Assembly (NCBI GenBank): GCA_039621445.1
Contig: CP154954.1
Coordinates: 35,015,703-35,079,702 of the forward strand
Reading direction: 5' to 3'
Length of the DNA stretch: 64,000 nt
Source of the DNA: Euglena gracilis
Taxonomy: Eukaryota
The translations under genes were made by a program, and so were the position numbers. This document shows positions 1 to 64,000 of the stretch, in pieces. Position 1 is the stretch's first letter. Each line of letters starts with the position of its first letter. The notes under the pieces are model-generated. The model was not told the origin of the DNA, ran no database searches, and worked only from the letters and a program-made list of their open reading frames with translations.

Positions 1-1574
1 GGCCTCCAAAGTCAGGGGACCCGTTGGTTTCATGATTGTCGTGGTTTAATGGTAAGGAAAACATGCAGCGGGAATGTTGGTTGCAAGAAATGAGCAGATT
101 TAGATGGGTGCATTCGACCATTCCGGGGGACATTTACCAGGTCAGCCCAGGTTACCATGTAAAAATGGACCAAATTGGGCATTACTCCGAGTTACCGAAT
201 GGTGTTCCAGGAGGCCTCCGAAGTCAGGGGACCCGTTGGTTTCATGATTGTCGTGGTTTAATGGTAAGGAAAACATGCAGCGGGAATGTTGGTTGCAAGA
301 AATGAGCAGATTTAGATGGGTGCATTCGACCATTCCGGGGGACATTTACCAGGTCAGCCCAGGTTACCATGTAAAAATGGACCAAATTGGGCCTTACTCC
401 GAGTTACTGAATGGGTGTTCCAGTAGGCCTCCAAAGTCAGGGGACCCGTTGGTTTCATGATTGTCGTGGTTTAATGGTAAGAAAAACATACAGCCGGAAG
501 GTTGGTTGCAAGAAATGAGCAGATTTAGATGGGTGCATTCGACCATTCCGGGGGACATTTACCAGGTCAGCCCAGGTTACCATGTAAAAATGGACCAAAT
601 TGGGCCTTACTCCGAGTCACAGAATGGGTGTTCCAGGAGGCCTCCAAAGTCAGGGGACCCGTTGGTTTCATGATTGTCGTGGTTTAATGGTAAAAAAAAC
701 ACGCAGCCGGAAGGTTGGTTGCAAGAAATGAGCAGATTTAGATGAATGCATTCGACCATTCCGTAGGGACATTTACCAGGTCAGCCCAGGTTACCATGTA
801 AAAATGGACCAAATTGGGCCTTACTCCGAGTTACCGAATGGGTGTTCCAGGAGGCCTCCAAAGTCAGGGGACCCGTTGGTTTCATGATTGTCGTGGTTTC
901 ATGGTAAGAAAAACATGCAGAAGGAAGGTTGGTTGCAAGAAATGAGACGCCTTTGATGGGTGAATTCGACCATTCCGGGGACATTTACCAGGTCAGCCCA
1001 GGTTACCATAAAAAAAATGAACCAAATGGGGCGTAACACCGTATATCCGAATGGGTGTCCCAGGAGGCCTCCAAAGTCAGGGGACCCGTTGGTTTCATGA
1101 TTGTCGTGGTTTAATGGTAAGAAAAACATGCAGCGGAAGGTGGTTGCAAGAATGAGCACATTAGATGGGTGCATTCGACCATTCCGGGGGACATTTACCA
1201 GGTCAGCCCAGGTTACCATGTAAAAATGGACCAAATTGGGCCTTACTCCGAGTAACCGAATGGGTGTTCCAGGAGGCCTCCAAAGTCAGGGGACCCGTTG
1301 GTTTCATGATTGTCGTGGTTTAATGGTAAGAAAAACATGCAGCCGGAAGGTTGGTTGCAAGAAATGAGCACATTTAGATGGGTGCATTCGACCATTCCGG
1401 GGGACATTTACCAGGTCAGCCCAGGTTACCATGTAAAAATGGACCAAATTGGGCCTTACTCGGAGTAACCGAATGGGTGTTCCAGGAGGCTTCCAAAGTC
1501 AGGGGACCCGTTGGTTTCATGATTGTCGTGGTTTATGGTAAGAAAAACATGCAGCGGGAATGTTGGTTGCAAGA
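1..1574 (+). repeat. 213-bp tandem satellite, subfamily A (about 7 monomers)
   Basis: Head-to-tail repeats of ...ggcctccaaagtcaggggacccgttggtttcatgattgtcgtggtttaatggtaagaaaaacatgcagc... with a 213-bp period (repeat ORFs at 248 and 461). Confidence 0.97.
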
Positions 1575-4500
1575 TACGAGCACATTTAGATGGTGCATTC
1601 GACCATTTCGGTGGACATGTGCCAGGACTGCCCAGGTCACGGTGTCCAAAGGGTCCAAAGTAGGCCTAATTCCGAGTAACCGAATGGGGGTTCAAGGAGG
1701 CCCCCAAAGCCAAGGCACCTTTGGGTTTCCAGTTTGTCGTGGTCTAATGGTAAGAAAAACATGCAGCGGGAATGTTGGTTGCAAGATACGAGCACATTTA
1801 GATGGGTGCATTCGACCATTTCGGTGGACATGTGCCAGGACTGCCCAGGTCACGGTGTCCAAAGGGTCCAAAGTAGGCCTAATTCCGAGTAACCGAATGG
1901 GGGTTCAAGGAGGCCCCCAAAGCCAAGGCACCTTTGGGTTTCAAGTTTGTCGTGGTCTAAGGGTAAGAAAAACATTCAGCGGGAATGTTGGTTGCAAGAT
2001 ACGAGCACGTTAGGTGGGTGCATTCGACCATTTCGCTGGACATGTGCCAGGACTGCCCAGGTCACGGTGTCCAAACGGTCCAAAGTAGGCCTAATTACCA
2101 GTAACCGAGTGCGGGTTCAAGGAGGCCCCCAAAGCCAAGGCACCTTTGGGTTTCAAGTTTGTCGTGGTCTAATGGTAAGAAAAACATGCAGCGGGAATGT
2201 TGGTTGCAAGATACGAGCACGTTTAGATGGGTGCATTCGACCATTTCGCTGGACATGTGCCAGGACTGCCCAGGTCACGGTGTCCAAAGGGTCCAAAGTA
2301 GGCCTAACTCCGAGTAACCGAATGGGGGTTCAAGGAGGCCCCCAAAGCCAAGGCACCTTTGGGTTTCCAGTTTGTCGTGGTCTAATGGTAAGTAAAACAT
2401 GCAGCGGGAATGTTGGTTGCAAGATACGAGCACGTTAGGTGGGTGCATTCGACCATTTCGCTGGACATGTGCCAGGACTGCCCAGGTCACGGTGTCCAAA
2501 GGGTCCAAAGTAGGCCTAATTACCAGTAACCGAGTGCGGGTTCAAGGAGGCCCCCAAAGCCAAGGCACCTTTGGGTTTCAAGTTTGTCGTGGTCTAAGGG
2601 TAAGAAACACATGCAGCGGGAATGTTGGTTGCAAGATACGAGCACGTTTAGATGGGTGCATTCGACCATTTCGCTGGACATGTGCCAGGACTGCCCAGGT
2701 CACGGTGTCCAAAGGGTCCAAAGTAGGCCTAACTCCGAGTAACCGAATGGGGGTTCAAGGAGGCCCCCAAAGCCAAGGCACCTTTGGGTTTCCAGTTTGT
2801 CGTGGTCTAATGGTAAGTAAAACATGCAGCGGGAATGTTGGTTGCAAGATACGAGCACATTTGGATGGGTGCAATCGACCATTTCGGTGGACACGAGCCA
2901 GGACTGCCCAGGTCACGGTGTCCAAAGGGTCCAAAGTAGGCCTAATTCCGAGTAACCGAATGGGGGTTCAAGGAGGCCCCCAAAGCCAAGGCACCTTTGT
3001 GTTTCCAGTTTGTCGTGGTCTAAGGGTAAGAAAAACATGCAGCGGGAATGTTGGTTGCAAGATACGAGCACGTTTAGATGGGTGCATTCGACCATTTCGC
3101 TGGACATGTGCCAGGACTGCCCAGGTCACGGTGTCCAAAGGGTCCAAAGTAGGCCTAATTACCAGTAACCGAGTGCGGTTCAAGGAGGCCCCCAAAGCCA
3201 AGGGACCTTTTGGTTTCCAGTTTGTCGTGGTCTAATGGTAAGTAAAACATGCAGCGGGAATGTTGGTTGCAAGGTACGAGCACGTTTAGGTGGGTGCATT
3301 CGACCATTTCCCTGGACATGTGCCAGGACTGCCCAGGTCACGGTGTCCAAAGGGTCCAAAGTAGGCCTAACTCCGAGTAACCGAATGGGGGTTCAAGGAG
3401 GCCCCCAAAGCCAAGGCACCGTTGGGTTTCAAGTTTGTCGTGGTCTAATGGTAAGTAAAACATGCAGCGGGAATGTTGGTTGCAAGGTACGAGCACGTTT
3501 AGATGGGTGCATTCGACCATTTCGCTGGACACGTGCCAGGACTGCCCAGGTCACGGTGTCCAAAGGGTCCAAAGTAGGCCTAACTCCGAGTAACCGAATG
3601 GGGGTTCAAGGAGGCCCCCAAAGCCAAGGCACCGTTGGGTTTCAAGTTTGTCGTGGTCTAAGGGTAAGAAACACATGCAGCGGGAATGTTGGTTGCAAGA
3701 TACGAGCACGTTTAGATGGGTGCATTCGACCATTTCGCTGGACATGTGCCAGGACTGCCCAGGTCACGGTGTCCAAAGGGTCCAAAGTAGGCCTAGCTCC
3801 GAGTAACCGAATGGGGGTTCAAGGAGGCCCCCAAAGCCAAGGCACCTTTGGGTTTCCAGTTTGTCGTGGTCTAATGGTAAGTAAAACATGCAGCGGGAAT
3901 GTTGGTTGCAAGATACGAGAATGTTGGTTGCAAGATACGAGACATTTGGATGGGTTTCAAGTTTGTCGTGGTCTAAGGGTAAGAAACACATGCAGCGGGA
4001 ATGTTGGTTGCAAGATACGAGCACATTAGGTGGGTGCATTCGACCATTTCGCTGGACATGTGCTAGGACTGCACAGGTCAGGGTGTCCAAAGGGTCCAAA
4101 GTAGGCCTAATTACCAGTAACCGAGTGCGGGTTCAAGGAGGCCCCCAAAGCCAAGGGACCTTTGGGTTTCAAGTTTGTCGTGGTCTAAGGGTAAGAAAAA
4201 CATGCAGCGGGAATGTTGGTTGCAAGATACGAGCACGTTTAAATGGGTGCATTCGACCATTTCGGTGGACATGTGCCAGGACTGCCCAGGTCACGGTGTC
4301 CAAAGGGTCCAAAGTAGGCCTAACTCCGAGTAACCGAATGGGGGTTCAAGGAGGCCCCCAAAGCCAAGGCACCGTTGGGTTTCAAGTTTGTCGTGGTCTA
4401 AGGGTAAGAAACACATGCAGCGGGAATGTTGGTTGCAAGATACGAGCACGTTTAGATGGGTGCATTCGACCATTTCGCTGGACATGTGCCAGGACTGCCC

Positions 4501-7500
4501 AGGTCACGGTGTCCAAAGGGTCCAAAGTAGGCCTAACTCCGAGTAACCGAATGGGGGTTCAAGGAGGCCCCCAAAGCCAAGGCACCTTTGGGTTTCCAGT
4601 TTGTCGTGGTCTAATGGTAAGTAAAACATGCAGCGGGAATGTTGGTTGCAAGATACGAGAACATTTGGTTGGGTGCATTCGACCATTTCGCTGGACATGT
4701 GCCAGGACTGCCCAGGTCACGGTGTCCAAAGGGTCCAAAGTAGGCCTAACTCCGAGTAACCGAATGGGGGTTCAAGGAGGCCCCCAAAGCCAAGGCACCT
4801 TTGGGTTTCCAGTTTGTCGTGGTCTAATGGTAAGAAAAACATGCAGCGGGAATGTTGGTTGCAAGATACGAGCACGTTTAGATGGGTGCATTCGACCATT
4901 TCGGTGGACATGTGCCAGGACTGCCCAGGTCACGGTGTCCAAAGGGTCCAAAGTAGGCCTAATTCCGAGTAACCGAATGGGGTTCAAGGAGGCCCCCAAA
5001 GCCAAGGGACCTTTGGGTTTCCAGTTTGTCGTGGTCTAATGGTAATAAAAAACATGCAGCGGGAATGTTGGTTGCAAGATACGAGCACATTTAGATGGGT
5101 GCATTCGACCATTTCGGTGGACATGTGCCAGGACTGCCCAGGTCACGGTGTCCAAAGGGTCCAAAGTAGGCCTAATTCCGAGTAACCGAATGGGGGTTCA
5201 AGGAGGCCCCCAAAGCCAAGGCACCTTTGGGTTTCAAGTTTGTCGTGGTCTAATGGTAAGAAAAACATGCAGCGGGAATGTTGGTTGCAAGATACGAGCA
5301 CGTTTAGATGGGTGCATTCGACCATTTCGCTGGACATGTGCCAGGACTGCCCAGGTCACGGTGTCCAAAGGGTCCAAAGTAGGCCTAATCCCGAGTAACC
5401 GAATGGGGGTTCAAGGAGGCCCCCAAAGCCAAGGCACCTTTGGGTTTCCAGTTTGTCGTGGTCTAATGGTAAGAAAAACATGCAGCGGGAATGTTGGTTG
5501 CAAGATACGAGAACATTTGGATGGGTGCATTCGACCATTTCGGTGGACATGTGCCAGGACTGCCCAGGTCACGGTGTCCAAAGGGTCCAAAGTAGGCCTA
5601 ATTCCGAGTAACCGAATGGGGGTTCAAGGAGGCCCCAAAGCCAAGGCACCTTTGGGTTTCCAGTTTGTCGTGGTCTAATGGTAAGAAAAACATGCAGCGG
5701 GAATGTTGGTTGCAAGATACGAGCACATTTCGGTGGACATGTGCCAGGACTGCCCAGGTCACGGTGTCCAAAGGGTCCAAAGTAGGCCTAATTCCGAGTA
5801 ACCGAATGGGGGTTCAAGGAGGCCCCCAAAGCCAAGGCACCTTTGGGTTTCCAGTTTGTCGTGGTCTAATGGTAAGAAAAACATGCAGCGGGAATGTTGG
5901 TTGCAAGATACGAGAACATTTGGATGGGTGCAATCGACCATTTCGGTGGACATGTGCCAGGACTGCCCAGGTCACGGTGTCCAAAGGGTCCAAAGTAGGC
6001 CTAATTCCGAGTAACCGAATGGGGGTTCAAGGAGGCCCCCAAAGCCAAGGCACCTTTGGGTTTCCAGTTTGTCGTGGTCTAATGGTAAGAAAAAAACATG
6101 CAGCGGGAATGTTGGTTGCAAGATACGAGCACATTTAGATGGGTGCATTCGACCATTTCGGTGGACATGTGCCAGGACTGCCCAGGTCACGGTGTCCAAA
6201 GGGTCCAAAGTAGGCCTAATTCCGAGTAACCGAATGGGGGTTCAAGGAGGCCCCCAAAGCCAAGGCACCTTTGGGTTTCCAGTTTGTCGTGGTCTAATGG
6301 TAAGAAAAACATGCAGCGGGAATGTTGGTTGCAAGATACGAGCACATTAGATGGGTGCATTCGACCATTTCGGTGGACATGTGCCAGGACTGCCCAGGTC
6401 ACGGTGTCCAAAGGGTCCAAAGTAGGCCTAATCCGAGTAACCGAATGGGGGTTCAAGGAGGCCCCCAAAGCCAAGGCACCTTTGGGTTTCCAGTTTGTCG
6501 TGGTCTAATGGTAAGAAAAACATGCAGCGGGAATGTTGGTTGCAAGATACGAGCACATTTAGATGGGTGCATTCGACCATTTCGGTGGACATGTGCCAGG
6601 ACTGCCCAGGTCACGGTGTCCAAAGGGTCCAAAGTAGGCCTAATTCCGAGTAACCGAATGGGGGTTCAAGGAGGCCCCCAAAGCCAAGGCACCTTTGGGT
6701 TTCAAGTTTGTCGTGGTCTAAGGGTAAGAAAAACATGCAGCGGGAATGTTGGTTGCAAGATACGAGCACATTTAGATGGGTGCATTCGACCATTTCGGTG
6801 GACATGTGCCAGGACTGCCCAGGTCACGGTGTCCAAAGGGTCCAAAGTAGGCCTAATCCGAGTAACCGAATGGGGGTTCAAGGAGGCCCCCAAAGCCAAG
6901 GCACCTTTGGGTTTCCAGTTTGTCGTGGTCTAATGGTAAGAGAAACATGCAGCGGGAATGTTGGTTGCAAGATACGAGAACATTTAGATGGGTGCATTCG
7001 ACCATTTCGGTGGACATGTGCCAGGACTGCCCAGGTCACGGTGTCCAAAGGGTCCAAAGTAGGCCTAATTCCGAGTAACCGAATGGGGGTTCAAGGAGGC
7101 CCCCAAAGCCAAGGCACCTTTGGGTTTCCAGTTTGTCGTGGTCTAATGGTAAGAAAAACATGCAGCGGGAATGTTGGTTGCAAGATACGAGCACATTTAG
7201 ATGGGTGCATTCGACCATTTCGGTGGACATGTGCCAGGACTGCCCAGGTCACGGTGTCCAAAGGGTCCAAAGTAGGCCTAATTCCGAGTAACCGAATGGG
7301 GGTTCAAGGAGGCCCCCAAAGCCAAGGCACCTTTGGGTTTCCAGTTTGTCGTGGTCTAATGGTAAGTAAAACATGCAGCGGGAATGTTGGTTGCAAGATA
7401 CGAGCACATTTGGATGGGTGCAATCGACCATTTCGGTGGACACGTGCCAGGACTGCCCAGGTCACGGTGTCCAAAGGGTCCAAAGTAGGCCTAATTCCGA

Positions 7501-10500
7501 ATAACCGAATGGGGGTTCAAGGAGGCTCCAAAGCCAAGGCACCTTTGGGTTTCCAGTTTGTCGTGGTCTAATGGTAAGAAAAACATGCAGCGGGAATGTT
7601 GGTTGCAAGATACGAGCACATTTGGATGGGTGCATTCGACCATTTCGGTGGACACGTGCCAGGACTGCCCAGGTCACGGTGTCCAAAGGGTCCAAAGTAG
7701 GCCTAATTCCGAGTAACCGAATGGGGGTTCAAGGAGGCCCCCAAAGCCAAGGCACCTTTGGGTTTCCAGTTTGTCGTGGTCTAATGGTAAGAAAAAAACA
7801 TGCAGCGGGAATGTTGGTTGCAAGATACGAGAACATTTGGATGGGTGCAATCGACCATTTCGGTGGACACGTGCCAGGACTGCCCAGGTCACGGTGTCCA
7901 AAGGGTCCAAAGTAGGCCTAATTCCGAATAACCGAATGGGGGTTCAAGGAGGCTCCCAAAGCCAAGGCACCTTTGGGTTTCAAGTTTGTCGTGGTCTAAT
8001 GGTAAGAAAAACATGCAGCGGGAATGTTGGTTGCAAGATACGAGCACATTTGGATGGTTGCTTTCGACCATTTCGGTGGACATGTGCCAGGACTGCCCAG
8101 GTCACGGTGTCCAAAGGGTCCAAAGTAGGCCTAGCTCCGAGTAACCGAATGGGGGTTCAAGGAGGCCCCCAAAGCCAAGGCACCTTTGGGTTTCAAGTTT
8201 GTCGTGGTCTAAGGGTAAGAAAAACATGCAGCGGGAATGTTGGTTGCAAGATACGAGCACGTTTAGATGGGTGCATTCGACCATTTCGCTGGACATGTGC
8301 CAGGACTGCCCAGGTCACGGTGTCCAAAGGGTCCAAAGTAGGCCTAATTACCAGTAACCGAATGGGGGTTCAAGGAGGCCCCCAAAGCCAAGGGACCTTT
8401 GGGTTTCAAGTTTGTCGTGGTCTAAGGGTAAGAAAAACATGCAGCAGGAATGTTGGTTGCAAGATACGAGCACGTTTAAATGGGTGCATTCGACCATTTC
8501 GGTGGACATGTGCCAGGACTGCCCAGGTCACGGTGTCCAAAGGGTCCAAAGTAGGCCTAATTCCGAGTAACCGAATGGGGGTTCAAGGAGGCCCCCAAAG
8601 CCAAGGCACCTTTGGGTTTCCAGTTTGTCGTGGTCTAATGGTAAGAAAAACATGCAGCGGGAATGTTGGTTGCAAGATACGAGCACGTTTAGATGGGTGC
8701 ATTCGACCATTTCGGTGGACATGTGCCAGGACTGCCCAGGTCACGGTGTCCAAAGGGTCCAAAGTAGGCCTAACTCCGAGTAACCGAATGGGGGTTCAAG
8801 GAGGCCCCCAAAGCCAAGGCACCTTTGGGTTTCCAGTTTGTCGTGGTCTAATGGTAAGAAAAACATGCAGCGGGAATGTTGGTTGCAAGATACGAGAACA
8901 TTTGGATGGGTGCAATCGACCATTTCGGTGGACACGTGCCAGGACTGCCCAGGTCACGGTGTCCAAGGGGTCCAAAGTAGGCCTAATTCCGAATAACCGA
9001 ATGGGGGTTCAAGGAGGCTCCCAAAGCCAAGGCACCTTTGGGTTTCCAGTTTGTCGTGGTCTAATGGTAAGAAAAACATGCAGCGGGAATGTTGGTTGCA
9101 AGATACGAGCACATTTGGATGGTTGCTTTCGACCATTTCGGTGGACATGTGCCAGGACTGCCCAGGTCACGGTGTCCAAAGGGTCCAAAGTAGGCCTAAC
9201 TCCGAGTAACCGAATGGGGGTTCAAGGAGGCCCCCAAAGCCAAGGCACCTTTGGGTTTCAAGTTTGTCGTGGTCTAAGGGTAAGAAAAACATGCAGCGGG
9301 AATGTTGGTTGCAAGATACGAGCACGTTTAGATGGGTGCATTCGACCATTTCGCTGGACATGTGCCAGGACTGCCCAGGTCACGGTGTCCAAAGGGTCCA
9401 AAGTAGGCCTAATCCCGAGTAACCGAATGGGGGTTCAAGGAGGCCCCCAAAGCCAAGGCACCTTTGGGTTTCCAGTTTGTCGTGGTCTAATGGTAAGAAA
9501 AACATGCAGCGGGAATGTTGGTTGCAAGATACGAGCACATTTAGATGGGTGCAGTCGACCATTTCGGTGGACACGTGCCAGGACTGCCCAGGTCACGGTG
9601 TCCAAAGGGTCCAAAGTAGGCCTAATTACCAGTAACCGAGTGCGGGTTCAAGGAGGCCCCCAAAGCCAAGGGACCTTTGGGTTTCCAGTTTGTCGTGGTC
9701 TAATGGTAAGTAAAACATGCAGCGGGAATGTTGGTTGCAAGATACGAGCACATTTGGATGGTTGCTTTCGACCATTTCGGTGGACATGTGCCAGGACTGC
9801 CCAGGTCACGGTGTCCAAAGGGTCCAAAGTAGGCCTAACTCCGAGTAACCGAATGGGGGTTCAAGGAGGCCCCCAAAGCCAAGGCACCTTTGGGTTTCAA
9901 GTTTGTCGTGGTCTAAGGGTAAGAAAAACATGCAGCGGGAATGTTGGTTGCAAGATACGAGCACGTTTAGATGGGTGCATTCGACCATTTCGCTGGACAT
10001 GTGCCAGGACTGCCCAGGTCACGGTGTCCAAAGGGTCCAAAGTAGGCCTAATTACCAGTAACCGAGTGCGGGTTCAAGGAGGCCCCCAAAGCCAAGGGAC
10101 CTTTGGGTTTCCAGTTTGTCGTGGTCTAATGGTAAGTAAAACATGCAGCGGGAATGTTGGTTGCAAGATACGAGAACATTTGGATGGGTGCAATCGACCA
10201 TTTCGGTGGACACGTGCCAGGACTGCCCAGGTCACGGTGTCCAAAGGGTCCAAAGTAGGCCTAATTCCGAATAACCGAATGGGGGTTCAAGGAGGCTCCC
10301 AAAGCCAAGGGACCTTTGGGTTTCCAGTTTGTCGTGGTCTAATGGTAAGAAAAACATGCAGCGGGAATGTTGGTTGCAAGATACGAGAACATTTGGATGG
10401 GTGCAATCGACCATTTCGGTGGACATGTGCCAGGACTGCCCAGGTCACGGTGTCCAAAGGGTCCAAAGTAGGCCTAATTCCGAGTAACCGAATGGGGGTT

Positions 10501-10769
10501 CAAGGAGGCCCCCAAAGCCAAGGCACCTTTGGGTTTCAAGTTTGTCGTGGTCTAATGGTAAGAAAAACATGCAGCGGGAATGTTGGTTGCAAGATACGAG
10601 AACATTTGGATGGGTGCAATCGACCATTTCGGTGGACATGTGCCAGGACTGCCCAGGTCACGGTGTCCAAAGGGGCCAAAGTAGGCCTAATTCCGAATAA
10701 CCGAATGGGGGTTCAAGGAGGCCCCCAAAGCCAAGGGACCTTTGGGTTTCCAGTTTGTCGTGGTCTAAT
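1575..10769 (+). repeat. 213-bp tandem satellite, subfamily B (about 43 monomers)
   Basis: Same period and co-linear with A, but with diagnostic substitutions (aagatacgagc, catttcggtggacatgtgccaggactgccc, gtccaaagggtccaaagtagg, cccccaaagccaaggcacc). I count about 33 substitutions in 213 bp versus A by hand. The left boundary is approximate because it lies in a block shared by A and B. Confidence 0.95.
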
Positions 10770-11203
10770 TGTGTACCAGGCAGCATGAACATGGCACTGT
10801 GCATAGCAGCAATCTGCAGAATGTACAGTGGCATGCCAGATAGTATCATCCCAGGTTCTGCAATACAAATTGCAGAATTAGGAATGGCCTATCCTATCTC
10901 GGATCTGCCTTCTCTTTTCACAGGTGGTATTATTTTATTCCATTCTGGTCTTTGATTCAAGACTTGAGTTTCAAGTTGGATTTTTCTGATTTGAAGTCCT
11001 GAAAGGACAGCCAAGAACTTGGCATCGATTTCCGTAGCCCATAGGGCTCCTCCACCTGCCTTGTGCTCTGCATAAGCCCAAAGACAATAAAAACTAATAG
11101 TTAAGTGAAAGACTTTCTTTTTTGTTACTCTCCTGGTTCTGTTCCCACGGGAGGGTGTAAGTAGGCCGACAGGCAGTGGGAATAGAGTCAGGGGACGTAC
11201 ACT
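10770..11203 (+). mobile_element. LTR (434 bp) of a truncated retrotransposon related to the 16.7-kb element
   Basis: Starts TGTGTACCAGGCA and ends GGACGTACACT, as do the LTRs of the full element read on the minus strand. Co-linear shared blocks: tcacaggtggtatt, ttgtgctctgc, ttttgttactc, taagtagg. Followed immediately by a TGGTAGCAG PBS. Confidence 0.85.
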
Positions 11204-11230
11204 TGGTAGCAGTTTAGGTTTTTCGATCCT
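11204..11230 (+). promoter_or_regulatory. Primer-binding site (tRNA-iMet type) of the truncated element
   Basis: TGGTAGCAGTTTAGGTTTTTCGATCC directly after the LTR. Its reverse complement resembles the initiator tRNA-Met 3' end (GGAUCGAAA...UGCUACCA). Confidence 0.75.
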
Positions 11231-11433
11231 TTTGACCGCAAACGGTCGTGTGGTGCCCCGCCTATAGGCGACCACAGGCACTACAAGCCGTTTCCGGCCA
11301 AAGCCGTACGCACGGACACGTCCTCTGACGGTTCGCAGTATACGCTGCTTCAAACCTCAGAGTTCGGGTCTCTGCTTATTTTTTTATACTATCCCCTCTT
11401 TTTGCACTTGTTCCTGCATTTTACCCCACAATC

Positions 11434-11454
11434 TACACTTGGTAGCAGATTAGG
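11434..11454 (+). promoter_or_regulatory. Second LTR-end/PBS-like motif
   Basis: TACACT-TGGTAGCAGATTAGG repeats the LTR-end/PBS junction about 235 bp downstream of the first one. Confidence 0.6.
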
Positions 11455-11515
11455 TTTCTTTCCTACGCCCCTTCTCCCCCCTCAGCTAAACAGGTGACTT
11501 CAAACAGTGAGTGGT

Positions 11516-14500
11516 TCCAAAGTCAGGGGACCCGTTGGTTTCCTGATTGTCGTGGTTTAATGGTAAGAAAAACATGCAGCGGGAATGTTGGTTGCAAGAA
11601 ATGAGCAGATTTAGATGGGTGCATTCGACCATTCCGGGGACATTTACCAGGTCAGCCCAGGTTACCATGTAAAAATGGACCAAATTGGGCCTTACTCCGA
11701 GTAACCGAATGGGTGTTCCAGGAGGCCTCCAAAGTCAGGGGACCCGTTGGTTTCATGATTGTCGTGGTTTAATGGTAAGAAAAACATGCAGCCGGGAGGT
11801 TGGTTGCAAGAAATGAGCAGATTTAGATGGGTGCATTCGACCATTCCGGGGGACATTTACCAGGTCAGCCCAGGTTACCATGTAAAAATGGACCAAATTG
11901 GGCCTTACTCCGAGTAACCGAATGGGTGTTCCAGGAGGCCTCCAAAGTCAGGGGACCCGTTGGTTTCATGATTGTCGTGGTTTAATGGTAAGAAAAACAT
12001 GCAGCCGGAAGGTTGGTTGCAAGAAATGAGCAGATTTAGATGGGTGCATTCGACCATTCCGGGGGACATTTACCAGGTCAGCCCAGGTTACCATGTAAAA
12101 ATGGACCAAATTGGGCCTTACTCCGAGTAACCGAATGGGTGTTCCAGGAGGCCTCCAAAGTCAGGGGACCCGTTGGTTTCATGATTGTCGTGGTTTAATG
12201 GTAAGAAAAACATGCAGCCGGAAGGTTGGTTGCAAGAAATGAGCAGATTTAGATGGGTGCATTCGACCATTCCGGGGGACATTTACCAGGTCAGCCCAGG
12301 TTACCATGTAAAAATGGACCAAATTGGGCCTTACTCCGAGTAACCGAATGGGTGTTCCAGGAGGCCTCCAAAGTCAGGGGACCCGTTGGTTTCATGATTG
12401 TCGTGGTTTAATGGTAAGAAAAACATGCAGCCGGAAGGTTGGTTGCAAGAAATGAGCAGATTTAGATGGGTGCATTCGACCATTCCGGGGGACATTTACC
12501 AGGTCAGCCCAGGTTACCATGTAAAAATGGACCAAATTGGGCCTTACTCCGAGTAACCGAATGGGTGTTCCAGGAGGCCTCCAAAGTCGGGGGGCCCGTT
12601 GGCTTCATGATTGTCGTGGTTTAACGGTAAGAAAAACACGCAGCGGGAATGTTGGTTGCAAGAAATGAGCAGATTTAGATGGGTGCATTCGACCATTCCG
12701 GGGGACATTTACCAGGTCAGCCCAGGTTACCATGTAACAATGGACAAAAATGGGCCTTACTCCGAGTTACCGAATGGGTGTTCCAGGAGGCCTCCAAAGT
12801 CAGGGGACCCGTTGGTTTCATGATTGTCGTGGTTTAATGGTAAGAAAAACATGCAGCCGGAAGGTTGGTTGCAAGAAATGAGCAGATTTAGATGGGTGCA
12901 TTCGACCATTCCGGGGGACATTTACCAGGTCAGCCCAGGTTACCATGTAAAAATGGACCAAATTGGGCCTTACTCCGAGTAACCGAATGGGTGTTCCAGG
13001 AGGCCTCCAAAGTCAGGGGACCCGTTGGTTTCATGATTGTCGTGGTTTAATGGTAAGAAAAACATGCAGCCGGAAGGTTGGTTGCAAGAAATGAGCAGAT
13101 TTAGATGGGTGCATTCGACCATTCCGGGGGACATTTACCAGGTCAGCCCAGGTTACCATGTAAAAATGGACCAAATTGGGCCTTACTCCGAGTAACCGAA
13201 TGGGTGTTCCAGGAGGCCTCCAAAGTCGGGGGGCCCGTTCGTTTCATGATTGTCGTGGTTTAACGGTAAGAAAAACACGCAGCGGGAATGTTGGTTGCAA
13301 GAAATGAGCAGATTTAGATGGGTGCATTCGACCATTCCGGGGGACATTTACCAGGTCAGCCCAGGTTACCATGTAACAATGGACCAAAATGGGCCTTACT
13401 CCGAGTTACCGAATGGGTGTTCCAGGAGGCCTCCAAAGTCAGGGGACCCGTTGGTTTCATGATTGTCGTGGTTTAATGGTAAGAAAAACATGCAGCCGGA
13501 AGGTTGGTTGCAAGAAATGAGCAGATTTAGATGGGTGCATTCGACCATTCCGGGGGACATTTACCAGGTCAGCCCAGGTTACCATGTAAAAATGGACCAA
13601 ATTGGGCCTTACTCCGAGTTACCGAATGGGTGTTCCAGGAGGCCTCCAAAGTCAGGGGACCCGTTGGCTTCATGATTGTCGTGGTTAAATGGTAAGAAAA
13701 ACATGCAGCCGGAAGGTTGGTTGCAAGAAATGAGCAGATTTAGATGGGTGCATTCGACCATTCCGGGGGACATTTACCAGGTCAGCCCAGGTTACCATGT
13801 AAAAATGGACCAAATTGGGCCTTACTCCGAGTAACCGAATGGGTGTTCCAGGAGGCCTCCAAAGTCGGGGGGCCCGTTCGTTTCATGATTGTCATGGTTT
13901 AACGGTAAGAAAAACACGCAGCGGGAATGTTGGTTGCAAGAAATGAGCAGATTTAGATGGGTGCATTCGACCATTCCGGGGGACATTTACCAGGTCAGCC
14001 CAGGTTACCATGTAACAATGGACAAAAATGGGCCTTACTCCGAGTTACCAAATGGGTGTTCCAGGAGGCCTCCAAAGTCAGGGGACCCGTTGGTTTCATG
14101 ATTGTCGTGGTTTAATGGTAAGAAAAACATGCAGCCGGAAGGTTGGTTGCAAGAAATGAGCAGATTTAGATGGGTGCATTCGACCATTCCGGGGGACATT
14201 TACCAGGTCAGCCCAGGTTACCATGTAAAAATGGACCAAATTGGGCCTTACTCCGAGTAACCGAATGGGTGTTCCAGGAGGCCTCCAAAGTCGGGGGGCC
14301 CGTTGGCTTCATGATTGTCGTGGTTTAATGGTAAGAAAAACATGCAGCCGGAAGGTTGGTTGCAAGAAATGAGCAGATTTAGATGGGTGCATTCGACCAT
14401 TCCGGGGGACATTTACCAGGTCAGCCCAGGTTACCATGTAAAAATGGACCAAATTGGGCCTTACTCCGAGTAACCGAATGGGTGTTCCAGGAGGCCTCCA

Positions 14501-17500
14501 AAGTCGGGGGGCCCGTTCGTTTCATGATTGTCGTGGTTTAACGGTAAGAAAAACACGCAGCGGGAATGTTGGTTGCAAGAAATGAGCAGATTTAGATGGG
14601 TGCATTCGACCATTCCGGGGGACATTTACCAGGTCAGCCCAGGTTACCATGTAAAAATGGACCAAATTGGGCCTTACTCCGAGTAACCGAATGGGTGTTC
14701 CAGGAGGCCTCCAAAGTCGGGGGGCCCGTTCGTTTCATGATTGTCATGGTTTAACGGTAAGAAAAACACGCAGCGGGAATGTTGGTTGCAAGAAATGAGC
14801 AGATTTAGATGGGTGCATTCGACCATTCCGGGGGACATTTACCAGGTCAGCCCAGGTTACCATGTAACAATGGACAAAAATGGGCCTTACTCCGAGTTAC
14901 CAAATGGGTGTTCCAGGAGGCCTCCAAAGTCAGGGGACCCGTTGGTTTCATGATTGTCGTGGTTTAATGGTAAGAAAAACATGCAGCCGGAAGGTTGGTT
15001 GCAAGAAATGAGCAGATTTAGATGGGTGCATTCGACCATTCCGGGGGACATTTACCAGGTCAGCCCAGGTTACCATGTAAAAATGGACCAAATTGGGCCT
15101 TACTCCGAGTTACCGAATGGGTGTTCCAGGAGGCCTCCAAAGTCAGGGGACCTGTTGGTTTCATGATTGTCGTGGTTTAATGGTAAGAAAAACATGCAGC
15201 GGGAATGTTGGTTGCAAGAAATGAGCATATTTAGATGGGTGCATTCGACCATTCCGGGGGACATTTACCAGGTCAGCCCAGGTTACCATGTAAAAATGGA
15301 CCAAATTGGGCCTTACTCCGAGTAACCGAATGGGTGTTCCAGGAGGCCTCCAAAGTCGGTGGGCCCGTTCGTTTCATGATTGTCGTGGTTTAATGGTAAG
15401 AAAAACACGCAGCGGGAATGTTGGTTGCAAGAAATGAGCAGATTTAGATGGGTGCATTCGACCATTCCGGGGGACATTTACCAGGTCAGCCCAGGTTACC
15501 ATGTAACAATGGACCAAAATGGGCCTTACTCCGAGTTACCGAATGGGTGTTCCAGGAGGCCTCCAAAGTCAGGGGACCCGTTGGTTTCATGATTGTCGTG
15601 GTTTAATGGTAAGAAAAACATGCAGCCGGAAGGTTGGTTGCAAGAAATGAGCAGATTTAGATGGGTGCATTCGACCATTCCGGGGGACATTTACCAGGTC
15701 AGCCCAGGTTACCATGTAAAAATGGACCAAATTGGGCCTTACTCCGAGTTACCGAATGGGTGTTCCAGGAGGCCTCCAAAGTCAGGGGACCCGTTGGTTT
15801 CATGATTGTCGTGGTTAAATGGTAAGAAAAACATGCACCCGGAAGGTTGGTTGCAAGAAATGAGCAGATTTAGATGGGTGCATTCGACCATTCCGGGGGA
15901 CATTTACCAGGTCAGCCCAGGTTACCATGTAAAAATGGACCAAATTGGGCCTTACTCCGAGTAACCGAATGGGTGTTCCAGGAGGCCTCCAAAGTCGGGG
16001 GGCCCGTTCGTTTCATGATTGTCGTGGTTTAACGGTAAGAAAAACATGCAGCGGGAATGTTGGTTGCAAGAAATGAGCAGATTTAGATGGGTGCATTCGA
16101 CCATTCCGGGGGACATTTACCAGGTCAGCCCAGGTTACCATGTAACAATGGACCAAAATGGGCCTTACTCCGAGTTACCGAATGGGTGTTCCAGGAGGCC
16201 TCCAAAGTCAGGGGACCCGTTGGTTTCATGATTGTCGTGGTTTAATGGTAAGAAAAACATGCAGCCGGAAGGTTGGTTGCAAGAAATGAGCAGATTTAGA
16301 TGGTGCATTCGACCATTCCGGGGGACATTTACCAGGTCAGCCCAGGTTACCATGTAAAAATGGACCAAATTGGGCCTTACTCCGAGTAACCGAATGGGTG
16401 TTCCAGGAGGCCTCCAAAGTCAGGGGACCCGTTGGTTTCATGATTGTCGTGGTTTAATGGTAAGAAAAACATGCAGCCGGAAGGTTGGTTGCAAGAAATG
16501 AGCAGATTTAGATGGGTGCATTCGACCATTCCGGGGGACATTTACCAGGTCAGCCCAGGTTACCATGTAAAAATGGACCAAATTGGGCCTTACTCCGAGT
16601 TACCGAATGGGTGTTCCAGGAGGCCTCCAAAGTCAGGGGACCCGTTGGTTTCATGATTGTCGTGGTTTAATGGTAAGAAAAACATGCAGCAGGAATGTTG
16701 GTTGCAAGAAATGAGCAGATTTAGATGGGTGCATTCGACCATTCCGGGGGACATTTACCAGGTCAGCCCAGGTTACCATGTAAAAATGGACCAAATTGGG
16801 CCTTACTCCGAGTAACCGAATGGGTGTTCCAGGAGGCCTGCAAAGTCAGGGGACCCATGATTGTCGTGGTTTAATGGTAAGAAAAACATGCAGCCGGAAG
16901 GTTGGTTGCAAGAAATGAGCACATTTAGATGGGTGCATTCGACCATTCCGGGGGACATTTACCAGGTCAGCCCAGGTTACCATGTAAAAATGGACCAAAT
17001 TGGGCCTTACTCCGAGTAACCGAATGGGTGTTCCAGGAGGCCTCCAAAGTCAGGGGACCCGTTGGTTTCATGATTGTCGTGGTTTAATGGTAAGAAAAAC
17101 ATGCAGCCGGAAGGTTGGTTGCAAGAAATGAGCAGATTTAGATGGGTGCATTCGACCATTCCGGGGGACATTTACCAGGTCAGCCCAGGTTACCATGTAA
17201 AAATGGACCAAATTGGGCCTTACTCCGAGTAACCGAATGGGTGTTCCAGGAGGCCTCCAAAGTCAGGGGACCCGTTGGTTTCATGATTGTCGTGGTTTAA
17301 TGGTAAGAAAAACATGCAGCCGGAAGGTTGGTTGCAAGAAATGAGCACATTTAGATGGGTGCATTCGACCATTCCGGGGGACATTTACCAGGTCAGCCCA
17401 GGTTACCATGTAAAAATGGACCAAATTGGGCCTTACTCCGAGTAACCGAATGGGTGTTCCAGGAGGCCTCCAAAGTCGGGGGGCCCGTTCGTTTCATGAT

Positions 17501-20500
17501 TGTCATGGTTTAATGGTAAGAAAAACACGCAGCGGGAATGTTGGTTGCAAGAAATGAGCAGATTTAGATGGGTGCATTCGACCATTCCGGGGGACATTTA
17601 CCAGGTCAGCCCAGGTTACCATGTAAAAATGGACCAAATTGGGCCTTACTCCGAGTTACCGAATGGGTGTTCCAGGAGGCCTCCAAAGTCAGGGGACCCG
17701 TTGGTTTCATGATTGTCGTGGTTTAATGGTAAGAAAAACATGCAGCCGGAAGGTTGGTTGCAAGAAATGAGCAGATTTAGATGGGTGCATTCGACCATTC
17801 CGGGGGACATTTACCAGGTCAGCCCAGGTTACCATGTAAAAATGGACCAAATTGGGCCTTACTCCGAGTAACCGAATGGGTGTTCCAGGAGGCCTCCAAA
17901 GTCAGGGGACCCGTTGGTTTCATGATTGTCGTGGTTTAATGGTAAGAAAAACATGCAGCCGGAAGGTTGGTTGCAAGAAATGAGCAGATTTAGATGGGTG
18001 CATTCGACCATTCCGGGGGACATTTACCAGGTCAGCCCAGGTTACCATGTAAAAATGGACCAAATTGGGCCTTACTCCGAGTAACCGAATGGGTGTTCCA
18101 GGAGGCCTCCAAAGTCAGGGGACCCGTTGGTTTCATGATTGTCGTGGTTTAATGGTAACAAAAACATGCAGCCGGAAGGTTGGTTGCAAGAAATGAGCAG
18201 ATTTAGATGGGTGCATTCGACCATTCCGGGGGACATTTACCAGGTCAGCCCAGGTTACCATGTAAAAATGGACCAAATTGGGCCTTACTCCGAGTAACCG
18301 AATGGGTGTTCCAGGAGGCCTCCAAAGTCAGGGGACCCGTTGGTTTCATGATTGTCGTGGTTTAATGGTAAGAAAAACATGCAGCGGGAATGTTGGTTGC
18401 AAGAAATGAGCACATTTAGATGGGTGCATTCGACCATTCCGGGGGACATTTACCAGGTCAGCCCAGGTTACCATGTAAAAATGGACCAAATTGGGCCTTA
18501 CTCCGAGTTACCGAGTGGGTGTTCCAGGAGGCCTCCAAAGTCAGGGGACCCGTTGGTTTCATGATTGTCGTGGTTTAATGGTAAGAAAAACACGCAGCGG
18601 GAATGTTGGTTGCAAGAAATGAGCAGATTTAGCTGGGTGCACTCGACCATTCCGCGGGACATTTACCAGGTCAGCCCAGGTTACCATGTAAAAATGGACC
18701 AAATTGGGCCTTACTCCGAGTAACCGAATGGGTGTTCCAGGAGGCCTGCAAAGTCAGGGGACCCGTTGGTTTCATGATTGTCGTGGTTTAATGGTAAGAA
18801 AAACATGCAGCCGGAAGGTTGGTTGCAAGAAATGAGCACATTTAGATGGGTGCATTCGACCATTCCGGGGGACATTTACCAGGTCAGCCCAGGTTACCAT
18901 GTAAAAATGGACCAAATTGGGCCTTACTCCGAGTTACCGAATGGGTGTTCCAGGACTCCTCCAATGTCAGGGGACCCGTTGGTTTCATGATTGTCGTGGT
19001 TTAATTGTAAGATAAACATGCAGCCGGAAGGTTGGTTGCAAGAAATGAGCAGATTTAGATGGGTGCATTCGACCATTCCGGGGGACATTTACCAGGTCAG
19101 CCCAGGTTACCATGTAAAAATGGACCAAATTGGGCCTTACTCCGAGTAACCGAATGGGTGTTCCAGGAGGCCTCCAAAGTCAGGGGACCCGTTGGTTTCA
19201 TGATTGTCGTGGTTTAATGGTAAGAAAAACATGCAGCCGGAAGGTTGGTTGCAAGAAATGAGCACATTTAGATGGGTGCATTCGACCATTCCGGGGGACA
19301 TTTACCAGGTCAGCCCAGGTTACCATGTAAAAATGGACCAAATTGGGCCTTACTCCGAGTTACCGAATGGGTGTTCCAGGAAGCCTCCAAAGTCAGGGGA
19401 CCCGTTGGTTTCATGATTGTCGTGGTTTAATGGTAAGAAAAACACGCAGCGGGAATGTTGGTTGCAAGAAATGAGCAGATTTAGATGGGTGCATTCGACC
19501 ATTCCGGGGGACATTTACCAGGTCAGCCCAGGTTACCATGTAAAAATGGACCAAATTGGGCCTTACTCCGATTAACCGAATGGGTGTTCCAGGAGGCCTC
19601 CAAAGTCAGGGGACCCGTTGGTTTCATGATTGTCGTGGTTTAATGGTAAGAAAAACATGCAGCGGGAATGTTGGTTGCAAGAAATGAGCACATTTAGATG
19701 GGTGCATTCGACCATTCCGGGGGACATTTACCAGGTCAGCCCAGGTTACCATGTAAAAATGGACCAAATTGGGCCTTACTCCGAGTAACCGAATGGGTGT
19801 TCCAGGAGGCCTCCAAAGTCAGGGGACCCGTTGGTTTCATGATTGTCGTGGTTTAATGGTAAGAAAAACATGCAGCGGGAATGTTGGTTGCAAGAAATGA
19901 GCACATTTAGATGGGTGCATTCGACCATTCCGGGGGACATTTACCAGGTCAGCCCAGGTTACCATGTAAAAATGGACCAAATTGGGCCTTACTCCGATTA
20001 ACCGAATGGGTGTTCCAGGAGGCCTCCAAAGTCAGGGGACCCGTTGGTTTCATGATTGTCGTGGTTTAATGGTAAGAAAAACATGCAGCCGGAAGGTTGG
20101 TTGCAAGAAATGAGCACATTTAGATGGGTGCATTCGACCATTCCGGGGGACATTTACCAGGTCAGCCCAGGTTACCATGTAAAAATGGACCAAATTGGGC
20201 CTTACTCCGAGTAACCGAATGGGTGTTCCAGGAGGCCTCCAAAGTCAGGGGACCCGTTGGTTTCATGATTGTCGTGGTTTAATGGTAAGAAAAACATGCA
20301 GCCGGAAGGTTGGTTGCAAGAAATGAGCAGATTTAGATGGGTGCATTCGACCATTCCGGGGGACATTTACCAGGTCAGCCCAGGTTACCATGTAAAAATG
20401 GACCAAATTGGGCCTTACTCCGAGTAACCGAATGGGTGTTCCAGGAGGCCTCCAAAGTCAGGGGACCCGTTGGTTTCATGATTGTCGTGGTTTAATGGTA

Positions 20501-23500
20501 AGAAAAACATGCAGCGGGAATGTTGGTTGCAAGAAATGAGCACATTTAGATGGGTGCATTCGACCATTCCGGGGGACATTTACCAGGTCAGCCCAGGTTA
20601 CCATGTAAAAATGGACCAAATTGGGCCTTACTCCGAGTAACCGAATGGGTGTTCCAGGAGGCCTCCAAAGTCAGGGGACCCGTTGGTTTCATGATTGTCG
20701 TGGTTTAATGGTAAGAAAAACATGCAGCGGGAATGTTGGTTGCAAGAAATGAGCAGATTTAGATGGGTGCATTCGACCATTCCGGGGGACATTTACCAGG
20801 TCAGCCCAGGTTACCATGTAAAAATGGACCAAATTGGGCCTTACTCCGAGTAACCGAATGGGTGTTCCAGGAGGCCTCCAAAGTCAGGGGACCCGTTGGT
20901 TTCATGATTGTCGTGGTTTAATGGTAAGAAAACATGCAGCCGGAAGGTTGGTTGCAAGAAATGAGCACATTTAGATGGGTGCATTCGACCATTCCGGGGG
21001 ACATTTACCAGGTCAGCCCAGGTTACCATGTAAAAATGGACCAAATTGGGCCTTACTCCGAGTTACCGAATGGGTGTTCCAGGAGGCCTCCAAAGTCAGG
21101 GGACCCGTTGGTTTCATGATTGTCGTGGTTTAATGGTAAGAAAAACATGCAGCCGGAATGTTGGTTGCAAGAAATGAGCAGATTTAGATGGGTGCATTCG
21201 ACCATTCCGGGGGACATTTACCAGGTCAGCCCAGGTTACCATGTAAAAATGGACCAAATTGGGCCTTACTCCGAGTAACCGAATGGGTGTTCCAGGAGGC
21301 CTCCAAAGTCAGGGGACCCGTTGGTTTCATGATTGTCGTGGTTTAATGGTAAGAAAAACATGCAGCCGGAAGGTTGGTTGCAAGAAATGAGCACATTTAG
21401 ATGGGTGCATTCGACCATTCCGGGGGACATTTACCAGGTCAGCCCAGGTTACCATGTAAAAATGGACCAAATTGGGCCTTACTCCGAGTACCGAATGGGT
21501 GTTCCAGGAGGCCTCCAAAGTCAGGGGACCCGTTGGTTTCATGATTGTCGTGGTTTAATGGTAAGAAAAACATGCAGCCGGAAGGTTGGTTGCAAGAAAT
21601 GAGCAGTTTTAGATGGGTGCATTCGACCATTCCGGGGGACATTTACCAGGTCAGCCCAGGTTACCATGTAAAAATGGACCAAATTGGGCCTTACTCCGAG
21701 TAACCGAATGGGTGTTCCAGGAGGCCTCCAAAGTCAGGGGACCCGTTGGTTTCATGATTGTCGTGGTTTAATGGTAAGAAAAACATGCAGCCGGAAGGTT
21801 GGTTGCAAGAAATGAGCAGATTTAGATGGGTGCATTCGACCATTCCGGGGGACATTTACCAGGTCAGCCCAGGTTACCATGTAAAAATGGACCAAATTGG
21901 GCCTTACTCCGAGTAACCGAATGGGTGTTCCAGGAGGCCTCCAAAGTCAGGGGACCCGTTGGTTTCATGATTGTCGTGGTTTAATGGTAAGAAAAACATG
22001 CAGCCGGAAGGTTGGTTGCAAGAAATGAGCAGATTTAGATGGGTGCATTCGACCATTCCGGGGGACATTTACCAGGTCAGCCCAGGTTACCATGAAAAAA
22101 ATGGACCAAATTGGGCCTTACTCCGAGTTACCGAATGGGTGTTCCAGGAGGCCTCCAAAGTCAGGGGACCCGTTGGTTTCATGATTGTCGTGGTTTAATG
22201 GTAAGAAAAACATGCAGCCGGAAGGTTGGTTGCAAGAAATGAGCACATTTAGATGGGTGCATTCGACCATTCCGGGGGACATTTACCAGGTCAGCCCAGG
22301 TTACCATGTAAAAATGGACCAAATTGGGCCTTACTCCGAGTTACCGAATGGTTGTTCCAGGAGGCCTCCAAAGTCAGGGGACCCGTTGGTTTCATGATTG
22401 TCGTGGTTTAATGGTAAGAAAAACATGCAGCCGGAATGTCGGTTGCAAGAAATGAGCAGATTTAGATGGGTGCATTCGACCATTCCGGGGGACATTTACC
22501 AGGTCAGCCCAGGTTACCATGTAAAAATGGACCAAATTGGGCCTTACTCCGAGTAACCGAATGGGTGTTCCAGGAGGCCTCCAAAGTCAGGGGACCCGTT
22601 GGTTTCATGATTGTCGTGGTTTAATGGTAAGAAAAACATGCAGCCGGAAGGTTGGTTGCAAGAAATGAGCAGATTTAGATGGGTGCATTCGACCATTCCG
22701 GGGGACATTTACCAGGTCAGCCCAGGTTACCATGAAAAAATGGACCAAATTGGGCCTTACTCCGAGTAACCGAATGGGTGTTCCAGGAGGCCTCCAAAGT
22801 CAGGGGACCGTTGGTTTCATGATTGTCGTGGTTTAATGGTAAGAAAAACATGCAGCCGGAAGGTTGGTTGCAAGAAATGAGCAGATTTAGATGGGTGCAT
22901 TCGACCATTCCGGGGGACATTTACCAGGTCAGCCCAGGTTACCATGTAAAAATGGACCAAATTGGGCCTTACTCCGAGTAACCGAATGGGTGTTCCAGGA
23001 GGCCTCCAAAGTCAGGGGACCCGTTGGTTTCATGATTGTCGTGGTTTAATGGTAAGAAAAACATGCAGCCGGAAGGTTGGTTGCAAGAAATGAGCAGATT
23101 TAGATGGGTGCATTCGACCATTCCGGGGGACATTTACCAGGTCAGCCCAGGTTACCATGAAAAAATGGACCAAATTGGGCCTTACTCCGAGTTACCGAAT
23201 GGGTGTTCCAGGAGGCCTCCAAAGTCAGGGGACCCGTTGGTTTCATGATTGTCGTGGTTTAATGGTAAGAAAGACATGCAGCCGGAAGGTTGGTTGCAAG
23301 AAATGAGCAGATTTAGATGGGTGCATTCGACCATTCCGGGGGACATTTACCAGGTCAGCCCAGGTTACCATGAAAAAATGGACCAAATTGGGCCTTACTC
23401 CGAGTTACCGAATGGGTGTTCCAGGAGGCCTCCAAAGTCAGGGGACCCGTTGGTTTCATGATTGTCGTGGTTTAATGGTAAGAAAAACATGCAGCCGGAA

Positions 23501-26500
23501 GGTTGGTTGCAAGAAATGAGCAGATTTAGATGGGTGCATTCGACCATTCCGGGGGACACTTACCAGGTCAGCCCAGGTTACCATGTAAAAATGGACCAAA
23601 TTGGGCCTTACTCCGAGTTACCGAATGGTTGTTCCAGGAGGCCTCCAAAGTCAGGGGACCCATTGGTTTCATGATTGTCGTGGTTTAATGGTAAGAAAAA
23701 CATGCAGCCGGAATGTCGGTTGCAAGAAATGAGCAGATTTAGATGGGTGCATTCGACCATTCCGGGGGACATTTACCAGGTCAGCCCAGGTTACCATGAA
23801 AAAATGGACCAAATTGGGCCTTACTCCGAGTTACCGAATGGGTGTTCCAGGAGGCCTCCAAAGTCAGGGGACCCGTTGGTTTCATGATTGTCGTGGTTTA
23901 ATGGTAAGAAAAACATGCAGCGGGAATGTTGGTTGCAAGAAATGAGCACATTTAGATGGGTGCATTCGACCATTCCGGGGGACATTTACCAGGTCAGCCC
24001 AGGTTACCATGTAAAAATGGACCAAATTGGGCCTTACTCCGAGTAACCGAATGGGTGTTCCAGGAGGCCTCCAAAGTCAGGGGACCCGTTGGTTTCATGA
24101 TTGTCGTGGTTTAATGGTAAAAAAAACATGCAGCGGGAAGGTTGGTTGCAAGAAATGAGCAGATTTAGATGGGTGCATTCGACCATTCCGGGGGACATTT
24201 ACCAGGTCAGCCCAGGTTACCATGTAAAAATGGACCAAATTGGGCCTTACTCCGAGTAACCGAATGGGTGTTCCAGGAGGCCTCCAAAGTCAGGGGACCC
24301 GTTGGTTTCATGATTGTCGTGGTTTAATGGTAAGAAAAACATGCAGCCGGAAGGTTGGTTGCAAGAAATGAGCAGATTTAGATGGGTGCATTCGACCATT
24401 CCGGGGGACATTTACCAGGTCAGCCCAGGTTACCATGTAAAAATGGACCAAATTGGGCCTTACTCCGAGTAACCGAAGGGGTGTTCCAGGAGGCCTCCAA
24501 AGTCAGGGGACCCGTTGGTTTCATGATCGTCGTGGTTTAATGGTAAGAAAAACATGCAGCCGGAAGGTTGGTTGCAAGAAATGAGCAGATTTAGATGGGT
24601 GCATTCGACCATTCCGGGGGACATTTACCAGGTCAGCCCAGGTTACCATGTAAAAATGGACCAAATTGGGCCTTACTCCGAGTAACCGAATGGGTGTTCC
24701 AGGAGGCCTCCAAAGTCAGGGGACCCGTTGGTTTCATGATTGTCGTGGATTAATGGTAAGAAAAACATGCAGCCGAAAGATTGGTTGCAAGAAATGAGCA
24801 GATTTAGATGGGTGCATTCGGCCATTCCGGGGGAAATTTACCAGGTCAGCCCAGGTTACCATGTAAAAATGGACCAAATTGGGCCTTACTCCGAGTAACC
24901 GAATGGGTGTTCCAGGAGGCCTCCAAAGTCAGGGGACCCGTTGGTTTCATGATTGTCGTGGATTAATGGTAAGAAAAACATGCAGCCGGAAGGTTGGTTG
25001 CAAGAAATGAGCAGATTTAGATGGGTGCATTCGACCATTCCGGGGGACATTTACCAGGTCAGCCCAGGTTACCATGTAAAAATGGACCAAATTGGGCCTT
25101 ACTCCGAGTTACCGAATGGGTGTTCCAGGAGGCCTCCAAAGTCTGGGGGCCCGTTCGTTTCATGATTGTCGTGGATTAATGATAAGAAAAACAGACAGCT
25201 GGGCCTGCCTTAGCTTGGCCGTAGGCATCGCTTCCAGGACCGACCTCTCGGACACCCAGCCCATCAGGAGCAGCCAGAATGTTGGTTGCAAGAAATGAGC
25301 AGATTTAGATGGGTGCATTCGACCATTCCGGGGGACATTTACCAGGTCAGCCCAGGTTACCATGTAAAAATGGACCAAATTGGGCCTTACTGCGAGTTAC
25401 CGAATGGGTGTTCCAGGAGGCCTCCAAAGTCAGGGGACCCGTTGGTTTCATGATTGTCGTGGTTTAATGGTAAGAAAAACATGCAGCGGGAATGTTGGTT
25501 GCAAGAAATGAGCACATTTAGATGGGTGCATTCGACCATTCCGGGGGACATTTACCAGGTCAGCCCAGGTTACCATGTAAAAATGGACCAAATTGGGCCT
25601 TACTCCGAGTAACCGAATGGGTGTTCCAGGAGGCCTCCAAAGTCAGGGGACCCGTTGGTTTCATGATTGTCGTGGTTTAATGGTAAGAAAAAACATGCAG
25701 CCGGAAGGTTGGTTGCAAGAAATGAGCAGATTTAGATGGGTGCATTCGACCATTCCGGGGGACATTTACCAGGTCAGCCCAGGTTACCATGTAAAAATGG
25801 ACCAAATTGGGCCTTACTCCGAGTTACCGAATGGGTGTTCCAGGAGGCCTCCAAAGTCAGGGGACCCGTTGTTTTCATGATTGTTGTGGTTTAATGGTAA
25901 GAAAAACATGCAGCGGGAATGTCGGTTGCAAGAAATGAGCAGATTTAGATGGGTGCATTCGACCATTCCGGGGGACATTTACCAGGGCAGCCCAGGTTAC
26001 CATGTAAAAATGGACCAATTGGGCCTTACTCCGAGTAACCGAATGGGTGTTCCAGGAGGCCTCCAAAGTCAGGGGACCCGTTGGTTTCATGATTGTCGTG
26101 GTTTAATGGTAAGAAAAACATGCAGCCGGAAGGTTGGTTGCAAGAAATGAGCAGATTTAGATGGGTGCATTCGACCATTCCGGGGGACATTTACCAGGTC
26201 AGCCCAGGTTACCATGTAAAAATGGACCAAATTGGGCCTTACTCCGAGTAACCGAATGGGTGTTCCAGGAGGCCTCCAAAGTCAGGGGACCCGTTGGTTT
26301 CATGATTGTCGTGGTTTAATGGTAAGAAAAACATGCAGCCGGAAGGTTGGTTGCAAGAAATGAGCAGATTTAGATGGGTGCATGCGACCATTCCGGGGGA
26401 CATTTACCAGGTCAGCCCAGGTTACCATGTAAAAATGGTCCAAATTGGGCCGTACTCCGAGTTACCGAACGGGTGTTCCAGGAGGCCACCAAAGTCCGGG

Positions 26501-27314
26501 GACCCGTTGGTTTCATGATTGTCGTGGTTTAATGGTAAGAAAACCATGCAGCGGGAAGGTTGGTTGCAAGAAATGAGCAGATTTAGATGGGTACATTCAA
26601 CCATTCCGGGGGACATTTATTTACCAGGTCAGCCCAGGTTACCATGTAAAAATGGACCAAATTGGGCCTTACTCCGAGTAACCGAATGGGTGTTCCAGGA
26701 GGACTCCAAAGTCAGGGGATCCGTTGTTTACATGATTGTCGTGGTTTAATGGTAAGAAAAACATGCAGCCGGAAGGTTGGTTGCAAGAAATGAGCAGATT
26801 TAGATGGGTGCATTCGACCATTCCGGGGGACATTTACCAGGTCAGCCCAGGTTACCATGTAAAAATGGACCAAATTGGGCCTTACTCCGAGTAACCGAAT
26901 GGGTGTTCCAGGAGGCCTCCAAAGTCAGGGGACCCGTTGGTTTCATGATTTTCCCGGTTCAATGGTAAGAAAAACATTCAGCCGAGAGGTTGGTTGCAAG
27001 AAATGAACAGATTTAGATGGGTGCATTCGACCATTCCGGGGGACATTTACCAGGTCAGCACAGGTTACCACGTAAAAATGGACCAAATTGGGCCTTACTC
27101 CAAGTTACCGAATGGGTGTTCCAGGAGGCCTCCGAAGTCAGGGGACCCGTTGGTTTCATGATTGTCGTGGTTTAATGGTAAGAAAAACATGCAGCCGGAA
27201 GGTTGGTTGCAAGGAATGAGCAGATTTAGAAGGGTGCATTCGACCATTCCGGGGGACATTTACCAGGTCAGCCCAGGTTACCATGTAAAAATGGACCAAA
27301 TTGGGCCTTACTCC
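11516..27314 (+). repeat. 213-bp satellite subfamily A array (about 74 monomers), with a 3-mer higher-order segment and a 76-bp insert
   Basis: Continuous 213-bp periodicity. Resumes at tccaaagtcagggg (11516) and ends at ...ggccttactcc (27314). Confidence 0.97.
25194..25269. other. 76-bp GC-rich non-satellite insertion inside one monomer
   Basis: The monomer reads aagaaaaaca|gacagctggg...ccatcagga|gcagccagaatgttgg. One satellite base is replaced and no clear TSD is seen. Confidence 0.9.
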
Positions 27315-28222
27315 TTTGAGTGCCCATTCTTGGCTTGGACCCAGTGTCTCACTTTTGACTTTTCTTGCATTGAACTTTTCAAAACTTCCAGCACAGCACA
27401 AACAAAGACAGGACTTCTTGGAGGTTCAATCAGTGACCCACGCAACCAGTGTAAGCATTTTGCTCCCTACAGAACAATTGGCGTTCTTCAATGACTTTGC
27501 AATCTTGAATTAGGAATTGCAGACTTGGCGAAACCTACACCCCCTTCCTTCAGAACATTCCTTGGAATGTCAATTGGCATTCGCAGGTCAAATTTGCCAA
27601 GTCGAAATTCCAACCTCGCCCTGATCTGCCCGCCCCCCCCCCATTGTGCCCGAATTGTCACCCCCCCTGGGCAGTCATCCCTGGGCCCTGGGGGGGGGCC
27701 AACAAAAATGTACCCTGGAGGGAATTCGGGCAATCATGAAAAGGGGATCCTGATTTTTGTGCCCAGAATTGGGCAGCCAAAAAAAGGAATTGTGGGCAAA
27801 AATCTGGGCAAGGCGGAAAATCTTCAGCTCCAAATGTCTTTATCCACTGGTCAGTTATGTGCCCTGCCGTACATCTGTGCCCATGTGGGCAAAACAGAGA
27901 ACCCCCCCCCTTTGTGCCCTGACCCTTCCCCAACTGGGCAGTGACATCCATCTCTTTGGTGCCTGCCCTGTTTAAGGGAAATCTGGGCAAATCAAAAGGG
28001 GAAAAACCAAAAGCAAAGTGCCCTGCAGGGCGAATCTCTACAAATGGTGGCTGGGCAATCACAAACCAAACCAGGAAAATGCTTACACTGATTGCGTGGG
28101 TCACTGATTGAACCTCCAAGAAGTCCTGTCTTTGTTTGTGCTGTGCTGGAAGTTTTGAAAAGTTCAATGCAAGAAAAGTCAAAAGTGAGACACTGGGTCC
28201 AAGCCAAGAATGGGCACTCAAA
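27315..28222. repeat. 147-bp inverted repeat pair (27315-27461 and 28076-28222)
   Basis: tttgagtgcccattcttggc...gtaagcatttt is the reverse complement of aaaatgcttacac...gaatgggcactcaaa. I noticed one mismatch. Confidence 0.95.
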
Positions 28223-28790
28223 CAATCAGTGTACACCCTGTACAATCAGTCAGCTCCCGGGCTTGGTCAGCCCAGATGTCATTGAGGAAGTGTCCAGAAA
28301 GATGCTGCAGGATGGACTGGGAAGATGGACCACATCCATGACAGAATGGGTACAGAAGATGCAATCCAGCAGCTGCAGATGTGGACAGATTGGGGTCCAC
28401 TGCTGTCCAAGGACTGTGATTGAAGGTGAAGCTGATCACCATGTACATACTGTGTCCCAAGAGTATGTTTTCAGGGCTTTGGAAGTTCTGCAGCAGCAGA
28501 AGAGCCCTGTCATTGCAATTACATCTGTACAATCTGTTGGTGTTCAGGCGGCTGAAGTGGAGCAGATTGCAATCATTCCGAGAGTGGAAGTTGCTGTGCA
28601 AGCTGCTGAAGAAGATGACAATCAATCTGAAGACAAGATGAAACAAAAAGAGACATCCAAGGAAAGACGAATAAGGAGATTACAATCTAAGAAGAGGAAG
28701 AAGGAGGAGCCGCTGAAGCCATTCCCTGTGCGCTGAACCTTGTGTGTTTGCTGTGATTTCATTGCAATTTAAGTGTAAGCATTTTCCTGG
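28071..28790. repeat. Perfect 19-bp inverted repeats (28071-28089 and 28772-28790) bracketing a 720-bp segment
   Basis: CCAGGAAAATGCTTACACT ... AGTGTAAGCATTTTCCTGG. Confidence 0.85.
28092..28736 (+). CDS. Hypothetical 214-codon ORF inside the 19-bp inverted repeats (Cys/His cluster, acidic then basic NLS-like tail)
   Basis: Open frame that nearly fills the interval between the inverted repeats. Contains CRCGQIGVHCC and a RRIRRLQSKKRKKEE tail. Non-ATG start in the track and no family recognised. Confidence 0.3.
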   Translation: MRGSLIEPPRSPVFVCAVLEVLKSSMQEKSKVRHWVQAKNGHSNNQCTPCTISQLPGLVSPDVIEEVSRKMLQDGLGRWTTSMTEWVQKMQSSSCRCGQIGVHCCPRTVIEGEADHHVHTVSQEYVFRALEVLQQQKSPVIAITSVQSVGVQAAEVEQIAIIPRVEVAVQAAEEDDNQSEDKMKQKETSKERRIRRLQSKKRKKEEPLKPFPVR

Positions 28791-29739
28791 GCCTTTGGAA
28801 AAACTGTCGCAAACTGGTCCTTCCCCCCTTTTTCGACCAGCTTGCCACAGTAATCCCCAAAGGGTAGGGAGATGGACAACAAACAAACAAAACGGGAGAG
28901 AATTGTGATTCGGAGGGGAAAAATTACAAAGCATAAATGTAAAGCGAACCGACGCGATTGTCCACAGCCAAGTCCAATTACCACCACCTCGACGCCAAAT
29001 CACACACGGCGGAGGGTTTCTGCGTAAACGCTCGGATAACCCACAACCAGAGGGGCAGCAGCCAGCGGCATTGCCACAGCCGTACGCGGCATTGACCACA
29101 TTCGACCACCAGTAATTGAAATTGCGCGGCCATCCACAGCCACAGCAGCAGCAGCCTGCAATGTAAAATCTTCCCACGAATCTGTCAAATCTTACTCCTG
29201 CTGGCGGCTGGCGGCTGCAATCTGCTGCCGCCTCCTCCGTCTCTGGAGTGTTCTGGGCTTGGGCTTGACTCCATCTGTCTGAACTTCCCTGTCCACAGTG
29301 GTAATCCCAGATGATGATTCCAATCTTGGAGATTGTGATGCCACAGGCATGGCCATGTCAGACACATCCTTTGACATTTTCTCTCCTTTCAGACTTGACT
29401 TCTGAGGTTTGCTGGCCGGATTCCAATTGCTCTTCTCAGGCCATTGGCCCCCTTGGTGGCAATCTTGGCTTGTCTGTTTGTACGGGAGCTGTACTGTTTG
29501 TGAGGGCGGGGCCCTGGCCCAGATGGCCTTTTCCTTGGCATTGCAATCTCCAATCTGGACTTTTTCAGTGATATCTGAACTTGTCCAAAACTTGATCTTT
29601 TCTGCCTTCCAACCTTCTCAGATCACTGGCAATAAGATGAAAACAGTACTGAAACTCCACGCAAACAGTACATGACCCTTGCCACCTGCAAAGTAAGGCA
29701 GCAGGATTCAAATTTAAATTAGGATTTGCGCGAAAATAC

Positions 29740-32700
29740 ACTCCGAGTAACCGAATAGGTGTTCCAGGAGGCCTCCAAAGTCAGGGGACCCGTTGGTTTC
29801 ATGATTGTCGTGATTTAACGGTAAGAAAAACATGTAGCCGGAAGGTTGGTTGCAAGAAATGAGCAGATTTAGATGGGTGCATTCGACCATTCCGGGGGAC
29901 ATTTACCAGGTCAGCCCAGGTTACCATGCAAAAATGGACCAAATTGGGCCTTACTCCGAGTAACCGAATGGGTGTTCCAGGAGGCCTCCAAAGTCAGGGG
30001 ACCCGTTGGTTTCATGGTTGTCGTGATTTAACGGTAAGAAAAACATGTAGCCGGAAGGTTGGTTGCAAGAAATGAGCATATTTAGATGGGTGCATTCGAC
30101 CATTACGGGGGACATTTACCAGGTCAGACCAGGTTACCATGTAAAAATGAACCACATTGGACCTTACTCCGAGTAACCGAATGGGTTTTCCAGGAGGCCT
30201 CCAAAGTCAGGGGACCCGTTGGTATCATGATTGTCGTGGTTAAATGGTAAGAAAACCATGCAGCCGAAAGGTTGGTTGCAAGAAATGAGCAGATTTAGAT
30301 GGGTGCATTCGACCATTCCGGGGGACATTTACCAGGTCAGCCCAGGTTACCATGTAAAAATGGACCAAACTGGGCCTTACTCCGAGTAACCGAATGGGTG
30401 TTACAGGAGGCCTCCAAAGTCAGGGGACCCGTTGGTTTAATGATTGTGTGGTTTAATGGTAAGAAAAACATGCAGCCGGAAGGTTGGTTGCAAGAAATGA
30501 GCAGATTTAGATGGGTGCATGCTACCATTCCGGGTGACATTTATCAGGTCAGCCCAGGTTACCATGCAAAAATGGACCAAATTGGGCCTTACTCCGAGTA
30601 ACCGAATGGGTGTTCCAGGAGGCCTCCAAAGTCAGGGGACCCGTTGGTTTCATGATTGTCGTGGTTTAATGGTAAGAAAAACATGCAGCCGGAAGGTTGG
30701 GTGCAAGAAATGAGCAGATTTAGATGGGTGCATTCGACCATACCGGGGGACATTTACCAGGTCAGCCCAGGTTACCATGTAAAAATGGACCAAATTGGGC
30801 CTTACTCCGAGTAACCGAATGGGTGTTTCAGGAGGCCTCCAAAGTCAGGGACCCGTTGGTTTCATGATTGTCGTGGTTTAATGGTAAGAAAAACATGCAG
30901 CCGGAAGGTTGGTTGCAAGAAATGAGCACATTTAGATGGGTGCATTCCACCATTCCGGGGGACATTTACCAGGTCAGCCCAGGTTACCATGTAAAAATGG
31001 ACCAAATTGGGCCTTACTCCGAGTAACCGAATGGGTGTTCCAGGAGGCCTCCAAAGTCAGGGGACCCGTTGGTTGCATGATTGTCGTGGTTTAATGGTAA
31101 GAAAAACATGCAGTGGAAATGTTGGTTGCAAGAAATGAGCAGATTTAGATGGGTGCATTCGACCATTCCGGGGGACATTTACCAGGTCAGCCCAGGTTAC
31201 CACGTAAAAATGGACCAAATTGGGCCGTACTCCGAGTAACCGAATGGGTGTTCCAGGAGGCCTCCAAAGTCAGGGGACCCGTTGGTTTCATGATTGTCGT
31301 GGTTTAACGGTAAGAAGAACATGCAGCGGGAATTTTGGTTGCAAGAAATGAGCAGATTTAGATGGGTGCATTCGACCAATCCGGGGGACATTTACCAGGT
31401 CAGCCCAGGTTACCACGTAAAAATGGACCAAATTGGGCCTTACTCCGAGTAACCGAATGGGTGTTCCAGGAGGCCTCCAAAGTCAGGGGACCCGTTGGTT
31501 GCACGATTGTCGTGGTTTAATGGTAAGAAAAACATGCAGCGGGAGTGTTGGTTGCAAGAAATGAGCAGATTTAGATGGGTGCATTCGACCATTCCGGGGG
31601 ACATTTACCAGGTGAGCCCAGGTTACCATGTAAAAATGGACCAAATTGGGCCTTACTCCGAGTAACCGAATGGGTGTTCCACGAGGCCTCCAAAGTCAGG
31701 GGACTCGTTGGTTTCATGATTGTCGTGGTTTAATGGTAAGAAAAACATGCAGCGGGAATGTTGGTTGCAAGAAATGAGCAGATTTAGATGGGTGCATTCG
31801 ACCATTCCGGGGGACATTTACCAGGTCAGCCCAGGTTACCATGTAAAAATGGACCAAATTGGGCCTTACTCCGAGTTACCGAATGGGTGTTCCAGGAGGC
31901 CCCCAAAGTCAGGGGACCCGTTGGTTTCATGATTGTCGTGGTTTAATGGTAAAAAAAACATGCAGCGGGAATGTTGGTTGCAAGAAATGAGCAGATTTAG
32001 ATGGGTGCATTCGACCATTCCGGGGGACATTTACCAGGTCAGCCCAGGTTACGATGTAAAAATGGACCAAATTGGGCCGTACTCCGAGTTACCGAACGGG
32101 TGTTCCAGGAGGCCTCCAAAGTCAGGGGACCCGTTGGTTTCATGATTGTCGTGGTTTAATGGTAAGAAAAGCATGCAGCCGGAAGGTTGGTTGCAAGAAA
32201 TGAGCAGATTTAGATGGGTGCATTCGACCATTCCGGGGGACATTTACCAGGTCAGCCCGGGTTACCATGTAAAAACGGACCAAATTGGGCCTTACTCCGA
32301 GTAACCGAATGGGTGTTCCAGGAGGCCTCCAAAGTCAGGGGACCCGTTGGTTTCATGATTGTCGTGGTTTAATGGTAAGAAAAACATGCAGCCGGAAGGT
32401 TGGTTGCAAGAAATGAGCAGATTTAGATGGGTGCATTCGACCATTCCGGGGGACATTTACCAGGTCAGCCCAGGTTACCATGTAAAAATGGACCAAATTG
32501 GGCCTTACTACGAGTAACCGAATGGGTGTTCCACGAGGCCTCCAAAGTCAGGGGACCCGTTGGTTTCATGATTATCGTGGTTGATTGGTAAGAAAAACAT
32601 GCATCCGGAAGGTTGGTTGCAAGAAATGAGCACATTTAGATGGGTTCATTCGACCATTCCGGGGGACATTTACCAGGTCAGCCCAGGTTACCATGAAAAA

Positions 32701-35700
32701 ATGGACCAAATTGGGCCGTACTCCGAGTAACCGAATGGGTGTTCCAGGAGGCCTCCAAAGTCAGGGGACCCGTTGGTTTCATGATTGTCGTGGTTTAATG
32801 GTAAGAAAAACATGCAGCCGGAAGGTTGGTTGCAAGAAATGAGCACATTTAGATGGGTGCATTCGACCATTCCGGGGGACATTTACCAGGTCAGCCCAGG
32901 TTACCACGTAAAAATGGACCAAATTGGGCCTTACTCCGAGTAACCGAATGGGTGTTCCAGGAGGCCTCCAAAGTCAGGGGACCCGTTGGTTTCATGATTG
33001 TCGTGGTTTAATGGTAAGAAAAACATGCATCCGGAAGGTTGGTTGCAAGAAATGAGCACATTTAGATGGGTGCATTCGACCATTCCGGGGGACATTTACC
33101 AGGTCAGCCCAGGTTACCATGTAAAAATGGACCAAATTGGGCCTTACTCCGAGTAACCGAATGGGTGTTCCAGGAGGCCTCCAAAGTCAGGGGACCCGTT
33201 GGTTTCATGATTGTCGTGGTTTAATGGTAAGAAAAACATGCAGTGGAAATGTTGGTTGCAAGAAATGAGCACATTTAGATGGGTTCATTCGACCATTCCG
33301 GGGGACATTTACCAGGTCAGCCCAGGTTACCATGAAAAAATGGACCAAATTGGGCCGTACTCCGAGTAACCGAATGGGTGTTCCAGGAGGCCTCCAAAGT
33401 CAGGGGACCCGTTGGTTTCATGATTGTCGTGGTTTAATGGTAAGAAAAACATGCAGCCGGAAGGTTGGTTGCAAGAAATGAGCAGATTTAGATGGGTGCA
33501 TTCGACCATTCCGGGGGACATTTACCAGGTCAGCCCAGGTTACCATGTAAAAATGGACCAAATTGGGCCTTACTACGAGTAACCGAATGGGTGTTCCAGG
33601 AGGCCTCCAAAGTCAGGGGACCCGTTGGTTTCATGATTATCGTGGTTTAATGGTAAGAAAAACATGCATCCGGAAGGTTGGTTGCAAGAAATGAGCACAT
33701 TTAGATATGTTCATTCGACCATTCCGGGGGACATTTACCAGGTCAGCCCAGGTTACCATGAAAAAATGGACCAAATTGGGCCGTACTCCGAGTAACCGAA
33801 TGGGTGTTCCAGGAGGCCTCCAAAGTCAGGGGACCCGTTGGTTTCATGATTGTCGTGGTTTAATGGTAAGAAAAACATGCAGCCGGAAGGTTGGTTGCAA
33901 GAAATGAGCAGATTTAGATGGGTGCATTCGACCATTCCGGGGGACATTTACCAGGTCAGCCCAGGTTACCATGTAAAAATGGACCAAATTGGGCCTTACT
34001 ACGAGTAACCGAATGGGTGTTCCAGGAGGCCTCCAAAGTCAGGGGACCCGTTGGTTTCATGATTGTCGTGGTTTAATGGTAAGAAAAACATGCATCCGGA
34101 AGGTTGGTTGCAAGAAATGAGCACATTTAGATGGGTGCATTCGACCATTCCGGGGGACATTTACCAGGTCAGCCCAGGTTACCATGTAAAAATGGACCAA
34201 ATTGGGCCTTACTCCGAGTTACCGAATGGGTGTTCCAGGAGGCCTCCAAAGTCAGGGGACCCGTTGGTTTCATGATTGTCGTGGTTTAATGGTAAGAAAA
34301 ACATGCAGTGGAAATGTTGGTTGCAAGAAATGAGCAGATTTAGATGGGTGCATTCGACCATTCCGGGGGACATTTACCAGGTCAGCCCAGGTTACCATGT
34401 AAAAACGGACCAAATTGGGCCTTACTCCGAGTAACCGAATGGGTGTTCCAGGAGGCCTCCAAAGTCAGGGGACCCGTTGGTTTCATTATTGTCGTGGTTT
34501 AATGGTAAGAAAAACATGCAGCCGGAAGGTTGGTTGCAAGAAATGAGCAGATTTAGATGGGTGCATTCGACCATTCCGGGGGACATTTACCAGGTCAGCC
34601 CAGGTTACCATGTAAAAATGGACCAAATTGGGCCTTACTCCGAGTAACCGAATGGGTGTTCCAGGAGGCCTCCAAAGTCAGGGGACCCGTTGGTTTCATG
34701 ATTGTCGTGGTTTAATGGTAAGAAAAACATGCAGCGGGAATGTTGGTTGCAAGAAATGAGCAGATTTAGATGGGTGCATTCGACCATTCCGGGGGACATT
34801 TACCAGGTCAGCCCAGGTTACCATGTAAAAATGGACCAAATTGGGCCTTACTCCGAGTAACCGAATGGGTGTTCCAGGAGGCCTCCAAAGTCAGGGGACC
34901 CGTTGGTTTCATGATTGTCGTGGTTTAATGGTAAGAAAAACATGCAGCCGGGAATGTTGGGTTGCAAGAAATGAGCAGATTTAGATGGGTGCATTCGACC
35001 ATTCCGGGGGACATTTACCAGGTCAGCCCAGGTTACCATGTAAAAATGGACCAAATTGGGCCGTACTCCGAGTAACCGAATGGGTGTTCCAGGAGGCCTC
35101 CAAAGTCAGGGGACCCGTTGGTTTCATGATTGTCGTGGTTTAATGGTAAGAAAAACATGCAGCCGGAAGGTTGGTTGCAAGAAATGAGCAGATTTAGATG
35201 GGTGCATTCGACCATTCCGGGGGACATTTACCAGGTCAGCCCAGGTTACCATGTAAAAATGGACCAAATTGGGCCTTACTCCGAGTAACCGAATGGGTGT
35301 TCCAGGAGGCCTCCAAAGTCAGGGGACCCGTTGGTTTTCCGATTGTCGTGGTTTAATGGTAAGAAAAACATGCAGCGGGAATGTTGGTTGCAAGAAATGA
35401 GCAGATTTAGATGGGTGCATTCGACCATTCCGGGGGACATTTACCAGGTCAGCCCAGGTTACCATGTAAAAATGGACCAAATTGGGCCTTACTCCGAGTA
35501 ACCGAATGGGTGTTCCAGGAGGCCTCCAAAGTCAGGGGACCCGTTGGTTTCATGATTGTCGTGGTTTAATGGTAAGAAAAACATGCAGCCGGAAGTTGGT
35601 TGCAAGAAATGAGCAGATTTAGATGGGTGCATTCGACCATTCCGGGGGACATTTACCAGGTCAGCCCAGGTTACCATGTAAAAATGGACCAAATTGGGCC

Positions 35701-36718
35701 TTACTCCGAGTAACCGAATGGGTGTTCCAGGAGGCCTCCAAAGTCAGGGGACCCGTTGGTTTCATGATTGTCGTGGTTTAACGGTAAGAAGAACATGCAG
35801 CCGGAAGGTTGGTTGCAAGAAATGAGCAGATTTAGATGGGTGCATTCGACCATTCCGGGGGACATTTACCAGGTCAGCCCAGGTTACCATGTAAAAATGG
35901 ACCAAATTGGGCCTTACTCCGAGTTACCGAATGGGTGTTCCAGGAGGCCTCCAAAGTCAGGGGACCCGTTGGTTTCATGATTGTCGTGGTTTAATGGTAA
36001 AAAAGACATGCAGCGGGAGTGTTGGTTGCAAGAAATGAGCAGATTTAGATGGGTGTATTCGACCATTCCGGGGGACATTTACCAGGTCAGCCCAGGTTAC
36101 CATGTAAAAATGGACCAAATTGGGCCTTACTCCGAGTAACCGAATGGGTGTTCCAGGAGGCCTCCAAAGTCAGGGGACTCGTTGGTTTCATGATTGTCGT
36201 GGTTTAATGGTAAGAAAAACATGCAGCCGGAAGTTTGGTTGCAAGAAATGAGCAGATTTAGATGGGTGCATTCGACCATTCCGGGGGACATTTACCAGGT
36301 CAGCCCAGGTTACGATGTAAAAATGGACCAAATTGGGCCGTACTCCGAGTTACCGAACGGGTGTTCCAGGAGGCCTCCAAAGTCAGGGGACCCGTTGGTT
36401 TCATGATTGTCGTGGTTTAATGGTAAGAAAAGCATGCAGCGGAATGTTGGTTGCAAGAAATGAGCAGATTTAGATGGGTGCATTCGACCATTCCGGGGGA
36501 CATTTACCAGGTCAGCCCAGGTTACCACGTAAAAATGGACCAAATTGGGCCTTACTCCGAGTAACCGAATGGGTGTTCCAGGAGGCCTCCAAAGTCAGGG
36601 GACCCGTTGGTTTCATGATTGTCGTGGTTTAATGGTAAGAAAAACATGCAGCGGGAATGTTGGTTGCAAGAAATGAGCAGATTTAGATGGGTGCATTCGA
36701 CCATTCCGGGGGACATTT
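29740..36718 (+). repeat. 213-bp satellite subfamily A array (about 33 monomers)
   Basis: 213-bp periodicity. Ends at ...gggggaCATTT before the LTR. Confidence 0.97.
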
Positions 36719-37129
36719 AGTGTACGTCCAAGGACTTCCCTTTGACCCCTTTTGTCCCGGAAAAGCCTGTTTCGCTTTCTCCTGGTGCGCACCTACTTAG
36801 GTGAGTAAAAATCCTTGGAGTAACAAAAGCCCTTTTCCCAATTCCCCTATGCTAAGGCAGAGCACAAAGCAAGGCGCTGTAGAAGGATTTTCCTTCACAG
36901 TCGAGTTCAGTCTTTTCAGAGGTTAATCCTCTTGCTTCAAAACAATCAAAATGTGAAGAATAGAATACCACCTGTGAGGAAAAGAGATCACGCAGGCACG
37001 TGTGATACGTGTCGCTAAATCCCATAGGATCTGCCACGATCGTCAGGCTGTGTTCATCACAGCCGTCAGATTGTGACGGATCCAGACTCTGCAGGTTTCC
37101 CACAGAGCTGGGATCGTGCCTGGTACACA
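36719..37129 (-). repeat. 3' LTR (411 bp)
   Basis: Direct repeat of 53012-53422. Two substitutions spotted (gcagg/gtagg and ctggg/ctagg). Termini on the minus strand are TGTGTAC...GTACACT. Confidence 0.96.
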
Positions 37130-37139
37130 TCCCCCTCCC
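37130..37139 (-). promoter_or_regulatory. Polypurine tract
   Basis: The minus strand reads GGGAGGGGGA immediately before the 3' LTR start TGTGTAC. Confidence 0.85.
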
Positions 37140-38018
37140 AGGGCTATGCCCGATTTCCTTCTTGGACCAGGTCATCCCAGGTCCCGTCAGGATTTCAGAC
37201 ACAGCCCTGATCGGGTTCTGTTTTCCAGAACACGGATCTCTTTTCTCCACAGGGGCGCAACCCAAAAACCCGAAAACGCGCAAAAGGTTACCGCTTATCG
37301 CGGTTACCTATTAGCCGTTTCGGCTTAGGGGTGCGAAAAAGCCCACTGTGGGAAATTGGGGCTTGGCAGGTTTCCTGTCAAAGTATCCCATCCACCCACT
37401 TTGGGTGCGCCAAAGGCACGCGGGGTTGGTCAAGCGATTCGCTGAAAACCCGAGGGGAGAGGTGTGGAAGGGGGGGGGCAGGCTCCTATCCTGGTCATAC
37501 CCGGATAGGGCTCCTAGGCGGTCATATCCGCACTAGGAAACAAAAGCCTACTTACAAAACCGACTGCCGGCGACAGCTTTGCGGGGGTGGGGGGAAAGTA
37601 GGGAGGAGAGGGGGGCTGGCTTAGGCCAGAACAGAATTTTTGCTGTCTGGCAGCCTTAAGGGCCTTAGGGCCGAAAAGTGACAAGTTGGCCTATTATTAC
37701 GGCGTGCGCGCTGTGTGCTGTGCGTCACTTAGCGGCTTGCCAGGTTTCCCGGCTGCCAAGGTCTTCACAGCAGTAGCTCCTTCACGACGCAATAAGAGGC
37801 GATTACCTCCCGCAGACGGTTTCCGTCCGCATGGTCACTGGTATAATGGGTTGGCAGGGGGGGGGGGCTCTTGGATGCTTCCATCCAGAGCGCTGAGGGA
37901 CACAGACCCAGGTTCATCCCAGGGCTGTTTAGCGATTTCCGCTTCCAGTGTATATATATAGTGTATGAGCTCCATGAAGGCGCTTACCTTACATGGGCTT
38001 GGTAATGCCGTTTCGGCA

Positions 38019-41000
38019 TTACATCCGCTCCAGCCGCCAATAGTCATGGCGGGAGTCCAAGGGATCTTCCACAAGGACCATCTGGAATTGTGGTGGCTGT
38101 GGCCTGTCGACAAGCCAGGTTTCTGGCGAGTCGTAGTCGAAATCAGGTGCGATCCAGTCCCGAACCCATCCTTCGGGTACTGTCTGCTTGGTGGCACTCG
38201 CTCTTTCCGCGAGAAACCACTGCAGCTTCTCCCAGAATTTCCTGGGCAAAGTCGCTGGCCAGATGAAGTAGTTTCTCCGAGGGTGATTGGCTGACACCTG
38301 CGGGGCATTCCCCGGGTGGAAGTCGATGGGAACGTGGTAGGCGCATTCCGCCCGGACTGTATGGGGTCGCAATACGGCCCCTAGCCAGTCCTTCCAGGTC
38401 ATCCCGTGTTTTTCGGGTGGCCATTGTGGTAGGCACCAGCGACCGTTTCGGTCCTGGGTTGTGAACAGGCGGAAAAGTATCTTTTCCCTGTCCGCTGTCT
38501 CCCAGAGGTAAGGTAATCTTACCCCTGCTTCCTCAGCAGCGAGGCGTATCGCCCCACTGTCGATCTGCCACCCACGGGCCATTCCCGTGTGGCGGTAGTC
38601 GTCAAGCTTGAGGTTGGCATACTTGAAAAAGTCCTTGAACTTTTTGTTCAAGGTGGAGTATTCCTCCAGTGGCTTCTCGGCACTCGGCACGATTGTGCGA
38701 ACTGCGCCTTCCGCAGTGTGCCAGAAGGTACCTCGCAGGCAATTGACGCAGAGTACTGGTACATTCGTACCATCTCGTTCCGTGTAGCAAAAATTGTGCT
38801 TGTGGGTCCAACTGTCCACGCACTTGGCGCATACCAAGGCGGCACAGTTGGGTATGTACATATCCTTGTGGAACGATTTCCGCTCCACAGGGTTGCACAC
38901 ATGGACGAGGGGTAATCCCAAGTCAGGGGCACTGTTGTACATCCTGTGGCAAACAGTGCAGAGCCACACAAATCGGTTTTCCGATGTTCTGTCGACGAGG
39001 AATTCCTCGCCAAAGTATTGGGCCAAAACACGTGGTGATCTGGAATTGTAATAATTCCAGGTGACATTCTGGTCAAAGGACCATTTCCGTCCTTGACAGA
39101 ACAGTGGTTCAATCCACCGATTGAGACATTGGTCTGTTCGCAGCTTGTGTTCGATCATCATGTACCTGTTTTTCAGGTCATGAGTCTCAGGATCATCCTG
39201 AGTCATCGCATTCCAGTCGATGACAACTTCGCCTTCCGAAGGTGTCATAGTCGTAGAGGCGCGGGATTTTCCCTGCCCCTTCGTAGGTGGTTTCGGCTGT
39301 GAGGTTTTCCCATAGCCGGATGATGTGACCTGTGTGAATCCTCCTCCCGAGGCTAATCCTCGAGAAGAAGATGCACCCTGGCCTCCAGCACCACCACCGC
39401 CTTTCGGTGGGGGCTGATCACCTGTTTTAGGTGAGGGTTTGCAAGGCGCGGCACCGGGCTTTGATTTGGCCGGGGCCTTCGGACTTCCGCTTTCCGGAGC
39501 ATCCGAGGGTCGCCGTTCGGCGTCACGCTTGCTTGACCAGGTGCGTGGTGACGGCTGGGCCGGGGGTCTTTTCCCCGACACCGAGCGTCGTTGACCTTCA
39601 GCAGGGGTTTCCCGAGCTGAGGGTCGCCCTACGCGTTCTTTCGCTGCGCTCGTGGGTTTCCCAGGAGCAGCCGTGGAAGATGGTGTGGGCGTCGCCGCTG
39701 CACTTCGCGTTGGCGGAGTCTGTGGTGGGGGCATGGATGTCCGTGCAGCCTGTTTTTCAGGTGCCGGTGTCCGTGTGCCCGCACGCGTCGGTGCAGTGAC
39801 CGCGGTGTGTGGAGGTACGGGCTCATCCCGTGCCTCTGATCCCGCTACCGGTGCTAATGTAGGTTCATCCTGCACTGGCACGGGTAGCGTTGTCACCACG
39901 GACATTGCCGTTGGTTCGCCCTCCGTCCGTGTCGTTTCCGACACCGGCGGTGGCGCGGCCATTGGGGGAGGTTCATCCTCCTCCATGGCTGCAGCTTCAG
40001 TTGTTTCGTCCGCTGGCTGGGCCGTTTCTGCCGCAGCAGTGGAAGAGCTAGCTGCAGTGCCACGTGGGGTGACAACTGCGATCAGTGATCGCAAACCGCC
40101 GAGTACGCGTCCGCCCAGTGAGGGGCGCCGTTCAGGTCCTTCCCCTGAAGTGGGCTCCTCCACTGGCTCCTCTGTCGTCGGGATTTCCCCGGGGACAGGA
40201 AGCTTGAGGCGTAATACCTCAGGCGTATGGGTTACCGTCTCCGGCGGGTTTTCCCGCGGAGGGGTCGGTCCTCCTGGCGTACCCGGTGAGGATGGTGACA
40301 GTGGGACAGGCGTCATTTCACCTGTCGGTGATCCCGGGCGCTGGGCGGTTTCCGCCACAGTGTCCAGCATCACAACCGATGGGCTACGGGTTTCCCGTGC
40401 CGGAGGTTCCGCAGGCTGAGGTTCATCCTCGGCCATTGGGACCACTTCTTCCGTCTCCTCCGCTTCCGGAGGTGAGTCCTCTGTGTGTAGCTGTGCTGCA
40501 GAACGCGGGTCTTCCCCGGTTCTGTAGCACCCCTGTGCGTCTGACAGGCGGAAAAAGCTAATACTTTCGCTCCTGTCAGAGTTGGGATATGGGGGTGGCC
40601 ATGACGGTCTTACCCAGCTTCCGGGTAAGGGCTCTGGCTCGTCCTCGTTGTTACGGCAGAGGTCTTCCCACTGCATTCGCCGATCCCAGCTCATGCCACG
40701 TTCTCCTGTGTCTTCCAGGAAGGCTGGTAGCGGCAAGGCATAACGTGGTTGTTTTTCCACGTCTGCTGCGTAGAAGGACTGGAAATCTTCCCAGATCAGG
40801 ATATTCCCGAACTGGTTTTCCATGTGCTTCGGAAGACCGATTTCGGCCTCGTACCAGTCCGGCCGCAGGTTCATCCTGCGTCGGTCTTGGTCATTCGGTC
40901 TGGCTTCTTCCTCGGTGTATCCCCGAGGTAACCACTTCCTGTGAATATTCACATCAGTGGTCATGTACTCCAGGAAATAAATGTACACCTCCAGGACGTA

Positions 41001-43619
41001 GGTAATCCACGCCCTGTGCCAGTATTGTTGAAGCAGAAATATTTTCTGCCGGTGCTGTTTCAGCACCTTTCGATCTTGCGTTCCGATCTGGGGCTTTCGG
41101 CACTGATGCAGGAGAAATCTCCTGGTCAGTGGGCTGCCGGCATTCTCGGCAGTCGGAGGCGGTTTTCCACGCTCACCGAAACCCCAGAAATCAACAATGT
41201 GTTGCTCTTTGCAAAACTGGCATTCCAGCTTGTAACGCTGAGGATAGGCGAGGTCCACGTCCAGTACCTTGAACAGCATGCCATACATGCTATCCAAGAA
41301 TACTTGGAGGTTGTTCGTGAACATTACCGCAGCCTGCACCTGGAGTTTCTCCGGCAGGGGGTAATACTTCCACTGGATTCCCAGTGCGCTGACGGAATAC
41401 ATGTGGTTGAAGATTTCCTTCAACTGTGCGACGAACGTTTCATCGTCAGGACATGTTCCCAAACAGTTCACGTACGACTGACCGTTTCGGTCAGTAAAGA
41501 TGCCGAAGTTCTGGCAGGGGTATCCCAACCAGAACCACAGCTCCCAGAAACCGGGCATCCGGTCCAGGACGACTTCATTCGAATGAGGGTATCCCTCAAA
41601 TGCATGAAGTTCAGAACTGTAGAAAAAGCTGTTGCAGTGATCGTACATACGATCCTGTACCACTTCGAGCACCGCTTCCGGTGGTCGGTGGATGACGTTA
41701 CCTGCACGCGTGTACTGCTGAAGATTTTCTTCAATTTTCGGCCAGATCTCATCCAGGTAGTCGAACACCTGGTTAACGTCGTAATCCTTCGTTTTCGAAG
41801 GGTCGGCGGCTTTTCCGCCTTTTCCTGTCGGGGGTCCGGCAGATTTTCCGCCTTTGCCTGGAGCTGGTCCAGCGGGTTTTCCGCCTTTCCCAGATGGGGC
41901 TTTCCCACCTTTCTCCTGGCCTTTACCTTTACCCTTACCCTTGCCTTTTCCTTTACCCTTGCCCTTCGTGTTGGACAGCCATTCTATTGTCGCCCGATAT
42001 GGGTCCCAATATTCCCAGTATTCTGGGTCTTCTTCTGTATACACAGGATAAGTCACGGATTCCGTGCTTGGTGTTCGAGCAAATTCCTGCTCAGCATCAC
42101 CACGATTCGAGTAAACCGGTGCGACTGGGGATGGTCGGGTTTCCCGACGTGCCCGTTCTGCCGTCACGTCGGGCGCTGGCGGAGCTTCCTCCTCAGCGTC
42201 GACGTGCATCGCCGCGGGCGGATTTTCCGACCTCGGCGAGCGGCGTTGTGGCTGCGGCGTCAGATTTTCCGGGCCGCGGTCACGTTTGCCGGCGGCAGAG
42301 CTTGTGGGTCGTGCTGGTGGCGCTTCCGCCACAGCCACGTCCCGCTGTCGCGCTGGTTGACTTAACCGTGATGGAGCTGGGACTCCTGTGAGAGCCGACA
42401 CAGCAGCATCATACTGCTGGCGCTCTTCCCGTGTCATTTCCGCCCGGGCAGGGTATCCCTGGCCAGCGGAAACAGGGGGGCGACGTGCGATTTGTCGTTG
42501 GATCGTCACAGCATATTCATACTGTTGACGGTCCTCCTCAGTCTCGAACGGCCGACCAGTCCACGGGTTAACGGGTTCATCCCGTGCCGGGGGAACTGGT
42601 ACCGCACGAGGCGCTGCCGCGGCTTCCCGCGGACGAGCGCTTCGGGCAGAGTCAGACGTCGGGGGAGGATTTCCCGCCGCAGGACGTCGTGGAATAGGGT
42701 CAGGTATAGATGGGTGGGGTTGAGGTGGATATACATACTGATCCTGTGGGCTTGGCGCCTCCTGGGGATAATCCCCAGAGACGGCGTACTGAGACACAGG
42801 CTCCTGCGCAGGATAATCCCGCCGGGGCATGCGCTCAGGGGATCGAAAAATACTTTCTTTCACACGTGGGTGTTCACTCCGGACAGGTGCTTCCACCGTC
42901 TCTTCCTCGGGTAATCCGGGGGAGTGAGCACGAAAATGTGCAGTGTAAGTGCCAACGGGTGGTACCTGCCTTGCGACCTGTGGCGGGACTTCCACGCCCA
43001 GGTCACGCATGGTAATGTCTGCCGCGAAACCCGACGCGTCCGGGTCGGTGTAATACACCAGACCGGTCATCGTCGCCTGGGCGCACATACACCACAGGGC
43101 TGGAGGGGTATTCGCGATGGTCAAAACTTTACGGCAGTGGTCATCCCACAATGCCTGTGTGAGTTGGTCTGGTGCCGGGTTTGCGCTCATACGCATAACC
43201 CGGTTCATCGTCTCCGCCGTGCGGTGGATCATCACACCCGCATACGGTGGGAGGCGACGAGAGCCTGATGGCTGAGATGGCCGCGCTTCCGCGGGCATCT
43301 GGGTCATCCTGCTACTGCTGCTGGCTTCAGGGTTTCCCTGAGCCGCAGTCCGTGCAGGTGGCTGCGTACCGTATCGGTATGCATACTGGTCAGGTTGAGG
43401 GTGAGTGGTGGGGTGGTAAGGCGGTCCTCCGCCTGAATCCCTTCCACCGGGCAGCATGATACCGCCCGGGGTCGGTACGGTAAATTGTGTGGGTGGTTTG
43501 TTGTCAAGTGAAAGGTATCTCCCTGGTTTGGGTATTGGTTGGCAAACAAAAATTCTGCGGAAAGAAAGAATGATAAGAATCAATGATAAAAAGAAAAGAA
43601 AACAACATGGGTTTCCCAT
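38019..43619 (-). CDS. Extra ORF3 of the retrotransposon, 1866 aa, function unknown
   Basis: Uninterrupted 5.6-kb frame starting 6 nt after the chromodomain stop. Hydrophobic N-terminus, Pro/Ala/Glu-rich disordered tracts, a (KG)n run at about 41920-41965, an aromatic-rich central domain with CQFC..H, and a C-terminal CTVC..HVC..CAALVCAKC..CVNC Zn/RING-like cluster. The true start could be a later ATG. Confidence 0.85.
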   Translation of the reverse strand: MGNPCCFLFFLSLILIILSFRRIFVCQPIPKPGRYLSLDNKPPTQFTVPTPGGIMLPGGRDSGGGPPYHPTTHPQPDQYAYRYGTQPPARTAAQGNPEASSSSRMTQMPAEARPSQPSGSRRLPPYAGVMIHRTAETMNRVMRMSANPAPDQLTQALWDDHCRKVLTIANTPPALWCMCAQATMTGLVYYTDPDASGFAADITMRDLGVEVPPQVARQVPPVGTYTAHFRAHSPGLPEEETVEAPVRSEHPRVKESIFRSPERMPRRDYPAQEPVSQYAVSGDYPQEAPSPQDQYVYPPQPHPSIPDPIPRRPAAGNPPPTSDSARSARPREAAAAPRAVPVPPARDEPVNPWTGRPFETEEDRQQYEYAVTIQRQIARRPPVSAGQGYPARAEMTREERQQYDAAVSALTGVPAPSRLSQPARQRDVAVAEAPPARPTSSAAGKRDRGPENLTPQPQRRSPRSENPPAAMHVDAEEEAPPAPDVTAERARRETRPSPVAPVYSNRGDAEQEFARTPSTESVTYPVYTEEDPEYWEYWDPYRATIEWLSNTKGKGKGKGKGKGKGKGQEKGGKAPSGKGGKPAGPAPGKGGKSAGPPTGKGGKAADPSKTKDYDVNQVFDYLDEIWPKIEENLQQYTRAGNVIHRPPEAVLEVVQDRMYDHCNSFFYSSELHAFEGYPHSNEVVLDRMPGFWELWFWLGYPCQNFGIFTDRNGQSYVNCLGTCPDDETFVAQLKEIFNHMYSVSALGIQWKYYPLPEKLQVQAAVMFTNNLQVFLDSMYGMLFKVLDVDLAYPQRYKLECQFCKEQHIVDFWGFGERGKPPPTAENAGSPLTRRFLLHQCRKPQIGTQDRKVLKQHRQKIFLLQQYWHRAWITYVLEVYIYFLEYMTTDVNIHRKWLPRGYTEEEARPNDQDRRRMNLRPDWYEAEIGLPKHMENQFGNILIWEDFQSFYAADVEKQPRYALPLPAFLEDTGERGMSWDRRMQWEDLCRNNEDEPEPLPGSWVRPSWPPPYPNSDRSESISFFRLSDAQGCYRTGEDPRSAAQLHTEDSPPEAEETEEVVPMAEDEPQPAEPPARETRSPSVVMLDTVAETAQRPGSPTGEMTPVPLSPSSPGTPGGPTPPRENPPETVTHTPEVLRLKLPVPGEIPTTEEPVEEPTSGEGPERRPSLGGRVLGGLRSLIAVVTPRGTAASSSTAAAETAQPADETTEAAAMEEDEPPPMAAPPPVSETTRTEGEPTAMSVVTTLPVPVQDEPTLAPVAGSEARDEPVPPHTAVTAPTRAGTRTPAPEKQAARTSMPPPQTPPTRSAAATPTPSSTAAPGKPTSAAKERVGRPSARETPAEGQRRSVSGKRPPAQPSPRTWSSKRDAERRPSDAPESGSPKAPAKSKPGAAPCKPSPKTGDQPPPKGGGGAGGQGASSSRGLASGGGFTQVTSSGYGKTSQPKPPTKGQGKSRASTTMTPSEGEVVIDWNAMTQDDPETHDLKNRYMMIEHKLRTDQCLNRWIEPLFCQGRKWSFDQNVTWNYYNSRSPRVLAQYFGEEFLVDRTSENRFVWLCTVCHRMYNSAPDLGLPLVHVCNPVERKSFHKDMYIPNCAALVCAKCVDSWTHKHNFCYTERDGTNVPVLCVNCLRGTFWHTAEGAVRTIVPSAEKPLEEYSTLNKKFKDFFKYANLKLDDYRHTGMARGWQIDSGAIRLAAEEAGVRLPYLWETADREKILFRLFTTQDRNGRWCLPQWPPEKHGMTWKDWLGAVLRPHTVRAECAYHVPIDFHPGNAPQVSANHPRRNYFIWPATLPRKFWEKLQWFLAERASATKQTVPEGWVRDWIAPDFDYDSPETWLVDRPQPPQFQMVLVEDPLDSRHDYWRLERM

Positions 43620-43625
43620 GCGTTC

Positions 43626-44100
43626 TCAAAAACTTGTCATGGAAACATCAATGTTATGTTTTTTATTCCACAGCTTCCAATCTTGCTGGACATACCCAAC
43701 AAAACTGGTTGCTGGCTCCCAAGTGTCCTCCTCGGGCCCATACCCTTTCCAGCGGACCTTCCAAAGGTGCATACCTTTGTCGATTTTGTGATCGATAATT
43801 TTATCGACTACAAAGTCGTCCGTCTCAGGTAATCTGGAACGGGGTTTGAAGTGCAAACACGGGATGGGTTTCCCATCCGGTGGCGACATGTATGGCTTGA
43901 AGTCGTCCATATGAACGTCCTCAACACCATTCAGTAAAGCGTGCTTGTACCGCCCGCTGGTACCTAGTCTTTATAGGATTTCACAAGGGCCGAGCCAGAG
44001 GGGGTCCAGCTTGGAAGACTGCATGCGAGTACGGCTATTCCGTACCCACACGCGGTCACCGGGACTGTAAACAGGTGACTTGAAATTCTGCAAAAACGAT
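43626..44100 (-). pseudogene. pol: Integrase C-terminus (GPY/F-type motif) and chromodomain, frameshifted from pol and containing one in-frame TAA
   Basis: Reads PGDRVWVR...SKLDPLWLGPCEIL*...VHMDDFKPY, then FVVDKIIDHKIDKGMHLWKVRWKGYGPEEDTWEPATSF, a canonical chromodomain signature (about 43690-43820). Confidence 0.9.
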
Positions 44101-47100
44101 TTCCGTTTTGCTGCATGAATCAGTCACGCGTTTCTGGACTGCAGAACGTAGATTTTCTACTTCCGCAAACCAGGTCTCGCAACTGACACTCGTTCGGGCG
44201 GGTCTCTCCGAAGGGACATCCCCTATGGCCGGAGGGTCCCGTCCGAAAACTAATTTATAGGGGGAGTGAGGTAAAACCAACCCTGGTAGGGTATTGATAT
44301 AAAACAAAGACCATGGTAGAACTGATATCCAGTTGCTGCGCGAGTCAGCCAGTGAAAGGCGAAGCATATTCACGACGGATTTCACGGCTGCCTCGGCTCT
44401 ACCATTGCCTTTGGGTCGGTATATAATGGAAAAATGTTGCTCGATTCCGAGTAAACCGCACAAAGTGGTGAAAAACCTTGAAGAAATCAAATGGTCTTGA
44501 TCACTCACAATTTCATTCGGTAAACCCATCAAGCAAATGCATTTCTCCAAAAATATAGCTGCCAAACTTTGGGCAGTCAACCCTGACTTCTGGCATGGAA
44601 TGGCTACAATGTACCCACTCAGCCTGCAGACGACAACAAAAACGTAATCGTAAATTTTGTCGTCTGTTCCTTTGCACGGTTCCAATTCCAGAAAATCCAT
44701 GCAGAGGGATGTAAAAATGTCAGGGGGTACGGGGAAAAAGTCCATCGTACCAGGGGGGGTACCTCTGCGGGGTTTTACCGCTTGACAAATTGACCTCGTT
44801 GCGCTATGCGCAAACAGCGTGAGTAGAGCTCTTTTTTCGCTCAGGGTTGTACAGTACCTGCGGCCCACCAACGAAAGAAGTTTGGGGGCCCCAGGGTGAC
44901 CATGGTTGTGATAACACAAAATCACATCATCAACCAGGTCCTGGGGGATACAATATTTGTAACCCGATTCATTGCGAAAAACCAACCGTAAAGGTGAAAG
45001 AGTGTAATTATCCAGCACTTCGCCATTACGAAGTCTGGTGACAATGGTGTCATACACCGGATCACGACTATAATCCCATTCGCGAAAGAACAGTGGGGAA
45101 GGGGACTCCGTGCGCGTAATACGCCGGGGCCCGGACGTGCTTCCACGTCGGCGCCTTCCTCGCACTGGTGCGACCAGGAATAGTTGTGAAACGGGAAAAG
45201 AATCCAAAAGATTATCCGCAGCGTCGTTTCGACGTGCGTAGTCGTCAGCTTCCTGACTTCCATGAAAAGTCGCGTCTCCCTCATCCGGGTTCCCAGGGTA
45301 ATACCAAGGGGCCCGACTGAGCGGATCCGCTACTTTTTGTGTGTGACCAGGGGTATAGATAACCACAAGGTTGAATTGACTCAAGAACTCATGCCATCTG
45401 CATCGCCTTCCGACCGATGACATGGCCTTGTTCAAATCCTCGGTGTACCAGTGTTGGAGACTCTCATGGTCGGTCTTGACGAGGATCTGGACGAGGCTGC
45501 TGGCTACCCAGCTTCGGAATTTCTGGAGTATAAGCACGATTGCGTAGGTTTCCTTCTCGCGTATACTCCATTTGACTTGACCTTTTCCATCGTCGCCCTG
45601 TAACTTTCTGCTGAAGAAAGCCACAGGTCGGAGCTCATTCGCCGCATTATGCTGGCTAAGAACTCCGCCAACAGCGTAATCGCTGCTGTCGACTTCCAAC
45701 ACGTATGGTTTGTACGGGTCCGCGATTTCGAGGACAACATTCTCCAAAAGCAAAACCTTGATTTTCTCAAGGGCCTCGCGCATTTGGTCATCCCAAATGA
45801 CTTTGGTGTTGTCAACAGCCCGGTTTTTGAGCTGTTTGGTGAGGGGCACCGCGATTTTCGCGAAGTCCTTCATATAAATCGCGTAGTATTGGGCTAATCC
45901 CAAAAATCCTTTGAGGTGAGTAATCGTTTTGATTACCTCAGGGGTCCATTTCTTAATGGCTTCGAGTTTACTCGGAGCGGCTTTCCGCTGTCCATTGCTG
46001 AGGATGTGACCGCAAAATTTTATGAGAATCCGAAACAAATGCATTTTCGCGCCTTTCGCGAAAAGCACATGTTTTTGAAAAGCGGTTAATACCGCACAAA
46101 CATGGTGGAAGTGTGTGACGAGGATATCCTCGGTCGATTTTGCGGATGGTGGTGGTGTTCCCACCAGCACATCATCAATGTACACAATGGCAAACGGTAA
46201 ATCGCGTAGAACCCATTGTATCATGCGCTGAAACATGGCTGGGCCATTCTTAACACCCATGGGGAGTACCGTCCATTGGTACACACCCTTGGATGTCACG
46301 AATGCCGTGTATGGTTGGGAGTCAGGGTGTAAGTGCATTTGGTGAAAACCGTCCTCCAGATCGAAAATTGACCACAACCGGTTTTCCGATTGTTTGGTGA
46401 TCAAATCCTCGATCAGGGGGAGCGGGAAGGGATCATCCCTTGTTTGGGAGTTCAGGTACCGGTAATCCAGCACCAGCCTCCATTTCTTCTGACCTGAGGG
46501 GTCTGGGGGTTTAGGAACAACAAATGCCTGGGATGTCCACTCGCTTTTCGAGGGTACTATCCACTTGCGCTGAATAAGCTTCTCAATCATTTCATTGAGA
46601 GCTTGTTCGCGTTCTCCCGAACAACGAAAAAATTTCCGGTGCATTGGCTTTGCTCCATCCTTAAGCTCGATCTTACAAACACCGAACGGACCGCGTATCG
46701 CGGGGTCGATGTCGCACGCGTATACTGGATTTTCCAGCACACCGTGGAATTCGCGGGTAATCCGCGAACAGAATTCGGCTGACTTAGGATGCTGACCTGC
46801 ACTCTCGATGACTGCGGAAACCGCCAGGGTATCCCTGGGGCTACCGAGCTTCCTCGGCACCGCAAATTCGGACATTCCGAATGCATCGAAGAAACATACG
46901 CGAAAAATGATTTCTTGCAAGGGTGGTAATATTTTACCACAAAAATCCTCAAAAATCGGTACATTAGTGGGTAAATCCCACCAATGAAAACATACATACG
47001 ATAGTTGGGTGAACCATTCCGCTTCCGGAATGATGGGTATGAGAATAACTCCACGGGCTTCATCCCGCAGAATTTTCTCAACCGCACATTCGATAAGTTT

Positions 47101-47418
47101 TGGGGGAGGGTGCATCCATAACACCGTATCACCCCAAAATTTATCAAATGCGTTGGAGTGTTGTGACCAATGACGTGGCAAACGGGCATGTGCATTGGAT
47201 GAGAAGGCATCGATTTCCAATGCCAAATCAAAAGAATCAGCCAATGTCGCGATTTTGGAAAACCATCGTTCCAAAATGCGATATTGACCAAAATTGAAAG
47301 CATTCCATACGCGTTTCGCGTATTCATGCACCCGATTTTCGGGTTGAAGGGTAGAAACACAATGAATGGATCCACAAACATGCGGGTTGTCTTCCACTAC
47401 CACAAGGGTTAATCCCAA
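44056..47418 (-). CDS. pol: Pol: MTase-like domain, reverse transcriptase, RNase H and integrase core
   Basis: RT: KWRLVLDYRYLN, FDLEDGFHQ, LPMGVKNGP, VYIDDVLV. RNase H: LEVDSSDYAVGGVLSQ, EKETYAIV, KTDHESL, ADPLSR. Integrase: HNHGHPG, CMDF, IVSDQD, GNGRAEAAV (DDE). Confidence 0.96.
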   Translation of the reverse strand: MGLTLVVVEDNPHVCGSIHCVSTLQPENRVHEYAKRVWNAFNFGQYRILERWFSKIATLADSFDLALEIDAFSSNAHARLPRHWSQHSNAFDKFWGDTVLWMHPPPKLIECAVEKILRDEARGVILIPIIPEAEWFTQLSYVCFHWWDLPTNVPIFEDFCGKILPPLQEIIFRVCFFDAFGMSEFAVPRKLGSPRDTLAVSAVIESAGQHPKSAEFCSRITREFHGVLENPVYACDIDPAIRGPFGVCKIELKDGAKPMHRKFFRCSGEREQALNEMIEKLIQRKWIVPSKSEWTSQAFVVPKPPDPSGQKKWRLVLDYRYLNSQTRDDPFPLPLIEDLITKQSENRLWSIFDLEDGFHQMHLHPDSQPYTAFVTSKGVYQWTVLPMGVKNGPAMFQRMIQWVLRDLPFAIVYIDDVLVGTPPPSAKSTEDILVTHFHHVCAVLTAFQKHVLFAKGAKMHLFRILIKFCGHILSNGQRKAAPSKLEAIKKWTPEVIKTITHLKGFLGLAQYYAIYMKDFAKIAVPLTKQLKNRAVDNTKVIWDDQMREALEKIKVLLLENVVLEIADPYKPYVLEVDSSDYAVGGVLSQHNAANELRPVAFFSRKLQGDDGKGQVKWSIREKETYAIVLILQKFRSWVASSLVQILVKTDHESLQHWYTEDLNKAMSSVGRRCRWHEFLSQFNLVVIYTPGHTQKVADPLSRAPWYYPGNPDEGDATFHGSQEADDYARRNDAADNLLDSFPVSQLFLVAPVRGRRRRGSTSGPRRITRTESPSPLFFREWDYSRDPVYDTIVTRLRNGEVLDNYTLSPLRLVFRNESGYKYCIPQDLVDDVILCYHNHGHPGAPKLLSLVGRRYCTTLSEKRALLTLFAHSATRSICQAVKPRRGTPPGTMDFFPVPPDIFTSLCMDFLELEPCKGTDDKIYDYVFVVVCRLSGYIVAIPCQKSGLTAQSLAAIFLEKCICLMGLPNEIVSDQDHLISSRFFTTLCGLLGIEQHFSIIYRPKGNGRAEAAVKSVVNMLRLSLADSRSNWISVLPWSLFYINTLPGLVLPHSPYKLVFGRDPPAIGDVPSERPARTSVSCETWFAEVENLRSAVQKRVTDSCSKTEIVFAEFQVTCLQSR
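46884..47285 (-). other. DIRS/phage-Dam-like N6-adenine DNA methyltransferase-like domain within pol
   Basis: EIDAFSSNAHARLPRHWS...NAFDKFWGDTVLWMHPPPKLIECAVEKI...GVILIPIIPEAEWF follows the DxFA..N..hP.a.S..DAF..W...PP..LI....KI....hhhhP....W pattern of DIRS-element MT domains. Recognised by eye. Confidence 0.8.
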
Positions 47419-48159
47419 GGGAGTTTGGACAGGTTGGGGGTTTCCCCATTCCGCATCAAATTCCGTAACAAGTGTGATCGCGATTGTAATTAGGAATCGC
47501 GCTTTTCGCGTTTCCGAACAACGAGGCTAATCCGCGTTGTTGGAGTACTCGGTGTACCTCCGCGCATTGCGGGCTACAACCAAGTGTATCCTGGGGGGTG
47601 GATTCCGTTTTCGGAATTGCGATTAGTGTCGGATTTTGAACTAAACATCCACAATCGAAATCCGATTGGGTGGAAATTCTCCTGCAGTGCACACATTGGA
47701 AGGAAGTGTGATGGTGTGACGGGTGTGCGTGAAAGTGGGTGTCGATGGCATTAGCCGGTGAGTCTTGTACAGGTGTGCCTGGATTCGGCACAACTGGTAG
47801 GGAAACGGAGTGGTGGTGTAGCTGGGCGACTACTCGACACCGATTACTTCAGGCCTTTGGGCTTTCGTCTTGTAACCCAGGAAACGGCGGGGGTACCGCC
47901 CTACTCTCGCTGCCTGCCTCATGTGGAACGCATTTGGGTGTTGCTTGGATGAAAGGCATCGATTTTCCAATGCCCCCTCCCTCCGTCCCCCCTCCATGCG
48001 ATTGACCAATTTTTCGCGTTCCACGTGTGACAGTTGTTGGGTTTGGATCACAGGTTTCCATTGGTCGGTGTGGGCCCAGGTGGTCAATCATGGATACAGG
48101 GGTTTGGGTCCTTGGGTTTCGCTGTGGGCTGGCAAACCTCTGTGGTCGCGAACACAACT

Positions 48160-48450
48160 CAATCGTACTGTGCGTAAAAAAGGGTATCCCAAATTACGTC
48201 AATCTGTATCTCCGGCGCACCCAATTTTGGTGTTGTACTGTGGTGTTGTGTGATGCTGCGGAATGATGGCAAGATTATCTCGACTACCCCACCACCACAC
48301 CGATTGGGTTATCCCTTGTATCTTGTGTGTGTAAATTGGTAATTCTTTGTCCTGTCTTGGTACCAAGAGCGGTCGGTATCAACCCCAACCGTAGAGCAGT
48401 GCATGCGACCACCCATGTCATGAGAATTTTAACTTTGTAGAAATGGGATG
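48160..48450 (-). pseudogene. Degenerate, frameshifted retropepsin (aspartic protease)
   Basis: Allowing 1-nt shifts, the minus strand gives KVKIL-x-DMGG (about 48440-48405, at the DTG position) and IQIDVI-LGYPFLR (about 48210-48172). It lies at the expected position between gag and RT. Confidence 0.5.
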
Positions 48451-48899
48451 CTTTTCCGCTTGGACAGTAATTCCATTGGTGGTTCAAGTGGGTTGGCAAC
48501 CGTTTGCATGCCAGCTCTCCCATGAATTGTTTTTTCTTTGCTCAGCATTCATTCCGAGCGGAAATGTGAGTTGTGGTACAGAAATAATTCCGGATTCCAC
48601 CGTTTGGAAGGCGATGCATGGGGGGTAAGGTTGATCAGCGCAACCTCCTCTGTTCATCAGCCCCATCGTGCCCTTCGGATCCTCTCCCCTACTCCAAGTC
48701 ACCCCCGCAAGAATGAACCGGCCGCATCCCCAAAATAATTTTTGGTGGAATAGATGGATGTTCAATGACACCGCCATCGGTTTACTTCGGTTTCGGGGCG
48801 CCTCATTATTCCCCGTCCGAGGTCTCATCCCCTCCCCGCCTGCCCAAGCCGGGGTGTCCTCCTCCAAACATAATGAACCAAGCCTCCAAGTGATGATCC

Positions 48900-51800
48900 C
48901 ACCCCACTCAACCGCTCCCTCCCCCGCGTTTCCTCCACGTAGCCGGGCCGGGGAACGAGATCTGGGACATTTGGATGCGTGGTGATCTTTGGAACCGCAA
49001 GTGAACAACGTGATTTGTGGCGGATCCGCATAACGGGGGAACGGTATTTTCCGTTTTTCCGTCAAACCGTCGTGGTGAACGGGTTTTCCCCTCCCGACCT
49101 CTGTATTCCCGTACCTCGCGTGAATCGATGACTCGCGCTCCACTTCGCGAACGTGATCGAAGCGGGTTGAAATCCCGTTTTCGGGCAGGGGGCCAGGTGA
49201 CCGACCGCGAGGACGGGTTTCCCCGACCATACCTCGCATGTGTGACTTGGCCTACCGCTAAAGTCGTCTCTCCGAAGACCGTGAAACTCCCGATTGACGT
49301 GAAAACGCCGAGGAACCCGATCCCCGTGAGGAGGTCGAGCCCCTTGGGCTTCCAATACGCTTTCCGCGCATCGGATTCGGGCATTCCCGAGACATGTGAC
49401 CAGATTTGTTGCACAAAAAGCACAGTTTATCCGTGCCCTGGTCCGAAGAACGCTGATTCCGCGTTTTCGGTCCCGTGGTGGGTGATCTTGGTGACATGGG
49501 TGATTTGCGCAAGGCATTAACCGCACCCGCAGGGATTCCCGCAGTGGGATGCGTTTGGAAAGCGGACTGTATTTGTCCCACTTGTGTGAGCTTGAGTTGC
49601 TTTGACACATAATTCCAACGTTGGGCAAGAGTCATCTCATGCCCTGCCAACTCCTCGCGATGGATATCCTTCACGAGGATGGTGTGAAATGCAACAGAAC
49701 CGCATCGAATTGTTCGCGCATTTGCTTCTCGCTAAGTTCATCAACTTCGGAAGCAAGTGCTAACCATTTGGCATACCAAAGGTCAATGGATTTCCATTTG
49801 CGATCCGATGGCGCGCTTTGTCGCCACTCTTCTCCAGGTAATCCTGGTGACCAGACTTGAATTGGTTGCAGCGTATTGCTCAACCAGGTCATCAAATGAT
49901 ACGCCATTACGTATCACCAAATTGCGTGTGCGTTCTCGCTCCTCCCTCGGTAGGCAATCGATGAATTCCATCTTGACTACCTCGGGATTCGGGTCTTGGG
50001 TGGGTCCCTTTAGTGCCCAATAGTACTCCCAGTCCCGAAAAAATTGTCTCCATGTGGTTGGATCCCCGTCCCATTGGGGCTTCACCTTGTTCGCGATTGC
50101 GATGGTGCCCTTGAAGTCTCTCTGAGTAACCCGCTGACCCTCGGTGGTATTCCAGGGGTTTGGGTCAGGGTAATTCTTAACACCAAACGCGTTTCGCGGA
50201 TTTTTCGCTCTATGTTTAACCCGTGCAGGATTTCCCGCACCAAGTGTAGGGTTGGCAGGAGTCTCCTGCGGGAATTGCGAAAATGTGGTGAAATTCTCCC
50301 GTGGGGCGGGTTTCCCGCCGAAAACCCGATGGGTGTACTTGTAATCCAGAACCCTTTGGTGGTTGGTATGATCGCGAATGCGACACATGACCAATACCAG
50401 GTGTGGGGTGTTGGCTCATTCCTCGTACAAGGTTGGAATGTTGAATTTCTTGGTGGAGACTCGAATTTTCGAGTGGGGGGTCAATTTCCTCATCGGAAAT
50501 GTCGTGCGAAGAGTGAGTTTGTGGTGTTGGCAAATGCAAAGGTGGTACAATTCGCGTTTTCGCGGGTGGTTGTACCAAATTCGCGGTGGATGTAGGGATT
50601 CCTACTCCAGAAATGGTAATTTGAGAACGCGATTCCGGGACATTTGGAATACCAACCGCAGCGCTTACCGCGGTGGATGGTGGCACAACCGTATCGGAGT
50701 GGACATTTTATCCAAACTCGCGGACACGTCATGCATCGTTTCTTCCAAATGATCCACCCACTTGAGCTTGCCGCAAATAACGTCAACCTCAGTCTCCAAA
50801 TGCCTAATGCGTTTGCGGTAACGGGAAAAATCTTCCAAGTGTGGCAACTTTTCAGAAACCAAGTGTAATTCTTGGGCAAGATTTCCTTGGGACTCCTCCA
50901 CATTCCGGAGTTGACCCGCAAGCGCTTTTACCGCATTTGAGACGGTTTGCAATTGGTGGAGTGACTTGGTGGGGGTTTCCACGGTGGTGCGCGAATTTCC
51001 GCGGTTGGCTTTTCCAACAACGCAGAAATTCGTCCATCCAACCGAGAAACCTCATCTTGCATGGATCGGGCATTCCGATTCACGCTTTCCTCAATTTGGA
51101 GCAAACTTGTACAAAATGCTTGCAAGGTTTCCTTGTTGTCACCAAGCACTTTGTCATAAAATGAGCGAAATTCCGGTGACTCGGATATCCGAGCACGCGA
51201 AATGGGGGGTAGTGAGCGGATTTCCGTCACTGTGGTGGACAACAAGGTGCAACGGGTTTGTAATTCCCCAATAGCGGCTTGAATACCACTAATGTCGGGA
51301 ATTCGCTTGGAAAGTGCAGAAACATGCTCCTGCAAACCGACAACGGTGGCATTAATACCGCCAATGTCCGTTTGCATTTGTTGTTGCATGAAATCCAACC
51401 GTTGTGCGCAATCCGCGATTTTCGCGTTCAAGGTGGTTAATCCATCCTGATTTGCGGCACAATGGCAGGATTTTTGCTCCAAGTGTGAAATTCGTTCCTC
51501 CAAAAGCTGGATTTGCGTACGGGGAACAAAATTTTCTTGCACTTTCGCCTGAAATTGCTTCAAATGCTCGATTTCCGAGCCAAGATGCAAAATCCGTTGT
51601 TGTGCTTCTTGGAAAGAAGTGGTAAGTGCGGCAAAATGCTCAACCGCGACAAAGTTACCGATTTCCGGCATTTTGGGGGTGGCATTTTGCGCTTGTAACT
51701 GCTGCTGCAATTGCAGTAACATGGTTGAACAGGATTCCAATTGGGCAAAAAGATGGCTCATACCATCCTGCACATGCAGAAACTTGGAATCATTCCGCGT

Positions 51801-52757
51801 TTCCGCTTCATGCAGCATTTCGCTGATTTGTTGGAAATTTTGTGGAAGTTGGATGCGCAAAATACTGTCAACACTTTCTCGAAAATGCTGAAGGTCTTTC
51901 CCCGCATTTTCAAAATTGTGTTGGCAATATTTGCCGATTTCCTGCAAATAATTCCAGCAACATTCCAGTTTGGTGTTGACAACCCTTTGATTGTCCTCAT
52001 CAAACTGCAAAACTTTGTTGAGCATGGTTGCGCATTCCGCAACGCATTGGTGGACATGCAAAATTTGCTTGCTAAGCGGGTGATCCGCTGGGAGTTGACC
52101 GAGAATTCGGTAAACATCACCGGGGGTGAGGTTATCCCTCAAATCTTCCTCATAGTCCTCCACAATGGAAACGGCACCAGAGATTTCCGGTACCACCAGA
52201 CGCATATCTGGGTTCCATGGCAATGCAGGGAAAACCGCAGCTTCCGCGGGTAATCCCGGCAAAGCGTGAAATGGTGTGGGGGGTGGTAATTGAGGGGGGG
52301 GTTGGAAAAAACACGGTGTTTCCACCGAGTTGCACTCCAAAAGGCCCACCGGTGCTTCCACCGGGGATCTTTTGGGTGTGAACAGAGCAAAGGGCAAATA
52401 CCCCTCACTTTGTTCATGGGTAACATGAGTAACCAAGTGTGAGGATGCAAGGGGTTCATCCCCTCGCCGTATCAATGATGGGTGAATCGGGATGGAGGAA
52501 GGCATTTTGCCACCTACATCCCGCACAATCAATGACAATGATGATGAAGAGGGCTCATTACCCCCATGCAACAATAAAGGCGTTTCGCCTTTTGACAATG
52601 ACAAATGAGTCAAATTGCCTTCTTCTTGCTTGGGGGGTCGGGAATTGGAACTTGTTTCATTCAAACCGTTCCAATCCCCGCAATCTTCATCACAATTGCT
52701 CAATGAACTCATCAACAAGTCATAATCAAATTTGGGGTTGGGGCTTGTGCTCTGCAT
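48900..52757 (-). pseudogene. gag: Gag, unusually long and broken into several frames
   Basis: Overlapping ORF pieces at 50928-52781 (coiled-coil rich, first ATG 52757), 50665-50982, 50216-50686, 49783-50394 (capsid-like KPQWDGDPTTWRQFFRDWEYYW) and 49671-49907. Zinc knuckles CFLCNKSGHMSREC (about 49381-49422) and x-FTCGSKDHHASKC (about 48967-49010). Confidence 0.8.
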
Positions 52758-52983
52758 CTTTTGAGATGGGTAAAAAGGCAAAAACCCAAAAATTCACACA
52801 AATAAGCAGAGAAACAGGGACCAGAAAGGTTGTATCGGCGATTACCGAACAGAGCCTTCTGAGACCTGTATCCTTGCTTAAAGGTTGGCTAGGGGCCAGG
52901 AACAGTACTTTCACCGTGTTTCACGGCTCAGTACGATCCTCACCACCAGTCAACCACAGAGTTTCTCTGTGTGGAACGTCTGT

Positions 52984-53011
52984 GTAGGATCGTTGCCTAA
53001 ATCTGCTACCA
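52984..53011 (-). promoter_or_regulatory. Primer-binding site complementary to an initiator tRNA-Met-like 3' end
   Basis: The minus strand reads TGGTAGCAGATTTAGGCAACGATCCTAC directly after the 5' LTR. The plus strand gtagg-atcgttg-cctaa-atctgct-a-cca has T-arm, acceptor and CCA geometry. Confidence 0.85.
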
Positions 53012-53422
53012 AGTGTACGTCCAAGGACTTCCCTTTGACCCCTTTTGTCCCGGAAAAGCCTGTTTCGCTTTCTCCTGGTGCGCACCTACTTAGGTGAGTA
53101 AAAATCCTTGGAGTAACAAAAGCCCTTTTCCCAATTCCCCTATGCTAAGGCAGAGCACAAAGCAAGGCGCTGTAGAAGGATTTTCCTTCACAGTCGAGTT
53201 CAGTCTTTTCAGAGGTTAATCCTCTTGCTTCAAAACAATCAAAATGTGAAGAATAGAATACCACCTGTGAGGAAAAGAGATCACGCAGGCACGTGTGATA
53301 CGTGTCGCTAAATCCCATAGGATCTGCCACGATCGTCAGGCTGTGTTCATCACAGCCGTCAGATTGTGACGGATCCAGACTCTGTAGGTTTCCCACAGAG
53401 CTAGGATCGTGCCTGGTACACA
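53012..53422 (-). repeat. 5' LTR (411 bp)
   Basis: Direct repeat of 36719-37129, adjacent to the PBS. Confidence 0.96.
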
Positions 53423-56400
53423 CATTTACCAGGTCAGCCCAGGTTACCATGTAAAAATGGACCAAATTGGGCCTTACTCCGAGTAACCGAATGGGTGTTC
53501 CAGGAGGCCCCCAAAGTCAGGGGACCCGTTGGTTTCATGATTATCGTGGTTTAATGGTAAGAAAAACATGCAGCGGGAATGTTGGTTGCAAGAAATGAGC
53601 ACATTTAGATGGGTGCATTCGACCATTCCGGGGGACATTTACCAGGTCAGCCCAGGTTACCATGAAAAAATGGACCAAATTGGGCCGTACTCCGAGTAAC
53701 CGAATGGGTGTTCCAGGAGGCCTCCAAAGTCAGGGGACCCGTTGGTTTCATGATTGTCGTGGTTTAATGGTAAGAAAAACATGCAGCCGGAAGGTTGGTT
53801 GCAAGAAATGAGCAGATTTAGATGGGTGCATTCGACCATTCCGGGGGACATTTACCAGGTCAGCCCAGGTTACCATGTAAAAATGGACCAAATTGGGCCT
53901 TACTACGAGTAACCGAATGGGTGTTCCAGGAGGCCTCCAAAGTCAGGGGACCCGTTGGTTTCATGATTGTCGTGGTTTAATGGTAAGAAAAACATGCATC
54001 CGGAAGGTTGGTTGCAAGAAATGAGCACATTTAGATGGGTGCATTCGACCATTCCGGGGGACATTTACCAGGTCAGCCCAGGTTACCATGAAAAAGTGGA
54101 CCAAATTGGGCCTTACTCCGAGTAACCGAATGGGTGTTCCAGGAGGCCTCCAAAGTCAGGGGACCCGTTGGTTTCATGATTGTCGTGGTTTAATGGTAAG
54201 AAAAACATGCAGCCGGAAGGTTGGTTGCAAGAAATGAGCACATTTAGATGGGTGCATTCGACCATTCCGGGGGACATTTACCAGGTCAGCCCAGGTTACC
54301 ATGTAAAAATGGACCAAATTGGGCCTTACTCCGAGTAACCGAATGGGTGTTCCAGGAGGCCTCCAAAGTCAGGGGACCCGTTGGTTTCATGATTGTCGTG
54401 GTTTAATGGTAAGAAAAACATGCAGCGGAAGGTTGGTTGCAAGAAATGAGCACATTTAGATGGGTGCATTCGACCATTCCGGGGGACATTTACCAGGTCA
54501 GCCCAGGTTACCATGTAAAAATGGACCAAATTGGGCCGTACTCCGAGTAACCGAATGGGTGTTCCAGGAGGCCTCCAAAGTCAGGGGACCCGTTGGTTTC
54601 ATGATTGTCGTGGTTTAATGGTAAGAAAAACATGCAGCGGGAATGTTGGTTGCAAGAAATGAGCAGATTTAGATGGGTGCATTCGACCATTCCGGGGGAC
54701 ATTTACCAGGTCAGCCCAGGTTACCATGTAAAAATGGACCAAATTGGGCCTTACTCCGAGTAACCGAATGGGTGTTCCAGGAGGCCTCCAAAGTCAGGGG
54801 ACCCGTTGGTTTCATGATTGTCGTGGTTTAATGGTAAGAAAAACATGCAGCCGGAAGGTTGGTTGCAAGAAATGAGCACATTTAGATGGGTGCATTCGAC
54901 CATTCCGGGGGACATTTACCAGGTCAGCCCAGGTTACCATATAAAAATTGACCAAATTGGGCCGTACTCCGAGTTACCGAATGGGTGTTCCAGGAGGCCT
55001 CCAAAGTCAGGGGACCCGTTGGTTTCATGATTGTCGTGATTTAATGGTAAGAAAAACATGCAGCCGAAAGGTTGGTTGCAAGAAATGAGCACATTTAGAT
55101 GGGTGCATTCGACCATTCCGGGGGACATTTACCAGGTCAGCCCAGGTTACCATGTAAAAATGGACCAAATTGGGCCGTACTCCGAGTTACCGAATGGGTG
55201 TTCCAGGAGGCCTCCAAAGTCAGGGGACCCATTGGTTGCACGATTGTCGTGGTTTAATGGTAAGAAAAACATGCAGCGGGAATGTTGGTTGCAAGAAATG
55301 AGCAGATTTAGATGGGTGCATTCGACCATTCTGGGGGACATTTACCAGGTCAGCCCAGGTTACCATGTAAAAATGGACCAAATTGGGCCTTACTACGAGT
55401 AACCGAATGGGTGTTCCAGGAGGCCTCCAAAGTCAGGGGACCCGTTGGTTTCATGATTATCGTGGTTTAAGGGTAAGAAAAACATGCATCCGGAAGGTTG
55501 GTTGCAAGAAATGAGCACATTTAGATGGGTGCATTCGACCATTCCGGGGGACATTTACCAGGTCAGCCCAGGTTACCATGTAAAAATGGACCAAATTGGG
55601 CCTTACTCCGAGTAACCGAATGGGTGTTCCAGGAGGCCTCCAAAGTCAGGGGACCCGTTGGTTTCATGACTGTCGTGGTTTAATGGTGAGAAAAACATGC
55701 AGCCGGAAGGTTGGTTGCAAGAAATGAGCACATTCAGATGGGTGCATTCGACCATTCCGGGGGACATTTACCAGGTCAGCCCAGGTTACCATGTAAAAAT
55801 GGACCAAATTGGGCCTTACTCCGAGTAACCGAATGGGTGTTCCAGGAGGCCTCCAAAGTCAGGGGACCCGTTGGTTTCATGATTGTCGTGGTTTAATGGC
55901 AAGAAAAACATGCAGCGGGAAGGTTGGTTGAAAGAAATGAGCAGATTTAGATGGCTGCATTCGACCATTCCGGGGGACATTTACCAGGTCAGCCCAGGTT
56001 ACCATGTAAATGTGAACCAAAAAATTGGGCCTTACTCCGAGTAACCGAATGGGTGTTCCAGGAGGCCTCCAAAGTCAGGGGACCCGTTGGTTTCATGATT
56101 TTCGTGGTTTAATGGTAAGAAAAACATGCAGCCGAAAGCTGGGTTGCAAGAAATGAGCAGATTTAGATGGGTGCATTCGACCATTCCGGGGGACATTTAC
56201 CAGGTCAGCCCAGGTTACCATGTAAAAATGGACCAAATTGGGCCTTACTCCGAGTAACCGAATGGGTGTTCCAGGAGGCCTCCAAAGTCAGGGGACCCGT
56301 TGGTTTCATGATTGTCGTGGTTTAATGGTAAGAAAAACATGCAGCTGGAAGGTTGGTTGCAAGAAATGAGCACATTTAGATGGGTGCATTCGACCATTCC

Positions 56401-59400
56401 GGGGGACATTTACCAGGTCAGCCCAGGTTACCATGAAAAAATGACCAAATTGGGCCGTACTCCGAGTAACCGAATGGGTGTTCCAGGAGGCCTCCAAAGT
56501 CAGGGGACCCGTTGGTTTCATGATTGTCGTGGTTTAATGGTAAGAAAAACATGCAGCGGGAACGTTGGTTGCAAGAAATGAGCAGATTTAGATGGGTGCA
56601 TTCGACCATTCCGGGGGACATTTACCAGGTCAGCCCAGGTTACCACGTAAAAATGGACCAAATTGGGGCTTACTCCGGGTAACCGAATGGGTGTTCCAGG
56701 AGGCCTCTAAAGTCAGGGAACCCGTTGGTTTCATGATTGTCGTGGTTTAATGGTAAGAAAAACATGCAGCCGGAAGGTTGGTTGCAAGAAATGAGCACAT
56801 TTAGATGGGTGCATTCGACCATTCCGGGGGACACTTACCAGGTCAGCCCAGGTTACCATGTAAAAATTGACCAAATTGGGCCGTACTCCGAGTTACCGAA
56901 TGGGTGTTCCAGGAGGCCTCCAAAGTCAGGGGCCCCGTTGGTTTCATGATTGTCGTGATTTAATGGTAAGAAAAACATGCAGCCGAAAGGTTGGTTGCAA
57001 GAAATGAGCAGATTTAGATGGGTGCATTCGACCATTGCGGGGGACATTTACCAGGTCAGCCCAGGTTACCATGTAAAAATGGACCAAATTGGGCCTTACT
57101 CCGAGTAACCGAATGGGTGTTCCAGGAGGCCTCCAAAGTCAGGGACCCGTTGGTTTCATGATTGTCGTAGTTTAATGGTAAGAAAAACATGCAGCCGAAA
57201 GGTTGGTTGCAAGAAATAAGCACATTTAGATGGGTGCATTCGACCATTCCGGGGGACATTTACCAGGTCAGCCCAGGTTACCATGTAAAAATGGACCAAA
57301 TTGGGCCTTACTCCGAGTAACCGAATGGGTGTTCCAGGAGGCCTCCAAAGTCAGGGGACCCGTTGGTTTCATGATTGTCGTGGTTTAATGATAAGAAAAA
57401 CATGCAGCCGGAAGGTTGGTTGCAAGAAATGAGCACATTTAGATAGCTGCATTCGATCATTCCGGGGGACATTTACCAGGTTAGCCCAGGTTACCATGTA
57501 AAAATGGACGAAATTGGGCCTTACTCCGAGTAACCGAATGGGGTTCCAGGAGGCCTCCAAAGTCAGGGGACCCGTTGGTTTCATGATTGTCGTAGTTTAA
57601 TGGTAAGAAAAACATGCAGCCGAAAGGTTGGTTGCAAGAAATGAGCACATTTAGATGGGTGCATTCGACCATTCCGGGGGACATTTACCAGGTCAGCCCA
57701 GGTTACCATGTAAAAATGGACCAAATTGGGCCTTACTCCGAGTAACCGAATGGGTGTTCCAGGAGGCCTCCAAAGTCAGGGACCCGTTGGTTTCATGATT
57801 GTCGTGGTTTAATGGTAGAAAAAACATGCAGCGGGAATGTTGGTTGCAAGAAATGAGCACATTTAGATGGGTGCATTCGACCATTCCGGGGGACATTTAC
57901 CAGGTCAGCCCAGGTTACCATGTAAAAATGGACCAAATTGGGCCTTACTCCGAGTAACCGAATGGGTGTTCCAGCAGGCCTCCAAAGTCAGGGGACCCGT
58001 TGGTTTCATGATTGTCGTGGTTTAATGGTAAGAAAAACATGCAGCTATAAGGTTGGTTGCAAGAAATGAGCACATTTAGATGGGTGCATTCGACCATTCC
58101 GGGGGACATTTACCAGGTCAGCCCAGGTTACCATGAAAAAATGACCAAATTGGGCCGTACTCCGAGTAACCGAATGGGTGTTCCAGGAGGCCTCCAAAGT
58201 CAGGGACCCGTTGGTTTCATGATTGTCGTGGTTTAATGATAAGAAAAACATGCAGCCGGAAGGTTGGTTGCAAGAAATGAGCACATTTAGATGGGTGCAT
58301 TCGACCATTCCGGGGGACACTTACCAGGTCAGCCCAGGTTACCATGTAAAAATTGACCAAATTGGGCCGTACTCTGAGTTACCGAATGGGTGTTCCAGGA
58401 GGCCTCCAAAGTCAGGGGCCCCGTTGGTTTCATGATTGTCGTGATTTAATGGTAAGAAAAACATGCAGCCGAAAGGTTGGTTGCAAGAAATGAGCAGATT
58501 TAGATGGGTGCATTCGACCATTGCGGGGGACATTTACCAGGTCAGCCCAGGTTACCATGTAAAAATGGACCAAATTGGGCCTTACTCCGAGTAACCGAAT
58601 GGGTGTTCCAGGAGGCCTCCAAAGTCAGGGGACCCGTTGGTTTCATGATTGTCGTGGTTTCATGGTAAGAAAAACATGCAGCCGAAAGGTTGGTTGCAAG
58701 AAATGAGCACATTTAGATGGGTGCATTCGACCATTCCGGGGGACATTTACCAGGTCAGCCCAGGTTACCATGTAAAAATGGACCAAATTGGGCCTTACTC
58801 CGAGTAACCGAATGGGTGTTCCAGGAGGCCTCCAAAGTCAGGGACCCGTTGGTTTCATGATTGTCGTGGTTTAATGGTAAGAAAAACATGCAGCCGGAAG
58901 GTTGGTTGCAAGAAATGAGCAGATTTAGATGGGTGCATTCGACCATTCCGGGGGACATTTACCAGGTCAGCCCAGGTTACCATGTAAAAATGGACCAAAT
59001 TGGGCCTTACTCCGAGTAACCGAATGGGTGTTCCAGGAGGCCTCCAAAGTCAGGGGACCCGTTGGTTTCATGATTGTCGTGGTTTAATGGTAGAAAAACA
59101 TGCAGCGGGAATGTTGGTTGCAAGAAATGAGCACATTTAGATGGGTGCATTCGACCATTCCGGGGGACATTTACCAGGTTAGCCCAGGTTACCGTGTAAA
59201 AATGGACAAAATTGGGCCTTACTCCGAGTAACCGAATGGGGTTCCAGGAGGCCTCCAAAGTCAGGGGACCCGTTGGTTTCATGATTGTCGTAGTTTAATG
59301 GTAGAAAAAACATGCAGCGGGAATGTTGGTTGCAAGAAATGAGCATATTTAGATGGGCGCATTCGACCATTCCGGGGGACATTTACCAGGTTAGCCCAGG

Positions 59401-59865
59401 TTACCGTGTAAAAATGGACCAAAATTGGGCCTTACTCCGAGTAGCCGAATGGGTGTTCCAGGAGGCCTCCAAAGTCAGGGGACCCGTTGGTTTCCTGATT
59501 GTCGTGGTTTAATGGTAGAAAAAACATGCAGCGGGAATGTTGGTTGCAAGAAATGAGCACATTTAGATGGGCGCATTCGACCATTCCGGGGGACATTTAC
59601 CAGGTCAGCCCAGGTTACCATGTGAAAATGGACCAAATTGGGCCTTACTCCGAGAAACCGAATGGGTGTTCCAGGAGGCCTCCAAAGTCAGGGGACCCGT
59701 TGGTTTCATGATTGTCGTGGTTTAATGGTAAGAAAAACATGCAGCATAAACGGTTGGTTGCAAGAAATGAGCAGATTTAGATGGGTGCATTCGACCATTC
59801 CGGGGGACATTTACCAGGTCAGCCCAGGTTACCATGTAAAAATGGACCAAATTGGGCCTTACTCC
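53423..59865 (+). repeat. 213-bp satellite subfamily A array (about 30 monomers)
   Basis: Resumes in register at CATTTaccagg and ends at ...ggccttactcc (59865). Confidence 0.97.
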
Positions 59866-60566
59866 TTTGCTTTTGGGTTTTCCCCTTTTGATTTGCCCAG
59901 ATTTCCCTTAAACAGGGCAGGCACCAAAGAGATGGATGTCACTGCCCAGTTGGGGAAGGGTCAGGGCACAAAGGGGGGGGGTTCTCTGTTTTGCCCACAT
60001 GGGCACAGATGTACGGCAGGGCACATAACTGACCAGTGGATAAAGACATTTGGAGCTGAAGATTTTCCGCCTTGCCCAGATTTTTGCCCACAATTCCTTT
60101 TTTTGGCTGCCCAATTCTGGGCACAAAAATCAGGATCCCCTTTTCATGATTGCCCGAATTCCCTCCAGGGTACATTTTTGTTGGCCCCCCCCAGGGCCCA
60201 GGGATGACTGCCCAGGGGGGGTGACAATTCGGGCACATGGGGGGGGGGCGGGCAGATCAGGGCGAGGTTGGAATTTCGACTTGGCAAATTTGACCTGCGA
60301 ATGCCAATTGACATTCCAAGGAATGTTCTGAAGGAAGGGGGTGTAGGATTCGCCAAGTCTGCAATTCCTATATCATGATTGCAAAGTCATTGAAGAACGC
60401 CAATTGTTCTGTAGGGAGCAAAATGCTTACACTGGTTGCGTGGGTCACTGATTGAACCTCCAAGAAGTCCTGTCTTTGTTTGTGCTGTGCAGGAAGTTTT
60501 GAAAAGTTCAATGCAAGAAAAGTCAAAAGTGAGACACTGGGTCCAAGCCAAGAATGGGCACTCAAA
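59866..60566 (-). repeat. Inverted, slightly diverged copy of 27315-28017 at the array inversion point
   Basis: tttgcttttggg...gaatgggcactcaaa is the reverse complement of the first about 703 bp of the 2.4-kb insert. The ORF track is mirrored (27757-27975 + versus 59908-60126 -). Confidence 0.95.
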
Positions 60567-63500
60567 GGAGTAAGGCCCAATTTGGTCCATTTTTACATGG
60601 TAACCTGGGCTGACCTGGTAAATGTCCCCCGGAATGGTCGAATGCAACCTTCTAAATCTGCTCATTCCTTGCAACCAACCTTCCGACTGCATGTTTTTCT
60701 TACCATTAAACCACGACAATCATGAAACCAACGAGTCCCCTGACTTCGGAGGCCTCCTGGAACACCCATTCGGTAACTTGGAGTAAGGCCCAATTTGGTC
60801 CATTTTTACGTGGTAACCTGTGCTGACCTGGTAAATGTCCCCCGGAATGGTCGAATGCACCCATCTAAATCTGTTCACTTCTTGCAACCAACCTTTCGGC
60901 TGAATGTTTTTCTTACCATTAAACCAGGAAAATCATGAAACCAACGGGTCCCCTGACTTTGGAGGCCTCCTGGAACACCCATTCGGTTACTCGGAGTAAG
61001 GCCCAATTTGGTCCATTTTTACATGGTAACCTGGGCTGACCTGGTAAATGTCCCCCGGAATGGTCGAATGCACCCATCTAAATCTGCTCATTTCTTGCAA
61101 CCAACCTTCCGGCTGCATGTTTTTCTTACCATTAAACCACGACAATCATGAAAACAACGGGTCCCCTGACATGGAGTCCTCCTGGAACACCCATTCGGTT
61201 ACTCGGAGTAAGGCCCAATTTGGTCCATTTTTACATGGTAACCTGGGCTGACCTGGTAAATAAATGTCCCCCGGAATGGTCGAATGCACCCATCTAAATG
61301 TGCTCATTTCTTGCAACCAACCTTCCGGCTGCATGGTTTTCTTACCATTAAACCACGACAATCATGAAACCAACGGGTCCCCTGACTTTGGAGGCCTCCT
61401 GGAACACCCGTTCGGTTACTCGGAGTACGGCCCAATTTGGTCCATTTTTACATGGTAACCTGGGCTGACCTGGTAAATGTCCCCCGGAATGGTCGCATGC
61501 ACCCATCTAAATCTGCTCATTTCTTGCAACCAACCTTCCGGCTGCATGCTTTTCTTACCTTTAAACCACGACAATCATGAAACCAACGGGTCCCCTGACT
61601 TTGGAGGCCTCCTGGAACACCCGTTCGGTAACTCGGAGTACGGCCCAATTTGGTCCATTTTTACATGGTAACCTGGGCTGACCTGGTAAATGTCCCCCGG
61701 AATGGTCGAATGCACCCATCTAAATCTGCTCATTTCTTGCAACCAACCTTCCGGCTGCATGTTTTTCTTACCATTAAACCACGACAATCATGAAACCAAC
61801 GGGTCCCCTGACTTTGGAGGCCTCCTGGAACACCCATTGGGTTACTCGGAGTAAGGCCCAATTTGGTCCATTTTTACATGGTAACCTGGGCTGACCTGGT
61901 AAATGTTCCCCGGAATGGTCGAATGCACCCATCTAAATGTGCTCATTTCTTGCAACCAACCTTCCGGCTGCATGTTTTTCTTACCATTAAACCACGACAA
62001 TCATGAAACCAACGGGTCCCCTGACTTTGGAGGCCTCCTGGAACACCCATTCGGTAACTCGGAGTAAGGCCCAATTTGGTCCATTTTTACATGGTAACCT
62101 GGGCTGACCTGGTAAATGTCCCCCGGAATGGTCGAATGCACCCATCTAATTCTGCTCATTTCTTGCAACCAACCTTCCGGCTGCATGTTCTTCTTACCAT
62201 TAAACCACGACAATCATGAAACCAACGGGTCCCCTGACTTTGGGGGCCTCCTGGAACACACATTTGGTTACTCGGAGTAAGGCCGAATTTGGTCCATTTT
62301 TACATGGTAACCTGGGCTGACCTGGTAAATGTCCCCGGAATGGTCGAATGCACCCATCTAAATGTGCTCATTTCTTGCAACCAACCTTCCGGCTGCATGT
62401 TTTTCTTACCATTAAACCACGACAATCATGAAACCAACGGGTCCCCTGACTTTGGAGGCCTCCTGGAACACCCGTTCGGTAACTCGGAGTACGGCCCAAT
62501 TTGGTCCATTTTTACATGGTAACCTGGGCTGACCTGGTAAATGTCCCCCGGAATGGTCGAATGCACCCATCTAAATCTGCTCATTTCTTGCAACCAACCT
62601 TCCGGCTGCATGTTTTTCTTACCATTAAATCACGACAATCATGATACCAACGGGTCCCCTGACTTTGGAGGCCTCCTGGAACACCCATTCGGTAACTCGG
62701 AGTAAGGCCCAATTTGGTCCATTTTTACATGGTAACCTGGGCTGACCTGGTAAATGTCCCCCGGAATGGTCGAATGCACCCATCTAAATCTGCTCATTTC
62801 TTGCAACCAACCTTCCGGCTGCATGTTTTTCTTACCATTAAACCACGACAATCATGAAACCAACGGGTCCCCTGACTTTGGAGGCCTCCTGGAACACCCA
62901 TTCGGTTACTCGGAGTAAGGCCCAATTTGGTCCATTTTTACATGGTAACCTGGGCTGACCTGGTAAATGTCCCCCGGAATGGTCGAATGCACCCATCTAA
63001 ATCTGCTCATTTTTTGCAACCAACATTCCCGCTGCATGTTTTTCTTACCATTAAACCACGACAATCATGAAACCAACGGGTCCCCTGACTTTGGAGGCCT
63101 CCTGGAACACCCATTCGGTTACTCGGAGTAAGGCCCAATTTGGTCCATTTTTACATGGTAACCTGGGCTGACCTGGTAAATGTCCCCCGGAATGGTCGAA
63201 TGCACCCATCTAAATCTGCTCATTTCTTGCAACCAACCTTCCGGCTGCATGTTTTCTTACCATTAAACCACGACAATCATGAAACCAACGGGTCCCCTGA
63301 CTTTGGAGGCCTCCTGGAACACCCATTCGGTTACTCGGAGTAAGGCCCAATTTGGTCCATTTTTACATGGTAACCTGGGCTGACCTGGTAAATGTCCCCC
63401 GGAATGGTCGAATGCACCCATCTAAATCTGCTCATTTCTTGCAACCAACCTTCCGGCTGCATGTTTTTCTTACCATTAAACCACGACAATCATGAAACCA

Positions 63501-64000
63501 ACGGGTCCCCTGACTTTGGAGGCCTCCTGGAACACCCATTCGGTTACTCGGAGTAAGGCCCAATTTGGTCCATTTTTACATGGTAACCTGGGCTGACCTG
63601 GTAAATGTCCCCCGGAATGGTCGAATGCACCCATCTAAATCTGCTCATTTCTTGCAACCAACCTTCCGGCTGCATGTTTTTCTTACCATTAAACCACGAC
63701 AATCATGAAACCAACGGGTCCCCTGACTTTGGAGGCCTCCTGGAACACCCATTCGGTTACTCGGAGTAAGGCCCAATTTGGTCCATTTTTACATGGTAAC
63801 CTGGGCTGACCTGGTAAATGTCCCCCGGAATGGTCGAATGCACCCATCTAAATCTGCTCATTTCTTGCAACCAACCTTCCCGCTGCATGTTTTTCTTACC
63901 ATTAAACCACGACAATCATGAAACCAACGGGTCCCCTGACTTTGGAGGCCTCCTGGAACACCCATTCGGTAACTCGGAGTAAGGCCCAATTTGGTCCATT
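60567..64000 (-). repeat. 213-bp satellite subfamily A in inverted orientation (about 16 monomers, runs off the window)
   Basis: Reverse-complement monomers beginning ggagtaaggcccaatttgg. Confidence 0.97.

Follow-up and report, generated by a model that had tools for sequence, protein, structure and literature searches.

How mobile DNA adapts to the epigenome of its host can be seen in retrotransposons that carry modules for modifying or reading chromatin. Group I chromoviruses, including MAGGY, Tcn1-like elements and Sushi, are about 5-7 kb long. Certain other LTR retrotransposons, exemplified by the errantiviruses with their env and by the plant Athila, Tat and Ogre elements, carry an extra ORF on the 3′ side; env genes are located 3′ of pol. 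The chromodomain of group I is characterized by three aromatic cage residues (PMC3605345). The main text of a May 2026 preprint describes LTR elements that carry Dam domains, many of them together with a chromodomain, as 'epigenetic toolkits' (bioRxiv 10.64898/2026.05.21.726589). The groups defined there include Dam-chromovirus-like and Euglena DAM-LTR elements, with Euglena gracilis among the named hosts; the LTR-borne Dams are traced to DIRS elements, and an Asn-Pro-Pro followed by an aromatic residue is reported as well conserved in Dams (bioRxiv 10.64898/2026.05.21.726589). A 3′ accessory ORF, gag, protease and satellites are not mentioned in that main text.

Here, we analysed a window of 64,000 nucleotides from Euglena gracilis, 67.7% of which is satellite. 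It contains a 16,704-bp Ty3/gypsy element (36719-53422; Table 1), with all genes on the minus strand and a 213-bp satellite on both sides (TRF rows 29740-36719 and 53422-59865, 95-96% matches). We consider it, with a probability of about 0.7, to be a young insertion from a Ty3/gypsy chromovirus family that is very abundant and of the 'DAM-LTR' kind. The genome of this family would comprise a long gag whose N-terminal part is coiled-coil and which has two CCHC knuckles; a pol in which protease (PR), a CxxC...CxC motif, a DIRS/phage-type Dam-like domain, reverse transcriptase (RT), RNase H (RH) and an integrase (IN) with a terminal canonical chromodomain follow one another; and a separate 3′ gene, ORF3, encoding about 1,800 aa with two conserved domains. 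The order gag-PR-Dam-like-RT-RH-IN-chromodomain-ORF3, given in the initial annotation with a methyltransferase at the Dam-like place, is borne out by Pfam matches, the PR remnants and the 1868-codon ORF 3′ of pol.

Table 1. Features of the element and of a related element in the same window
Feature	Position	Strand	Basis
Shortened related element: 435-bp LTR, PBS TGGTAGCAG, ~300 bp interior	10770..11515	+	BLAST and end reading
Target-site duplication, left copy	36714..36718	.	CATTT on +; monomer regained after removal of element and one copy
3′ LTR (411 bp)	36719..37129	-	409/411 identical to 53012-53422
Polypurine tract (PPT), directly upstream of 3′ LTR	37130..37139	-	sequence reading
ORF3 (1868 codons between stops; ATGs 43619 and 43457)	38019..43625	-	composition, homologues, conserved Cys/His and DFWG motifs, variant pattern
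ORF3 N-terminal ~600 aa: low-complexity, KG repeat	within 38019..43625	-	composition
ORF3 domain D1, ~aa 613-1015, then P/T/A/E-rich linker	within 38019..43625	-	homologue comparison
ORF3 domain D2, Cys/His-rich, ~aa 1465-1868	within 38019..43625	-	homologue comparison
T-rich polypyrimidine tract ending CAG, candidate 3′ splice acceptor	43555..43610	-	between pol stop and second ORF3 ATG
Natural pol stop codon TGA	43626..43628	-	same end point as pol of relatives
Chromodomain, aromatic F, W, Y, group I type	43713..43814	-	PF00385, 44 bits, E 2e-11
Integrase C-terminal (SH3/GPY-F-like) part	43830..44120	-	behind frameshift near 44120; in-frame TAA 43971-43973
Main pol ORF, 1156 codons: Dam-like, RT (YIDD), RNase H, integrase zinc finger, DD35E core	44056..47526	-	Pfam and residue reading
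Dam-like domain (phage N6-adenine methyltransferase fold)	46867..47331	-	PF05869 and fold match; motif IV position HPPP
LWMHPPP stretch of Dam-like domain	47101-47121	-	holds motif IV position
CxxC...CxC motif between PR and Dam-like domain, conserved	47645..47695	-	frame differs from main pol ORF in this copy
Protease remnant, two frames, active-site position VDTD, LGYPFL motif present	48166..48389	-	tblastn and by eye
gag nucleocapsid region, two CCHC knuckles (49378-49422, 48964-48999)	48964..49422	-	Pfam zinc knuckle and reading
Central part of gag, split among three frames	49423..50927	-	other copies with extra bases at 49676, 50279, 50300, 50690
5′ ORF, 621 codons, first ATG 52757, coiled-coil rich	50928..52793	-	one 60%-identical homologue
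Primer-binding site (PBS)	52995..53011	-	sequence reading
5′ LTR	53012..53422	-	pair to 36719-37129
Target-site duplication, right copy	53423..53427	.	CATTT on +

The insertion, with directly repeated LTRs of 411 bp each that are 99.5% identical (2 mismatches), is young, and the element reached the satellite by true transposition. The PBS (TGGTAGCAGATTTAGGC) adjoins the 5′ LTR and the PPT (GGGAGGGGGA) the 3′ LTR, and excision of the element together with one CATTT regains the satellite consensus ...GGGGGACATTTACCAGG...; since the end bases are shared, readings of the target-site duplication between 5 and 7 bp are possible. The first 10 bases of the PBS presumably fit the 3′ end of an initiator-Met-type tRNA, and reverse transcription would be primed from this site. 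Thus, the LTR pair, target-site duplication, PBS and PPT that had been annotated as intact are all present, but the intactness is limited to these ends, the interior of the copy being broken in gag, PR and the integrase C-terminus. Beyond the right-hand satellite block, positions 59866-64000 repeat another part of the array in inverted orientation.

The PR-RT-RH-IN order of pol is that of Ty3/gypsy elements, with PR a decayed remnant here and intact in relatives. The matches to RVT_1 (86.8 bits), RT_RNaseH_2 (84 bits) and rve (36.4 bits) exceed the respective cutoffs, pol also matches the Dam family PF05869, and the catalytic YIDD of RT and DD35E of integrase are present. By contrast with DIRS elements, in which a tyrosine recombinase takes the place of the DDE integrase, the scanned ORFs yielded the rve integrase and no recombinase match. 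The damage is nevertheless extensive: gag and PR are spread over several frames, the PR active site is changed from DTG to DTD, and pol carries two frameshifts, one stop, located in the C-terminal part of the integrase, and damage to the HHCC finger, which misses the first Cys of its CxxC. The 5′ ORF most likely represents the N-terminal portion of a long gag that a frameshift has truncated in this copy; weak coiled-coil-type matches go on in another frame at 50665-51051, and other copies have an extra T at 50995. Altogether, other copies have or miss bases at 47799, 48949, 49187, 49676, 50279, 50300, 50690 and 50995. The frame breaks are clustered, leaving 10.9 of the 15.9 kb free, for which uniform placement of 11 breaks gives a chance of ~3e-6. 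As judged from its reading frames, the copy in the window is coding-defective and non-functional. Several of its frame states are common to many other copies, and defective genomes of the family are therefore probably copied in trans.

The family is very abundant, with 117,439 contigs of the DNA run X1 aligning to the 15.9-kb interior. Searches for relatives yielded 11 proteins at E<=1e-3 among 922 scored candidates. In four of the seven relatives inspected, PR, the Cys motif, Dam, RT, RH, IN and the chromodomain form a single unbroken ORF that ends exactly at the position of the pol stop in the window, as does the partly retrieved relative P0011; one of the seven is devoid of the PR part and two of the integrase and chromodomain end. 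The relatives also contain PF24626, which we take to be the SH3-type integrase C-terminal domain.

The initial annotation had invoked a chromodomain reader, and a chromodomain does lie at the integrase C-terminus, scoring 44 bits against a PF00385 cutoff of 25.1; it is joined to IN in the relatives and split off by the frameshift and stop in this copy. F, W and Y occupy the sites expected for group I within DDFVVDK...VRWKGY, their placement being judged by eye from alignment to HP1. By its residues, this domain is canonical. By analogy with group I chromoviruses, it would tether integration to methyl-lysine-marked heterochromatin, which would lead to landing in satellite, although in a window that is mostly satellite any insertion is necessarily seen in satellite. 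The related LTR annotated at 10770 in the same array is real: it spans 10770-11204 on the plus strand, has the termini of the main element (TGTGTACCAGGCA...GGACGTACACT) and is followed by the PBS TGGTAGCAG. Between these termini, BLAST finds similarity between the two elements in short stretches only. The two insertions occupy different monomer positions and there is therefore no sequence-specific target. A clean, young insertion in homogeneous satellite provides a concrete site for the question of chromodomain-guided targeting.

The giant accessory ORF of the initial annotation stands as ORF3. The tract that precedes its second ATG holds, for the sense strand of the element, the 50-nt stretch richest in pyrimidines (41/50), which is also the richest in T (32/50 versus a mean of 11, sd 4), and ORF3 would be expressed through this polypyrimidine-CAG tract, from a subgenomic RNA produced by splicing or trans-splicing. 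Three RNA-type runs contained no splice joints, their contigs being unable to show starts. Just past the CAG there are two in-frame length variants, one of 66 and one of 72 bases, which would be consistent with translation starting at the first ATG. Under the alternative that these variants, as multiples of three, favour, ORF3 would start at 43619 and be a signal-anchored or secreted env-like protein, with the T-rich tract coding for a hydrophobic leader, the P/T/S-rich linker being mucin-like and the Cys-rich domain disulfide-bonded. Residues 9-27 indeed form the sole strongly hydrophobic 19-mer (Kyte-Doolittle hydropathy 2.35), and the place 3′ of pol resembles that of env genes. However, the next-best segment scores 1.16, so that hydropathy shows no second segment fit for a membrane anchor or fusion peptide, the leader may instead be a splice tract, the conserved pattern has His besides Cys (CTxCH, HxC), which fits zinc binding, the KG-rich basic repeats fit a nucleic-acid or nuclear protein, and the tract closes in a consensus CAG. 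We consider an env-like ORF3 unlikely.

The methyltransferase-like part of the initial annotation is a true phage-Dam-fold domain. PF05869 matches all 11 members of the clade at E<=0.1 (best 2.6e-7). The AF2 model of the domain has a pLDDT of 89.7, and Foldseek returned 17 matches in BFVD at E<=1e-3, made up of eight named adenine methyltransferases, one 'DNA methylase', seven unnamed proteins and one giant-virus WW-domain protein. For the top match, a phage Dam, E is 9.9e-9, TMq 0.71 and rmsd 3.4 A over 146 columns; in the PDB, PCIF1/CAPAM ranks first (E 1.8e-4, TMq 0.62). Against the family assignment counts that the domain in the window, with E 6e-5 and 23.2 bits, misses both the 1e-5 screen of the preprint and the curated Pfam cutoff of 28.1. 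The catalytic position, where (N/D)PP plus an aromatic residue is expected, reads HPPP in the window and HPPL, HPPA, HPPA, NPPL, NPPV, NPSL, HPPS, NPPI, NPHY and HPMF in the ten relatives, the register with Dam being set by the W-x4-LW-x-[NH]-P pattern rather than by a residue-level structural alignment. Asn is thus found in five of the 11 sequences, the second Pro in nine and the aromatic residue in two, and the tetrapeptide varies within a clade whose Dam-like domain has a mean column identity of 63%. Hence the fold that had been annotated as a writer was recovered, whereas the degenerate motif makes the writer role doubtful. The domain would have kept its fold but not its catalytic tetrapeptide, and a binding or structural module seems likelier than an adenine methyltransferase. 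Dams of transposable elements with an intact motif gave no gain of 6mA in E. coli (bioRxiv 10.64898/2026.05.21.726589), and motif loss is therefore not the sole possible cause of inactivity; the Dam-like domain may be active in its native context. The retention of the fold in 11/11 sequences with a varied tetrapeptide bears on the question of whether Dams borne by transposable elements methylate.

We estimate as quite unlikely that the element stems from a self-sufficient (autonomous) lineage whose methyltransferase deposits 6mA, whose chromodomain reads chromatin and which actively seeks out satellite or centromeric chromatin. The strongly backed Dam fold, the canonical chromodomain and the presence of two related LTR elements in one array are in favour of this view, as is the report that Dam-LTR insertions in other hosts have raised 6mA (bioRxiv 10.64898/2026.05.21.726589). 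Yet the catalytic motif is lost, with H for N in 6/11 and no aromatic residue in 9/11, the monomer positions of the two elements differ, and in this copy PR is dead and both gag and the integrase C-terminus are broken. Being coding-defective, it is itself no autonomous carrier of an epigenetic toolkit, which had been suggested for its lineage.

ORF3 is a real, selected gene with two conserved domains outside any known family. Among the 40 best-supported of 1,121 family differences, 28 fall in ORF3, 22 of them at third codon positions and 22 synonymous (binomial p = 1.2e-6). Its homologues, which are fragmentary, number 22 at E<=1e-3 and 11 at E<=1e-10 among 1.84 billion representatives, and one is an E. 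gracilis transcript (EukProt, 43% identity); the searches made found no Pfam family and no known fold. We regard as very unlikely that ORF3 has no standing in the family and entered just this copy or subfamily, as a gene captured from the host or as foreign DNA nested in it. Its G+C (0.52-0.61) is above that of pol (0.48-0.51), an excess that could reflect a separate origin, it has no Pfam or fold tie to retroelement proteins, and its best named relative is simply the E. gracilis transcript. However, ORF3 sits between the pol stop and the PPT, within one LTR pair and a clean target duplication, two other runs have contigs across the chromodomain/ORF3 junction (X15 record 11, 43459-44404; X17 record 19, 43159-44065), and the family variants are mostly synonymous. 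An ancient capture that turned into a stable family gene may have occurred and would agree with the preferred reading. As for the internal region being an assembly chimera, high-copy repeats in satellite arrays are hard to assemble and the inverted duplicate is present at 59866-64000, but the matched LTRs and target duplication, the regained monomer, the same gene order in independent metagenomic relatives and the independent contigs across the pol/ORF3 junction make this hardly credible.

Within the preferred reading of a young DAM-LTR-type insertion, we tentatively envisage, at less than even odds, an undescribed, probably euglenid Dam-chromovirus lineage that combines a non-catalytic Dam, a (trans-)spliced, selected ORF3 and chromodomain-led colonization of satellite. 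After loss of the Asn-Pro-Pro plus aromatic motif, the Dam might bind (un)methylated adenine, nucleic acid or a host factor, and the ~1,800-aa ORF3 would add two new domain families, one of them a Cys/His zinc-type module. As a large accessory gene under purifying selection, ORF3 is a new retroelement protein to characterize.

With the DIRS1 group, which has an 'MT' domain, the element shares the Dam-like family PF05869, but DIRS elements have a tyrosine recombinase and neither direct LTRs nor a DDE integrase, whereas here the LTRs form a direct pair, the target duplication is of 5 bp and the integrase is of the rve type. Like group I chromoviruses, it has a C-terminal integrase chromodomain with three aromatic cage residues; unlike them, it carries a Dam-like domain and a large 3′ ORF. 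The added gene between pol and PPT, behind a splice-acceptor-like tract, recalls the elements with a 3′ extra ORF, from whose products ORF3 differs in having no sequence, Pfam or fold similarity to them, no further strongly hydrophobic segment, as a transmembrane anchor would need, past the putative leader and two Cys/His-motif domains of its own. EpiLTR elements combine Dam, DNMT and a chromodomain, whereas the scanned sense-strand ORFs here gave no family match to a cytosine DNA methyltransferase (DNMT), so that the element is not an EpiLTR. It resembles DAM-LTR elements in that a PF05869 Dam, phage-type and DIRS-derived, resides in the pol of a non-DIRS, Ty3/gypsy-like LTR element; the motif of the preprint is Asn-Pro-Pro plus aromatic and that of the present clade N/H-P-x-x. 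The Dam and chromodomain architecture, which the initial annotation held to be possibly novel unless it matched a described family, does match a class already in print (bioRxiv 10.64898/2026.05.21.726589); relative to the main text of that preprint, what is new here is ORF3 and the degenerate motif.

When the window was compared with itself, only one pair of long direct repeats was found outside the satellite, namely, the 411-bp LTRs of the chromovirus copy, which are 99.5% identical (two mismatches over 411 bp). CATTT is found directly before the left repeat and directly after the right one, and the satellite consensus ...GGGGGACATTTACCAGG... is recovered once the element and one CATTT are removed, indicating a genuine insertion that duplicated 5 bp (up to 7 bp can be read owing to end bases in common). 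All long ORFs of the element are on the minus strand and, in this orientation, the 5' LTR (TGTGTACC...GTACACT) is directly followed by the PBS, TGGTAGCAGATTTAGGC, and the PPT, GGGAGGGGGA, lies directly upstream of the 3' LTR. The first ten bases of the PBS presumably fit the 3' end of the initiator-Met tRNA of the animal/fungal type. The LTR pair, duplication, PBS, PPT and gene order described in the initial annotation for this satellite-embedded element were thus all found. The 213-bp satellite itself forms six arrays identified by TRF, which sum to 67.7% of the window; ARAGORN and Rfam searches over the window yielded no match to a tRNA or RNA gene, so that the satellite is no obvious derivative of either.

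To place the coding regions (see table) in a family context, the part of pol preceding the RT was used as a query and, out of 922 candidates, retrieved 11 proteins with E<=1e-3, all from metagenome collections and some located on ENA contigs of 12-19 kb. Among the seven relatives for which whole sequences were compared, four encode, in a single ORF, PR (DTGC), a Cys motif, the Dam-like domain, RT, RH, IN and a chromodomain, with the stop directly after it; of the other three, one is without the PR part and two are without the integrase and chromodomain end. The Cys motif, CxxC...[FY]DCGC, is conserved between PR and the Dam-like domain in the single ORF of the relatives, and pol of one relative, P0011, stops at the same point, just past the chromodomain. 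The order gag-PR-MTase-RT-RH-IN-CHD originally proposed is therefore correct and represents the design of the family. Profile searches with the Dam domain and with the C-terminal domain D2 of the third ORF, ORF3 (from four sequences in the case of the metagenome contigs), revealed no related loci in either metagenome or viral contigs. The 5' ORF is coiled-coil-like and has one homologue, 60% identical; coiled-coil character resumes in another frame at 50665-51051, and the 5' ORF most likely is the N-terminal portion of a long gag, cut off by a frameshift in the window copy. No capsid family was detected in the gag pieces with Pfam.

Coordinates of the LTRs and coding regions of the element and of its truncated relative
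Feature	Position	Strand	Description
LTR pair	36719-37129 / 53012-53422	-	411 bp
5' ORF	50928-52793	-	621 codons
CCHC knuckle	~49400	-	Pfam
Main pol ORF	44056-47526	-	1156 codons; Pfam: Dam, RVT_1, two RNase H families, integrase zinc finger (weak), rve
METHYLTRANSFERASE-like (Dam-like) domain	46867-47331	-	cut out alone: PF05869 E 6e-5, 23.2 bits, under the 28.1 cutoff
Chromo	43626-43970	-	next frame after pol ORF; Pfam, 44 bits
ORF3	38019-43625	-	1868 codons; ATGs at 43619 and 43457, TAA stop at 38019
ORF3 N-terminal part	~600 residues	-	low-complexity, KG repeat at its end
ORF3 D1	~613-1015 aa	-	normal composition
ORF3 linker	450 residues	-	P/T/A/E-rich
ORF3 D2	~1465-1868 aa	-	Cys/Trp-rich
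Truncated relative	10770-11515	+	LTR and PBS, same satellite array

Compared with its relatives, the window copy is damaged. Frame changes are found near 47500, between the Cys motif and the Dam-like domain, and near 44120; an in-frame TAA (43971-43973) interrupts the C-terminal part of the integrase; and the first Cys of the integrase CxxC, kept in all seven relatives, is gone. The protease consists of remnants in two frames, with VDTD at the position of the relatives' DTG, and no single frame is open throughout the 3.4 kb between the 5' ORF and pol. The catalytic residues of the RT (YIDD), RNase H (acidic residues) and integrase (DD35E) are kept. In contigs from four public sequencing runs, other copies have extra or missing bases at 47799, 48949, 49187, 49676, 50279, 50300, 50690 and 50995, and the frame state of the window copy is the minority one at some variant sites and common to a large part of the contigs at others. 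The breaks are clustered, with none in ORF3, the pol core or the 5' ORF (10.9 of 15.9 kb), for which the chance is ~3e-6 if 11 breaks fell evenly. Copying in trans probably propagates defective members of this family, and the window copy probably was already defective at the time of its insertion.

The Dam-like domain, which had been annotated as a methyltransferase-like writer, is recognized by Pfam in the whole pol ORF at E 1.3e-3, and PF05869 matches all 11 aligned members of the clade formed by the window copy and ten metagenomic pol relatives at E<=0.1 (best, 2.6e-7). The AlphaFold model built from the clade alignment (pLDDT 89.7) matched 17 viral predicted structures at E<=1e-3, including nine named methyltransferases (eight N6-adenine methyltransferases and one 'DNA methylase'), seven nameless proteins and one giant-virus WW-domain protein; for the best match, E is 9.9e-9, TMq 0.71 and the rmsd 3.4 A over 146 columns. 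Among solved structures, the best match was PCIF1, a cap adenosine N6-methyltransferase (E 1.8e-4, TMq 0.62), with KsgA and DOT1L coming next; a sequence-profile search of the PDB with the domain matched no solved structure. Given the PF05869 matches across the clade and the structure matches, homology to Dam is sound. The enzymatic part of the annotation fares less well. At the position at which Dam enzymes carry (D/N)PP and then an aromatic residue, HPPP is found in the window copy and HPPL, HPPA, HPPA, NPPL, NPPV, NPSL, HPPS, NPPI, NPHY and HPMF in the ten relatives, in a register set by the conserved W-x4-LW-x-[NH]-P pattern rather than by residue-level superposition. Outside the catalytic position, the domain is well kept, with a mean column identity of 63% in the clade. 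Variation of the catalytic tetrapeptide in an otherwise well-kept domain makes a writer function in this clade doubtful, and a binding or structural role appears more likely from the sequences. The cage positions of the chromodomain, the putative reader, are occupied by F, W and Y; three aromatic cage residues are described as the group I chromodomain pattern (PMC3605345). Domains of this type are, as an established expectation, tethers to methyl-lysine heterochromatin, and the present chromodomain would be predicted to act likewise.

The giant accessory ORF noted initially turned out to be a real gene. The pol stop, TGA 43626-43628, corresponds to the end of pol in the relatives, and ORF3 continues in the same frame. 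In a HMMER search of 1.84 billion representatives with ORF3 residues 613-1812, 22 proteins were found at E<=1e-3, 11 of them at E<=1e-10, all fragmentary (74-689 aa) and covering the conserved domain D1, the linker or D2. Furthermore, of the 40 best-supported among the 1,121 differences that separate other copies from the window, ORF3 contains 28, with 22 in third positions and 22 synonymous (p = 1.2e-6). The chromodomain/ORF3 junction is spanned by contigs of two other runs. The synonymous bias and the spanned junction indicate that the family has ORF3 as a genuine, conserved gene. Relatives of D1 share the motif YPQ.Y...CxxC....DFWG, and those of D2 share CTxCH, HxC, NCxAxxCxxC and CxNC, a set that looks like a two-site zinc module. 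Pfam searches with D1, D2 and eight homologues yielded nothing under E 0.1, and PDB sequence profiles for both domains nothing meaningful; a word-based search with ORF3 against proteins of 1027-3269 aa found none at E<=1e-3, low-complexity words probably having filled the candidate list. The AF2 model of D2 is poor (pLDDT 55.9) and gave no Foldseek match at E<=1e-3, a best VIA-align Z of 4.0 and no nameable fold; its best protein-atlas score was 0.76. D1 scored 0.84-0.86, all below 0.9 and with 109-125 features in common, against unnamed clusters and clusters with Plavaka (19% of members), Transposase_21 (55%) and RAG1 RNase-H domains, and we treat a transposase-like fold for D1 as a lead only. 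At 41507, inside D1, contigs of two runs, X15 and X17, both cease matching the window and run on for 240-255 bases of mutually similar, unlike sequence, so that relatives differ from the window copy downstream of this point. Antisense to ORF3, the plus strand contains stop-free frames at 39595-40419 (274 codons) and 40932-42365 (477 codons), most likely a by-product of the G+C-rich, low-complexity coding sequence of ORF3.

A T-rich tract of 56 bases (43610-43555) lies downstream of the pol stop and ahead of the second ATG of ORF3; it ends in CAG and is the stretch of the sense strand with the most pyrimidines (41/50) and, by a wide margin, the most T (32/50; mean 11, sd 4). This tract with its CAG is a candidate 3' splice acceptor for a subgenomic ORF3 mRNA, translation of which would start at 43457; were the host a euglenid, this mRNA would be trans-spliced. 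Alternatively, the tract could be coding, specifying a hydrophobic leader translated from 43619. The leader is the sole strongly hydrophobic segment of ORF3, and two in-frame length variants just downstream of the tract mildly favour this coding alternative. As for the splice acceptor, no RNA joints were seen in contigs of the RNA-type runs X15, X17 and X18, which is not evidence against splicing. The RNA library X17 covers 29 of 30 bins of the element interior, a coverage to which DNA carry-over could contribute and from which expression cannot be claimed. Contig depth cannot rank the parts of the element, with bin 48260-48789 nearly uncovered in all four runs and mid-ORF3 thin in X15 and X18.

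The truncated relative in the same array shares LTR termini and the PBS with the 16.7-kb element but shows little similarity inside the LTRs. The two are inserted at different positions of the satellite monomer, so that any preference would be for chromatin, not sequence; with two-thirds of the window being satellite, two insertions say little on preference. Within the truncated element, a second ...ACACTTGGTAGCAGATTAGG (LTR end and PBS; 11437-11460) lies ~230 bp past the first and could have arisen by a short duplication within the element or belong to a second fragment. The LTR fragment at 10770 forms the exact border between two satellite types: on the left (1-10769), an older or different subfamily with 86% matches and many indels; on the right (11516-36718), a homogeneous one with 95-97% matches. 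Elsewhere in the window, there is a 2.4-kb non-satellite block (27315-29739). Inverted repeats of 150 bp, 98.7% identical (27315-27464 and 28073-28222), delimit its first 908 bp, a unit resembling a MITE-type or foldback element; the remainder of the block contains ORFs of 80-225 aa. An inverted copy of 27315-28017, 98.9% identical, is found at 59866-60566; beyond 60567 the satellite orientation is reversed and the junction is a mirror image. The region 59866-64000 represents either a segmental duplication of the array in inverted orientation or a fold-back produced in the assembly.

Whole or in part, the element stretch was present in 20 of the 24 runs listed, from 16 studies, with half of its words or more in 15 of the 20. 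In one DNA run, 117,439 contigs aligned to the 15.9-kb interior, so that the family is highly repeated. Among the ORF3 homologues, one D2 relative, 43% identical, corresponds to a transcript of Euglena gracilis in EukProt, the only taxon lead for the host, and the others looked up (19 of the 22 hits) are without an organism name. We consider, with moderate confidence, that the host is a euglenid, with which a ~50% G+C content and the Dam-LTRs reported in E. gracilis (10.64898/2026.05.21.726589) are compatible.

The combination of writer and reader in a chromovirus, put forward initially, is already in print. As presented in the main text of a preprint (bioRxiv 10.64898/2026.05.21.726589, May 2026), non-DIRS LTR retrotransposons can carry Dam domains, 30.9% of Dam-TEs are chromodomain-bearing, one of the five defined Dam-LTR lineages is a Euglena group, and elements with Dam, DNMT and chromodomain are termed 'epigenetic toolkits'. 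The same text describes good conservation of the Asn-Pro-Pro triplet and of the aromatic residues that flank it, and reports no 6mA gain in E. coli. It is silent on accessory ORFs, gag, protease and satellites; the supplements may already show the family or ORF3. Literature searches returned no description, for such elements, of a giant 3' ORF such as ORF3, satellite insertion, the degenerate motif, the Cys motif or the long coiled-coil gag. Overall, the initial observation is confirmed and its interpretation partly supported, and the parts worth following are the conserved ORF3 and the motif-degenerate Dam clade. By domain content, the element is a member of the same kind as the Dam-LTRs of the preprint, from which it is set apart by its degenerate catalytic motif, a missing DNMT, a Cys motif conserved ahead of the Dam-like domain, its long coiled-coil gag and ORF3.

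Follow-up and report, generated by a model that had tools for sequence, protein, structure and literature searches.

Based on the analysis of a 64,000-nt stretch of Euglena gracilis DNA (hereafter the window), it was concluded that ORF3, located at positions 38019..43619 of the minus strand, is a real, selected and element-borne accessory gene that represents a new protein family. The best explanation of the locus was that ORF3 genuinely belongs, as an accessory gene, to a 16.7-kb Ty3/gypsy chromovirus-type element of very high abundance; this explanation was considered probable. No description of ORF3 was found in the literature searched.

The initial annotation had reported an intact ORF of 1866 aa in the env position, and this was borne out. 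ORF3 runs uninterrupted from ATG to stop on the sense strand of the element, which is the minus strand of the window, as for all features given below. Its frame contained 0 stops, compared with 39-67 in the five other frames, and 200 shuffles of ORF3 gave a mean of 66 stops, the probability of no stop being ~2e-29. The ATG was found, as had been noted, 6 nt beyond the TGA that closes the chromodomain-bearing end of pol. Over half of the protein consists of low-complexity sequence rich in Pro/Ala/Glu/Arg. A Lys/Gly-rich tract (residues 552-610, 41790..41966) includes three 11-aa repeats, each with GKGGK, and a 33-nt tandem repeat lies within it at 41795-41893. A single strongly hydrophobic segment, CCFLFFLSLILIILSF (residues 5-20), reached a Kyte-Doolittle value of 2.35, the next best value being 1.16; the same scan revealed no second transmembrane-like segment in ORF3. 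Only 2 N-x-S/T sequons per 1866 aa were present. The earlier statement that ORF3 has no C-terminal transmembrane anchor and is not a classical Env was thus upheld. The hydrophobic N-terminal stretch, the KG tract, the CQFCKEQH...HQC motif and the C-terminal CxxC cluster listed in that annotation were all found in ORF3.

The host element of ORF3 is a Ty3/gypsy chromovirus-type LTR retrotransposon of 16.7 kb, inserted on the minus strand in a 213-bp satellite. Its 410-nt 5' LTR (53012..53421) and its 3' LTR (36719..37128) differ by 2 mismatches per 410 nt. The satellite resumes directly outside the 5' LTR, and the satellite sequence ...(A)CATTTA is present at both ends of the element as the target-site duplication. 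Directly after the 5' LTR lies the primer binding site TGGTAGCAGA (53002..53011), which is presumably complementary to the 3' end of the initiator tRNA-Met, and the polypurine tract GGGAGGGGGA (37130..37139) adjoins the 3' LTR. No tRNA or Rfam features, further element copies or solo LTRs were detected in the window.

Upstream of gag, the element carries ORF0 (50928..52757), a coiled-coil-like frame of 621 aa from stop to stop with its first ATG at 52757, for which Pfam gave only sub-threshold rows (NPV_P10, 27.6 bits against a cut-off of 29.8). Just 5' of the ORF0 ATG lies a 50-nt window, followed by AG, whose T content is the second highest in the element. The gag remnants (48487..50415) retain two CCHC knuckles (Pfam zf-CCHC, E=1.3e-5) and are broken by stops and frameshifts: even the best frame contains 6 stops, and the frame changes along the region; most DNA contigs have 1-3 extra bases at several places there. 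The bin 48277-48813 had almost no contig cover in any run, which is not evidence of absence.

The main pol frame (44056..47526) encodes a Dam-like stretch, reverse transcriptase, RNase H and the integrase core. The Pfam order was RT - RNase H - integrase (RVT_1 2.1e-24, RT_RNaseH_2 7.7e-24, rve 6.2e-9), and the frame was 66% identical to P0026 over 1157 residues. The Dam-like stretch (pol residues 59-138) scored 18.9 bits with Pfam Dam, below the cut-off of 28.1, and was 48% identical to the relative P0029; its motif IV reads HPPP in the window copy and NPPF in the relative P0032. Among the 116 pol relatives listed, 16 carried the Dam domain PF05869 and many carried a chromodomain, the closest ones having both PF05869 and Chromo. 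The integrase tail and chromodomain (43626..43970; Pfam Chromo, E=2e-11) share the frame of ORF3 and end at the pol stop TGA (43626-43628). A frameshift separates them from the main pol frame, and an in-frame TAA precedes them; tblastn of P0026 placed the frame switch near element position 9330. The D[ST]G[AS] motif of a protease was not found in the region, where only the last part of the relatives' protease aligned, and weakly. Hence, the pol upstream of ORF3 is not intact in the window copy, and the broken gag together with the undetected protease indicates that the window copy is not autonomous.

Although gag, protease and the integrase tail are disrupted in the window copy, the 5.6-kb ORF3 is intact. 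The element was matched at a likeness of at least 90% by 119,678 contigs of one DNA run (X1), which covered all 30 bins, including every ORF3 bin. Between copies that were 90-99% alike, 22 of the 28 ORF3 substitutions listed were synonymous and at the third codon position (random expectation 24%, binomial p 1.8e-9), the variants being drawn from the best-supported 40 of 1135 differences in collapsed contigs and not from aligned full copies. None of the 12 indels listed fell in ORF3, and 10 of them fell in the gag/ORF0 region. The reading frame of ORF3 is therefore preserved, most of its divergence between copies being synonymous, and the prevalence of such substitutions in diverged copies shows that its frame was constrained during the amplification of the family. 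No terminal or inverted repeats flank ORF3, which contains internal tandem repeats only, and a nested element with its own termini was ruled out on this ground. Together with the complete cover of the bins and the synonymous substitutions, this argues for an integral accessory gene, as had been suggested.

An exhaustive search of 1.84 billion representative proteins returned only 22 relatives of ORF3, all of them short, and a collection of 15 billion proteins contained no long homologue. The only two named relatives, P0002 and P0011, are Euglena gracilis transcripts, and none of the 22 bears a name beyond 'hypothetical protein' or a transcript id. The relatives fell into two sets that define two modules, at residues about 612-1030 and 1460-1866. 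The middle module (residues 612-1030, 40530..41786; homologues P0016, P0020, P0023, P0017, P0006 and P0007) has an invariant core CxxC...DFWG...HxC at 41100-41222, with CQFCKEQH...HQC at residues 800-840; the distant relative P0023 also has a similar EEYWEY and KG-rich lead-in. The C-terminal module occupies residues 1460-1866 (38022..39242; homologues P0002, P0005, P0008, P0018, P0013, P0012, P0014, P0019, P0022 and P0011). The two modules were unrelated to each other by hhalign (probability 0.2), and an internal duplication linking them was ruled out by the same value. Two cysteine-rich globular domains had been described at these places. The two domains stand as conserved modules, which are real by virtue of their conservation in distant homologues and not by their Cys content, whereas 'cysteine-rich' overstates the middle one.

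Searches for a known family gave consistently negative results. A word-indexed protein search with the module alignments retrieved P0022 only. Metagenome contigs queried with a three-sequence alignment gave 244 pattern matches, a locus scan with the pol relative P0026 gave 25 and a locus scan of viral contigs gave 436, with no relative in any of the three sets. In Pfam, whole ORF3 matched 0 families at E<=0.01, and 10 ORF3 homologues gave nothing below E 0.02; profile searches of PDB sequences yielded rows at E>1 only. The fold check proposed for the two modules was performed, and no significant fold match resulted. The AF2 model of the middle module (mean pLDDT 43) was too poor to use, matching only single long helices in VIA (Z up to 5.6, 54-57 residues). 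The model of the C-terminal module had a mean pLDDT of 59.9 and a core at 70-88; Foldseek against the PDB found nothing at E<=0.001 (best E 0.55), the best VIA wide Z was 2.9, pdb_via gave no match, and BFVD gave none at E<=0.001. In the ESM Atlas, the C-terminal part reached a best score of 0.80 and the middle part had no usable match. As judged from sequence, ORF3 is a long, predicted mostly disordered scaffold with a basic Lys/Gly tract and two unrelated, conserved putative zinc modules, neither of which, by these comparisons, belongs to a described family.

Within the C-terminal module, a putative zinc module with 10 invariant Cys/His residues (CTxCH...HxC...NCxAxxCxxC...CxNC; residues 1553-1627, 38739..38963) was delimited by alignment. 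It had been likened to a RING/PHD-type finger, a pattern of eight ligands that reads C-x2-C-x(9-39)-C-x(1-3)-H-x(2-3)-C-x2-C-x(4-48)-C-x2-C. The RING cross-brace spacing fits at C1553/C1556, C1590, C1595/C1598 and C1624/C1627, but the position of the fourth (His) ligand is Ala in all seven aligned sequences. The module contains an additional invariant H1557 and an H1573-x-C1575 pair, which might substitute for the missing ligand. No RING/PHD Pfam model scored above threshold for the isolated module, the best being zf-C3HC4_4 with 13.3 bits against a cut-off of 30. RING families accounted for four of its eight weak Pfam rows, all sub-threshold. A further sub-threshold pointer was the RING of RNF141 (E 0.89), and the baculovirus proteins IE2/PE38/CG30 made up 12 of the best 50 BFVD rows at insignificant E of 0.13-1.6. 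With the model of mean pLDDT 59.9, Foldseek aligned 35 columns with the TAF3 PHD (E 3.3), and VIA wide aligned 63 residues with the Slx1 RING (Z 2.0, rmsd 3.4). The RING/PHD assignment thus retains the spacing and the sub-threshold pointers, but owing to the conserved Ala at the fourth ligand position RING membership is not established, and no model or fold match was significant.

The start of ORF3 was found to have an unusual composition. A T-rich tract that ends in TTCTTTCTTTCCGCAG (43555..43607, with AG at 43556-43555) could serve as a 3' splice or trans-splice acceptor. The 'hydrophobic N-terminus' is encoded by this tract, and no other 50-nt window of the element contains as much T (64%). 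Only three matches to Y10+-N-YAG were found on the sense strand of the element, and the other two are the LTR copies. The GC3 of codons 1-27 was 0.30 against 0.57 for ORF3 overall, with a bias to T-ending codons. The region is T-rich at all three codon positions, which suggests a signal at the nucleotide level. The first ATG in any frame past the candidate acceptor is that of Met55 (43455..43457), and it is in the ORF3 frame.

We proposed that ORF3 is translated from a processed subgenomic mRNA, formed by cis-splicing or by spliced-leader trans-splicing, with Met55 as the start; the prospects of this proposal were judged to be a little short of even. This mRNA would make use of the polypyrimidine-CAG acceptor that lies 50-65 nt into ORF3 as annotated, and the 'hydrophobic N-terminus' would simply result from translating that tract. 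Among the 15 of 202 joints shown, none was an RNA joint at the candidate acceptor, and the rows listed for the three RNA-type runs included no joint. Contigs of RNA-type libraries were collinear across the pol-ORF3 junction (X15, 43459-44404; X17, 43159-44065), so an unspliced form, or DNA, exists; cover in RNA libraries does not by itself demonstrate transcription. Two DNA variants, both rare, lack 66 and 72 nt within codons 23-46 of ORF3; each length is divisible by 3, which would fit a translated N-terminus.

These in-frame skips near the N-terminus would also suit a membrane-anchored protein, Env-like or acting in egress or transfer, whose N-terminus is a real signal anchor. The strongly hydrophobic residues 5-26 and the env position of ORF3 likewise favour such a protein. 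However, the absence of a second transmembrane segment, the 2 sequons, the more than half of the protein taken up by Pro/Ala/Glu/Arg-rich low complexity and the conserved Cys/His motifs that look like zinc sites all speak against it, as does the T-richness at all three codon positions, which indicates a signal in the nucleotide sequence. Neither Pfam nor the 22 relatives revealed similarity to any Env family, and we regard a membrane protein as very unlikely. From the single hydrophobic segment, the few sequons and the Cys/His zinc motifs, we infer that ORF3 is an intracellular protein and not an envelope glycoprotein. Its N-terminus might instead continue Pol, TGA readthrough giving an integrase-chromodomain-ORF3 fusion for targeting. 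One TGA and two codons separate ORF3 from the chromodomain segment in a common frame, but a shared frame arises by chance in 1 of 3 cases, and the chromodomain frame itself is cut off from pol in the window copy. Moreover, the pol of four relatives (51-66% identical) terminates at nearly the same position, to within a few residues, marking the TGA as the ancestral pol terminus, and TGA-GAA is not a context known to promote readthrough. Such a fusion was considered quite unlikely.

It was also considered whether the element picked up ORF3 from its host by transduction, as one host gene or as two fused host genes, and carries it as a functionless passenger that is open only because of recent capture. 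This would agree with its base composition, as both the GC and the GC3 of ORF3 (0.57 overall and 0.64 in the modules) exceed those of pol (GC3 0.51) and ORF0 (0.48), and with the occurrence of each module singly in short proteins such as P0018 (431 aa) and P0016 (470 aa). In addition, ORF3-like sequence was absent from all 116 listed pol relatives (45-86% identity), some of them on contigs of 10-19 kb; taken with the lack of a long homologue, this suggests that ORF3 may be confined to one sub-lineage. Against a passenger stand the 22 of 28 listed substitutions that are synonymous among copies 90-99% alike, and the DNA contigs covering every ORF3 bin, which come from a family of very high copy number; according to PMC7264820, transduced aORFs occur in one or a few copies, and those present in most copies are treated as genes of the element. 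A functionless passenger is therefore unlikely, whereas capture is possible as the ultimate origin of ORF3. By analogy with LINE ORF1p or a second nucleocapsid, ORF3 could also serve the particle as an RNA-binding or assembly chaperone, binding element RNA in cis. The basic KG tract, the two small CxxC...HxC motifs and the intactness of ORF3 beside a defective gag and pol, as expected of a cis-acting product, would fit this role, but ORF3 showed no similarity to any nucleic-acid-binding family, and the role seems rather improbable.

As for the function of the accessory gene, engagement of host chromatin or of ubiquitin-type machinery is the reading that we prefer, tentatively and in the knowledge that it is only possible. 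The RING-like two-zinc module and the basic and acidic disordered regions would contact that machinery, which would favour the expression or integration of the element; the logic would resemble that of the epigenetic domains (Dam, DNMT, chromodomain) that LTR elements of Euglena are reported to carry. An anti-silencing factor, an E3 ligase and a chromatin tether, as suggested earlier, would each be possible. In a more far-reaching version, which we consider improbable, ORF3 would found a new family of retroelement accessory proteins, namely a nuclear scaffold with a variant RING-like ligase or chromatin reader and a GKGGK triplet that mimics the histone H4 tail, expressed from a spliced-leader trans-spliced mRNA. 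Mimicry of the H4 tail would then let the element defeat or exploit silencing by host chromatin.

That purifying selection maintains a 5.6-kb gene in an element of very high copy number implies some function beyond gag and pol. If ORF3 were trans-spliced inside the transcript of an LTR element, this would be a subgenomic route undescribed for LTR elements in the literature searched, by which a retroelement fits retrovirus-like subgenomic expression to a spliced-leader host. A ligase or chromatin-reader activity of the zinc module, if real, would extend the epigenetic toolkits that euglenid elements carry of their own. LTR retrotransposons make up 21.8% (Table 4) or 32.8% (text) of the Euglena gracilis genome according to PMC11252322.

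The zinc module invited comparison with viral RING regulators, and with the baculovirus proteins IE2/PE38/CG30 it shares a C-x2-C...C-x-[ ]-x2-C-x2-C...C-x2-C spacing that fits the cross-brace. The herpesvirus ICP0 is likewise a RING-finger regulator of a DNA virus. A parasite-encoded ligase directed against host silencing would follow the same logic. In contrast to these regulators, ORF3 has an invariant Ala in place of His and an extra CH...HxC pair, and the matches are insignificant.

ORF3 is of the generic aORF/ORF3 kind, lying in sense orientation downstream of pol and ahead of the 3' LTR, with all its bins covered by X1 contigs. The aORFs of plant LTR retrotransposons, as described in PMC7264820, are likewise located on the sense strand between pol and the 3' LTR. 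ORF3 resembles them in position, orientation, presence across copies and a mostly obscure function. It has no relation to them in sequence or domains, has no C-terminal anchor, is far larger (1866 aa) and resides in a protist element with a Dam-like domain and a chromodomain. In bdelloid rotifer LTR retrotransposons, the ORF3s include env-like genes, a GDSL esterase and a DEDDy exonuclease (PMC5408684). These belong to recognisable enzymatic or fusion-protein families, whereas the Euglena ORF3 matches no family; in both cases, the third-ORF position behind pol is modular and takes up unrelated genes.

A likeness in the host itself is with the Euglena DAM-LTR or 'EpiLTR' elements (bioRxiv 10.64898/2026.05.21.726589). 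Their cargo is a DNMT, and a separate large ORF3 is not described in the passages found, whereas ORF3 carries no methyltransferase signature in Pfam. According to the same passages, these elements are, like the ORF3 element, Ty3-like with a chromodomain. They also have a Dam-type domain in pol, to which the sub-threshold Dam-like stretch of the ORF3 element may correspond, and additional cargo related to chromatin is found close to the pol 3' end, which would be a further likeness to the element described here.

The open reading frame downstream of pol, ORF3, was recovered on the minus strand where it had initially been placed, running from an ATG at 43619 to a stop at 38019-38021 and encoding 1866 aa. 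No stop interrupted its frame, versus 39-67 stops in the remaining five frames over the same 5.6 kb; 200 shuffles of ORF3 gave a mean of 66 stops, and the probability of no stop was ~2e-29. The motifs named in the initial annotation were all located, namely hydrophobic residues 5-20, the KG tract at 552-610, CQFC...HQC at 800-840 and the Cys/His cluster at 1553-1627. The absence of a C-terminal transmembrane anchor was also borne out, the sole transmembrane-like segment being the N-terminal stretch. More than half of ORF3, outside a middle (residues ~612-1030) and a C-terminal (~1460-1866) module, was of low complexity and rich in Pro, Ala, Glu, Arg and Ser. Three tandem 33-nt units at 41795-41893 on the minus strand (residues ~576-608) each encoded an 11-aa repeat with GKGGK, a pentapeptide also present in the N-terminal tail of histone H4. 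Two [LP]PxY motifs were found at residues 123 and 1008.

Almost the whole window was a 213-bp satellite, interrupted at 36719-53421 (minus strand) by a single LTR retrotransposon of 16,703 bp. The LTRs were 410 nt each with 2 differing positions, satellite bases were duplicated at both element ends, and a PBS (TGGTAGCAGA) and a PPT (GGGAGGGGGA) adjoined the 5' and the 3' LTR, respectively. The sense order was ORF0, gag remnants with two CCHC knuckles, pol (Dam-like stretch, RT, RNase H, integrase core), a chromodomain-bearing integrase tail, ORF3 and ~0.9 kb of non-coding sequence. Ahead of gag, ORF0 (50928-52793, minus strand) provides a second non-canonical gene; this coiled-coil-like open frame of up to 621 aa contained long heptad-like stretches rich in Gln, Leu and Glu, and its Pfam matches (NPV_P10, spectrin-like) were sub-threshold only.

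The element copy in the window is not autonomous. Its gag was broken by 6 in-frame stops and by several changes of frame, only the last part of the relatives' protease aligned to the copy, and its integrase tail was reachable solely via a frameshift and contained a TAA. Because the LTRs were 99.5% identical, we infer that the damage must for the most part be older than the insertion. At several sites in gag, most genomic contigs carried 1-3 bases absent from the window copy.

The satellite at 1-10788 was older and more diverged (86% matches vs 95-97% elsewhere). Long ORFs there (up to 1005 aa) were rejected as spurious products of tandem-repeat translation, and the PHD-like and Ig_Pom152 Pfam hits as the same artefact, with 0 qualifying stretches. 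Non-satellite islands lay at 10769-11516, 27314-29740 and 59865-60567; the 2.4-kb island at 27314-29740 held three ORFs of 165-214 aa, none with a Pfam match, and across 59865-60567 the satellite orientation switched and the sign of the GC skew flipped.

ORF3 belonged to the element family: DNA contigs covered 30 of 30 element bins, ORF3 included, contig depth being no copy number and not used to rank element parts. A DNA run (X1) gave 119,678 contigs on the element at at least 90% likeness, 36,969 of these at at least 99%. Among the best-supported 40 of 1135 between-copy substitutions, 28 fell in ORF3, and 22 of the 28 were third-position and synonymous, versus 24% expected (binomial p 1.8e-9); others among the 40 included three in pol/chromodomain and one in ORF0 (51261), all third-position. 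None of the 12 indels listed fell in ORF3. These best 40 of 1135 substitutions, taken from collapsed contigs, constitute strong but incomplete evidence for purifying selection on ORF3. ORF3 as a nested element was rejected because no repeats flank it. The segment 48277-48813, where the protease is expected, had almost no cover in four runs (X1 depth 933 vs ~1e6 in adjacent bins) and may be private to the window copy or have been filtered out. A leaf-litter metatranscriptome library contained near-identical element pieces including ORF3 (276 contigs, 29 of 30 bins), a cover that is not proof of transcription.

Pfam gave no family for ORF3. When residues 612-1811 were searched exhaustively with phmmer against 1.84 billion representatives, 22 proteins (74-689 aa) were recovered, of which 11 had E<=1e-10 and 2 had E<=1e-30. 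They split into three groups: close fragments from Logan assemblies only, at 55-70% identity; distant relatives with the middle module only (P0016, P0020 and P0023; 20-27%); and distant relatives with the C-terminal module only (P0002, P0005, P0008, P0018, P0013, P0012, P0014, P0019, P0022 and P0011; 22-46%). The sources of 21 of the 22 (P0021 left out) were 8 Logan, 7 ENA, 4 JGI and 2 EukProt, and the two EukProt entries, both Euglena gracilis transcripts, were the sole named relatives among the 21. The two modules, when compared, were unrelated to each other. The middle module had an invariant core of Q...C-x2-C...FWG...R followed by H-x-C, and P0023 had in common with that of ORF3 an acidic-aromatic EEYWEY and a Lys/Gly-rich lead-in. 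The C-terminal module had 10 invariant Cys/His (C-T-x-C-H, H-x-C, N-C-x-A-x2-C-x2-C, C-x-N-C) and then a Trp-rich part containing ANHPRxNxxIWPAxLPR.

The Cys/His cluster had been likened to a RING/PHD-type finger. Its Cys spacing fits a RING cross-brace, but because an invariant Ala replaces the His ligand, the zinc core (1553-1627) would be RING-like and not a RING. Several sub-threshold results point the same way, towards RING: RNF141 RING at E 0.89, Pfam zf-C3HC4_4 at E 0.092 (the 8 weak Pfam rows including three further RING models, B-box and FYVE/PHD), Slx1 RING at Z 2.0 in the fold search, and baculovirus IE2/PE38/CG30 in 12 of the best 50 BFVD rows. The BFVD output labels IE2 a RING protein; PE38 and CG30 are RING proteins as well. 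AF2 modeled the C-terminal module with a mean pLDDT of 59.9 (zinc core 70-88) and the middle module poorly (43). The AlphaFold/fold-search check of the modules gave no significant fold match, and profile and sequence searches of PDB and ESM Atlas returned nothing significant.

The TGA ahead of ORF3 is the natural end of pol; four pol relatives (P0026, P0027, P0031 and P0032; 51-66% identity) terminated within a few residues of its site, after the chromodomain. The chromodomain and ORF3 share a frame with TGA-GAA-CGC between them, which could permit readthrough; however, two frames coincide by chance in one case out of three, and we consider it improbable that ORF3 is a Pol extension made in this manner. 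When ORF3 and ORF0 were compared with 138 other proteins, sequence like either was found in 0 of 116 pol relatives, and ORF3 was matched only by 20 of the 22 phmmer relatives. The closest pol relatives carried Dam and chromodomains. At ~47100-47121 (pol residues ~136-142) the Dam-like stretch read HPPP in the window copy vs NPPF in P0032, NPS in P0026, HPPA in P0027 and NPPL in P0031. NPPF is of the methyltransferase motif IV type, and in this sub-lineage the Dam domain may lack activity.

The codons of the apparent signal peptide coincided with the element's T-richest 50-nt window (64% T) and ended in TTCTTTCTTTCCGCAG, one of only three sense-strand matches, element-wide, to a tract of at least 10 pyrimidines plus N-YAG, the remaining two being the same LTR site. 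The first ATG past this candidate acceptor AG, in any frame, was the in-frame Met55. Codons 1-27 had GC3 0.30 and T3 0.48, versus GC3 0.57 for ORF3 overall, and used CTT, TTA or TTG for 5 of 5 Leu, whereas CTG and CTC predominate elsewhere in ORF3. The second most T-rich window, also AG-ended, lay directly 5' of the ORF0 ATG. In euglenids, a spliced leader is joined to mRNAs by trans-splicing, and therefore translation of ORF3 from Met55 of a spliced or trans-spliced subgenomic RNA was given roughly an even chance. Against it, no RNA joint at the candidate acceptor was found among the rows listed, RNA-type library contigs were continuous over the pol-ORF3 junction, and two rare DNA variants in the N-terminal stretch skipped multiples of three bases.

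ORF3 was indeed no classical Env, with its single hydrophobic segment, its 2 sequons and its zinc motifs; that it is a membrane protein, its hydrophobic segment being coded by the T-rich tract, was held very unlikely. The long acidic/basic disordered tracts, the KG tract, the two putative zinc modules and the two [LP]PxY motifs argue for an intracellular scaffold. An RNA/particle chaperone acting in cis seemed to us a poor prospect, and a passenger gene, set beside the synonymous excess in ORF3, was unlikely. We proposed, tentatively and as a preferred reading still short of probable, that ORF3 may be an accessory factor directed at chromatin or ubiquitin.

A description of such an ORF3 was not found in the literature search, and the passages found in bioRxiv 10.64898/2026.05.21.726589, the one paper with both Euglena and chromoviruses, do not mention such an ORF. 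Those passages report that Euglena LTR elements accumulate Dam, DNMT and chromodomains, and additional ORFs in the interval from pol to the 3' LTR are already known from the abstracts of PMC7264820 and PMC5408684. ORF3 would be an orphan family of proteins whose two modules have no earlier description, within a euglenid-type Dam-chromovirus, and it sits in the same 3' slot as the cargo reported for the Euglena LTR elements.
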